NCBI GenBank assembly: GCA_965112735.1
Contig: OZ218952.1
Span: 4,340,001-4,404,000, forward strand
DNA length: 64,000 bases
Direction: 5' to 3'
From: Phaeosaccion multiseriatum
Taxonomy: Eukaryota > Protista > Ochrophyta, other classes
Part shown: positions 1 through 64,000 of the stretch, one piece after another
Numbering within the stretch: position 1 is the first letter of the stretch
Layout: each line of letters begins with the position of its first letter
Made by a program: the position numbers and the translations under genes
The notes under the pieces: model-generated
What the model saw: the letters and a program-made list of their open reading frames with translations, nothing else
Told to the model about the DNA's origin: nothing
Databases searched by the model: none

Positions 1-599
1 AGGGTATCGACGCTCTTGACAACTTGCACTACGGGCAGGTAAGAACGAGAAGAACTGCCAATCGCGCGTTTACCCCCCCCCCCCCCCCCAAAAACTGAGA
101 GCAAGTGGGGGCGGGACTGGATTTGATAGAGCAACCCGTTCTTCCCCCTCTTTAGTTCCTCTTTGGTGCGTGCTTCTGATGCTCTGTACCTGAGAAAGCT
201 GCCTCCTCCTCCTTGTTGTCTCTCTCCCTTTCTTTTACTCTTAGCTCTCTTTCTTGCTCTGTCTCTGTGGCACTCTCTTTCTCTCTCTCTGTCCCGCTCT
301 GTCCGCCCTCTCTCTCTCTTGTACTGTCTCTCTTTCTTGCTCTATCTCCGTCGCACCCTCTTTCACCCTCTTTCTCTCTCTCTCTCTCTCTCCTATGGCG
401 CCTCATGCAGGTGGATCCTTTGCTCGCTGGAGAAGCCGCAGCGATGGTGGACAAGTTCTTCGGCGAAGACTATGGGGGTGAAGAGCAGGAGGCGGAGGAG
501 CAGGGGGGCACGCCCTTTCCTGACGCTGCTGCTGCCGCGCCAGGCAGAGGCATGGGGAGGGGAAGGCAGATCAATCAACCTGCGTGGATGAAGGGATAA
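1..599 (+). CDS. 3' end of an importin-alpha-like ARM protein (exons <1-38, 411-599)
   Basis: GT-AG splice 39..410 joins GIDALDNLHYGQ to VDPLLAGEAAAMVDKFFGEDYG, which resembles the importin-alpha C-terminal motif (plant IMPA9-type). Stop TAA at 597-599. Confidence 0.6.
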
Positions 600-1185
600 A
601 GGATGACTGTCCTCTAAGGTTATGTGTACATAATTTCGTCTTTTTTGAAGGTGGCCTTGCTTTCAGTATAGTATTCTACGCCTTGTCTCGAGAGGGCCGA
701 GCAAAGTGTGTAGGTAGGGACGGACTGTATTGCGCTCTGCGAAAGAGCGTGCTTGTGAATAAGAGTATATATAGTTTTGTTTTGATGGGCACGCCATGTC
801 TTCCTCCCCACCCTTTTCGAGTGAGGACGTCGTCTCTCCTCTGCGCCCACATAAAGACACGTACTCGAGTACTCAGTGACGCGATCTTCTCTACCCGCTT
901 CACGCCACTGCTCACTCCACTCCATTGTTCTATCCTACCTGCCCCTTGATCCTTCGCCCCCCTCTATACAGTATCGAGACACTGCTATACAAATTTAAAA
1001 CTAAACAAGGCCCCCTTATCAACGAAAGACCACGTGAGTGTATCTTCCTCGGCCGCCTCTCGTTCAGCTATACCAATGTCAATAAGTGTTCGCTGCTGCC
1101 GGTCCGCGGAGACTGCCACATTTTTCTTGCCTTGCCATTCTTCGGCCGCGCGGTGCTGCGTGAGCCCAGCAACTCTGTCAAGCTC

Positions 1186-1891
1186 CTACTGCTTGTGGTA
1201 GGCATCTGCGAGCGAGGATGTGAGCAGCAGCGAGAGCAGGCAGGAGCGAGCGTGTAAGCACAAGTTCGAGCTGCAGAGTGCATTCAAGGCATGCCGGACA
1301 AGGTTACAGTGTGCGCCCGCCATAATCAGTAATCAGGCCGACTGGCGCCGGTCATAATCAGTAGTCAGGGCGGCTGGCGCCGGCCATAATCAGTATAATC
1401 AGGCCGGCTGGCGCCGGCCGTAGGGCGCCCGTATATGACGTAGGGCTGAAAGGCAGTGATCCCCCCTCCGCCGCCAAAGCTACGACTCACCGTACTTCTT
1501 CCTACGGCGGCTCCTCCATCCCTGCTTGTCGTCGTACTGGCGGTTGTACGTGATGCGTGCCGTCGCCTCACCTCCAGCCTTGTCTGTGCTAGGGACGGGG
1601 CCTCCAAAGGCGTACGCAATTACCTCTACCCAGTCGTTAAGGGAGTACTTCTCGGAGGAGCCCGTGCTCTCGCTCGCTGCTGGCGTCTTGGCCTCAGTCA
1701 CGGCAACAGTGGGCTTGGGCTCCGCGGCAGCCGCAGCGGGATCGACGAGGCGCATCATCTAAGGGCGGCGGAGGCGGAGGAGGAGGGGGAGAAGATAAAG
1801 ATACATGAGCGTGTGAATTGAAGACACGAGAGATGATGCGAGACAGCCGCTCTCTCGGCAAAAGCTATGAGGGACCGCAGGCAAGCGGGAG

Positions 1892-1927
<36 letters not shown>

Positions 1928-2452
1928 GCCGCTGCAGAAAGAGCCGCCGCAGCACAGGAGTCTTACCTCCATGCGCAATTTGCGAACGGCGATCAGATCC
2001 TCCTCGATCTCCTCCTCCCGATTCTTCAAACCGAGGAGCAGCTCGTTGACCTTGTCCACGGAGCACTCCCCCCCCAGGCAGATGTTGGCGAGCTCCAAGA
2101 TCTCCTCGTTGGCCTTAGATGAGGAGGGAAGACAAAGATTTTCTGAAGATTTTAGGGCCTCGGAACGGGGGAGGGGGGGGAGTGATAACTTCAACCGCCG
2201 CCGCCCTCTATAGTCATTCTCGGGGCAGTACAATCAACCCCTCCCCACAGCCCCCGCGACCTCCGCTGAGCCAAAGCACCCCTACCCGCCAGCTAGACCC
2301 CATCCTAGATCCACCCTCACCGCTTGAAGCGCCTGCCCCGAACGCTGTGGTCGGGGAGTTGTTCGCTGGCTGAGCGCGACGGGGCCGACGGGAACAACGA
2401 ACGCCGTGGCGGCGGCGCACAGGCCCAGGAGCAGCAGCAGCGTCGCCTTCAT
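1186..2452 (-). CDS. Hypothetical plastid-targeted protein (exons ~2452-2321, 2113-1967, 1758-1491, 1205-1186)
   Basis: N-terminus MKATLLLLLGLCAAATAFVVP is a signal peptide plus ASAFAP-like motif. In-phase GT-AG introns. Helical core EILELANICLGGECSVDKVNELL with a Cx4C pair. Confidence 0.7.
1320..1419. repeat. Intronic minisatellite, 3 x 32-35 bp (ccataatcagtaatcaggccgactggcgccgg)
   Basis: Three adjacent degenerate copies visible, inside the last intron of the 1186-2452 gene. Confidence 0.8.
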
Positions 2453-3497
2453 AGTCTTGATCTGTTGTCTTGTCTATGCTTGCAAAGATGGGTGTGTTTG
2501 TTTTGTTTGTGGAGAGAAAGAGATTGAAGTTTAGGAAAAAGGGGGGGTTTCCGGTCCTACACTTTTGGGCCCCAGCTGTTCATTGTCCACGACGGCCCAA
2601 CTATCTACGCCCAGGCGTGCTATCTGCTATCGGCTGGGAGAATGTGGTCGATAGCACGTCAGGGGTCGAAGTCTGGCTGCGGCCAGGAGCCTGAAGCCAG
2701 GAGGGGCCTACCGCCCAGAAGCCAGAAGTCGGAGAAACCTCGCCTTCGCCTGGGGCCCATGTCCAGTTTCCTTATCAGCGCTCCCCTCGTTCACTCTCTG
2801 ATGCGACAGCCATCAATCCAGAAAGGAGCTCCACCCATCCACTCACGCACCCATCCACTCACGTACCCACCCACTACCCTCCCACCGCACTGCACTCACT
2901 CACATACCCACCCACCCACTCATGCACCCACTCGCTCCCGTGTCAAATGTCAAATCATCATCATCATACACATTATCACCCACTCCACATCCGTAAGAGT
3001 ACTCACTTCTTCCCTCCCCCCTCCCTTCCACCCCAAACTACTTGTTTAGCCCCTCTCTCGGCCCCATGCACGCCTAGCGGCCTGGTAGGCCAATTGCCCG
3101 CCCTAGCGAGGCCTAGCCTATTTATATGCCGCCGCCTAGGGCAGACGCCAGCCAACTAGGCGGACGGGGGGAGTGCCCAGAGTGCAAAGAGTTGTCAGTT
3201 TAGTAAAAAAAAAAAAAAAAAAAAAAAAATGTAGACGGGCGTCACCTTCTTGAAGAGGCGTCACCTTCTTGAAGTGTTCCCGAGGCAATTTGAAGTTGAC
3301 CAGGCATGTGCCACCCCTTTAGTTACCCATCCCAGCAGGCTGCTTTTTTTTTTTTTTTTTTTTGTGTTTCCAACTCCTTTTCGACGACACCCTGCTTCAA
3401 GTGACTGGGTTTGCTGCCACTGAGGCTATTCAGAGAACGAAGACGCTACGAAAGACGACCCTCCACTGGGGGAACCATCCATCACAGGCGGTGGGGG

Positions 3498-5340
3498 ATG
3501 TTTCGGAGGAGTGGAGGTCGCGGTGCTCATAGACGAGCCAGGGGGAGCACACCCATGGTGGAGCTGTATCCCGAGAACGGACAGGACGTGACCTCAGCGG
3601 GTAAGCACGCCATTCATCACACCCGACACTTGCGTAGTGAAAGAGTCCGTTCTCTATGGTCCGAGAATACGCCGCTTCGAGTCAGTTAGCCGACAGATTC
3701 TGTGGCTTCGGAACTCTCCTCACCCCCCCCTTCCCTCTCCTCTTTGCCTCCTCTGGCTTGCTTGCTTGCTTGCTTGCGTGTGTGTCCCCTGCACTCGCTC
3801 CACAGGCATGCTCTCGTGTCCAAACCAGACTGAGGAAGAGGCGCATTTGCACCGGGCTGCCGCTCCACGGGGGGGCAGGAGCGACAGCTTGGCAGAACTC
3901 TACTGCGTGGAAGGCAAGCCGCAACGGGTGTCGCCGAGCCTGCACCGCTGGATGGAGGTTGACAGCGGGGACCTGCAAGTGAGTCAGCTGGCGCGCAGCG
4001 GCCAGACCATCTGCGTAGCTGGGAGCCAAGCGATCATGGTGGGGGGCTGCGGGTCCAGGGGCTGCCTGTCGGACATGCACTCTCTCGATCTCAACACACT
4101 ACGGTGGAGGCAGCTCGACCCGCGCAATGCATCCTCCTCACCCACCGAGGCACCCTCGGCGAGAACATGTCACGCCATGAGCAGCGACGACCGGCACTTG
4201 TACCTCTCTGGAGGCGCTAGTGACGACCCGGACGATCTCCAGGCCGATCTGTGGCAGTACGATATCCGCACCCGCGTCTGGCAGAGGCTATTCAAGGCAG
4301 AGAAGGAGGAGGAGCGGGGAAGGCGGGGAGGGAGGGAGGGGGACCAGCAAGAGCAGCAGCGCATTGGCACGTACGCCTGCTCTCGCATCGGCCACACCAT
4401 GCTTCACACGAGCAGCAGCATCGCAGGAGCAGGAGGAGGAGGAAGAAGAAGAAGGGAAGGTACCAGCAGCAAGGGCTGCCTAGTTTTCTTTGGCGGGAGT
4501 ACGGGGTTCGAGTACTTCAATGAGGTGATAGTTTTCGACTTGGAGTCGCAAAGGTTCACACTCCTTCCCACTACGGGCACCAAACCCAGCCCGCGCTACA
4601 AGCAACAGGCCCTCATCGAGAGCGGCCGCAATTTTATAGTCCTTGGAGGGGGCGCGTTTGAACCTACGGAGGGCGCCATGCAGGTCTTTTCCTTGGATCT
4701 TGTCACACTGGAGTGGAGTGTCTTGAGCTGCAGCGGCACCAAGCCCCCGGAGCGGACGGCGCACAGCATCGCCTTCGACCCACAGTCCCGCCGGGTCTTC
4801 GTGACGGGCGGCTTCTCACGCGAGATGCGGCTGGATCGGCACTGCTACGCGTTGAAGCTGGACTCGAGAGAGTGGGTGGAGCTAGGCGCCGCAGCAGAGA
4901 GGGGGGAGAGTGGTGGTGGTGTTGGAGGGGATGGTGGTGCGGGGGGGAGGAGGAAGGAGGCCTCTAGTGGTGAGAAGGAGCTGGACAAGGCATTTCCTCC
5001 AGCCCGCTCCTTCCACTCCTCCTTCTTCTTCCGAGGGCGCCTCTTTCTGGTGGGCGGGTCCAACGGCATCGAAAAGCTGGGGGACATTTGGAACTTTCGG
5101 CTCAAGGAGAATATCCCCACCTTGGCCGCTCTGGCTGCGAGGGTGCTGTTTGCTGGTGACCCCTCCGGCCGGGAGGGGACTGGGAAGGGTGGGAAGGGTG
5201 GGAAGGATGGAAAGAGTGGGAAGGGTGATAAGGATGGGAAGCGGGCGGCCCTGATCAGGGAGGGGCTGCTGCAGCGGTTGCCTCGCGAAGTGAGCGACGC
5301 GGTGAGGGGCATGAATGTGCTGGCGGACGCTCTCTTTTGA
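3498..5340 (+). CDS. Kelch-repeat beta-propeller protein, KLHDC3/KLHDC10-like, with C-terminal BC-box/cullin-box-like tail (exons ~3498-3600, 3806-5340)
   Basis: Repeated Kelch motifs (PSARTCHAM..LYLSGG, PSPRYKQQ..IVLGGG, PPERTAHS..VFVTGG, PPARSFHS..LFLVGG..DIW). Phase-1 intron 3601-3805. Start could be 3498 or 3555. Confidence 0.85.
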
Positions 5341-6023
5341 AGGAGACACACGGTAACGGTACAGCACACACGCACACATACAGAGAGAGAGAGAGGGCGC
5401 GTGCTTCACTGTGAACCGCTTGTGGTATAGGCTGTAGCAGATATGTAGGAGTAGTGGAAAGAGAGGGACGGAGTTTTTTTTTAGCACCGCTTTTTGGGGC
5501 GGTGATGACGATTGTTTGATTGCTTTGGGATTCAGCTTTCGCATTGACTCAAACACTAATGCACGAAATGTGCGTACTCACTCAATCGAGAGGGCACGGA
5601 GGGGGGGGGGGCGGGGCGGGGCGAAGGAGTAAGGGGAGTAAGCGAAGAAGGAAAGAAGAAGCGAGACGGGGGGGGGGGGGCGATAAGGAGGGGAGAGAAG
5701 ACAAAGCATAAGAGAACACAGGGGAGGGCCCATACCGGCAAATCTGTTGAACACGTAAATATGCTGAGCGGGGGGGGGAAGGGCAAGGGCAAATTTTTTT
5801 TTTTGTTCGTTATATATCTATCGTATCTATATATTCATTCATTTCCACAGCGAAACTTCCGTTGCCAGGACAAATAAACTTTTGGACAACATCCTACTTG
5901 AGAGCCAAACTCTTGTTTCGAAAGACGCAGGCGCACGGACGGTCTTTTTCAGGACATGTGTACGTGTGTGTGCGTGTGTGTGTGTGTGTGGGCGTGTGTG
6001 TAGCCCCCCCTCGTGATGGTTGG

Positions 6024-7571
6024 CTAGATGCCCAAATGCGCCATGATTTTGTCCAGCTTCTGCTCGATCCTGGCCATCTGATCAGAGCTGTACCCATTCG
6101 CACTCCCATTCGACACCACACCAGGGATGGCCGGTGGCCCCGAGGGGGGCAGCTTGGGTGGGCCGGCCCCGGGCAGGGGTGGTGGGGAAGAGGAAGAAGG
6201 AGTCCGTCGCTTTAACTTGGCCGCCAGATCTTCTCCCACCGACATGGAGCTGGCGGCTGCCTGCGGGATCACGGGAGACGCGGGCGGGGCTCCTCTGCTG
6301 GTGCTGCTGCTGCTGCTGCTGCTACTTCCCGCACCGCTTGTTCTCCTCGCCATGGCATTGGCCAATTCGCCCATCATCCCGCCACCCCCGCCGCCGACAG
6401 GTAACGGTGGAGGGGCACTGCTTGGTGCGCCCCCCCCCCCTCCTCCTCCTCCTCCACCGCCGCCGCCGCCGCTCTCGACAACGCCTCCTGCGCCCCTCAC
6501 ACCCGACTTATCGTTGGTGACGGCCTTCTTTAACGCCACTCCGTTCTGAATTCCGCTCAACAGAGCCATAGGAGGCGCGCCCCCCCCTCCCCCGCCGCCG
6601 AGCTTATGTATCGAGCCTCCTGCCATGTGCGGCAAGTACAAGAGGGAGAGAGAGGGACAGCAGAGAGAGAGAGAGGGACAGAGAGAGAGGACGACGGCGG
6701 GGGAGGGGGGCCGGGGGTTTTGGGGGAAAGATGAGATTTCTTCGAGCAGGGCTAAATCCTGAGATAAACAACCAACAACGCTGGAGGGGACACCTCCACA
6801 GACTCTCCCTCAGGCGGACCAGGAAGAGTCGCAGACCTTTGCCGAACTGTCCAAAGGGAAGGGGGGTCTCATTAAGGTTCAGTTCCCGAGCAGGCCCAAG
6901 GAAAGTCGGCTCGCAGGAAGACGATTGCTCCTCCTAGTTTTTGTAATCCGCCGTTCCACTCCACTACAGCGTTGGCATAAAACAGCGAACACTCTTCTTG
7001 TAACAAATGCTTGCCCTCGTCAGGACATTCGTCTCCTCGCCAGCAGCTTTCGCCCCCCCCCGGCCTCTTCGTTCCTCACACCCTAGGGGAGCGACTTCCC
7101 ATCGCTTCTTCACTGGGACATAAAACATTTCCATGGCAGCGCCATGGCTTCACACCGCCTTTCGTTCTCACATAGTCTACTCCCTCCCTTTCCCTGAAAA
7201 CTTTCTATTTCCCGGTGCGTCTTCAATCTCTTTATAACCCCTCCCCCCCCCCCAACTGGTCGGGCAATCAGCAGCAGCGGAAGCCATGCCACAAAATCAA
7301 ATCAATGCAGCCAATAACGGGACCTACAGCGCGTCAAGGAGCTTCCATCATCCCCTCTCTCGCCAAAGCAGCGCAGCATCGGGGGCAGCGACCGGGGCCC
7401 ACCACAGCCTCCCCGCTCTCTCCCTCACTCGCTGGGTTAACGTCTCCTGGCGCTCTCTCTGCCGTGTCCCACCTCAGGAATGACTCTACACCAAATCTTT
7501 CGCTGGCGACTCCGGACGTACCTCTATCTTCATCCCCCCCTTTCACCCGGCCACCCAAATCGACCCAGAAC

Positions 7572-7609
<38 letters not shown>

Positions 7610-8208
7610 CGCATACGTATAGTGGAGGAGACGGCGAGAGGGAAATCCCTACGTAGGAAGGAAAACATCTTTCACTCACCGCTCTTGGCCACTCCTGGCG
7701 GCTTGCTCTTGGGCATGGGGGGCACAGGGGGGCCCTTGTTCGGCAAGGGAGGGGGCGCGGCCGCAGGCATTGCTGGTCGGTCCCAAGTTGTCTCATTTCT
7801 GCCCGCGTGAAAGTAGTACGGCTGCATGTGATGCGATGGCACAGACGGGAGGAGAGAGTGCGATGAGAGAGGGAGAGGGTGAGCGGGCAGATGGCAGATT
7901 GGATTACGATAAGGCAGAACGTTCTTACAGAACATTAGAGAAAAGGGGGAACGGGAACGGGAAATGGCCAAGCAGGGGAGCTCAGGACTGACTGAAGCCT
8001 CTCAAGAATTTTCAGCCCGTGGCGAATGAAAAGGCACCAGGCCTGGCCGAAGAGAGTGGGGATGAGGAAGGCAGGGGACGAGGAGTTTTCAGAGACGGAC
8101 GTGTTCCCCCCCAAAACCCCAGTTCGGTATTCTCCATTCCCCTGCTTCTCAACGCACCGTGCCGTTATCACTGAACTCCTCCCAGCCGGGGGGGAGGGCA
8201 TCGCCCAT
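6024..8208 (-). CDS. WW-domain + WH2 proline-rich actin regulator, verprolin/WIP-like (exons 8208-8158, 7821-7680, 6619-6024)
   Basis: Spliced WW domain MGDALPPGWEEFSDNGT|PYYFHAGRNETTWDRP. WH2 motif ALLSGIQNGVALKKAVTNDKS. Poly-Pro tracts. Intron phases are consistent. Confidence 0.85.
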
Positions 8209-8664
8209 CCTAAGCGGTCCTGTTTATCTTCTAACTCCTCCGCCGTCTCGGCTCTTCCCCAAAAATGTTGCCCCGAACGTCTTTTTCCTCCCACCAGGAT
8301 TCCTCGCGTCCCAGCAACTGAGGGAAAGAACTTAAGCAGCTACTCGTGCGTGCAGGCAAGCAGCTAAATGGATTCGAAGAAAGACCGTGGTGTGCTTGAG
8401 AGGTGCAAAGTCATTTGTAAGAGAGAAAAGTCCAGCTCTAACAGATGGCGAGCGTCGTGGATCCAACACCTGCACTTACTGTTGCTTGTGATGGATATCA
8501 AAAAAATAATCCACCGGGGTATTGTTAGGAGATAAGGAGGAGATCAAGGAGGAGGGGCAAAGCACAGTGCCCTTACCGGAACTCACTACCTTTGATTTAG
8601 CTAAGTTGTACCCCAAGTGTAGGAGGAGGGTGAGAAGGGAAAAGGGGGGGCGGCGTGTTGAAAC

Positions 8665-10994
8665 ATGGGTAACAAACGGAGGCTGCCGTCGACAGCAGTG
8701 GCTGCTGCTGCTGCTGCTGCGGTGGCCCTCGCGAGATGTTCGTCATCCCTTGGATTGGTGGTGCACTCTCCTGTGGGGGCGAGACATTTTACAAATCAAG
8801 CCGCACCTCCACCACCGCAGCGCTTGAGCGGGAGAGGAAGTGGGGTTCAACGACGGGGAACGCGGAGGCAGCAGCAGCAGCGCGTGGTTGTGGACAGGGG
8901 AGGGGGGACTGCCACTGCGGTGAAGCGAGGGAGACAGTTCCGGTTTGCTCGCGAGGAGAGAGTGAAGCTGGCCAGAAGTTCGGGCCGGACGCGGCACGAG
9001 AAGGCAGTCCTGTTGGCTGTGGAGAAGAGCAGGGCAGATGGAAGAGCAGCAGGAGGAGGAGGAAGAGCACGGCGCGGGCACGAGCTGGGGGGTGCGGATC
9101 CCCTGACGCTCCAGCAGGAGTTCGAGCTCGGGTCCATGGTGCAGCGGATGCAGGTGCTGCTGAAGGTGAGAGAAGAGGTGGAAGACTCGCTCGACAGAGA
9201 GCCAACCATGCTGGAGTGGGCAGCGGCTGCAGATATCAGCCCCCGGGAAGTGGCGCAGTGCATCCGACGAGGTCGGCGAGCAGCCGAGGCGCTGGTGCTA
9301 CACAACATGAGGTTTGTCATAAAGCTGGCGTGGGACATGAAGAAGAATGGGTGGGAGATGAGTGTCTCGGACATGATACAAGAAGGAACGATGGGACTCA
9401 TCCGTGCGGTGGAGAAGTACGATCCGGATAGGTGCGTTTAGAGGCAGGAGTAAGGGGGGTGATGGTGGGGGGACAAGAAGGGAAGGGAGACGGGAAGGGA
9501 GACGATCAACACGTGCGCGGGCCTCTGCTCATGATGAACTTCCTTCCAACATATCACGCCTCGGTGCCCTCCCTGTGCTGCGTTGCTGCTCAGGGGATTT
9601 CGGTTGACCACATACGCGTCCGCCTGGATAAGACAATTCATCTCCAAAGCAACTATGAAGTCCGGGCGGTCTGTGCGGCTCCCAATGCACATTGAGCACG
9701 GGCTCCGGAAAGTCAACAAACTGAAGAGGGAGGTCGAGGCCGCCACCGGAGAGGAGCCCTCCATGGCGCAGGTGAGGAGAGAGGGGATGGGAGATGGGAG
9801 AGGGGGGGCAGGAGATGCCACGGGAGAAGAGCGAGTAGATAGAGCCACCCTTCGCGATGATGCCGTCTCATCTGCCCTGCCGTGGCATTCCTGCCCCGAC
9901 CTATACACTGCAGGTCGCGGAGCATCTATCCATCCCAAACGAGCGCCTCAGACGGTACCTTGTGGCAGACGTCACAAGTGTTGCTGTCAGCATGGACGCT
10001 GTATGGTCTCCCCAATCGGCGCTAGGCGGCGAGACGGGAGGAGAGGAGGAATGGGCCACTCCAGACAGTTGTCTGGAGAGAGATATGGAACGGTGAGTCA
10101 GTCATTGAGTTAGTGAGTGTCATGATGGGGTCAGTTCATTCCTGCAGCAAAGGTGTGGTGAGAAAGGGCGGCGGGGGGGGGGAGAGACGAGAAGAGACGA
10201 GAAGAGAGGCCGTTGCCTGATGCAACTGCTCCCTGCTACTGCTTGTCGTGCTGCTGCTTCTCTCTTTGGCATCTCTTGTGGATCCAATATTCCTTGTGCT
10301 AATTCCCCCTTCCCATGCCCCTTGTGGCGTGCAGATCGCTCGTGACGGACCGGCTGCGGCACGCCATCGTCTCCCTGAGCGAGAGGGAGCGTTGGGTCAT
10401 TGAGGCTCGCTTCGGCATCGCAGGAGGCCGCATCACGAATCTGCGGGTGAGTACGGGCAGGGATAATAATAAGGCAGTGAATCAGTGAGTGAGTGAGTGA
10501 GTGAGTGAGTGAGTGAGGGAGGGAGGGAGTGTGAAGCTAGTAAAGCAAGGTGTTCAGCCCAGTCAGTCAAGCAGAGCAAGGTGCGGACGGGGGAGGAGGG
10601 AGGGGAGGGAGAGCTTTGATCAGGCGCCTTGTTTGTTATCACCCCTCTCTTACACCCATCACCCACCTCCCTGTAACCCCCCCCTCCTCTCCTCCCTCCG
10701 CCTCCCCGTTGTCTCGTCTCGTCTCATTTCTCCCCTTCCTTCCTTCCTTCCTTCCTTTGCTTCCTGCTGCAGGAGACCGGACGAAAGCTCAATCTGAGTC
10801 ATACGCGAGTGCCCGCCATCGTTAACGGCGCACTCGAGTCTCTGAGGGCAGTGGTGGACACGGATGAGCAGATCAGTCGGGAGGCCCTTACCAGCCACCT
10901 GTTGGGAGGGGGTCCGGATGGAGAGGGGTCCGAGGGCACCATAGAGAGAGAAAATCGGCGGAGGGCCCCGGCCAAATTGACTCTGGCGTTCTGA
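8665..10994 (+). CDS. Nucleus-encoded sigma-70 family RNA polymerase sigma factor, probably plastid-targeted (5 exons: 8665-9431, 9594-9771, ~9914-10092, ~10334-10446, ~10773-10994)
   Basis: Region 2 ([45 protein letters not shown]), region 3 (VRLPMH..GEEPSMAQVAEHL) and region 4 (LSERERWVIEARFG..ETGRKLNLSHTRV). Hydrophobic N-terminal leader. Confidence 0.93.
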
Positions 10995-11505
10995 TAGAGA
11001 CAGAGAGAGAGGCGTGTGTGTTTGAGAGAGAGAGAGAGAGATTTGCGGAGAGTGGAGAGAGAGCTGTGCTGAGACAGAGGGAGAGAGAGAGAGAGAGGAA
11101 GAGGAGAGAGAGAGGGGCGGACGGAGCGAAGAGGTGTGTCGAGAGAGAGGGAGGTGTGTGCTGGGATGATGGGTTTGTTCACCACTTACGTGTGCGTGTG
11201 TGCGTGTGCGTGTGTGCGTGTGCGTGTGCGTGTGCGTGTGTGCGTGTGCGTGGTGAGAGGTTTCTCTCCTATCATGGACGCACTATAAGGGTGTCGCGTG
11301 CCGCCTGTGAAATGGTTTTTATTTTTTGGTCCATGAGCTAAGCAAGCTCGTACTGTATTGTACTCTTGTACATTTTAAAATCTTTAGTCATAATACAACT
11401 GAAGGGGAGGAGAAAAAAAATGCTGTGCTTGTTGCCACCCAGCAACAACGTCCTTCGCAAAACACTACGACTGCCCACAACTTCACCAGTGACTCAGCGG
11501 AAGTA

Positions 11506-11536
<31 letters not shown>

Positions 11537-11541
11537 GTCTG

Positions 11542-11572
<31 letters not shown>

Positions 11573-11583
11573 GTCTGTCTCTG

Positions 11584-11615
<32 letters not shown>

Positions 11616-11841
11616 TCTCTTGGTGTTCGGGTGAGAGGGTACAAGTGCTGTGTGTGTGTGGTCAGCAGCTAAGAAGCAGCGGAAGAGAGCACTGTGTGGG
11701 TGGCAAGACGGACTCTATTCAGGAGTGTTGGGGCTCAACGTGGGAGCGTGGGAGGGCGCGCCATCACCCTTCCCTTCATTTTAACGCACATCACTGTTCA
11801 TTCAAGTGACGGGAACCAACGGGCTCCTTCCGCCTCTACGG

Positions 11842-13057
11842 TCATAGCTCCTCCTCCGCCCCCTCTTCCGCCCCTCCTCCCTTCTCCTCGTCTCCTATTC
11901 TTCTTCGCATGGCAAAGAGGTGGGCAAACACCGGCCTGCCTCCTTCCAAGCGAGGCATAATCTCGCTCTGAATCACTCCTTCCAACCCGTGTTTTAAAGC
12001 CTCCCGCTCCACGTACTCCGCAGTGTGTGCATACCGCCCACTGGTCAGGAGCAGCCAGTCCTTTTCCTCCTCCTCTTCCTCCTCTTCCTCCTCCTCTTTG
12101 AGTAGGTCCAAGTAAACCTCCAATTGTTCCACAGTAAAGACGAGCAAGCCCCCTTCCTCGAGATACTGTGCCGCGGCGGAGAAGAAAGATCCTAAATCTC
12201 CCTTGAACACCAACACTGGGGGAGGAGGAGGAGGAGGAGGAGGAGGAGGAGGAGAAGGAGGAGAAGGAGGATGAGAAGGACGAAGGGGGGTGGGGCGAGA
12301 GGAGAGGATCAGGGAGCGGAGATGCGAGGGGGGTAGAGAGAAGGGCAAGGGCGTGAATGATAAATCGAACGAGCATGACCGAGCAGAAGACGCGAAGGAA
12401 ACAGTTTGGGGAGGGGAGCAAGTAGAAAGAAATGACAGAATGAATGAATTACCTTCCGCAGCCACCACCAAGCCTCCCTTGTGTCCTGCTACCCGCCGAG
12501 CGTCCAGCTGCTCCGCGATGTCTCCTGTGAGGAGCTCGTCGTACACCTTGCCAAGGTCGCGGGGGTGAAGGAGGGGGGAAGAGCACACGTTAAGAAGAAC
12601 AACAATATGCAGGCAGGGGCAGGGGTGAGTACCGCCTTGGGTAGGGCGAGTGTTAGTCCACACCTCCCTCCCCCCTCCCGCCGCTCTCCCTCCCCTCCCT
12701 CTCTCCCTCTCCCCCTGTCTCTCTCTGTCTCTTCTTCTCTCCCCCCCCCCCCCTTATGTCTCTCTCTGTCTCGCACCTCCCTCTCCTTGGCGAGTTGTAC
12801 CATCTTGTCGATGTCGTCTACCCCGACAAGCGTCTCTGCCAAGTCTCGAAGCAAAGGGCCGCTAAAGCCTGTTCCACAACCAGCATCGAACACCTCGCCA
12901 AACTTGCTGTCGCTGCCCTGCTTACGGCACGGTAGCAAAGTAGGTACGGAGATTGGGAAGGGTATGGGTGAAACCAACACACACACAAACAGGGAAGGGG
13001 TGGGGAGTGGAGAGTGGGGCAAGACACAAGAGGGTCGGAGTAGGGTGGAAGCGAGGA

Positions 13058-13095
<38 letters not shown>

Positions 13096-15773
13096 GGCGA
13101 GGGCGAGAAAATTTTTGCCAGACAGAGAGGGAGGGAGACAGAGAGGAGCAGAGAGAAAGGAGGGAGAGGGGGTTTGGAGGGAGTGAGGGAGAGAGAGAGA
13201 GAGAAGGGAGAAGGAGGGACAGGGGGTTTCGAGAGAGTGAGGGAGAGACAGAGAGAAGGGAGAAGGGCCCTCCGCCAACAGCTCACTCACATGTGCTTCC
13301 TGGACGGCGAAGTGCAGAAGCTCGGGTGCTCTGTACGGCAGCCCCGTCTGCCCAGCGTCGAAGGTGGCACTGTAGTCATCGAAGAGCCTGCTGATGTACT
13401 CCTTACTCACTTCTTGCCCGTCCACCCCCTCCAGCAAGACAGAGAGGTTATGCTGCCCGGCCGCGTTGTCTGGGTCGAGTTGCACGGCTTTCTGTAACGC
13501 CTCGATGGCTTGTTGGGAGCAGGTACTACCTATGCACTCCTCGTCCTCTAACGTGCTTAGGGCCTGTCGTGTCATTTTGGGTTGGGGGGGATTCAACCAG
13601 GGTAGCGGAGGAGCGGGGAGGGAGAGAGAGAGGGAGAGAGGGAGAGGGAGAGAGTGAGGGAGAGACAGAGGAGAGAGAGTCATAGAAAGATCAAGCAGAA
13701 TGTGGAGCAGCAGGTTGCAACAAATCCTCCAACAAAGAGACAACGGCCCAGAGCGAGGATGGATCATTCTCGGGAGGCAAAAAAAGAAAAAAAAAGAGAA
13801 AAGACGAGAAACGAGCAGCCAAGAGAAGAGACGAGTAGAGCACGGAGTCGAGAAGCCAAGAGACCACAAGAGTAAACACGAGAAACGAGCAGCCAAGAGA
13901 GAGCGAGCACCCAGCTACCGCCAGCACTCCTTTGTCCTCACTCACCTGGCCCAGACTGAGGAAGAGGCTCGACAAGTAGGGGCCGAAGTGCTCGAGGTCA
14001 GGATCGTCCTGCTCGTACAGCTCGATGGCCTCCTGTACAGGGGGAGGGAGGAGGGGAAGGGTAAGTTGTCCGAGGGAGGGCGCACGGAAGGGAAGGGATG
14101 GAAGAGCAGGGGGTGAGCAGTCAGAGAGATGAAGGGAAGGGAAGGGAATGGACGAGACGAATGAGCAGCTTGCCTGATAGCAGGTGACAGCCTCGTCATA
14201 GATCCCTTCTCCGTGCAGTGCGGTACCGAGGTTGCTCCAGGCGTCCGCCATGGCGGGGTCAGACTCGAGTGCCGCTTGATAGTGCTCGATGGCAAAGTAC
14301 ACCTCCTGTACACGGTTTAGTACAAGGGAAGTGCGGGGAGATTGGCGGGGCATACAGAAAGCGAGGGAGAGGGAAAGGGAGGGGGAGGGGGAGAGGAGGG
14401 ATCGGGATCGGGAGAGGGAGATAGAGAGAGGAGGCAACGGTCTCTACTTGCAAACCTGACCCCTGAGGCTGCATCACTCTGAACCTCCCGGGCGGGCGGG
14501 ACTGCCACTCACCTCATTGTGCAGAAGTAAGCCCAAGTTGAAATGCGCAGTTGCCTGCGGGGCCATTCATGTGGAACAGCCGACAGAGACAAACGCCCAA
14601 GATGCGAGCACAAGAGGGAGGAACAAGAAGAAGAACAACGCCAAAAACAGGAGCAAAAAAGTTGAGGGAAGAGAGGAAGAGGCGGTTCCCGGGGGCACGT
14701 CTCATACACCACGGAAGGGGCATGTCTCGCACACCATGGAAAGCAGCGCTTGCCTCCATGGACGGAAGACGAAAAAAGCCTGCATCAGTACACGATGTCA
14801 CACACAAAATCTCCCCATACAGGCCCCGGCGCTATCCTCTCATCCCCTCTCCTCTCCTCTCCTCCCCTGCACTGCCTCGGCGCTACCCTGCCATTCCCTC
14901 TCCTCCCCTCTCCCCGCCTCCCCTCCCTTCCCCTCCCCTCCCCCCCCCCCCCCTACCCTGCCTCACGTGGTAGGGATTGGCGTCCACTGCCCTCTGATAG
15001 GCCTCGAATGACCCCTGGAAGTCCTCCATGTCCTGCAAGGCACTGCCGAGGTTGCACAACGTGTCGGAGTGGAGTGGGTCGAAGCGGAGGGCCTCCTCGT
15101 ACTGCTTCACCGCGAGGGCCAGCTCGCCTTGGGAGTACTGCTCGTTTCCGGCCAGGTAGTAGCTATATGCCCGGGGAGGGGGGGGGGGGTTGTGTTTGGT
15201 GGGTGGTGAGGTGGGGAGGTTTGGAGGAGGGAAAGGCAAGAAGAGAGGCGGTGTCAAGTGTATCGGAAATGCGGCGTAGCGTAACGTTTGCCATATGAAT
15301 GACAGGCTCATTCCAGACCATGGGGGAATCTTCCCCCATTCCCGCCCGCATGTAAAGCCCATTCTAACCAAAAGCACAGGCATCGCTCGGTGAAAGGGAC
15401 GGCGGATGTGACCAACCAAGGGCCACGTGCTCAACTCTGAAGAAGAAGGGGGGTGACGCCAGCAGCAGTCAGGGACGAAGAGCGCCAGATCGGGTGAAAC
15501 ACGCGATCTTGCACACTTGGCTCTCCTTTGGTTACGCGCCGACTGCCGCTTCTGCCACGTAATACCTTTCGCTGTCCGCCTTTCAGGGGCCAGGAAAAAG
15601 CAGGGTCGCTTCGACTGGACTGGGACTTACTTGTAAGCCAGCTCTCTGTTCTGTTTGCACACGCCAGACGCTTCGTCGCAATCCGCCTCTCCCTGCCCCG
15701 CGGCGAGGCTGCACACGAGCAGCACCACCAGCAGCAGCAGGAGGGGTGCCAGCGAAGGCCTCCTCCCCACCAT
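11842..15773 (-). CDS. TPR-repeat class I SAM-dependent methyltransferase (COG4976-like) with signal peptide, multi-exon
   Basis: Leader [26 protein letters not shown]. TPRs ([22 protein letters not shown]; [11 protein letters not shown]). Linker [25 protein letters not shown] motif [13 protein letters not shown]-terminal [20 protein letters not shown]. Ends EEEL. Confidence 0.85.
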
Positions 15774-16773
15774 GGCGCCCGCGAGAGCAGAACTGCTGGC
15801 GGAGTGCGCTCTGCCGTACAGCTAAAGAAGAAGGAGAAGGAGGAGAAGAAGTGATAGCAGTAGCACGATGAGTTCGAGGATCTAAGGGGGAAAAGCCGAT
15901 CCAAAAGCAGTAAGTGGATGCCGGCGGGGGGGAGGGGGGAACTGAAACTTTATCGCCAACTGTGAATTGGCTACAACACCCCAGGCTACAATGACACATC
16001 GGGGGCAATCAAGCAAGTGAGAATGACGTCTCCCGCGCTGGTGAGCAAGGCAGAGCCGAGAGCTACCGTACAGTTTAGATATCTTACTTTGGCGCGGGAA
16101 GTGTTGGGAGAGTATGCGATCGGTTCACCGGACTAATTTGATAACACAGTAGGCGCTTGCTCGCTCTCGCGGCAAAAAGTGACGGCGTCCCATGCACGAA
16201 TCCATTCGTGTGGAGATTCTGCTATTCCTCCTAAACACCACCCACAGTGTCGACCCGGTGCTTTTCCCACCTTCATCCCCCTCCCCATCCTGGCAAACGC
16301 GTACGGGCAGGGTGCGGAAGGACCGGTGTCAGCTCTCGGCGCACCATCAGCTTTTGCCGGCGCACGCTCTCCAGGAATATGCGGTCGAATAGTGTTGGAT
16401 ACTAGCCCAGAAATCGAGCTGCTCAACGCAGAGGGGCGTGCCGTCTTCTTCACAGGCATATCTCCTCGGTGTAGCAGCAGGTGCGGCGCTTCAATTACTG
16501 CGCTCTACAGCGCTCATCGGAGGAGCGTCTTCACCACAGGTATAGTGCTCGTAGCGCCACTCCTCCGAAGAGCGCTGTAGAGCGGGGTCGTTGTGCTCAC
16601 ATTAAACCCCGCCTCTGTATCTTTTGGGTCCAGTGGACACCGCCCCGGCCGGGCTCGGGAGAGAGAGAGTAGGTACGCCTCGCATGTACCCTCTCTCTCC
16701 GCCTACCTGACTAAAAAGAGCGCAGGAAAATAGGAGCGACACCCGACTCGCCTACCATCACTCACCCCTGGCT

Positions 16774-17379
16774 TCAAGATAGGGAAACGGATGGAAGAAA
16801 GAGCTGTCTAATCTTTGGAAGGCTTGGCCGGATGGTGTCGCTCTCGTCCCTCTCCTGTAGCTCATCCAGAGCCAGCAACACCTTGACCAGACCCTCCCCC
16901 TTGGTATCGCACGGCAAGCCGTACTGCTCTAGAATCACGTTGGCCACCCCCACTGACTTTGGAATCACCTCCAGCATCACCCTTTTCGTCTTCTGGTGAT
17001 GATTCCCTGTTCCTCCTCCTCCTTCTCCTCCTCCCTGCTCCTGCCGCTCCACTTCTTGAAGCGCTGTCGCAATGGCCCGCTGATTGATCTTCTTCTCAAA
17101 ACAGGAAATCAACTCCACCACGAGGACCTTGGCCATATCGAGAGGCAAGAAGTCCTCCACATCCTTCTCCTCCTCCTCCTCCTCCTCCTCCTCTGACGAC
17201 GACGACGAGTCCTCCGAGTCCTCTTCATCGTATTCGCTATCGTACTCCGAGTCCTCGCTGTGTTCATCTTCCCTCGCCTCGTGGCCGTCCTCCCCCCCCC
17301 CGTCATCAGGAGCTACTTTCTCATCCTCATCCTCATCATCCTGCCGGCGCTGCGGCTCATTAGACGTAGCGAAAGTCAT
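16774..17379 (-). CDS. Hypothetical protein with acidic N-terminal tract and helical C-terminal domain
   Basis: 201-aa ATG-initiated ORF with an Asp/Glu/Ser tract followed by protein-like sequence (VMLEVIPKSVGVANVILEQYGL). No recognisable family. Confidence 0.6.
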   Translation of the reverse strand: MTFATSNEPQRRQDDEDEDEKVAPDDGGGEDGHEAREDEHSEDSEYDSEYDEEDSEDSSSSSEEEEEEEEEKDVEDFLPLDMAKVLVVELISCFEKKINQRAIATALQEVERQEQGGGEGGGGTGNHHQKTKRVMLEVIPKSVGVANVILEQYGLPCDTKGEGLVKVLLALDELQERDESDTIRPSLPKIRQLFLPSVSLS

Positions 17380-17581
17380 GCGAAGCCGCGAGGGGAGACG
17401 AGGAATTCAAGGGGTGAGGAAGATTGAAACGGCGATGGCACTGCATGGCCAATCTTTTTCTTTCCCTTTTTTCTCTCTCAGTTTCTTGTTTCTTCTCTCG
17501 TCCCCTCCTCCTTCCCCCCCTCCCAGAATCTTCGATAAGGTCACGTGAACATAAGCGCAAGGATCGCACCGCTTCGAAAGC

Positions 17582-19424
17582 ATGCAATCTTCGTTGACCC
17601 CAAGTAATATGCGGGTCCCTCCTCAGGCGACGCCGCGCATGACACCCGAGGTAAGCCCTCAGCAGCTAGTAAAACCCGCCCCTCCTCCTTCCTTCTTCTC
17701 TTTGTGCGCCTCTGACCTCGAAACGTATTGCTCTCAACAACCCTTCCCAGGCACGCCGCCTTGGGCAAGCGATTCACGGTAAAGAGAGCAGGCAGAGTGT
17801 CCTGGCGGCCATGAGGGAATTGATGAGCGTCCACGGGGAAGGCGCCTTGGACGGAGTCGTTTCAATTGATGGCCACACGCCCCTCACCCTTGCGGCGCAC
17901 CTGCGTCGACACGATTTGGTGACGACTTTGCTCCATGAGGGAGCGTCTGTGGACACGAGGGGAGGTCCACATGGCTACTCCGCCCTGGGTATTGCGAGTG
18001 GAGTAGGGTCTACGGCCACTGTGGGGAGGCTCCTTCGCGCGAAAGCTTCTGTGGAGCTACGAGGGTCTGCAGTGGGCTTTACTGCTTTGCACACTGCAGC
18101 AGCCTTTGGGCACGAAGCTGTTGTACAGCTCCTTCTCGATGCAAATGCCTCCGTCAATGTAGAGGAGCGTAGGGGCTTTAGTCCTCTTCATTGCGCCGCC
18201 AGTCAAGGCCACGTCTCGGTCGTGGAGCTACTACTCAGCAAAGGTGCCAATCTGCATCACACATGCGCTCAGGGCACCTCCGTACTGTGGAGAGCCTGCC
18301 AGAACGGCCACCATTCGGTTGTGGAGGCACTCATCCGTGCGGGCGCGAATTTCGACCATGTGGGCCTTGATGGGGCGACGCCGCTCTACGTAGCGTCCGG
18401 CTCTGGATGGACCCCCATCGCGAAACTGCTCATCGACGCGCAGGCGGATGTGCATCGCCCGAATTCCGAGGGGTTTAGCCCCCTCTCCACCGCCTCTGAA
18501 CAAGGGCATAAGGCCATTGTCGAGCTCCTCATTGCTGCCGGCGCCAGTGTGGAGCATCTTGACCACCGGCAGGTCACCCCGCTGTGGGGGGCTTGCAGTA
18601 ATGGGCGTACCGCTGTGGCTCGAATCCTCCTTTCTGCTGGAGCCCAGCCGAACATCACTGGTACCATCGGTCTCTCTGCTCTGTGCGCCGCGTGTACGTC
18701 TAAAAACGTGCCACTTGTGAAGATGCTTCTTCGGGCAGGGGCAGACCCCGACTTGGTTGGAGCAGGGACAGGGGCGTTACAGCACCATGCCATAAGTCCT
18801 CTCTTGTGTGCTTCCGACTCAAACCAGGTTGCAATTGTGCAAGTCCTCCTCGAAGCTGGAGCGGCCGTGGATATGCAGAGCGGCGCCCACGGCTGGACGC
18901 CTTTGCACGCTGCTTCCGGAAAGGGCCACGCCGAGGTTGTGGCATGCCTCCTCGAGGCCGGTGCGAGTCTCGAGAGACCGAATACAGGGGGCTGCATCGC
19001 GCTTCACTATGCTGCTCAAGAGGGGCACGAAACAGTGGTGGCCCGCCTCCTCTCTGCGGGATCACCGGTTGACGTTCGAGGTGCTGCCGATGGTCGTGAT
19101 GGCAATACCCCCTTACTCGCAGCCGTCGCCTTTGACAAGCGTGGTACAGCCCAACTCCTCCTGCGGGCAGGTGCCTCGATGGACGCAGCCCTCATGGTGG
19201 CGCGGCAGAGGGGGTGGGACGGCGGTGCCGATCACGACCTGGTGCGGCGCTTGCAGCTTGCGGCGGCACAGTTCTACGCATCACAGACCCCCTCGGATCT
19301 GATGCGCCGCTGTGACGCGACCTTCGGCAAGCAACGCGGGGTATCACCGCTCGAGAGAGGCCTCTCTCCCCACACATGGAAGCTTGTGGCAGCGCAAATG
19401 GGGCCAGAAGACTCAGACTTGTGA
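17582..19424 (+). CDS. Ankyrin-repeat protein, about 13 repeats (exons 17582-17650, 17751-19424)
   Basis: Repeated G.TPLH.AA..GH..VV..LL..GA motifs. The intron gtaagc..cccag (17651-17750) joins a short upstream exon in frame. Confidence 0.9.
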
Positions 19425-19781
19425 TGAGTTGTCCGGCTCTGAGGATACGGTCAAGGGCCGGCACTTTCAATTTGTATTGAAGTAGTATATTTTTATTTTA
19501 ACGCTGACGCAAAGAATCGCTCTATTTTTCTGAAATACGATTTCTTGGACGCACGCAGCAAAATGACGCTGGGAGAAGCGCTATAGCTCTTCGTGTAGCT
19601 CTTTGAGATGCCTATCGGTCCATAGTCTTTCGGCTTTCATCGCTTTTCCCCTTCCCTACTTGTCAGCATTTCTGCAAGAGCACTCCCCCTTGCCGCCCGA
19701 TCTCTAAAATGGGCGATTGGGGCGATTCTTACGCAAAATCGAGTGTTAAAATTAATGAAAGCAAGCAAACTGGGCATCTAC

Positions 19782-21797
19782 TTACTTCTCATCCGCGATT
19801 CGCATCACCACCCTCCCCGGGTTGTGTTCGTCTTCCCATACTTCGACGCCCTGCCTCTCTTGCAAACAGGCCAGCACCACGGGCTTGAGAACGCTGACGC
19901 CGTCCTCGCTGCGTCGGCCCCGGCCTGTGATGACTTTGATCTCAACCTCCACCTTCTCCACTGAGAGCACGTGACGAAGCGCTGCCTTGCTCATTCCCCT
20001 GCTGAATTCGTGCAAGTCCATCTTCCTTCCAGGCACCTTCCAGTGTGTGAAGACCCCTTGCGACACGGCCTCAGAGTACACCTCGTCAGCAGCCTCCTCG
20101 TCGCCACCCTCCTGCAAAGCGTCAACGGTAGCACTGTAGGTGATTTGATTGGGGGCAAGTCCTTTCTCCTTCATCTCATTGAAGAGCTTCAGAGCCTGTA
20201 TGTGGTTGTTGCCGTTGCCACATGCAGTAATGGCTGCACTGTAGCTGATCACATCAGGCTTGAGTCCTACCGCCTTCATCTCCTTGAAAAGGTCCAGGGC
20301 CTCCACGTGGTTGTTGCCGTTCCCACATGCAGTGATGGCTGCATTGTAGCTGATCACATTAGGCCTGAGTCCTACCGCCTTCATCTCATTGAAGAGCTTC
20401 AGGGCCTCCACGTGGTTGTTGCCGTTGCCACACGCAGTGATGGCTGCGCTGTAGCTGATCACATCCGGCTTGATTCCTACCGCCTTCATCTCATTGAAGA
20501 GGTTGCGGGCCTGTGTACTTTCGCCAGCTCTGCTACACGCCGTGATGATAGTGCTGTAGGTCTTCTCGTTAGGGGCGATTCCCTCGTCCTTCATCTCATT
20601 GAATGTCTTCAGGGCCTCCACGTGGTTGTTGCCGTTGCCACATGCAGTGATGGCTGCACTGTAGCTGATCACATCAGGCTTGAGTCCTACCGCCTTCATC
20701 TCCTTGAAAAGCTTCAGAGCCTCGACGTGATTGCTGCCGTTGCCACACGCAGTAATGGCTGCGTTATAGCTGATCACATTTGGCTTCAGTCCTACCGCCT
20801 TCATCTCCTTGAAGAGCTTCAGGGCCTCCACGTGGTTGTTGGCGCTGCCACATGCAGTAATGGCTGAATTGAAGCTGATCACATCAGGCTTGAGTCCTAC
20901 CGCCTTCATCTCCTTGAGCAGCTTCAGGGCCTCCACGTGGTTGTTGGCGCTGCCACATGCAGTAATGGCTGAATTGAAGCTGATCACATTTGGCTTGAGT
21001 CCTACCGCCTTCATCTCCTTGAAAAGATTCAGAGCCTCGACGTGATTGGTGCCGTTGCCACACGCAGTAATGGCTGCACTGTAGCTTATCACGTTTGGAT
21101 TGAGTCCTACCGCCTTCATCTCATTGAAGAGGTTGAGGGCCTGTGTACTTTCGCCAGCTCTGCTACACGCCGTGATGATAGTGCTGTAGGTCTTCTCGTT
21201 AGGGGCGATTCCCTCGTCCTTCATCTCATTGAATGTCTTCAGGGCCTCCACGTGGTTGTTATCGTTGGCACACGCAGTAATAGTGGTACTGAAGCTGATA
21301 ACATCTGGCTTGAGTCCTACCGCCTTCATATTCCTGAGCAGTCGCAAGGCCTCCACGTGGTTCTTGCCGTTGGCACACGCGGTAATGACTGAGTTATAGC
21401 TGACAACACTCGGCTCAATGCCCTCCTTCTTCATCTCTTCCAGAAGTTTCAAAGCGCCCTTCCACCGCCCGCACTTCCCAATCGCGGAAATGGCAGCACT
21501 CAAACAGTACAGATCGGGTTGCAGGCCCTCTCGCCGTGCGCGTTCCAGAGTAGGCGCGACCCTCTTCCAGTCCTTGCTTGCACCCAGACCTTGGATCTCC
21601 CTCATGAGCTGCATCTGCCTCGCCTTGTCACCCCCCCGCCGTCCCCCATTCGAGTAGCAGGAGCATTGTGGGCATTGTGGAAGGGAGAGCGCAGTCTCTG
21701 CCCTACGTTCTGCAGCAGTGCTTCCTAACGGTCTTGCCCTCCTGCCAATGCAGGTCCTGACTACTCTCCTCAACAACATCACTCGCATCATCAGCAT
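19782..21797 (-). CDS. P-class pentatricopeptide repeat protein with C-terminal SMR (small MutS-related) domain; intronless; probable mitochondrial presequence
   Basis: About 14 tandem 35-aa PPR motifs (VISYSAAITACG..EALKLFNEMKAVGLKPD). SMR motifs MDLHEFS, VITGRGRRS, NPGRV. Arg-rich, acid-poor N-terminus. Confidence 0.93.
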   Translation of the reverse strand: MLMMRVMLLRRVVRTCIGRRARPLGSTAAERRAETALSLPQCPQCSCYSNGGRRGGDKARQMQLMREIQGLGASKDWKRVAPTLERARREGLQPDLYCLSAAISAIGKCGRWKGALKLLEEMKKEGIEPSVVSYNSVITACANGKNHVEALRLLRNMKAVGLKPDVISFSTTITACANDNNHVEALKTFNEMKDEGIAPNEKTYSTIITACSRAGESTQALNLFNEMKAVGLNPNVISYSAAITACGNGTNHVEALNLFKEMKAVGLKPNVISFNSAITACGSANNHVEALKLLKEMKAVGLKPDVISFNSAITACGSANNHVEALKLFKEMKAVGLKPNVISYNAAITACGNGSNHVEALKLFKEMKAVGLKPDVISYSAAITACGNGNNHVEALKTFNEMKDEGIAPNEKTYSTIITACSRAGESTQARNLFNEMKAVGIKPDVISYSAAITACGNGNNHVEALKLFNEMKAVGLRPNVISYNAAITACGNGNNHVEALDLFKEMKAVGLKPDVISYSAAITACGNGNNHIQALKLFNEMKEKGLAPNQITYSATVDALQEGGDEEAADEVYSEAVSQGVFTHWKVPGRKMDLHEFSRGMSKAALRHVLSVEKVEVEIKVITGRGRRSEDGVSVLKPVVLACLQERQGVEVWEDEHNPGRVVMRIADEK
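20140..21410 (-). repeat. 105-bp coding tandem repeat array (PPR motifs), including a near-exact internal duplication 630 bp apart
   Basis: Units near-identical at DNA level; 20491-20630 matches 21121-21260. Confidence 0.9.
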
Positions 21798-22410
21798 CGC
21801 AGATCGCCCTCACACAGAGAAGCAATAGAAGGGGGAGGACCGAAGCAGGTACTGTTAAGTACTACTTTTTTTTTTTTTTTTTTTTTCCTCATTCCTCAGA
21901 AAGAAAGCTTCCCCACGCACACGCACCCACACCATACCACACGACCCACGGCATCGCTACTGAGAGTGAGGTCCCTCTCGTTCGTGCGTCGTAGTCCATG
22001 CAGCGCTTGCTCCAGGCCTGCTTCGTCTGGTGTATAAAGAACGAGTCCTATTCAAAGCCGGCGTTGGCGGGGGCTCTTCCCCTGCCCAGCGAATTGTAGC
22101 GAGAGATACATCCATGAGTACTTGTCGTGGTCACATCACGCCCTCCTGCAGGCGGGTTGACACACCCACATCAAGGGCGCCACACTCGACGCCCAACTCA
22201 TCTGCCGAAGGAGACACATCTCCCTCCCGAGGAGGTCCAGAGTATCTGCCCCCGCTCGAGGCAGACTTCCCCCAAGTCCCTTCTGCTCAGCATCTTTTCT
22301 CCTCAACGCACACATCTAATGCCTTGTCGATGTATCCATGTATCGGCAAAAAGGAACATTTACAAGCAGCGCAAGTCAAGCAGTCCAGGGAGGGGTGTGG
22401 GGGAGGTTCC

Positions 22411-23372
22411 TCAGCCGCCGCCCCCTAACCTCCTTTCGATGGTAGCCACGTCCTCAGCGGGGAGGAGCGCCACAAAGTCGTCCAAGTCCCGCAGGACGCT
22501 CTTCAGCCCGTCCGTCACATCCTGCACGGCTTCTGCAGCAGCTTCCGCAGCATCAGCAGCGCTTGCGCCTGTGTCCGTCTCGTCTGGGGCTGACAAGAAG
22601 TCGAGAGTGTACTTGACCTCCTGAAGAGCTGTCAAGCTCTGATTGCGGAGGAGATCCATCACCATGTGGGTGCCCCTGCGAGCATGTATGTGGGTGTGTG
22701 TGTGAGAGAGAGCGCGCGGGAGGGATTTGGGGGGTTGGAGAGGAGCAGAATACATGCGTTGTGAGAGGCAATGGCCAAGTTGAAGCCAGATGACAGATAA
22801 CGGGAAGCACCGCCCTCCCATTCCCCTGTTCGCTCTCTGCCCTCTCACCACTGGTAGTCGCTAACGGCGTCAAACATGGCCCTCCAGTTCGAATCTGAGT
22901 AATCCGCACTCGACAGCGCCTTCATGACCTCCGGCCAGGGCATGCTCAGCATCCGCTTCACCTCGCGTCTCCGCTGCATAAGCGGAAGCATGAGCAAGGG
23001 CGGGGGAGGCTCAGAGGTGGCCAGCACTCTCCGTTTGTCTCCTTTATCAAAGATATTCCAGTCGTTGGCCCTCGCTGCTGCCACCACGACACTCGTGGAG
23101 AGCGTACCGAGTGTCGCCGTAACAGAAGAGCGCAGCCATTTTCTCCTGTTGCTGCAGCGCCCCTTGTTGTATTCCTGCTGCACCTCCGCCCTCTTCCTCT
23201 CCTCTGTGACCCTCGGTCGCTTCATATTCGGTCGGGCACTGTGCCTTCTTGTGGCCAGGCTCTTGGCCACGGCTGGCAAAGAACCGCCGGTGCTGACGAA
23301 GGCGGCAGGGAGGGAGAAGCAGTCGAGCTCCATCGCGACCGATAGTTGCAGAAGCAGAAGCACCAGCAACAT
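22411..23372 (-). CDS. Putative thylakoid-lumen protein with signal, transit and Tat peptides (exons 23372-22849, 22675-22411)
   Basis: Signal peptide MLLVLLLLQLSVA, basic transit region, then SNRRKWL, a hydrophobic stretch and AARA cleavage site. Helical mature part ends LDDFVALLP. Phase-2 intron reconstitutes a Trp codon. Confidence 0.75.
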
Positions 23373-23553
23373 TGGCGTCCCTTCTTGGCTCTTGCCGTCC
23401 TCTTAGAGGATTTTGCGATATCATTTTGCTCGACCGCCGTGGATAACCAACTCACGCCAGTTGGGAAGTCTGCTTCGGTTTCGCCTAGCCGCCCCTGCCC
23501 CTCCTCAAAAGTCTTGTTTGGGGACGCGCAGAGAAGGAAGAAGGGAGGTTAGC

Positions 23554-26500
23554 ATGGCGCTTCAGAAGGCGAAGCGCAGCAGTGCTTCGTATGAAGGTGG
23601 TCGGGCCCCGAAGGATGAGGCGGAGGAGGACATGCCAGAGCTGCCAGACCGAGGAGGCATGAGCCTGATGGTGGACTGTGTGAGCCTCGCCTTCAAGCAA
23701 GGTGTGGTGACCAAGGGCCGCAAAGTGTCAACGAAGTGTACAGTGATCGGCCCAGCGGATGGCAGTATCTTCCCGGACCTGCAGACGGACGAAGGGAATG
23801 TGAAGGTTGCTGTTCTTGAGACGGTAACAGTGGAAGGAGAGGAAGGAGAAGGCGCTGTTGACTCCAGTCAGGGGAAGGGGGAGGAGACGGAAGAAAGAGA
23901 AGAAGCGGCGGCAGCACCAGGAGGGGAGGATGGAGGAAAGCTGATGATTGCCAACCTGAATTGGAAGGCGGAGAGCGTGAGGTTCGACTTGAGTGGCGAC
24001 AACCTCACCGCGTTGGCTGCGTCAACCCTGCTCGTGCACGTGACGGTGCTGCAGGCTGAGGGGGGAGTGGCGGGAGGTCAGAAGATGTCTGGAGCTGTGA
24101 AAATTCCTCTGGCCAACCTCTTGACGGGAGTGGCGCTGTGGAAAGGCCATTGCCCTCTCGGCGACTACGTCGACCCCCCTGAGGGCTCCACTGACGCTGA
24201 CGACCTTGGGCTCCTTGTCAAGGGGGGGTCTACATCCACGCTAGACGTGAGGCTGGTGTGTGATGAGGCCATGTCGGATTACACTCTGGGAGGCGTCGTC
24301 TTGTCGACGCCGACATTGGAGTTGTCGTCTCTGCCCCCGGCTTGGACGCTGACGCCAAGCGCCGAAACAGACCCGTCGGATTATCACGCGGCTATTCAGG
24401 CAATGATGGAGCTCCCGGAGAACAAAAAGACATACTCAGCGTCGTTAGAAGGCGAGGGGCTGCCTCTCACCCGTATGTGCCTCACGAATGGCCAGCTGAC
24501 GTACACCCCTGTGGTGGATGCCCCCCCTGCTGTTGACGGCAATGGGGAACAAGAAAGCTCTCCTCAAGAGGAGGAGCAGGCGAAAGTGCCGGAGGGTATG
24601 TGGGCACTTCGCTTCTGCACCCGACCGGAAGAAGCCGCCGACGCCGACGACTCGTTCACGATGGGCACAATTGCGGCTTGTACAGCCTTCTTTGTCCATC
24701 GCCGAGACATTGAGGGCCTCCGAGAGCAGCTCAAGCGCGGGCAAGCAGGCATCAACGTCGTGGTGGAGCGAAATACCCCCCCGCCTTCCCCTGAAGAGAT
24801 ACTGGCGGCCAAGAAGAGCGCCAAGTCCAAGAAGAAGGGCTCCATCTCCGCGGGAGCAGGCGAGGGAAGGGCGGAGCCGGCCTGGACACTCGTGGCTCAC
24901 GTCGGCTTGCAGGCCCTCGTTGGAGAGCCCGGCATGAAAAGCGCGCACCTCCCCGAGAAGCTCGTCTACCGCCCCGCCCCCTCGGCCACGGTGGAAGCGG
25001 TGCCCTTGTCCGATGCCGAAGCGGCGGCGGCGGCAGCAGCGGCAGCAGCGGCAGCGGTAGAGAAGGCCCTCGAAATTGAGACTGCAGAAATTGCGCAGGA
25101 GCGAGTCGCCGAGGTGAGCGCGAGTCAGACCACGGTGATGCTTGCGGTGGAGCTGAGTCGGCCCCTGATTCGGGCGCCTGCGGTGATTACCCCCGGGGTG
25201 ACGGTGCAAGACATTGCCCCGGCCAGGGACGTGCACCCGCACACCCCACCACGAGACATTGAGCAGGAGCTTCGGCAAGAAATAGATGACTTTGTGCAGG
25301 CTGTGCTGAGGGAGTATTGCAGGCTCTATCCACCCCAGCGTGGTGCGACCCCGGCGGGGAAGCGGGTCAGTAGCGCCGATGGCGTTGTTGCTGCCCCCGC
25401 AGATGGGGGAAACAACCTGGGGGGCACCGGGGGCGTTGGAGGAGGAGTTGGGGGGGAAGGAGGTGCGGATGGCAGCCTAGCGGTGGGGAAGGGAGGCGGA
25501 GGGGGGGCTTCCGCAGACGCAGACGAGCGTCAGAAGCAGCTGCTGTACATACTCAACACGGGGGGCGTGTACCACCACTTCAAGGAGCGACTGCGGCCCC
25601 GAGTACAGCGGGTGGTGAGGAAGAGATTCGGCACAGCACCACAGAGCAAGCAGCAGGCGGACGAGTTTACCAGTCAGGTGAGGGAGGAGGGGTAGGGGGA
25701 AGGGAGGGAGTGCGGATGGGAATGGGCGGGGTGAGTGAATGAGTGAATGAGTGAATGAGTGAATGAGTGAGTGAGTGAGTGAGTGAGTGAATGATTGATT
25801 GAGTGAGTGGGTGAGTGAGTGAGTGAGTGAGTGAGTGAGTGAGTGAGTGAGTGAGAGAGTGAGTGAGTGAGTGAGTAAGTGAGTGAGTGAGTGAATAACT
25901 GATGAGTGACTAGGCCATATCTGATGGGAGCTCTCAAAGAGAGGAAAGGCACGAAAGGCGCTTGCTTCTCAGGCTGGGCAGAGAGAGAGAGAGGACTCTA
26001 CCGGTAGTGCTTGTTGAATGCCCCGCCGCGTTTGCCTCATGCACCTACCTGGTGGCCTCTCATTGCTCTACTCCTCGCCTCATGCGTGCCCTCCCCTGCT
26101 CTCGCCCACCTCGCTCTGCCCCCCTGTCCCTTCTCGGCCCTTGAAGCTCTACGCCTACCTAGTGCAGCAGGCCAACGCCGTGGTTAACGCTCGCGTGTCT
26201 CGTGCAGAGGGTAACGCTATACCCAAGTACGTCTACGGTGCGACTGAGAGCAACAGCAGCAGCACGAGTCAGCCCGCCAAGGACCCACAGAAGCAAGCCA
26301 AGGAGGTGCAGAAACTCGGCATGCTCGCCCGAGACGCAGAGGCGAACGGGGACATGAAGCTCGCTGCTAAGACTCACGAGGACCGCATCGAAGCGGCCAC
26401 TGCTGCGGCCGAGTCATTTACGGCCGGAAAGCAGTTGCTGGAGGTGTCGTGGGCGGACTTTGGCATGTTTGCCACCAAGGTACAGGACCTGGAACAAGCC

Positions 26501-28411
26501 CTAGTGTGCTTTAGAGAGGCGCTCTCGCTCAGCAGCCTCGTGGCCGGAGGTGGATCCGACGGCGGTGGCGACGAAACGGCAGCAGGTGGAGGAGGAGGGG
26601 CGGGGGTGGAAAAGAATAATAATAAGAAGAAGGAGGAGGAGACGGAGAAGGACAAAGAGGAGGAGAAGGAGCGACGTCTCTCCCACCTCCAGCGCATGGC
26701 GAGTCTTCAAATGGAGAGGGGGCAGCACGAGCAGGCGGCGGCGCTGCTGCGAGAGGCGACGGGCTCAGGGCTCTCGAGGCTTGGCGACGGCGATGACGGA
26801 TACACAACCGACACAGAGGCGGGAGGGGATTGCCCCACACTCCTCCACGCGCTGGCGTGCGTGCTGGGGGATATGCGGGGTCAGGGCAGCGCTGCCAGGC
26901 ATGCTCTGCGCGTGGCTGTGTGCAAGAGGCGGAGGGAGACGGCCCGAGCAGCTGCTGCTGCCAAGGCCGCGGCGGAAGAGATGGTTGCTGAGAAGGAGAG
27001 GAGAGAGGCGCAGTCGAGGCAGCAGAGGCAGAAGGGCGGCTCACGGCAGCAGCAGCAGCGGCAGCAGCAGCAGCAGCAGAGGGAGGAGGAGGGGGGAGAG
27101 GACAAGCTGAGGGACATGCTGCTGGGTGGAGGAGAGGGAGGAGAAGCAGGAGCGGAAGAAGGAGACTCCGGCCTGCCCCGCCGCACCGCCGTGTCTGTGC
27201 TGCTGGAGCTCGCGGCGGATCTCCTCGACATACGCCTACTCCGATGCGCGGCCCGAGCACTGAAACTGGCGGAAGCCTCCGAGGCCTCCGCGGTGGCTAA
27301 GGCACAGGAGCGCGACTTGCCCACGCACGCACCCACAGCAGTGCGCGAAGGGCTGCGTAGGATCAAGGCGCGGCTGTGCCTGGCGTCTGGAGATGGCAAG
27401 GCGGCGGAAACCCTCGCGGTGGAGGCCACGGAGCTCTTGCCTCGCAAGGCCGAGGCGTGGAGGGTACTGGGGGAGGCGTTGGACCTGCAAAAGAGGCCCG
27501 TCGAGGCAGCAGCGGCATTCGCCATGGCTCTAACCTGCGCAGAGGAGCAATATCGACGGGCAGGGGGCGGTGGCGGTAGCAGAGGCGGGGTGGCAGAAGC
27601 AGCGGTTGGTGAGACAGTCACCGCAGGAGCAGCAGCAGCAGCCCAGCGGCCGCCTCTGGATCTCTTTGTGCGCCTGGGCTTGCTCTACCGCGCATTGGGA
27701 CAGCTGGAGGAGAGCAAAGCCGTGTTCCTCAAGGCTTGTCGGCTGTGGGAGGTGCCCAGCGTGTGGATGGGCACTGGTGTGGCCTGCCTGCGGCTCGACT
27801 TGTTCGACGAGGCCGAGCTCGCCCTGCAGGAAGCCAACCGCCTGCACTGTCGAGATGCCCTCGCCTGGGGTCACTTGGCACTACTACTCATGATGAAGAA
27901 GAAGGAGCAGCCCCCCTCCGCCTCCGGTGGCGGCTTGCCAGCTCCAGCCGCAGCAGCAGCAGCTGGAGCAGGAGGAGGAGGAGGAGGAGGAGGGGAGAGG
28001 GCACAGGAAGCGGAGAGAGTGCTTGAACACGCACTTCGATTGGGGCTGGAAGACTCTGGCCTCCTGCGCGAGCTCGGGGGCGAGTTTATGCGTGTAGACC
28101 GCCTCGAGGTGGCAGAGGCTCTGCTGCGAAGGTCCCTCGCCAAGGAGGGAAACTTCTTGACTCGGCGCCTGCTGGCAGACGTGCTGTCGGCCGGCAACCG
28201 AATGTCGGCCGCTGCAGAGGAGTATCAGTTGGTGGCCGCGTCCGATGCTGCCCCTGTAGCGGAGCGGAGGGAGGCCCTGGCCCAGGCACAAGCGATGCTC
28301 AAGGCGCTGGGCAGGGAGGCAGAGGCGAGGGACCTTCATGTGAGCAGGCCGGTCTTCCATCCCGCACCAGGGGGAGGGGGGACGACGAGTGAGGGGCGGA
28401 TCGCGGCGTGA
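23554..28411 (+). CDS. CFAP70: Cilia- and flagella-associated protein 70 (TTC18)-like TPR protein (exons 23554-25677, 26147-28411)
   Basis: Motif LLYILNTGGVYHHFKERLRPRVQRVVRKRF..EFTSQ|LYAYLVQQAN resembles CFAP70. C-terminal TPRs (SVWMGTGVACLRL..AELALQEANRL..AWGHLALL). Confidence 0.8.
25731..25893 (+). repeat. (GAGT/GAAT)n intronic microsatellite
   Basis: Directly visible inside the CFAP70 intron. Confidence 0.9.
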
Positions 28412-29307
28412 GTGAGTGAGCGTGTGAGCATGTGAGCGCGTGTGTGTGTGCGTGCGTGTGTGCGTGCGTGGAGTCATGATAGGCAGGCGAAGTGACGGCA
28501 TCTTGGAAGCTCGTTGTGGTTAGGCATAGGGCTGCGTACTCGAAGTGAGCATGCCGGGTGGGGGGTGGCGTGTGGGGGGCGAAGGGGTCCCGTGCACTTA
28601 CAAATACCTTTATAATACATTATATATGAAGTCACATGAAACCGTCATCTTCCTTCCTCTCGACTCTCTATTGCCAAGACTCCAAGCTGACCAGAGACAG
28701 GTGTGAATCGCTCACACCTCGCTCCGTAAGGAAGGAAGTCAACCAACTCCCTGATGATGACCCTTGGGCGACAAGATGCGTCGTTCCGGAGACCCCCCCC
28801 CCCCCTTTTCTCTCAGGAGGAGGTGGTGTCTGAAGCATGCAGCCTCTGCCAGAGAGGGGCGCGTTCGCCTGCCAAGAGCTGAAGAACCGCCTACTACCGC
28901 GTACATCACTCGCCCTCCTATAGAGCTGGCCTCACATGTACGCCAGGACTGGAGAGACGTATCGCTTCAGCACCAGCAGAAAGAAAGAGGGGAGGGCCCC
29001 ACGCTCCTACATCACTGCTTACCTTCCTCTTTTCGAAGCACCTGTTCAGAAGGAAGCGCACACTAAGCATCTAAGCGTCTTTCCAGCCGACCAAGAAGGT
29101 CCAAGCTTGCACACGCCACGTCTCTAGCCTACAGGCGTCTCATTGCCGAGTCAAAGGGCCTGAATGTTGGCGTTCCCCTCAGCGATCCGTGTGCCTTCCC
29201 CTACCTCCTCCTTTGCCGTGCCACGGCGGCCCTAGCGCGGTCAGATCAGACGAGCTCGCCACGCTGCCCATGTGCGGTGCCAAAGAGTGCTGCCGCTGCC
29301 TGCTCCC

Positions 29308-32300
29308 TCATGCGTCAGAGGGCTCCTCGCTCTTGCCCGCCGCCCCCTCCTCCTTTGGCTGTATCACCAACTTCTGCTGCCCCTCCTCCTGTGGCTGCAT
29401 CACCAGCTTCGGCTGCTTCACCTGCCCTTCCTCGTCCAAGCCGCGGGCCTTAACCGCACTCTTTTCAAGGAGATACTCTGTCGTGTCTTCGATATTGTCT
29501 CCTTCGGCCATAACAAAGTTGCCCACTGCGTTGTGTAGGCTCTGCGGGTTCAAGTCAAGTCAGAGAGAGGACAGTAGCAACAGCAGCAGTAGCAACAGCA
29601 GCGGCAGCAGCAGCAGTAGCAACAGCAGCAGCAGCAGCAGCAGCAGTAGCAGCAGTAGCAGCAGAAGCAAGAAACAGCAGAGGGGAAGCAACAGTGTCAT
29701 GGGAACATGCGCAAGGGGAGTCACTCGCCTCAATCAACTCACTTCCTTGAGAAGGCACCAGTCAGTGTTATGAGATGGCGGAGTCACACATGGGCCCACT
29801 CCCTGCCTGCCTGCCTGCCTGCCCGCCTCACTGTCTGACGCACGCACGCACATACTCACCGGATTGCAAAAGTAGTGCATGGAGTGGATGACGGCGGGAT
29901 CAAAGCCTCTCTTGAACTTGAAGTCTCCACCTGCAGGGGACAGAGAAGAGGGGCAGCGGAGAGAGAGCGCAGCAGCGACATGAGAGGGCAGGGAAGACAC
30001 ACACACGCATACACACACACAGAGAGAGAGAGAAAACACACAGAGAGGGAGGCAGACAGAGAGAGAGACAAACACACAGAGGGAGAGAGGAAAGGACAGG
30101 CGCGAAGTAAGTGGGGAGGGGGAGAGACTGTGTCCACCCATCGCCTTCCTTACCCTCCGCTCTCTCCCCCAATAACTCCACATCTCACCCCCCCTCCCCC
30201 CTCCCTTTCCCCTCCACCTTCCCTCCCATCCCTTCTACCCCCTCGCCTCACCTCCTGCTCCGGGCTCCATGACCTGCAGCCCCTCTTCAATGCAATACTC
30301 AATGGCCTTATAATAGCACGCCTCAAAGTGAAGGTTCTTGATCGTCTCAAATGCCCCCCAATACCGACCATAGAACCTTCCCGCCTTGACTAGGTTGGTT
30401 GTTCCAGCCGCAATCTCTCCGTCCTTATTGTACGCCACAATGAAGCAGAGGTTCTGCTTGACACTGCTGTTTCGCCACATGTCGTACAGCTCCTGAGTCA
30501 GGTACTGCCGCCCCCACATAAGCTTGTCGATGGTGGTCTGCAGGAGAGATGCAACAGCAGCAGTTGGTGATACAGCAGCACCAGAGCCCCACACGGGGTA
30601 GAGGGGGGGGGGGGGGGGTTAGAGTGGGTAGACTAAGTCTTCTTTTCGTCCATATCCGGACGGATAATGTTGTGGCCGATTTTCGTTTCGAAAAAACATG
30701 TCAAGTGGTGAAGGAACAAGAGACAGACGTTGTGGCACCTTCCCACTACCAACACGCGACGCACGAACGCACACACCCACACCCACACCCAAACATATAC
30801 ACACTGCACTCATTCTCTGATACACACACACATACCCCCCCCCTCCACACACATACATACCTATACACACACACACAGACAGACACACGTCACCCTCTGC
30901 CTCACCTTGTACAGCAGGAACATCTGCTCGAAGAGATCGTCGGGGATGGCGTCCCCGCGATACACCTTCACCGTCACCCCGCTGTCCTCGTACACCGAGC
31001 GGCGTTCCCTGTTGATCTTCTTCCGCCGCTTGCTTGAGAAGTTGGCCATGTAGTCTGTCCAGTCTCGGTACGGTATCACGGGGGCAGTGGGTCCCTTCCC
31101 CTTCACTACGGCCGCCGCCTTCGATGCTGCTGCTGCTGCTGCTGCTGCTACTCCCTCTGACCCTCCTCCTACTCCTCTCCCGCCCACCGCTGCCTCTCCC
31201 TCGACGTGTGCTGCGTCTGCGTCTCTTGCTGCTGCTTCTTCTACTACCGCTGCTGCTGCTGCAGCTGGTGCTTCTTCCTCGGCCTCAGCCAACGCCAGCG
31301 CCGCCTCCTTGTTCTCGTTCCTCCAATGGAACTGCATTCCCTTGCGATGCAGGTAGCCGAGCCGTTGGAAGGCCTTCACCTCTGCCTCCGAGCAGAAGTT
31401 CACATGCACCGAACTGGCGGGGACCTGCATGGCAAGCTGCACAAGGCTCTGCGCCACTGTTTGCCGCACCGAGTCTTTGGTGGCCTCGTCAAGATCGTGG
31501 CTCACCAGCACCCGCGCTCCCGAGGCAGGGGTGAAGGGCACGGCCACAAGCAGCTTGGGGTAGTACTCGATGCCCGCGGCGTAGGCTGCCTCGGCCTATG
31601 GGATATGGAGTCACATGCATGGCACGTGTCGTAAGTGTTTGTTGTGCGTCATGTGGGTGTCAGGACTAAAGGTTTACAATAGGCGGTCACGATTTTTGAG
31701 TGGGCCATACCAGCAAAAGAAGAGAGAGAGTAAAGGCGCTTTGGGATGTACACACGCTACTTCCCCACTCCCCCCCCGCCACCTGGTGCCCTCCCCCACC
31801 ACACTACCCACACACTTGCCCCTGTCGTACCCACTGATTGTCAAATATGAATTCCCCCATGGAGTGCCCCTTGAGGTAGAGGGGACACGCCCCCAATATC
31901 TTGCCAGTCTCGTCGTCCCCTTCACGCACGAGCATATGGAGCGGTTGCCAGCCCTTGTCCTGTGGGGTTGCAAGCACACAGGCCACGAACGTCATGTGGG
32001 TAGGTAGGGCAGGGGAAGTGGGGCCGCAAGCAAGGCCTATGGGATTAAGCATGCTGATCCCCTCCTCCCTTAGTTCCTCTCTCTCTCCCCCAGTTTCTGG
32101 GCTCAGGAGCCTGATCGATCGAGACCATCGACATCGAAAGAGTGACGCGATTCCTTGCCCCGTGGCATCTCTCCCTCTCTTCCTTCTCACCTCCCGAGCG
32201 CATCCCGACTTTTCTATCGCATTGAGGTAGTCCCACTCCAGGAAGGGGGAGTCGTCCGGCCTCAGTAAAGCGTCCCAGTCCGCCTTGGCTATGCTGGCGA

Positions 32301-32939
32301 CGGGACCCTTGACGTGGACAGACACAGTCTGCTGCTTCCCACTCTTCTTCTTCCCAGACCCGGTGCTACCTCCCCCGCTCCCACCCTCTGCTCCGTCCGC
32401 TGCTGCTGCCTCTTTCCCAGCTGCTGAAACCACCGTTTCCTCCCCCTCCTCTTCACTCCCCTTCGCCTCCCTGCTATCAGTGCTTTCACTACTCCCATCT
32501 CTCTCTCCACTGCCTGTGGTGGTGCTTTAGACACAGAGGAGAGAAGGGGGGGCAGAATGATGAGGACCGGGGTGAAGAGGGGGTCAATTGCTGAACAGAG
32601 GCCACGGTGAGATGGCAGGAAGGGACCAGCTGAAAGCCTCAATGGGCGAGTCCATTCCAACAAAGCCTTTCGTCTCCCTCGGGCACCCGTCTCTCACCTC
32701 CTGCACCTCACGCTATCTCCGACCCGCGCAGGAGGGGCTGATGAGCATCCCCTACATCGTTCTATCGCACGAGGAGAGGAGTGAGTAGAGGGTGAGGCCG
32801 AAGAGTGAACAGGGGGTGAGGCCGAAGAGCGGCGAGATGGCGAGAAAAGTACTTGCCCCCCCCAAGCGCTGAATGCATTCGACGGCGATAGCAGCATCGC
32901 CACCACTACAAGGAGTGGTACGAGTGTGCTACTACACAT
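29308..32939 (-). CDS. DUF482 / FemAB-like GNAT-fold protein, probably plastid-targeted, multi-exon
   Basis: Motifs SPFLEWDYLNAIEKSG, GWQPLH, CPLYLKGHSMGEFIFDNQW, YYPKLLVAVPFTPASGAR, SSVHVNF, FYGRYWG..LHFEACYY, MEPGAGG, FKRGF. Leader MCSSTLVPLLVVVAMLLSPSNAF. Confidence 0.9.
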
Positions 32940-33064
32940 CTCTTAAGCACGCTAACGAGAAAGATCTATTTCCGGCGATCCGAGTTTACTCCCGCCCAAA
33001 GGCCCATGTTTCCGCACTGGCATAAACACACTTTCTCTCTTGCTTTTTACAAACACCGCACAGC

Positions 33065-34181
33065 ATGGTGCAGCAGCCATTGAATGGGACGGCGGGGCCT
33101 GGCAAGGCTGTGAAGCCAACTGGTGAGGTAGAAAGGAAGCAGGAGGGTGGGCAGCAGGAGGCTACTAAGGCCTCTGCGACCGGCACAGGAGGAGGTCAAG
33201 CCGACGGAGAGAAGGGGAGCAAGGAGAGCACCAGTGTGTGGATCCTCCTTATTGATGGTCGCTCTCGGGAACCCTACTTCTTCGATTCCGTCACGGGAGC
33301 CACCACCTGGGAGCGGCCTGCCTCTCTTTCCGCGGATGCGGTTGCAGCTGCCGTCGCATCCGTTTATGCCGGTGGAGGTGGGGTGCCCCCCCAACCCAGT
33401 CCTGCTGCGGGCCCCTATGGCGGCCAGCCCCGCCCAGGCCCTCCCTTCCACCAACAAGGGCCGCGACCGGGGTTTCCTCCACACCATCATCAGGGGCAGA
33501 ATACTTGGCAGCAGCAGCAGCAGCAGCAGCAGCACCACCACCACCACCACCACTTTCGTCCTCCCCATCAGCAGCAGCAGGGCCAGTTCCCGAGGGGGGT
33601 GCCTCCATCCGCTGCTACTGGCACCGCGCCTGTCCCTGCCGCGGTGGGCAAGCTCGACTCCGTGCTCTCCAAAGTGGACAACAGCGGGGCGGCGGCAGCA
33701 GCGGCGGCAGGCGTGAGTGGAGGCGGGGCCTGGGTGCGGTACTTTGACCCGCAGGGTAAGCCCTACTACAGCCAAGGCAGGGGGCCGACCGCCAAGACAC
33801 AGTGGAACAAGCCGGATGACTTTGTCGAGCCGCTGCAGACGCTGCTGGCGCCCCCCCGGCAGGGCCCTGTCGTGCCCACCTACGCCCAGTCGGCCACCTT
33901 TAACAAGCGGTGAGTCGAATGATCGATGCCCGCTCGATGCCCGCTGTCGCTCACGTTTTGTTTCTTTGCTTGCTTGCTTGCTTGCTTGCTTCTCCTTGGT
34001 CTGTTTGGAGCTCAGAACCGGTCGATTCGACTCCGCAGATGGCTCGAGCCACTGGGACCGAGTGGGCAGGCCCAAGGAGAGAGAGGAGCGCCAAATGGCC
34101 ATGTACTTTGACCCCGCCACCCTCGACAAGAACAGGGAGAAGGCCGAGCAGGAGAAGAACAAGAGGCGGGGCAATGCTTGA
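33065..34181 (+). CDS. Two-WW-domain, Pro/Gln-rich protein; 3' end uncertain (exons 33065-~33909, ~34016 onward)
   Basis: WW1 WILLIDGRSREPYFFDSVTGATTWERP and WW2 WVRYFDPQGKPYYS..KTQWNKP. Spliced motif YAQSATFNKR|TGRF..EERQMAMYFD. Confidence 0.75.
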
Positions 34182-35622
34182 TTGATTGAGTGTGCTGCGT
34201 GAGATGTGCCACTCCTGCTGCTGCTGCTGCTGCTGCTGCTCCTGCTAGTTGGAGGACATGTGTATTGGTCAGGGAGGGGCTTATAGACCAGGTGCACATC
34301 ATCTGATGGACCGGGCCAACGCAACCTCTCGACGGAAAAGGAAGGAGACAGGCTTGAGTGGCATCACCAGCGCTGCCCTGCTCTTCTGCCCGTGCTCGGT
34401 GGTCGGCATCACGTATCCTTTGTGCAAAGACGCGGGAGGGGAGGAACGAGCACCTGAGCTCTTACAAGCTTATTTCAGCTCATGGCCCCCCTGTGTATGC
34501 CGCCTGAGTCGTGCAGGGCCGTCCAGCTTGGTCGAGACTGTGATGCCACAGCAAAGAGGAGCCAGAGGAGGAGCACTCTCCTGAAGGAGGGACCGAGGGC
34601 TGAGAGCCAGAGAGCAAAGAGCCTCGCCGCAAGCACTTCAGGGCCTAGGAGTTCAGGTGCGGTAACGCTGCTGCGACTTGGCAATGGCGATACATGGATC
34701 TGCACGCCCTTGCAGATCTTGCACAGAGAGAGGAACCAGACTGACGTCGGACGCGCCCCTCGGGGCAGGAAGGCTTCGCCCCTGGTGGGCCTGCTCTCAC
34801 CTTCTGTCGGCCCCAGACTGGACTATTGGCTTAGCGCGTAGGCCCTAGGCCGGTCATGTTTATCTCTCTAGACTGGCGCCTGTTCGATCGGGCTCTGGGC
34901 CGGGTACGCGTCCGCCCCCCCCGCCTCGGGTCACATGACACTGGGGCGTTAGGCTCATAGGTGGTGCAGGGATCATCGGAGAGCTAAGATGGCGAGATAA
35001 GAGAGGAGGGAAGGGGGGTATGGAGAAGTGGATAGGGGGGTGGGGGGAGACAGCTAGCATAAGACATCCATCCCCTGTTGTTCGGCCCGCGTCACACGCT
35101 GTTTCGCCCCTGTATCTTAGCTACGGCCTCTAGGCCAGCAGGGTCGGCTTTAGAAAGAAGCTCTACGCCGAGGATGCTGCGCCCCCTCTAGTCAAATCTC
35201 TCGCCTCGCCACTTTTGTAGGCCAATGGGAATGAGAAAGCCCGCAAGGGGGTATGGGCAGGAAGAGAAAGATATCAGTTGAAACCCTTCCCTCTTCTTAT
35301 TTTGTACTGGGTGCCTCACTGGGGCTGAGGGGCACACTGGTGGTCCATAAAACTCCTAACCTCCTTGTCAAACGGGTGCATAGGCTTCCGACCGCTTCGA
35401 CAGTTTCGTTTTTCTTTTCTGTTTTTTGGTGTCATGTTTCAACAGGGCGGATACAGGCACTCTCCTTCGATGGAGGCACCTTTGCTAGTCCCTCATAACA
35501 AAGCATAGGTTTCTCCTTGAGAAGAGCTTGGCATGAGCACTTACTACTACGCACTGAAGCATCACGACAAGCAGTTGCAGTTCCGACAGTCATGAACGTC
35601 TGAAAGGGGGAGGAACTGAGGA

Positions 35623-38020
35623 ATGCATATGGTGAGGTGGTCCGCGATCTTGCTAGTCTTACTTGCGGGTTGCTCCCAGGGAGCGGATGGACAGCAGCAA
35701 CAACAGCATCAGCAGGAGGAAGTGCAGCAACAGGAGTGGCAATACATAGATGGGGAGTGGCTGCCGCTGGATTTGCCGCAGGAAGGGCAGGAGCAGAGGA
35801 GAGAGCTTGGCTTCATCGGGGACAACACGTACCCGTGGGTGGTCAATGGGACTAACATTACTCACCACGACCCCTGGGGCCTGGAGGTTCCCTCGCTCCA
35901 GCCCCACCTCATCAACCTCAGCTGGAACACATCTAACGCGAGGAGTAATGTCACCATCGTGCAGTACAGCAGCAACGACACCGTGTGGACAGTGGGCGTG
36001 AACTCCACGGTCGGCGATTTACGGTTAGATGATCTCAACGTCAGCTCAACCTACTGCATCCGGGTGGCCAGTTTCAACACCTCCATGGGGGACGTGTTGG
36101 AGAACATGATGTTCGAAGAGATGGGGAACTTGACGACATGGTCACCGGCGGAAGACATGTATATTGAAGACACGTACATCGTTGGGAACTGGAGCGACTC
36201 CATCAACAGCACCACTGGTATCTACGGAGGCATGAACGTAACGCTTCATACGTCAGGCAACTTTCTGGGAGAGGATCAGATAGAGGCGTGTGCCACGTAC
36301 ACCGTGGACGTCGCCCTCTGGCCCATCGTTGAGAACCAAACGCAGCAGGGAGGGATGGACGTCGTGCTCATCGTAGATGAGCCAGACTACACATACGGTC
36401 GCTGTGTCTTTGGGCCCACTTTTATTCCCGAGAACTCCACGTGGGGCCAGGAGTTCAACAAGAACTACACCGTCAAGTTCCCAGCGACGTACAACGCCAG
36501 CATCGACACCGAACAAGTGCTAATGTTTCAACAGGCTAGACTGTACTGCTCGCACGAGGCCGAGTTTGGGTACTGGCCCTCCGTCACCGCCGTACACAGC
36601 ACGGGCTCCGCCAACAACTTCACTGGCTTCGAGAGTGGCCACTTTAGGGTGTGGGGCAGAGCCCATGTGGGCGTCCGCCATGGCCAGCCTGAGTACCTCG
36701 ACCTTGGCCTGTGGGACTGCGGCTTCGACTCTGTCGATGGCTTCTACCTCCAGTGGTCATTGTCTAGCAGCGCCCTCTCGTCGGCGGTGAACCGGTTTGG
36801 CCTCGCACAGGGGGAGGAGGAGGACGACGGGGAAGTGGTGCATGTACACGTGGCAGGTAGCGCCTACACGATGGAGGATCTCAATGTCAGCACCGACTAC
36901 TACTTTAGGGCCGCTGGAGAGCACTACAATGAGTGGGACGACTACAACATCGAAGGTGTCAGCTACAATTGGAGCTCCATCGCCTCCAAGACGACAGGTG
37001 AGAAAGTGATGGAGGAAGGGAGGGAGGAAGCGGGGAGAAAGAAGGAAGAGGAAGCGGAGTTGCAGACGATCGGTCTAGGCTCGCTCACCCACTTGCTGCA
37101 GTACCCACTCACCCATGAATTCACTCCCTTATTGGCCTGGCCACATGTGCCCACTCACCCACTCACTCACCCACTCGTTCCGTTTGTTGACGTACTCACT
37201 GTTTGACATGTTGCTTGACACTGCAGGGATTTACGGCAATATGAGCATTTCGCTGGAGAGCACGGGGCTGCGGTTAGGACAGGACCATTTGCCCTCCCTG
37301 CAGGTTCACCCGATTGTCGTCCAGCTGGGGCCAAACTCTACGAAGGAAGGAGGTACGGCAGTACGCACAAACAGAAGAAAAGGGAAGGAGAGGAAGAGAC
37401 TTGTGCGTGTGGGGAGGGTGGGGATAGTGCATGAACGAGCCAGTGCTCCATGTCTCCTATATGTCTCCCTCAACTTTGCTGTCTTTGGTGCGCTCCTTTC
37501 TTTCTTTCTGCGCCCCCCTCCCCTTCCTTTTCCCTGCGAGTACTTTTAACACTTGCACTCACCCTCAACAAACCTCTGCCGATTGATTCGCCCTTTCCCC
37601 CCATTCACACCACACATAGAGCTAGAACAACGATGCGGCTTGAACGTGACTCTGGAACTTGACTTCGATAACGAAGACTACGGCAACTGCGGCCTGTCCC
37701 CCACCGAAAGCATGGACCTCGGGGACTACGAGAAATCGATCATCGTTCAATTCAAGGCCGACAAGGACATGGAGGAGACGGCGTGGCTCTACTGCTGGAC
37801 ACGGACAGACAATCCTGACACACAACCCAACATCACAGTTACAGAGGTGTACGGCACCTCCGTCAACAACTTTACATGTGAGCGATCGATTCGGGTTGGG
37901 GGGGGGAGGGGGGAACAAAGTGTGTGTTCTCTCAGCTTCTTTTGCTTTATTGCCCTTTGGCTTTGAGCCCTCTCGGCCCTCGACAAGGCAATAGTTGACT
38001 CCTTCTAGGAGGTGCATGAT

Positions 38021-38052
<32 letters not shown>

Positions 38053-38584
38053 CTCGCATTCGGCGGGCTGTTGCCGCCTTCTTCGGTTGATGGGAGGCTG
38101 CGTGCTTCCATTCACCTGTTGCTCTTCCTTGCTGTCAAGACTTTCACGCATTCATCCCCTCACCCTTCCCATCCCTTGCCCGGTGATCGAACCTCTCTCT
38201 GCTCTCCACTCTGTTCTCCACTGTGCCCTCCCTGCTCTCCTCTCTCTCCTCTCTTCTCTTTCTTCTATCTGCTCCCTCCTCTCTTCTCTCTCTACTCTCT
38301 ACTGTCCACTCTCCACTCTCCTCTCTCTGCTCTCCCCACTCCCCTTCAGACTGGGTAACGAACCCGTTTCGCGTTCGCAACTTACCCCATGCGCCAAGCA
38401 TGTCCCTAGTGGGGCAACCCGAGTACCTAACGCTGAGATGGGAGGAGGCACCTGACACCACTGACCTGGACGGGTGGCTCGTGTATGCAGACGCAACGGC
38501 CGTTGAGGAAGGACAGGTGAGTGAGGCATGATTTGCGGTCATGCGGCGTGGAAAAGGAAGGCGTGGGCGGGTGGAATAGGGCTG

Positions 38585-38638
<54 letters not shown>

Positions 38639-40197
38639 ACACACACACGCATGTACGCACAGAGAGAAGCAGGGCTGGGTGTACATATGTGCTCAGCGAT
38701 AGGCAGGGAAGAAGGGAAGAAGGGAGTCGAAGCTCTGCGATTCGAGGGGAAGAATTACATACGCTGAAGGAAGGGGCAAGAGGGAGAGTGGAAGGGGAGT
38801 GAAAGTGTTTCCCCCTACTGGTGCTGCTGTATCACCAACTGCTGCTGCCGCTGCTACTCGTGTGGCCCTCTCTGCAGGAGGAGTACATCTACGTGTCCAA
38901 CTCGACAAGCAACATGACCTTCGTTGACATCCTCGAGCACAAGCTAGTGGAGGGCAGCGACTACTCCTTCAAGGTCATGGGGTGGAACAGCGCAGGGGAC
39001 GGCACCTGGGGCAACCTCGATGGCTTCACAGGCATCTACGGACATGTCAACGTGACGCTTAACGAGACCTCTCGCGAGCTCGGATACGATGCCCTACACA
39101 CGCACCTCATTCACAAGGTGGACGTTCAGCTCGTGCCAAATGTGACCGGCTTGACGCAGCGGGGCGGTCTGGACCTTGCGTTGAGTCTTGTCGACACGGA
39201 GTGGGCCAACGGCAACTGCCAGATCGGCATGGATCTTAATATCTCTACGTACCGCGACAGTTACACAGTGGTGCTTCCCGACGGCACCATGAACACAACG
39301 GCCTACATTTACTGCGACAATTGCACCTCCGCCGAGCAGCCGTCCATGTTGGCGATTGAGCAGCTGGGATCCTTTAACAACTTCACGACATTCGCGAGCA
39401 GCTCTTGGCATGTGTTTGGCGTGCCCTGGGTGGACGTGAGGAGTGCCCAACCGGAGTCCATCGTGCTGGAGTGGATCGACCATGGCATTGACGGCGTCGA
39501 TGGATGGCGCGTCGAGTACGCAGAGACGGAAGCAGATCTCGACGGGGTGGAGGGCGTGGACATGTCGGCGCAGTACTCCCCAGACGCTTCCTTTTTGGCA
39601 CTGAGGGGCCTGGACGAGGCAACGGTATACTACACTCGAGTGGCCGGCCACAATGCCGCCATCAGCGGGCACTGGAACTACAGCACCGTCACGACTCAGA
39701 GCACGGGCATCTCCGGCCATCTCAACTTCACCATGGTTAGCACTGGGCGGGAGCCGGGCTTCCAACAACTGGTGGAGGACACCACATACGCGCTGGACTT
39801 GACTCTCCTCCCGACCATTCCGGGCTTGACGCAGGTCGGAGGACTCGAGGTGGACCTTGCGTTTAGCTCCACTAGCGGCGGTTACGGTAGCTGCCGGCTC
39901 AGTCTGAGTGAGTCGAACGGCTTCTCCACAGCTCTTTCGGTGACCTTTGCGGACGATGGGACGATGGAGAAAAGTGTGTACCTCTCGTGTGCTGACATGA
40001 CCAGCGTAGGCCAGCCGATCATCACCGCCACACGTGAGTAAGGGTGGAGCTTGCTTGCTTGCTTGCTTGCTTGCTTGGTGTATGTATGGGTCGTACCGCT
40101 GAAAGAGAGAGAGAGGCAAGCAGGAGCGGGAAAGGAGAGTATAACTGGCCGTTGCGCTGTCTTTTCATGTGTGCGTGGGTGCGTGTGTGTGCGTATG

Positions 40198-40239
<42 letters not shown>

Positions 40240-43200
40240 TGTTCGTGTTGGGGGGTTCGACTTGTCAGCTCAGCCACACCGCATCGCTCATTCAGCTCCT
40301 CACCCCAACGCCCCCTTCCCTCCCCTCCCCACCCCCCTGCCCTTCTGCTCTCTCTCCCCTCCCTGGCAAACAAGACGCGCCTGGCTCTTGGAACAACTTC
40401 ACCTCGTTCTCCACCTCGCCCATCAAGATCAGAGAGGTACCCCTCACGCCCACGGCACTCACGATCGAGCGCGAGCAACCGGACTACATTCGCTTATCCT
40501 GGTTTGACGATCCGGACAGTGATGTTGACGGATGGTATGCGGAAATTGCACTCACCGAGGCCGAGTTCGGTACCGCGTCGAGCAACGTGTCGACCTTGGA
40601 CGCCACTGGAAACCCTCTCGTGAAGTTCGGTGAGTTGGTGGAAGCTTCGACTTACTCGATGAGAGTCAAGGGCTTCAACAACGCCACGGAGGGCGACTGG
40701 AGCTCGGTCATCACGGGTCTGACCGGTGTCTCCGGTTACCTGGAGGTGACTTTGGTGGAGACGGAGACGGAGATTGGGTACGATCGGCTCCTCACTCGCA
40801 CGGCGCACACAGTGGAGGCGAAGCTGATTCCTAACCAGGCAGGGCTTGTGCAGAGCGGCGGACTCAACGTCAGGCTTCGCATCGATGACTCGCACGTATC
40901 GGTGGGGGGTTGCGAGGTGGGCAGCGCCGGTGGGGGAAGCTACGCCGAGACCTACACCCTACCCTTCTCCGCCGAGACGGACAGCATGAGCGAGACATTC
41001 GACGTTTACTGCTCCAACGTCACCCGGCACGGGCAGGGGCAGCCTCGCCTCAGTGCCAAGGAAATTAATGATGGTACTTCACGCAACAACTTCACGGAGT
41101 TTGAGAGTACTTCCTGGCTGGTATACGGAGTGCCGGTCGTGGAGGTGGACAGCGCACAGCCCGACCATGTGCAGCTGTCGTGGATAGACTACGGCATCGA
41201 TGCCAAGGACGGATGGAGGGTGGAGTACGCCTTGGCTGAGGATGACCTCGATGGCTCGGGGGGTGGCACGGTGTGGGACCTCACATCCAGTATTGAAGCC
41301 GCCAAGCTACCAAACTTGGAAGAGGCAACGACGTACTATGCTCGCGTCGCGGGCAAGGACGACACTACACCCAACGCGGCGTGGAACTTCAGCGAGGTGG
41401 TGTCACAAATCACGGGAATCACCGGGCACTTGAACGTTACACTTCTGACCACGGGAGCCGAGGTTGGCGTGCATCAACTGGTGGAGGATGTGGAGTACAC
41501 GATGCAAGTTATTCTCGACCCTACGGACGAGAGCTTGGTGCAGGTGGGCGGGATGTCGGTGGACTTCGCCATCAGTCACACGGGCAGCTACCGGGGACAG
41601 TGTCGCTTCAGCGGCACGAGCGGCTCGGACTTTGCCAGCTCACTGACCACCACCTTCGCGGACGACGGGAGCATGCTGGAGACGGCATACTTGAAGTGCA
41701 ACTCGAAGTCCACTGCTTCGCCCACTGTCGAGCTGACGCATCAGATGGGCTCTCTTAACAACTTCACCTCCTTCACCTCGCCCGACATCATCGTGAGAAG
41801 CGTGCCCAACACTCCCACGGGGCTGACGGTGGTGCATGAGCAGCCCGGTTATCTGAACCTCGAGTGGGACGAGGACACCGACAGCGACACCGACGGATTG
41901 TATGCGGAGATTGCGGAAACGGAGGCGGAGTTCGGCACCGGTACAAGCACCACCATCATTGTCAGTAGCGGATCTACCTCCGTCACCTTCGACGGGCTGG
42001 AGCAAAGTACCGCCTACTCGATGAGAGTGAAGGGATACAACGCCGCCACGGACGGCAGCTGGAGCTCTGTCATCACGGGTCACACGGGTATTGTGGGCGC
42101 CCTCAATGTAACACTCACCGACACGACGAGGGAGCTGGGTGAAGACGCCATTCACACGCGCCAGACGAAGGAGATTGTGGTGGTGCTGGAGCCTGAAGAC
42201 ACTTCTCTGACGCAAATTGGCGGACTCGACGTGCTGCTCACCATTGTGGGAAATGAGGAGGAGAATGGGCTCTGCGTCCTGGGCGGAGCCGGCAGTAGCA
42301 GTAGTAGCAGTAGTGCCTTTGAGAGCTATGGCAACAACCACACAGTGGTGTTCGCTGACGACTCGAGCATGGCGGAGGCGGCATTCATGTACTGCTACAA
42401 CGTCACCAGCGGCGCCCAGCCCTACATCATTGCGAGTGAAGTGTTTGACACGTCAAGCAACAACTTCTCCACATTTACCAGCGGCTCTTGGCATGTGTAC
42501 GGCGTGCCCAACGCCGAGGTGACCGCAGGGCAGCCGAGTTATCTCGTGACGGAGTGGGTGGACTACGGCAGTGACGCCGTCGACGGCTGGCGGATAGAGT
42601 ATTCTACCTCGCAGGCCACGCTGGAGGCGGACGGAGGAGCCTTTGTGACGTCTGACGCGCGGCTCAGGAGGCTACCCGGGTTGGATGAAGGGACCGTCTA
42701 CTATGCTCGAGTGGCGGGGCACAACGACGCCATCGGTGGGCACTGGAACTGGAGTGACATTGTGTCTTCCCAGACCGGCATCAGCGGCACCGTCAACCTC
42801 TCTCTGGCGAGCACAGGGGACGGGCTGGGCACACAGCAACTGGTGGAGGACACGGAGTATGAAGTGACCGTTACGCTCCAGCCCGACAATAACGGCATGA
42901 CGCAGATTGGGGGCCTATCGCTGGAGTTGGACTTGTCGAGCACAGCCGATGCCTACGGAAACTGCCGCCTGAGCTCCACTTCGGGTGCCTCCTACTCCAG
43001 CTCCGTCACGCTTGCCTACGCGAGCGACGGAACCATGGAGGCGACCGCGTACTTCATTTGCGACGAGTGGACCACCACAGGGGAGCCCACCGTCACCGCG
43101 ACGGAGCAGCTGGGCTCGTACAACAACTTCACTTCCTTCACCACTCCCTCCATTCGAGTCAGGAAGGTACCCAACACGCCCACGGGTCTGTTGTCGGATC

Positions 43201-46200
43201 ATGAGCAGCCTGACTACATCGATTTGGTATGGAATGAGGACGCCAGCAGCGATATTGACGGATGGTATGCGGAGATTGCGGAAACCGAGGCGGAGTTCGA
43301 TACCGTGACCAGTACGGTGATGACAGTTGCCCCGGCTAGTACGGCTGTGAGGTTCGACAGCCTCGACGAGGATACCACATATAAGATGAGAGTGAAGGGA
43401 TACAATGCGGCCACGGAGGGCAGCTGGAGCTCTGTCATCACCGGTCAGACGGGTATCTTTGGACATCTTAGCGTGCTTCTGGACGAAACGTCGCTCGAGC
43501 TCGGAGAGGACACGCTGCATACAGAGCAACATCACAAGATCGACGTGCTGCTCGTCCCGGACACGGAGTCCCTCACTCAGTCGGGGGGGCTGGAGGTCAG
43601 CCTGACCATCGAAGAGCCGGACTGGTCCTACGGAGGCTGCATGGTCGGACCTGGAAGCTCTGCCTCTTACGCCGACGAGTACTCAGTCACCTTCGCGGAC
43701 AGCGGCTCTCCGATGGCCCTCACCGCCTTTGTGTACTGCACCAACGCCACCTCCGTAGGAAGGCCCACCCTCGTCGCCAGGGAGGTGTTTGGCTCCTCTC
43801 GCAACAACTTCACCTCCTTCGAGAGCGGCTCATGGCACGTGTACGGCGTGCCGGTGGTGAATGTCACAGGGGCACAGCCTTCGTCCGTCTCGCTGGATTG
43901 GGTCGACCACGGTATTGACGCCGTCGATGGATGGCGCATCGAGTACGCAGAGACCGAGGCAGCACTGGAGGGGACGGAGGGCGTGGACATGGAAGCCGTG
44001 TTGGCTACGTCACACCCTGCGTCAGTGAGGGGCCTGCAGGAAGACACAACCTACTACATGCGTGTGGCCGGGCACAGCGATGCCATTGGTGGGCACTGGA
44101 ACTACAGCAGCGTGGTGTCTCAGCAGACGGGCATCACTGGTCACCTCAACCTCACTCTCGTCGGCACGGGTGCCGAGCTTGGGGTGGACCAGCTCGTGGA
44201 GGATACCCAATACCCGCTGTCGCTGACCCTCGAGCCCAACGACCCCTCAGCCACGCAAAATGGGGGCTACTCCGTTGTGGTGACCGTGGATGAGTCGAGC
44301 AACGACGGCGGCTGTGGGCTTCGCCTCAGCTCGGGATCGGGCTCCTACGCAACGGCAGTGACAGTCACCTACGCGGACGACGGCACCATGGAGGAGACGC
44401 TGTACATGCTCTGCACGGATAAGACAGGGGCTGGCAGCGGGAGACCCACTATTGCGACCACAGGTGGGTGGGTTGCATTGAGTGGAGTCACGGGCTGAGC
44501 AAGCCACCCCGCCCTCCATCGCATCCTCTTTCTCTTTCTGTTGCTCCCTCCTCCCACTCTCTGCCCCTCTATCTGCTCTCTCTATGTGTGTGTCTCTCTC
44601 CCTTCCCCCCCATCTCTCTCTCTTTCCCTTTTGCGCTTGCTCTCATACTCTGCTGTCTCACTCCCTTCCTCTCACTCTACCGACACTCTCTACCCTCTCG
44701 CTTTATACCTCTCGCCTTGACGCTTTGGCGTTTCAACCTCACAGGGGTGATTGGCTCATGGAACAACTTCACTGAGTATGTCACAACTGCCATTCGTGTC
44801 AGAGAGGTGCCGCTGACGCCCACGGGTCTGTTGTCGGATCATGAGCAGCCGACCTACATCAAGCTTGTGTGGGATGAGGATGCCAGCAGCGATATTGACG
44901 GATGGTATGCGGAGATTGCGGAGACCGAGGCAGAGTTCGATACCGTGACCAGTACGGTGATGACGGTGGCCGCGGCTATTACGGCTGTGAGGTTCGACAG
45001 CCTCGACGAGGACACCACATATAAGATGAGAGTGAAGGGATACAATGCAGTCACGGAGGGCAGCTGGAGCTCTGTCATCACCGGTCAGACCGGAATTCAG
45101 GGGCATCTTAGCGTGCTTCTGGACGAAACGTCGCTCGAGCTCGGAGAGGACACGCTGCATACAGAGCAACATCACAAGATCGACGTGCTGCTCGTCCCGG
45201 ACACGGAGTCCCTCACTCAGTCGGGGGGGCTGGAGGTCAGCCTGACCATCGAAGAGCCGGACTGGTCCTACGGAGGCTGTATGGTCGGACCTGGAAGCTA
45301 TGCCTCTTACGCCGACGAGTACTCAGTCACCTTCGCGGACAGCGGCTCTCCGATGGCCCTCACCGCCTTTGTGTACTGCACCAACGCCACCTCCGTAGGA
45401 AGGCCCACCCTCGTCGCCAGGGAGGTGTTAGGCTCCTCTCGCAACAACTTCACCTCCTTCGAGAGCGGCTCATGGCACGTGTACGGCGTGCCGGTGGTGA
45501 ATGTCACAGGGGCACAGCCTTCGTCCGTCTCGCTGGATTGGGTCGACCACGGTATTGACGCCGTCGATGGATGGCGCATCGAGTACGCAGAGACCGAGGC
45601 AGGACTGGAGGGGACGGAGGGCGTGGACATGGAAGCCGTGTTGGCCACGTCACACCCTGCGTCAGTGAGGGGCCTACAGGAAGACACAACCTACTACATG
45701 CGTGTGGCCGGGCACAGCGATGCCATTGGCGGGCACTGGAACTACAGCAGCGTGGTGTCTCAGCAGACGGGCATCACTGGTCACCTCAACCTCACTCTCG
45801 TCGGCACGGGTGCCGGGCTTGGGGTGGACCAGCTCGTGGAGGATACCCAATACCCGCTGTCGCTGACCCTCGAGCCCAACGACCCCTCAGCCACGCAAAA
45901 TGGGGGCTACTCCGTTGTGGTGACCGTGGATGAGTCGAGCAACGACGGCGGCTGTGGGCTTCGCCTCAGCTCGGGATCGGGCTCCTACGCAACGGCAGTG
46001 ACAGTCACCTACGCGGACGACGGCACCATGGAGGAGACGCTGTACATGCTCTGCACGGATAAGACAGGGGCTGGCAGCGGGAGACCCACTATTGCGACCA
46101 CAGGTGGGTGGGTTGCATTGAGTGGAGTGGGCTCAGTGGAATGGCGCTCTCTGTTCCTGTCTTTCGATGTCCCTCCATGGCTTCCTCTCTGTTCACTCTC

Positions 46201-49200
46201 TTTCTCACTTCCTTCTCTCTCGTCGTCTCTCTCCGCCTCTCTGCCTCACCCTTTCTCTCTCTCTTGCTCTCTCTATGTGTGTGTCTCTCTCCCTCCACCC
46301 CCGTCTTCCTCTCACTCTACCGCCACTCTCTGCCCTCTCGCTATGTACCTCTCGACTTGACGCTTTGGCATTTCAACCTCACAGGGGTCATTGGCTCATG
46401 GAACAACTTCACTGAGTACGTCACAACCGCCATCCGTATCCGAGAGGTGCCACTGACTCCCACAGGGCTGAGCGTGGAGCACGAGCAGCCAAGCTACATC
46501 GACGTCTCATGGAGCGCGGACTCCAGCAGCGACGTTGATGGATGGTATGTGGAGATTGCGGAGACCGAGGCAGAGTTCGATACCGTGACGAGCACCGTGG
46601 TGACGGTGGCCGGTGCCAGCATCACCTCGCTTCGGTTCGACGGCCTCGACGAGGACACCACATATAAGATGAGAGTGAAGGGATACAATGCAGCCACCGA
46701 TGAGGGCAGCTGGAGCTCTGTCATCACCGGTCAGACGGGTATCTTTGGACATCTTAGCGTGCTTCTGGACGAAACGTCGCTCGAGCTCGGAGAGGACACG
46801 CTGCATACAGAGCAACATCACAAGATCGATGTGCTGCTCGTCCCGGACACGGAGTCCCTCACTCAGTCGGGAGGGCTGGAGGTCAGCCTGACCATCGAAG
46901 AGCCGGACTGGTCCTACGGAGGCTGTATGGTCGGACCTGGAAGCTATGCCTCTTACGCCGACGAGTACTCAGTCACCTTCGCGGACAGCGGCTCTCCGAT
47001 GGCCCTCACGGCCTTTGTGTACTGCACCAACGCCACCTCCGTAGGAAGACCCACCCTCGTCGCCAGGGAGGTGTTCGGCTCCTCTCGCAACAACTTCACC
47101 TCCTTCGAGAGCGGCTCATGGCACGTGTACGGCGTGCCGGTGGTGAATGTCACAGGGGCACAGCCTTCGTCCGTCTCGCTGGATTGGGTCGACCACGGTA
47201 TTGACGCCGTCGATGGATGGCGCATCGAGTACGCAGAGACCGAGGCAGCACTGGAGGGGACGGAGGGCGTGGACATGGAAGCCGTGTTGGCTACGTCACA
47301 CCCTGCGTCAGTGAGGGGCCTACAGGAAGACACAACCTACTACATGCGTGTGGCCGGGCACAGCGATGCCATTGGCGGGCACTGGAACTACAGCAGCGTG
47401 GTGTCTCAGCAGACGGGCATCACTGGTCACCTCAACCTCACTCTCGTCAGCACGGGTGCCGAGCTTGGGGTGGACCAGCTCGTGGAGGATACCCAATACC
47501 CGCTGTCGCTGACCCTCGAGCCCAACGACCCCTCAGCCACACAAAATGGGGGCTACTCCGTGGCGATGGCAGTGGATGAGTCGAGCAACGACGGCGGCTG
47601 TGGGCTTCGCCTCAGCTCGGGATCGGGCTCCTACGCAACGGCAGTGACAGTCACCTACGCGGACGACGGCACTATGGAGGAGACGCTGTACATGCTCTGC
47701 ACGAATAAGACAGGGGCTGGCAGCGGGAGACCCACTATTGCGACCACAGGTGGGTGGGTGGGGGAGTTACGGCATGATTGGAAAAAGGGTTCAGTGGAAT
47801 GGCTCACGCTCTTCCCGTTTTTCCCCTCTATCTCTCAATCTCGCTTCCTCTCTTTCTCCCTCCTCTGGCTTTTCTCTCTCGCTTCCTCCCTCTCTCACTC
47901 CATCCCTCCCTTTCCCTCAATCTACCGCCCTCTCTATCCTCTCGCTACGTATGTATGTATGTATGTATGTATGTATGTATGTATGTATGTATGCATGCAT
48001 GTGTTGACACTCTGACCTTACTTCTCTGGCTTACTCTCCCGTGTGGCGTTTCAACCTCACAGGAGTGATTGGCTCATGGAACAACTTCACTGAGTACGTC
48101 ACAACTGCCATCCGTATTCGAGAGGTGCCACTGATGCCCACAGGGCTGAGCGTGGAGCACGAGCAGCCAAGCTACATCGACGTCTCATGGAGCGCGGACT
48201 CCAGCAGCGACGTTGATGGATGGTATGTGGAGATTGCGGAGACCGAGGCAGAGTTCGATACCGTGACGAGTACCGTGGTGACGGTGGCCGGTGCCAGCAT
48301 CACCTCGCTTCGGTTCGACGGCCTCGACGAAGACACCACTTACAAGATGAGAGTGAAGGGATACAATGCAGCCACCGATGAGGGCAGCTGGAGCTCTGTC
48401 ATCACCGGTCAGACGGGTATCTCTGGACATCTTAGCGTGCTTCTGGACGAAACGTCGCTCGAGCTCGGAGAGGACACGCTGCATACAGAGCAACATCACA
48501 AGATCGACGTGCTGCTCATCCCGGACACGGAGTCCCTCACTCAGTCGGGAGGGCTGGAGGTCAGCCTGACCATCGAAGAGCCGGACTGGTCCTACGGAGG
48601 CTGTATGGTCGGACCTGGAAGCTATGCCTCTTACGCCGACGAGTACTCAGTCACCTTCGCGGACAGCGGCTCTCCGATGGCCCTCACGGCCTTTGTGTAC
48701 TGCACCAACGCCACCTCCGTAGGAAGACCCACCCTCGTCGCCAGGGAGGTGTTCGGCTCCTCACGCAACAACTTCACCTCCTTCGAGAGCGGCTCATGGC
48801 ACGTGTACGGCGTGCCGGTGGTGAATGTCACAGGGGCACAGCCTTCGTCCGTCTCGCTGGATTGGGTCGACCACGGTATTGACGCCGTCGATGGATGGCG
48901 CATCGAGTACGCAGAGACCGAGGCAGGACTGGAGGGGACGGAGGGCGTGGACATGGAAGCCGTGTTGGCCACGTCACACCCTGCGTCAGTGAGGGGCCTA
49001 CAGGAAGACACAACCTACTACATGCGTGTGGCCGGGCACAGCGATGCCATTGGCGGGCACTGGAACTACAGCAGCGTGGTGTCTCAGCAGACGGGAATCA
49101 CTGGTCACCTCAACCTCACTCTCGTCAGCACGGGTGCCGAGCTTGGGGTGGACCAGCTCGTGGAGGATACCCAATACCCGCTGTCGCTGACCCTCGAGCC

Positions 49201-50970
49201 CAACGACCCCTCAGCCACACAGGTGGGGGGCTACTCCGTGGCGATGGCAGTGGATGAGTCGAGCAACGACGGCGGCTGTGGGCTTCGCCTCAGCTCGGGA
49301 TCGGGCTCCTACGCAACGGCAGTGACAGTCACCTACGCGGACGACGGCACCATGGAGGAGACGCTGTACATGCTCTGCACGAATAAGACAGGGGCTGGCA
49401 GCGGGAGACCCACTATTGCTGCCACAGGTGGGTGGGTTAGGCTACCTCACTCTCTCCCTCCCCTTTTCATCCTCTGTCTCTCCCTCCCCTTTTCATCCTC
49501 TGTCTCTCTCTGCATATGTGTGTGTGTGTGTTGCTCTCTGTCTGTCTCAACCTCTCTCTCGCTTCTTCCCTCTCTCCCTCTCCGCCCCTCTCCTCTCTCT
49601 CTGCTCTCTCTCTCTCTCTGCTCTCTCTCTACGTGTGTGTGGTGCACAAACCTCTGACCTTCCTCTTGGCCCCTTGCTCCTCGCGTTTTGACCCGTCTCG
49701 CGGTGTTCCAACCCCACAGGCTTGATTGGCTCATGGAACAACTTCACTGAGTACGTCACAACTGCCATCCGTATCCGAGAGGTGCCACTGATGCCCACAG
49801 GGCTGAGCGTGGAGCACGAGCAACCAAGCTACATCGACGTCTCATGGAGCGCGGACTCCAGCAGCGACGTATCTTCTTGGTACGGGCAGATCGTGGCGAC
49901 TGCCAACGTGTCGGCTTTCAACGCCACGGACGAGGAAGCATCCCTCAACGACGCCATTGCTTCGTTCACAGTGGCTAGTGCCAGCACTACCTCGCTTCGG
50001 TTCGACGGGCTGAGTGAAGACACAAACTACACCATGCGAATCAGAGGTCAAAATCCAGCAGCCACAGGGGCGGAGGGGGGCGCCTGGACCGTCAACACGC
50101 AGACCGGCAGGACCGGCATCACAGGGAGAGTGAATGTGACCGTGGCAGCCACTGACCGGCAGCTGGGCGCCGACACCATCCAGAACGACATGGTTCATAT
50201 GCTGGAGGTGAAACTCCTCGCGAGTCAGGAGGGGCTCCACCAGAGCGGCGGACTGGACGTGCGTCTGGAGGTTCAGAGGCCCGAGTGGCAGTACGGGGCA
50301 TGCCAGGTTACGAACGGTAGTGCCGGTGGTGTTGAGGGGCTCTCCTCGTACGGAAACCAAGCGGTGGTGACCTTCGCAGACGATGGCTCCATGACAGAGC
50401 CCGCCTATCTTCTCTGCACCAATGTCACCACGGACCTCGGGGAGCCGTCACTCATCGCCACAGAGGTATTTGGCGACCGCGTATCAAGAAACAACTTTAC
50501 AAGCTTAGCGAGCGAGTCGTGGCAGGTGTTCGGTGTGCCCACCTCTCGTGTGACTCACGGGCAGCCTTCCAATCTCCGGGTGGAGTGGGAGGCCTACGGG
50601 GTCGAGTGGCCGGACGGTTGGCTGGTGCAGTACGCCCGCCTGGAAACCGACCTGGAAGGCACCACGGACGGACAGCTGTGGGATGTGGTTACGTACGACT
50701 CCTTCACAACTCTGCGAGATCTCAACGAGAGCACTGAATACTTGGTCCGTGTGGCGGGCAAGAACGACAACGTCTCTACACCCAACTGGGGCAACGTCGT
50801 CGCCAACACAACGGGGGTGACGGGGTGGATCAACATCTCTCACGTAATGAGTGACTCGGCCCTTGGGGAGATTCGCCTTGCTTCGGAGTACGCCCATGAG
50901 CTGGCCGTGGAGCTCCGTCCGACGTATGAGAACTTGACGCAGGTGGGTGTGCGTATCTGCCTGTCGGTCG

Positions 50971-51003
<33 letters not shown>

Positions 51004-54000
51004 CCTGCCTGTCTGGCTATCTCTGTGTCTGTTGAGGACACTGGTCCTTCATTCACATGCGAGTCTTTTTGATGGCATATTGGACTGACCTCTTCCTCCC
51101 CTTTCGGCCCTCCTACCCCCCACCCCACCCTTCAACACCAACTATAACTACAATATCAATTCAAATTGACTGGCCAGGTTGGAGGCATGGAGGTGACCCT
51201 GTCCCTCGACGAGCTCGGCAAGACATACGGAGAGTGCGGCCTCTCCGCCTCGCAGGATGGCTCCTACGCCTCCTCAGTGACGTTGTCCTTCCCCATGCCC
51301 TCGATGGAGGAGACAGCCTATCTGCGCTGCGAGAACGTTACGTCCGCGTCCGACGGCGGCCCGAGGGTTTCGGCCGTGGAGGTGCTGGATGTCGGCTCAG
51401 TCAACAACTTCACCTCATACACTAGGTGAGTCGTAGGATGGCGGTGGGTGGGTGGGGGTGGGGTGGGTGGATGGGCGGATGTCTGGGTGTGTGTGTGGGT
51501 GTGTGGGTGGGTGTGTAGGTGGCTGGGTGCCTGTGGGTGGGTGCGTGGTCAGGTGGGTGGGTTGGTGGTGGGTACTTACTCCTGTACTCCTGCCCTGAAG
51601 TCAACTCGACGAGTCTCTGCCTTTCGCTTCTCTCCCTCCTCTCACGCTCATCGTCGCACTCGTTCCCCCTCGTTTCGGATGTTCCGCGGCTGCCTTGTTC
51701 CATGCCCGTGTCCCCTTCCGTGCGTGCGTGTGTGCGTGTGTGCGTGTGCGTGTGTCTCCCACCGCAGCCCTCCAATCGAGCTCTACGATTACCCTGCTCC
51801 GCCCGAGCTGCACGTGGTGTGGGGTCAGCCTGACTACCTCTCTCTCGAATGGTCCGATCAGTACAAGCACATCATCGACGGTTGGATCGTCATGTACTCG
51901 GAATCACAGTTGGCGCTCGAGGAGACTCCCTTTTGGGCACCGGCGGAGAGTATGGTGGGCGTGTCTCCTAACCTCACTAAGGTGTTCAGTATCAACGCCT
52001 CGGACAGCAGCGCCACTCTGCGAGGACTCAACGAGTCGACAGTGTATTACATTCGCGCCGCTGCGCATAACATTGATGTAGTGGGCAATTGGAGTGAGAC
52101 CATATCGACTTCGACAGGTGTGTGTGTGTGCGTGGTGTGTGCGTGTGTGTGTGCGTGTGTGTGTGTGCGTTTGTGTGTGTGTTTTTGTGTGTTTTGTTGT
52201 GTGTATACGTATTTGTGTTTGCGCCTGTGCCTCTCTCTCTGGCGTTTCTCTTGTGGTGTGCGTGTGTGCGTGTGTGTGTATGTGTGCACGAGGAAGCTTA
52301 CGCACACGAGGGCATCTCTCAGCCCCCCCTCCCCTCCCCTCCCCTTCCTCTCCCCTCCCTCTCCCCTGTCCTCACCAGGCATCACCGGGCAGCTACAACT
52401 CACAACATCGGGAGCGCTAACGGGCGAGGAGCAGGAGCTCGGCAGCGGGGACTATGGGATGAGTGTGACGTACCCTGTGAGCCTACTTCTCACCCCCTCC
52501 AACAGCGACATCACCCGCTTTGGTGGTCTGCAAGTCGATGTCGCGGTGGAGGAGACAGGAAGCAGCTTCGGCGGCTGCCAGGTGGGACTGGAGGCATCTT
52601 CGCTCGCCAGCAGCGTCACGGTGAGCTTCGCCGCGAATGAGACGAACATGGAGGACGAACTCTACATGCGCTGCTCCTCACGCACCAGCGGAACGGACTT
52701 CCCGACCCTCACCGCCACGCAGGTGAGTGTGTGTGGGTCACCATGTGTGTGTGCGCGCGTGCATGCATAACGAATTCCTACCTGTCTGCCTGCCTGCCTA
52801 CCTACCTGCCGGCCTGCCTGCCGGTTTGCCTGCCTGCCGGTCTGCCTGCCTGCCTGTCTGCCTGCCTTCCCACTCCCACTGCCCGTCTGCGTGTCTGTAT
52901 TTCTCAATACTTAGCCCCCAGCTGTCGTCGCTCCCCTCGCAGATTCCCTCCGATACCTCGTTCAACAACTTCACAACCTTCGAGTCCGATCGCTTCCGAG
53001 TGCGCGGAGTGCCCCTCCTTCCGCTCAACGTGTCCTTCACGCGAGTGCAGCCTGAGTCCACGGCGCTGGAGTGGGCTTTTGACGATGTCGCCTTCAGCTC
53101 TGTCGACCTCGATGGCTGGGAGCTTGAGCTCGACGACGCCAACACCACCGCCTACTTGGACACAGATACCGACACGGATAGCGTCACTGGAGTCATCTAC
53201 TCCTTTGATAACATCACCACCGCCGCCACGCTCAGCGGTCTAAATCAGTCCACCACTTACGTTGTGAGGGTCCGAGGAGCGAACAGTGCGACGGTCGGCG
53301 GTTGGTCGAGTCCCGTCAATAGGACTACGGGAGTATCGGGTTATCTCAATGTGACTCTGTCGGAGGAGGGCGTGGAGATCGGCGCTATCGATCTCGCCTC
53401 ACTGCTGGTCTACGACGTTGATGTGGAGCTCATTCCCGACGTGCCAGGCTTGGAGCAAGTAGGTGGGGTGGAGGTGCTCTTGGCGCTGACCACCAACGCC
53501 ACGACGGCCGATCGCTGCTCGTGCTTCATCCGCGAGGGAGACGGGTGGGAGTACGGTTCTGGTGTGGCAGCCTGGGGAAATGAGGTGGTACTGAACATCA
53601 CCACGGAGGCACTCATGGAGGTGCCCAACGCGATCCAAGTGCAGTGCACCAACTGCACACAGGGGGAGATTGAGGGCGTAAGTCTCCGTGCCACCGAGGT
53701 GATGGTTCCCAACAGTGACAACTCATACGCCAACTTCAACAACTTCTCGACCTTCTCCAGCGCCGCCTTTGGCTGCTACGTGGCCCCCGAGACCATCACG
53801 GGGGTGTCTGGCGAGTCCCCTCCGGCGCTAATCAGTGCCATGAATGTGTCCTGGGAGGCACCGACTTTGCCTGCGGTCATCTCCTCGTACTTCATCCACT
53901 GGGAACGAGTGGACAATACTACCACCACCAACGAGGTCTTATCGTCGGGCAACTACACCGTCTCCGCTAGTATGGTGGGTGGCGACACGACAGTAGCAGA

Positions 54001-55059
54001 CGGTAGGCTGTTTGCCACGGTGCCTGACCTCATGACTGGCTCCTTCTACACCTTCACCGTCACGGCCATCAATGATGCGGGTTCAAGCCCAGCAAGCACC
54101 GCCTCAGGTTCGTTCGTCGCATCCCTCCCTCGCTTCCCGCTCCCATGCCTGTGTGCGCGTCGCTCACATAAGGAAGAAATGTCCGCTCTTGTTCCTTTCT
54201 TATCGCCTCTTTTCAATCCAAGACCTACCTTTCATCGCGGTCCTGTCTCTGGTGCTGCTGCTTCCCTCATCTCTCTCCATGGGGTCACTCTCTCTCCCTC
54301 TCTGTTCGTGCGTGTGTGTGCGCGCTTTTTCCTACTTTCCTTTCCTTCCCTTCCCTTCCCTTCCCTTCCCTTCCCTTCCCTTCCCTTCCCTGCCCCTTCT
54401 CTCTCTCATCTCACCAGAGTCTGCCCCCGTGCAGCCGGGCACACTCAGCGCGACTATCCGTCTGCACAATTCGCAGCCCGAAAGCATCACCACCAACGCC
54501 ACTCTCAGCATTACGCCGCTCCACTCGGTGCCTGCCCAGGGCTACCTGTACGTACAACTGCCCGTCGAGTTCGGCGGGCTGCATGACCGCTGCTCTGTGC
54601 TGGAGCAATCCTTCGGAAACGTCAATACAAGGTACGCGAAGGCAGTGAAAAAAAAATACACACACTCACACACTCAACGCAGCCTGGGTTGTTACTGCTG
54701 TGCTGCAAGGTTGATTCGGTAGCACCGCCTTGCCACAGACCGTAGTGTGGTTTTATCACCACCTTCAAACCCCCCCCTTTATCCTCACACACTGACTTGC
54801 TTATACTTTTCCATCTCCCTCCTCCTCTCTCTGTCCGTGAATTGCCACCCGTCATCCTTTTGCCCCCCCCCCGTGTGCCTCAGCCTTATGACCATGAACT
54901 GCACGAGCTCGTCCATGGAGATGCTCTTGTCGGTGGGCTCGTCGGGTGAGTTTCAGTTTCAGTCTCTGTGCGGCCCTTATTCACCCATCCCTCTCTCTCT
55001 TCACTCGCTCTCTCTCTCACTCTCCGTGCCACTCACTCTCTTCGTCCCTTTCTGTCTCT

Positions 55060-55106
<47 letters not shown>

Positions 55107-55858
55107 TTGCTTTTCCTCTCTCTCTCTAGGTATCGAAGAGGACCTGCCAGCCGGAGAGACCATCACACTGAAACTCTCCGGAATCGTGACCCCATACCCA
55201 GTGGGTATCACGTCAGGTGGGTTGAGTGGTGAATGGATGGGTGTGTGGGTGTGTGGGTGGGTGGGTGGGGAGAAGGCATGCCGCCGCTTTTGCCTTGGCC
55301 CCCACTGACTCCCTCCATACGACACCTGCTTGCTGTCCGACTGCCCTCCCCCCCCCCCCCCCAAACCCTATTAAAAGCCGTCCGTGCTGTCAAGACACTG
55401 GAGGCAGCCGCGGACGGCATGCTCTCTCGAGACGAGGCCTCTTCCGCCTACCACTCAGACACACTGCCTCAAGGCTTTGACATCTGGATCAGTCCGGTAA
55501 AGCCTGTCATGAGTCTCGCCTGGGGCCAGCCTGAGTACCTGTACTACGATTGGGACGATGAAGTCCTCGAGGACGTGGCAGAGGGATGGGTGCTCCACAT
55601 GTCGGATTCATGGCTGGCGCTGACGGAGATGCCCACTTTCTTCGCCCCAGCTAGGACCACCGTCATGACGAGCGGTGTCGGTAGTATCAACGCGACGGTG
55701 TACGCGTTCAACATTTCGGACAGCGAATTGCTGGCGCAGGGGCTGAATGTGTCCACGCCGTACTTTGCCCGAGTGGCCGGGTATAACTCGCATGGGCATG
55801 GAGAATGGAGCAACATCCTTACCGCCTCCACCGGTGCGTGTGCGTGTGTGTGTGTGTC

Positions 55859-55908
<50 letters not shown>

Positions 55909-58900
55909 TGTGTGTGTGTGTGTGTATTCACTACTCATACCCCTCGTACCGCCTTCAACAACATAGAGTATGACTTCGTTCACTCATTCTCCTCCTACCC
56001 GATGATGGCCTTGTCGTCTGACCTCGCCTCGATCTCCCTTCACTCACTCTGCGACCCCTTCGCCGTTCCACATGCACCACACACTACACACACACCCACA
56101 CCCACACACACACCCACACACACACACACACACACATCACACATACACTCGTACGTACACACGTACGTACACGCGCACACATACAGGTATCTACGGGCAC
56201 TTAAACCTCACCACAGAGGGAAGCGAGCTGGGCAGTCAGGACTACGTGCTTAACACCCTGTACGCAGTCACTCTTCTAATGGATCCGGCACAGAGCGACA
56301 TGCCTCGCACTGGGGGGCTGGACGTGGAGGTGACCGTGGAGGACACAGACAGCAGCTTCGGCGGCTGTGAGGTGGGACGGGGTGCCTCTTCGCTCGCCAG
56401 CAGCGTCACGGTGAGCTTCGCCGCGAATGACACGAACATGGAGGACGAACTCTACATGCGGTGCTCCTCACGCACCAGTGGAACGGACTTCCCGACCCTC
56501 ACCGCCACGCAGGTGAGTGTGTGTGGGTCCCCATGTGTGTGTGCGCACGTGAACTACCCGCCTGCCTGCCTGCCTGCCTACCTGCCTGCCTGCCTGTCTT
56601 TTACACCTCTACGCTTCCCTCCCTCCCCTCCCCGCCCCGTCTCTGCCCTCGCAGGTTCCCTCCGATACCTCGTTCAACAACTTCACAACCTTCGAGTCCG
56701 ATCGCTTCCGAGTGCGCGGAGTGCCCCTCCTTCCGCTCAACGTGTCCTTCACGCGAGTGCAGCCGAAGTTCGCGGCGCTGGAGTGGGCCCTCAACGAAAC
56801 AGTCTTCAGCTCCGTCGACCTCGATGGCTGGGAGCTTGAGCTCGACGACGCCAACACCACCGCCTACTTGGACACAGACACCGACACGGATAGCGTCACT
56901 GGAGTCATCTACTCCTTTGATAACATCACCACCGCCGCCACGCTCAGCGGTCTGAATCAGTCCACCACTTACGTTGTGAGGGTCCGAGGAGCGAACAGTG
57001 CGACGGTCGGCGGTTGGTCGAGCCCCGTCAACAGGACTACGGGAGTATCGGGCTATCTCAATGTGACTCTGTCGGAGGAGGGCGTGGAGATCGGCGCTAT
57101 CGATCTCGCCTCACTGCTGGTCTACGACGTTGATGTGGAGCTCATTCCCGACGTGCCAGGCTTGGAGCAAGTAGGTGGGGTGGAGGTGCTCTTGGCGCTG
57201 ACCACCAACGCCACGACGGCCGATCGCTGCTCGTGCTTCATCCGCGAGGGGGATGGGTGGGAGTACGGCTACGGTGCGGCGACATGGGGCAATGAGGTGA
57301 TGTTGAACATCACCACGGACGGAGTCATGGAGGTGTCAAACGCCATCGAAGTGCAGTGCACCAACTGCACGCAGGGGGAGATTGATGGCATTAGTTTGCG
57401 TGCCACCGAGGTGTCTCTGAGCAGCGACAATTCACACTCCAACTACAACAACTTTACGGCCTTCTCCGGCGCCGCATTTGGCTGCTACAATCCCCCGGAG
57501 GAGATTAGTGGCATTGTTGGCGAGTCCCCTCCGCCCTACTTGAGCTCCGCCGTTGTTCAATGGCACGCGCCGGTTCTGCCCGCGGTCATTGACTTCTACA
57601 CCGTGAAGTGGGATAGAGTGGTCAACGGCTCGTGGCGTGACGTCATCGCCTCAGGTTCGTAACACCCTGTATACTCCTCCCATCTCTCTTTGGTGTGTCT
57701 CCTGACACTCTGCACCCCTCCTCCTCCTCCTCCTCCTCCTCCTCCTCCTCCTCCTCCTCCTCCTCCCCCTCCTCCTCCTCAGGCACCTTCAATGTCTCTG
57801 CCGCCGACGTCCGCACCACCTTTGATGAGGTCGTTGCCGATCGACTCCTTGCCAGTAGCAACAGGAGCACGGTGTATACCACTGTGCCCGATCTGGTGAC
57901 GAAGGCGTCATACGTGTTCCGCGTGACAGCCACCAACGATGCGGGAGAAAGTCCCACGCGCGACCCCACGGGTACGACTGCGGCAGTAATTTTAGTCTTA
58001 GTTTAGTAGGTGTTAGTTAGTAGGAGGTGTCAGGTCTCAGGGGGGGAGTTGGGACGAAACGTTGACGATTCCCCTCCTCTTCTCTCCTCCCCTTGCCTCC
58101 CCTTGCCTCCCCAAACGAAAACAAAGACGAGGATGTGGTGACCGTCACGCCCGGCACTATCGTCGCCAGCATGGAGCTGGAGGACCACTCCCCCCTGGTC
58201 AACACGACACTCACCCTACACGTGGAGGCTCTGCACGCCATCCCCTCTGACGGATTCATCATTCTGCAGTTACCGGAGGAGTTTAGTGCTCTCTATCCGT
58301 CGTGCCAAGTCATGGAACAGTCCTTGGGATCCACTGCCACTGCCCTATTGAGTGCCGAATGCGACTCCGAAAAGCTCGAAGTGGTCTTCTCCGTCGCCTC
58401 TGCAGGCTTGGCTGGGGACATCCCGGCAGGCACTTCGGTCTCCATCAAGCTCTCCGGAGTAAAGAACCCCCCCCTGGAGGGCCACACCTCAGCCTTTCGG
58501 GGGCTGGAAACCTTTGAGAGTAACGGCAATGTAACCGTCGACGAAGCCTCGCCCTCCATCAACGCGGACGGTATGCCTGATCCCATGTACATCTTCTATA
58601 CTCCTAGCCCACCCGACCTCGCCTTCACCCTCCGGCAGCCAGAGATGCTCGCCCTGGACTGGGACGACGAGGCCATGGACGTTGTGGACAAGTGGGTCGT
58701 CCAGGTGGCCCAATCGCAACAGGCGCTGGAAGACGCAACTGGCCTGTTCGACTTCATCGCCGTTGACGACGAGGGCGACTTTGCCGGCCTGGATGTGAGT
58801 TCGACCGCCGTGTACGGGCGCAATGTGACCGACAGTCGGGTCAGCTTTCACGGCCTCCAGCCAGCGACTGAGTACTTCATTCGGGTGGCCGGGTGGAATG

Positions 58901-61900
58901 CGTTTATGCATGGCAACTGGAGCGACATCGCCTCTACTTCCACAGGTCTGTTCTTCTTGATATGTTCGCTCATTGCTTCTTTGGTTCGTTCGCTCGTTCG
59001 TTCCTTTGGTTCGTCGGTGTTCGCTCGTTTGTTCGCTTCATCGGTCGTTCGTGTCTCTGTCTCGGGGTCTTTGCGTTTGTGTCTCTGTGTGTGTGTATGG
59101 TTGTCCACCTCGCCTCGTTCTTACCCTATGATATGTCGTTGCTACGCTTTTGTCTCCCTCCCTCCCTCCCTTCCCTCCCTCCCTCCCTTCCCTCCCTCCC
59201 TCCCTCCCTCCCTCCCTCCCTCCCTCCCTCCCTCCCTCCCTCCCTCCCTCCCTCCCTCCCTCCCTCCCTCCCTCCCTCCCTCCCTCCCTCCCTCCCTCCC
59301 TCCCTCCCTCCCTCCCTCCCTCCCTCCCTCCCTCCCTCCCTCCCTCCCTCCCCCCTCCCTCCCTCCCTCCCTCCCTCCCTCCCTCCCTCCGCTCTCCTGA
59401 CCACCCCAACAGGTATCTACGGACACCTCAGTCTCAGCATGCCCGCAATGGGCGGAGAGGAGCTCGGTCAATCCGATTACCTCCTGGACACGACCTACGC
59501 TGTCCACCTAGTCCTGACACCTAGCAGCAGCAGTGAGGCAGAGGAGGTGAGGGTAGGAGGGCTGGACGTGGTGGTGACCGTGGAGGAGACAGACAGCAGC
59601 TTCGGCGGCTGTGAGGTGGGGCTGGAGGCTTCTTCGCTCGCCAGCAGCGCCTCGGTGAACTTTGCCGCCAGTGAGACGAGCATGGAGGACGAGATCTACA
59701 TGCGGTGCTCCTCACGCACCAGTGGGGCAGATTTTCCGACCCTCACCGCCACGCAGGTTGTGGCCGTGAACTCCTCCAACAACTTCACGGCCTTCTCCTC
59801 GGATTCCTTCCGAGTGCGTGGTGTACCTGCGTTACCCCTCAACGCGGCCATTCCGCGCATTCAGCCCGACTTTATGCGTGTGGACTGGGACGCAGACACC
59901 GTCACCGCCTTCAACGACGTTGACACAGACGCGTGGGAGGTGCAGCTCACCACCACCACTACCACCACCACCACCACCACCACCAGCAGTAGTACTAGCG
60001 AGGTGGTGGTAGTCTACGCCGTCGCCAACCACACCACAGAGCTTACCATGGAGGGGCTGGACCAAGAGACGACCTATGTTACGAGGGTTCGTGGGGTGAA
60101 CTCGGCCACGGAGGGTGACTGGACCGATGCCCTTGAGCGAACCACGGGGGTGTCGGGGGCACTGACGGTTACGGTTGCGAGGGACGATCGGACGCTAGGG
60201 TACGATGTTGGGGCCCATGTGGAGTACGCATTGGATGTGAAGCTCTTGCCCTCGAGTGGCGGGGTGGATTTGGCGCAAGTGGGTGGGGTGGAGCTTCTGC
60301 TCGCACTCACTACGGACCCTGCCACGGCGGATGAGTGCCAGTGTTTTATCCAAGCAGGGTCGGGCGGTGGAAGTAGTTGGGGTCAGGAGGTGACGCTGAG
60401 TGTCACGGAGGGAGGCGTGATGGAGGTGTCCGAGGCGGCGTGGCTGCGGTGCTCGGAGTGTACCAATGGAGACATTGATGGCATTACCGTGCGAGCCACA
60501 GAGATGATGCGAGCCAGCGACAACAACGATCCCGACCAGGGGCAGGCGCAGTTCAACTCCAACAACTTCACGACCTTCCAGAGTGACGCTTTCGGCTGCT
60601 ATCTCGTCGCACCTCAGCCGACCGGGGTGCTGGCTGTGTCTCCCTCTTCCTTACTCAATGCCATGAACGTGTCCTGGGACGATCAAACCTCCCTCGATGT
60701 CGTCGTCCATGAGTATCTCCTTCGCTATGACGAGGTGGATGATGGCGACTTGGAAACCATCGCCGCGTCGGGCAACTTGACCATCCCGCTTGAGGATGTG
60801 AGCACAGACGCTGCGGCCGGCAAGGTATTCACCATCGTGCCGGGTCTTGACAATACAAAGTCGTACATCTTTAGCGTCTCTGCCGTCAATGACGCAGGAG
60901 AGAGCGACCCCTCTGTCCCGGCAGGTGAGACTGAGAAGGAGACTTAGAAGAGGTTTGATGTGTCTGTCCATGTATCCATCCATTGCCTTCCATCCATCCA
61001 TCTCTTCTTCACATCCGTTTTGTCTCTTGGTCTGACTCTCTGTCTCCTGCCTACCCCATTCGCCCTCTCCCTCCCTCCCTCCCTCCCTCCCTCCCTCCCT
61101 CCCTCCCTCCCTCCCTCCCACCCTTCCTCCCTCCCTCCCTCCCTCCCTCCCTCCCTCCCTCCCTCCCTCCTTCCCTCCCTCCCTCCCTCTCACACACGCA
61201 CACACCCACAACACGTCAACACACAGACCTGTCCGCGGTTGTCCCTGGCGAGCTGGAAACTTCCGTCTTCCTTGGCGACCTCACCGCTGGAGTCACCACC
61301 ACCGCAGAGGTCTCCCTCACGCCATCCGCAGACATCCCGAGGGACGGTCAGATCTACCTGCAGTTCCCCTACGGCTTCAGCCTCGATGAAGAAGCGTGTG
61401 ATTTGACCGTGGCTTCCATTGCGACGGACCCGCCCATTGACTTCAGCGGCGCCACCATCATCTGCAACGCCACGGAGGCCTCCGTCACCATCGACCTCGA
61501 AGATGCAGGTGCGTGCGTGAGTGCGTGAGTGCCTGTTTGAGTGTCGAGACCCCTCTCCCCCTCCCCCCCCGGGTGTGCGCTGCACTTACGAGTTTCTTGT
61601 TGTCTTCCTTCCTTCTTTCCTCTACATGTAGTTACGTTACTCTCTCCTTCTCTCCCTCTCTCGCTCCCCTCTTCTCCTTCTCGCTATCTCTCTCTGTCTG
61701 TGTCTCTCCCTCCTTCCCTCCGTCCGTCCGTCCGTCCGTCCCTCCCTCCCTCCCTCCCTACCCCCCTCGCCCCTTCATCCCGTACCCCCCCCCCCCTCCC
61801 TCCCTCCTCTCTGTTCCTGTGACGCAGGTCTGACGGAGGACATCCCTGGGGGTATCGAACTCTCCTTCGAGGTGTGGGGTGTGCAGACTCCGAATCAGGA

Positions 61901-62669
61901 CGGGACAAGCGAATGTAAGTCGAGCTCCTCGACTCCAAGAATCGATGTTCCCAACTCTCCACATCGCTCTACAGAAACCGTTTCTTCTTCTTCTTCTTCT
62001 TCTTCTTCTTCTTCTTCTTCTTCTTCTTCTTCTTCTTCTTCTTCTTCTTCTTCTTCTTCTTCTTCTTCTTCTTCTTCTTCTTCTTCTTCTTCTTCTTCTT
62101 CTTCTTCTTCTTCTTCTTCTTCTTCTTCTTCTTCTTCTTCTTCTTCTTCTTCTTCTTCTTCTTCTTCTTCTTCTTTTTCTTCTTCTTCTTCTTCTTCTTC
62201 TTCTTCTTCTTCTTCTTCTTCTTCTTCCGATGCCCTTACTGCTCGTTTGTTTTATTCATTGTCCCTCTCTGCTCCCTCTCACCATCTCTCTCTGTCTCAC
62301 AAACACACTCTCTCTCTCTCTTCTCTTCTCTCTCTCGCAGCGTTCCGGGCCGTCAAGACGCTTACGAAAGACGGGCAGCCCCTCTGCATGTCCTCGATCG
62401 ACTGGCACGAGGAGGACTTACCGGCCGGAGACGGCTACTATATTGAGAAGGGTGAGTGAATGACCAAGAGCGGTAGGGAGGGGCTCTAGTCGGTGAGGAG
62501 GGAAGCCGCGCTCAGTACCATAATACACCGCCGTCCACAGGGAGCTTGTCTGCTTACAGACCTACTGACTCCCCTTCTCCCCTACGATGCGTGATCCCTT
62601 CCACCCACCCACCCACCCATTCATTCCACCGACTGGAACGAACGAATGGACACACACACACGCACGCAT

Positions 62670-62719
<50 letters not shown>

Positions 62720-63646
62720 TCAAACAAACACGCACACACACACGCACACACACACACACACACTCGCGCGCGCAAACACGCCCGCACATGAGCAGAAGGG
62801 GACGATACGGTGACGATCATCGTTATTACCACCATGGCGGGGGGCAGTAGCTGCTGCTGTTGGTTCGTCTTCTGCTGCTGGCGCCGCCGGAAGGACAAGA
62901 AGAGGAGGAGGCGCCCAGACCCAGAAGAGACCAATCTAGACGAGGTGAGTGAGTGCACGAAGGAGTGAGTGAGTGAGTGCCCGAAGGAGTGAGTGAGTGA
63001 GTGAGTGAGTGAGTGAGTGAGTGAGTGAGTGAGTGAGTGAGTGAGTGAGTGAGTGAGTGAGTGAGTGAGTGAGTGAGTGAGTGGATGAGTGAGTAAGCGA
63101 GTGAGTGAGTGAGTGAGTGAGTGAGTGAGTGAGTGAGTGAGTGAGTGAGTGAGTGAGTGAGTGAGTGCGTGCGTGAGTGAGTGCGTGCGTGAGTGAGTGA
63201 GTGAGTGAGTGAGTGAGTGAGGGAGTGAGTGAGTGAGTAAGTGAGTGAGTGAGTGAGTGAGTGAAACGAAACGTTGTAAGTTGGCCATGCAGAAGGGTGC
63301 CATCGCTATAGAGGAGAACACTGCCATGTGGTGCCATCGCTATAGAGGCAAACACTGCCATGTGGTGCCATCGCTATAGAGGAAAACACTGCCATGTGCG
63401 CCCCCTCCCACACGTTTCTCGAGGCCATGGTTCGTTTGTTGAATGCCTCCTGTGCGCCTCTCGCACCCACTGATGGCTTCTTCTTCTTCTTCACCACCTC
63501 CTCACTCCTCTCCCTCCCTCTCTCCCTCCCTCGGACTGCTGATGCTCTGCCTGCAGGATCACGAAACCGTGGCGGCATCAGCATGTCACCCCCAGGAGCT
63601 TTCACTGCCCATTCCCTCGTCCCCGAGCCACCTTCCACACCGGAGG
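35623..63646 (+). CDS. Giant type-I membrane glycoprotein: about 27 FN3 domains, about 24 two-Cys 'NNFT' modules, 3 Ig-like modules, TM helix and a cytoplasmic tail that probably continues beyond the window (about 28 exons)
   Basis: Signal peptide [22 protein letters not shown]3 motifs (P..PTGL..QP.YI.L.W...DGL.E.T.Y.MRVKGYN...G.WS). Phase-compatible GT-AG junctions link all exons. TM exon 62796-62944 reads [35 protein letters not shown]. Confidence 0.85.
43150..49870 (+). repeat. Tandem exon+intron duplication, 4 units of about 1.64-1.68 kb plus the start of a fifth
   Basis: Equivalent positions recur at 43667, 45307, 46953 and 48631 (periods 1640, 1646, 1678). Exons near-identical. Confidence 0.92.
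52550..57270 (+). repeat. Second internal duplication, about 52550-53560 vs about 56340-57270
   Basis: Near-identical exon sequence and intron start (gtgagtgtgtgtgggtc) about 3.7-3.8 kb apart. Confidence 0.85.
59155..59390 (+). repeat. (CCCT)n intronic microsatellite
   Basis: About 235-bp pure pyrimidine tract upstream of the acceptor at 59412. Confidence 0.95.
61982..62227 (+). repeat. (TTC)n intronic microsatellite, about 80 units
   Basis: Directly visible, with one interruption. Confidence 0.95.
62945..63263 (+). repeat. (GTGA)n intronic microsatellite starting at the donor site
   Basis: Directly visible. Confidence 0.95.
63297..63398. repeat. Minisatellite, 3 x 34 bp (gtgccatcgctatagaggagaacactgccatgtg)
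   Basis: Contiguous copies at 63297, 63331 and 63365 with 1-2 substitutions. Confidence 0.9.
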
Positions 63647-63685
63647 GTACGTCCGTCTCTGTACCCCTTTCTGTCGTGTGCTGTG

Positions 63686-63767
<82 letters not shown>

Positions 63768-63845
63768 ACACACACACGTCCTTCGTGTGTAGGAGACGCG
63801 CCCTCCCATGGCCATTGCCCGCACACTCTGTCTGTCTCTTGTATC

Positions 63846-63976
63846 GCGAGAGAAGGTTGTAGTGTAGCTAGCGAGAGAAGGTTGTAGTATAGCTAGCGAG
63901 AGAAGGTTGTGTGTAGCTAGCGAGAGAAGGTTGTAGTGTAGCTAGCGAGAGAAGGTTGTAGTGTAGCTAGCGAGAG
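63846..63976. repeat. Minisatellite, about 5 x 25 bp (gcgagagaaggttgtagtgtagcta)
   Basis: Contiguous near-identical copies. Confidence 0.9.
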
Positions 63977-64000
63977 CTACATGCGTCTCGACGGTCGAGA

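Follow-up and report, generated by a model that had tools for sequence, protein, structure and literature searches.

Usherin is an FN3-rich giant single-pass protein. In Chlamydomonas reinhardtii, a green alga, the membrane-anchored protein FMG1B strings together 34 Ig-like repeats of approximately 110 amino acids, each with a conserved cysteine pair; it is N-glycosylated and makes up the ciliary coat, and its loss raises adhesion (PMC12021028). A further group for comparison consists of giant bacterial adhesins with Ig repeats and of S-layer proteins (SbsC, the Big domains of intimin/invasin, cohesin-like modules, and Calx-beta), which are prokaryotic or unrelated families.

The locus described here lies in a 64-kb window, which is the whole stretch of DNA that was analysed, and is predicted with strong support to be a single intact gene with 27 exons, whose product is a type I membrane protein of 6,635 residues. 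In this protein, FN3 domains are combined with a module of approximately 130 residues and with a second domain, called X. FMG1B of Chlamydomonas is probably its closest functional analogue. Shared with FMG1B and FMG1A (PDB 9GOS; PMC12021028) are a giant algal membrane-anchored, semi-rigid chain of dozens of Ig-like repeats, a cysteine pair per repeat (60/91 in FMG1 and 64/97 in the module, here as a putative disulphide), N- rather than O-glycosylation (predicted from sequons in the present case), the lack of a catalytic domain, and the presence of paralogous isoforms. However, the FMG1 repeats are approximately 110 amino acids long, share about 22% mutual identity and are not interleaved with FN3 domains, whereas the modules of about 130 amino acids found here alternate with FN3. 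Also, besides a Cys-rich domain, FMG1 contains a disordered linker some 100 amino acids long and a multi-helix membrane domain, whereas the present protein has FN3 and X domains and no linker, the last X copy (X3) running to a single transmembrane (TM) helix of 24 amino acids, followed by a tail of 29 amino acids. No sequence similarity between the module and FMG1 was detected among PDB sequences (E ≤ 10) or by HMMER among 1.84e9 proteins, the comparison with 9GOS being made by sequence only.

The protein resembles FN3-rich giants such as usherin, as it is very large, crosses the membrane once in type I orientation, ends in a short tail, and contains 27 FN3 domains; unlike in those proteins, half of the chain consists of a non-FN3 module, and laminin, EGF, and LamG domains are absent. 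Compared with SbsC, intimin/invasin Big, cohesin-like, and Calx-beta domains, the module displayed 5-17% identity and no Pfam matches, the structural scores fell in the range that the tool calls a 'common arrangement', and the conserved disulphide pair is lacking in those domains.

Gene structure and membrane topology

The coding region and its termini were modelled as follows:

35623-62968, + strand: entire coding region in 27 exons, separated by 26 GT-AG introns (predicted splice model)
35623-35685, + strand: signal peptide, cleavage site approximate (translation)
62810-62881, + strand: single TM helix, 24 amino acids, with a five-Cys cluster, CCCWFVFCC, at its cytoplasmic end (hydropathy)
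62882-62968, + strand: cytoplasmic tail of 29 amino acids (polybasic, then PDPEET...DEVSE) and stop codon (translation, splice model)

The predicted coding sequence of 19,908 nt stays in frame up to a single stop at its end, and its 6,635 amino acids agree with the approximately 6,600 claimed by the first-pass annotation. The modelled protein would measure about 711 kDa when unglycosylated and have a pI of 4.1. The end of the gene had been placed at 63646, but the stop codon sits at 62966-62968, and positions 62969-63646 are non-coding in the model. An in-frame stop is present one codon upstream of the ATG. Both the signal peptide, starting at 35623, and the TM helix with a basic stop-transfer sequence were retrieved as claimed; the helix is the only 19-residue window with a Kyte-Doolittle mean of at least 1.6 in the whole model, and a stop-transfer stretch of 11 residues follows it. 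The joined protein was used locally only (frame closure, domain counts, and hydropathy), and single-exon references were used for the database searches and folds.

It is very improbable that the region represents two or more adjacent genes, or a partly pseudogenised array. Weak splice scores at the junctions 57972/58127 and 37353/37620 would fit such an arrangement, as would the search of JGI metagenome contigs with an exon-junction 34-mer as a cDNA proxy, which gave zero matches. However, all 27 exons join in frame via GT-AG introns (128-472 nt), 19 of which are in phase 1, and splicing restores each intron-split module to a nearly full-length profile match. Internal stops, internal signal peptides, and internal TM segments are absent from the spliced model, and the dN/dS values of the cassette exons described below are well below 1. 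Furthermore, a paralogue in the same genome, C11, is collinear, its order being identical from the start codon through the TM helix and tail. Frame closure across the 26 canonical introns thus supports the claim of one gene, as does the collinearity of this paralogue from signal peptide to TM helix.

Modules and tandem cassettes

A module HMM, built from the 1,386-aa exon, retrieved exactly the 24 copies that had been counted before, all on the plus strand between 36214 and 60602 (15 whole and nine intron-split), and no further copies elsewhere in the window. After splicing, each of the 24 modules covers the profile almost from end to end. The modules (M1-M24), exon 6 and the cassettes are located as follows:

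36214-36657, + strand: M1 (HMM 146 bits, profile 1-134)
37227-38366, + strand: M2, two introns, 37353-37619 and 37878-38349 (HMM and splice model)
39028-39420, + strand: M3 (HMM 170 bits)
39703-40421, + strand: M4, phase-1 intron 40034-40374 (HMM and splice model)
40375-44463, + strand: exon 6, 1,363 codons, with the end of M4, M5-M9, most of M10, and six FN3 (translation, Pfam, HMM)
40722-41129, + strand: M5 (HMM, exon 6)
41412-41798, + strand: M6 (HMM, exon 6)
42084-42503, + strand: M7 (HMM, exon 6)
42774-43163, + strand: M8 (HMM, exon 6)
43105-49719, + strand: four tandem cassettes U0-U3, about 1,640 bp each, containing M9-M16 (exon/intron identity)
43449-43847, + strand: M9 (HMM, exon 6)
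44127-44794, + strand: M10, split by phase-1 intron (cassette region)
45089-45487, + strand: M11 (cassette region)
45767-46434, + strand: M12, split by phase-1 intron (cassette region)
46735-47133, + strand: M13 (cassette region)
47413-48112, + strand: M14, split by phase-1 intron (cassette region)
48413-48811, + strand: M15 (cassette region)
49091-49769, + strand: M16, split by phase-1 intron (cassette region)
50112-50534, + strand: M17 (HMM 165 bits)
50811-51425, + strand: M18, phase-0 intron 50943-51177 (HMM and splice model)
52379-53008, + strand: M19, intron 52723-52942 (HMM and splice model)
53327-53779, + strand: M20 (HMM 144 bits)
56187-56720, + strand: M21, intron 56513-56654 (HMM and splice model)
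57039-57488, + strand: M22 (HMM 146 bits)
59413-59822, + strand: M23 (HMM 126 bits)
60144-60602, + strand: M24 (HMM 130 bits)

The two cysteines at module positions 64 and 97 probably form a disulphide bond; across the three paralogues they are kept in 90-100% of the aligned copies, and they are present in every distant relative. The claim of two cysteines per module thus holds for this conserved pair, but several modules contain three or five cysteines instead. The motif NNF[TS], located within the last strand of each module, was present in all 24, in accordance with the NF[TS] sequon claimed for each copy. Distant relatives lack this sequon and have NDFE or NKFE in its place, indicating that the motif is structural, glycosylation there being lineage-specific at best. 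Over the whole model, 144 N-x-S/T sequons were counted, compared with about 55 expected from composition (a 2.6-fold excess), and three sequon positions recur within the module. Besides this excess, the signal peptide, the two conserved cysteines per module, and the two cysteines per X domain are signs of an extracellular location.

Two module subtypes alternate, resulting in a four-domain super-repeat. Each cassette comprises the last strand of one module, an FN3 domain, a module, an FN3 domain, the greater part of the following module, and an intron. Between cassettes, the exons are 92-98% identical and the introns 52-69%, and the exons display dN/dS values of 0.17-0.36; judged from these sequences, the cassette exons are under purifying selection and represent real coding sequence.

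FN3 domains, domain X, and overall layout

The domains between the modules matched FN3 (PF00041), with a Pfam E value of 1.6e-43 on the 1,386-aa exon. Relative to the Pfam fn3 gathering score of 25 bits, exon 6 reached 147 bits over five stretches, cassette exon 7 reached 63.9 bits, and the C-terminal pieces reached 49.6 and 43 bits; the first FN3 and the regions 55380-55901 and 58117-58950 scored just under 25 bits. In total, 27 FN3 domains reach or come near the threshold. The divergent first FN3, the extra FN3 copies (FN3') and the X domains are located as follows:

35836-36213, + strand: first FN3, divergent (Pfam fn3 E 1.2e-4, FN3 HMM built here)
53780-54107, + strand: FN3' after M20 (Pfam fn3 E 5.4e-11)
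54418-55480, + strand: X1, about 155 amino acids, two Cys, exons 54418-54631, 54884-54945, 55130-55216, and 55378 onward (aligned with X2, X3, and the corresponding part of the environmental protein P0001)
57489-57971, + strand: FN3' after M22, intron 57655-57782 (Pfam fn3 on second half; alignment)
58127-58599, + strand: X2, the sole X copy inside one exon (translation)
60603-60924, + strand: FN3' after M24 (Pfam fn3, residues 589-677 of exon 58893-60944)
61227-62451, + strand: X3, exons 61227-61508, 61828-61914, and 62341-62451 (alignment, splice junctions)

X is a second domain without family assignment, of about 155 amino acids and with two cysteines in each of its three copies, and is confined within this genome to the three paralogues. 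No Pfam match was found over X2. An AF2 model of X2 from a two-row alignment was unusable (pLDDT 39.7), and a word search for X relatives with residues 1000-1290 of P0001 returned mostly bacterial FN3 matches, uninformative for X. In the ESM Atlas, ciliate and perkinsid clusters were nearest to X2 (score 0.97), which is a lead only. Intron 25, in the X3 region, contains a long CTT/TCT microsatellite.

A strict alternation of FN3 and module had been described; this applies to the first 20 pairs, but an extra FN3' and X follow M20, M22, and M24. The layout hence reads [FN3-M]x20, then three membrane-proximal units [FN3'-X-(FN3-M)x2], ending in FN3'-X, with TG[IV]xG at each FN3-to-module joint. 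With 27 FN3 domains, 24 modules, and three X domains, and no linkers between them, the ectodomain is, with strong support, an unbroken chain of about 54 predicted beta-sandwich domains, in line with the earlier suggestion of a rod of more than 50.

Family status, paralogues, and environmental relatives

The module matched no Pfam family at E ≤ 10, and its profile found no PDB sequence below E 0.1 (at E ≤ 10, only M157 and a DSCAM). A diverged FN3 was rejected as its origin, since hhalign aligned only the eight boundary residues with the neighbouring FN3. AF2 predicted a beta-sandwich, a fold that rests on 13 paralogous rows, with pLDDT values of 58-68 for the other four models. Foldseek gave no match in the PDB at E ≤ 1e-3, and structure searches yielded generic beta-sandwich matches only. 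The module therefore could not be assigned to a family, as was claimed.

An exhaustive HMMER search of 1.84e9 representatives returned ten proteins at E ≤ 1e-3, none of them green-algal; nine are credible relatives, none of which is named, and the claim of an undescribed family stands within the databases covered. The bacterial tandem repeats of P0008, which are presumably DUF11-like, were rejected as relatives, since they covered only profile positions 54-99 at 8.6 bits per repeat. When the 1,386-aa exon was used in a word-based search of proteins, nothing matched at E ≤ 1e-3, probably owing to a length filter and low-complexity candidates; the ESM Atlas gave no usable match with one module, and JGI metagenomes gave no relative with FN3-M-FN3. 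A literature search on FN3 proteins in haptophytes or stramenopiles revealed nothing relevant.

Alternatively, the module may belong to a beta-sandwich family that has already been described, but have diverged strongly from it. The candidates are Calx-beta, cohesin-like, CARDB/DUF11, and the FMG1 'beta chunk repeat', the last of which likewise has a conserved cysteine pair about 31 residues apart. Such an origin is unlikely. The combination of a Pfam match and acidic Ca2+-binding loop residues that marks Calx-beta (PF03160) was not found in the module, nor was the Pfam match with nine-stranded jelly-roll pairing with dockerin that marks cohesins, and no IPT/TIG domain (PF01833) occurred in any window exon scanned. 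The module is taken as a putatively new domain family within a protein of a familiar type.

Two paralogues are present in the genome, comprising 14 and six modules against the 24 of the present gene. In C11, the TM helix is 80% conserved and the tail motif is kept. Relatives outside this genome are all environmental sequences. Only one large true relative was found, P0001 (3,015 amino acids, on a 514-kb contig of an ENA metagenome assembly). It contains five FN3-module pairs followed by FN3'-X, in the order of the membrane-proximal unit described above, and both module cysteines are kept. Unlike the present protein, P0001 runs on into at least 11 IPT/TIG domains without a TM helix, has NDFT and SAFT instead of NNF[TS], and is apparently encoded without introns over 3,015 codons.

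Putative function

Taken as a whole, the data are best explained, with a probability of roughly 0.55, by a linker-free, membrane-anchored rod of FN3, module, and X domains in a glycocalyx coat. The protein would form a stiff, acidic rod (pI 4.1) carrying many N-glycans and reaching about 200 nm, if approximately 4 nm per domain is assumed. Its length may be tuned by internal phase-1 exon cassettes and by paralogues (24, 14, and six modules) on a conserved membrane-proximal base, and the conserved tail and Cys cluster may serve sorting or anchoring, perhaps via palmitoylation. As such a stiff, acidic, sequon-rich rod bears no recognisable binding or enzymatic head, its most likely role, by analogy, would be as part of a cell-surface or flagellar glycocalyx that forms a protective layer, regulates adhesion, and sets spacing, as FMG1B does in Chlamydomonas.

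A repetitive beta-sandwich rod would suit an adhesin equally well. In that case, the rod would present binding surfaces for attachment to a substrate, cell-cell or gamete recognition, or the capture of prey or particles, and would be closer in kind to the giant Ig-repeat adhesins of bacteria or the FN3/Ig cell-adhesion molecules of animals than to a passive coat. However, no head domain was recognised at the N-terminus, which consists of a Q/E-rich stretch before the divergent first FN3, and a lectin, integrin-ligand, or other binding-type tip domain is absent. Moreover, the strongly acidic, sequon-rich surface favours repulsion, and the repeat protein of the best-studied algal analogue lowers adhesion (PMC12021028). 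An adhesin is considered rather unlikely, and a glycocalyx rod is preferred.

More tentatively, the NNF module and X may constitute a pair of new extracellular domains restricted to a marine protist lineage that has been poorly sampled. Together with FN3, they would form membrane-anchored rods of about 200 nm, building an N-glycan-rich, mucin-like coat of the cell or flagellum that arose separately from the FMG1 coat of green algae and from the mucins of animals, with rod length set by phase-1 cassettes via gene duplication or exon skipping. This wider proposal is possible, at lower confidence than the glycocalyx rod as such.

Next to nothing is known in molecular terms about the surface coats of non-model algae. 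These coats govern how cells adhere, aggregate and sink, as well as grazing, the attachment of viruses, and gamete recognition. The present gene is a concrete and very large candidate coat component, and the module and X are two domain families missing from Pfam, with which the few related environmental sequences may be annotated. If this is merely another repetitive surface protein, its value would be limited to annotation. If its role parallels that of FMG1B, algae would repeatedly have arrived at chains of Ig-like repeats, braced by disulphides and N-glycosylated, for building a mucin-like layer, and symmetric phase-1 cassettes would offer a simple genetic means to tune the thickness of the coat.

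Domain architecture of the predicted surface protein

Translation of the longest open frame in the window (40338-44495) showed FN3 domains (PF00041) alternating with a unit of about 130 amino acids, the module (M), which starts with TG[IV]xG and ends with NNF[TS]xFxS. The Pfam FN3 family scored 147 bits on the exon of this frame, with more matches on four other exons. A module profile built from five complete units of this exon matched the window in 33 pieces, all on the + strand (36214-60527), with no match elsewhere in the window and none on the - strand. These pieces assemble into 24 modules (M1-M24; 15 intact and nine split by an intron), in agreement with the number counted in the first-pass annotation, and in the joined model the match of each of the 24 spans profile positions 1 to 133 or 134. 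Similarly, the two cysteines and the NNF[TS] motif claimed for each module were recovered in two alignments, one of 13 copies and one of 24 that included paralogues, in which G2, G5, G19, C64, C97, N119, and N120 were each either invariant or conserved in 90% or more of the rows. The overall anatomy proposed earlier was essentially correct. From the N-terminus to the C-terminus, the order is as follows, X being a second unassigned two-cysteine domain of about 155 amino acids, and FN3' an extra FN3 domain preceding it:

Signal peptide
Q/E-rich stretch
FN3-M, 20 pairs
FN3'-X1
FN3-M, two pairs
FN3'-X2
FN3-M, two pairs
FN3'-X3
TM helix
Tail of 29 amino acids

Strict alternation of FN3 and module, as first described, holds for the 20 consecutive pairs, but fails in the membrane-proximal quarter because of the FN3'-X units inserted there. 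Modules M3-M18 fall into two alternating subtypes, with identity averaging 57% among modules of one subtype and 36% across subtypes. The same alternation is seen in the FN3 domains, and the true period is therefore a four-domain super-repeat.

Gene model and cassettes

The window gene (35623-62968, + strand) is real, intact, and very large. It is located in a eukaryotic genome of 67 Mb (22 contigs), the window having a GC content of about 58-60%, spliceosomal introns, and abundant microsatellites. Frame-compatible GT-AG pairs were enumerated between confident coding blocks, and the module profile and the paralogue served as a check on each junction chosen. The resulting model contains 27 exons separated by 26 introns of 128-472 nt, with a coding sequence of 19,908 nt (6,635 amino acids) closed in frame by a single stop codon (62966-62968). 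Two junctions with weak splice scores (37353/37620 and 57972/58127) might shift by a few codons. All database searches and folds made use of single-exon references, and the joined spliced protein was analyzed in local scripts only. The 3' limit first assigned to the gene (63646) overshoots the stop codon by 680 nt; the region 62969-63646, in which low-complexity open frames on both strands and no further coding exon of the gene were seen, may represent the 3' UTR. Intron 25 carries, at 61990-62240, a very long CTT/TCT microsatellite, read as poly-S, poly-L, or poly-F depending on the frame, and introns 22 and 23 carry, at 59150-59400 and 61040-61200, CCCTCC-type repeats, read as (SLPP)n; these repeats give rise to long open frames that are spurious and either overlap real exons or extend them.

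Phase-1 introns accounted for 19 of the 26, and nine introns shared one module site, near profile position 110-115, just 5' of the NNF strand. This corresponds to the symmetric-exon pattern that, in animal extracellular proteins, is usually tied to exon shuffling. Four tandem cassettes of about 1,640 bp (43105-49719) had an exon identity of 92-98% and an intron identity of only 52-69%, with dN/dS of 0.17-0.36 and dS of 0.05-0.19 between them, indicating constrained coding sequence and not very recent copies. Both ends of the cassette exons are in phase 1 and lie within the last strand of a module, so that an intact hybrid module would be restored whenever a cassette is duplicated, deleted, or skipped.

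Paralogues and relatives

A search of the whole genome with the module profile revealed two loci besides the window gene, and in this genome X was restricted to the three genes of this family. The two further loci are:

C11 paralogue, G000:C11:1046000-1066000, - strand: 14 modules and two X; collinear with the window gene from start codon and signal peptide to TM helix and tail
C14 paralogue, G000:C14:1247700-1254100, - strand: six modules, then X within a single open frame

The TM end and tail of the C11 paralogue are about 80% identical to those of the window gene ([23 protein letters not shown]), and this paralogue does not contain the four near-identical cassettes. In the C14 gene, for which a TM end was not found, four of the six modules occur in near-identical FN3-module cassettes of about 1 kb (three scoring 139.7 bits and the fourth 139.5).

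Since neither the word search nor the family scans gave a match and the claim of novelty rests on absence, a 24-row module profile was searched exhaustively against 1.84e9 representative proteins. Ten matched at E<=1e-3. One of these (P0008), a bacterial tandem-repeat protein that is presumably DUF11-like from its appearance, matched only in part and at chance level and was rejected. The remaining nine were unnamed ENA or Logan sequences, eight being short fragments in which a module adjoins FN3. At least two fragments (P0002 and P0003) run at one end into an apparent translated intron, which suggests an origin from eukaryotic genomic contigs. The ninth, P0001 (ENA; 3,015 amino acids, 514-kb contig), has five FN3-module pairs, FN3'-X, and then at least 11 cysteine-containing IPT/TIG domains, with no apparent intron over its 3,015 codons; its M-FN3'-X order is that of the membrane-proximal unit of the window protein. 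The relatives retain both cysteines, TGxxG at the start, and N-[ND]-F. The sequon Ser/Thr is not retained (NDFE in P0002, NKFE in P0003), indicating that the NNF motif is structural, probably as part of a last strand packing against the next FN3; N-glycosylation at this site would be lineage-specific. No protein of the Phaeosaccion multiseriatum genome was among the matches, its proteome evidently lying outside that library, and close relatives that are unsequenced or unannotated could have been missed likewise.

Fold and novelty of the module

No Pfam family reached E 0.01 on 13 module copies, the module profile gave nothing meaningful against PDB sequences, and profile-profile comparison revealed no link with the neighbouring FN3. 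AF2 (13 paralogous rows) predicted a ten-strand beta-sandwich (best model, pLDDT 88.6 and pTM 0.84), a fold that is only moderately secure, as the other four models reached a pLDDT of 58-68. Foldseek found no match to this model in the PDB at E<=1e-3. These searches uphold the initial view that the module could not be assigned to a known family, and we conclude that it is a generic Ig-like sandwich fold in a new sequence family. The window gene holds two domain families, the module and X, neither of which could be placed in the libraries searched. In an ESM Atlas feature search, the nearest entries to X2 (58129-58599) were unnamed clusters of hypothetical proteins belonging to ciliates and perkinsids (score 0.97), a feature similarity that may point to a domain more widespread among protists.

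Putative function

The modelled protein has a mass of about 711 kDa, a pI of 4.1, and a single TM-like hydropathy peak (residues 6584-6607). It contains 144 N-x-S/T sequons, compared with about 55 expected from composition, with recurrent sequons at module positions 8 (15/24), 99 (13/24), and 120 (24/24). Its 76 cysteines include 60 in modules, two per X, and five at the cytoplasmic end of the TM helix. The lack of a head domain, the linker-less joints between domains, the acidic, sequon-rich surface, and the tail, which is short and conserved and bears a polybasic stretch and a cysteine cluster, suggest that the protein is a structural rod at the cell surface and not a receptor or enzyme. FN3 and Ig domains are each about 3.5-4.5 nm long, and at this size the 54 domains would make a rod of roughly 200 nm.

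Among described systems, the closest is the Chlamydomonas ciliary coat protein FMG1B (PDB 9GOS), by functional and architectural resemblance; no sequence link was found with the module profile, either against PDB sequences or against the 1.84e9 proteins. FMG1B has 34 Ig-like repeats of about 110 amino acids with a conserved cysteine pair (60/91) in each, is N-glycosylated, builds the outer ciliary coat, and was considered by its authors as a new class of mucin-like proteins (PMC12021028). The window protein differs from it in its C-terminal anchor. The chief alternative to a structural role is that of an adhesin; in Chlamydomonas, loss of FMG1A and FMG1B results in more adhesion (PMC12021028). 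The predicted window protein is of a known kind, namely a giant tandem beta-sandwich surface glycoprotein.
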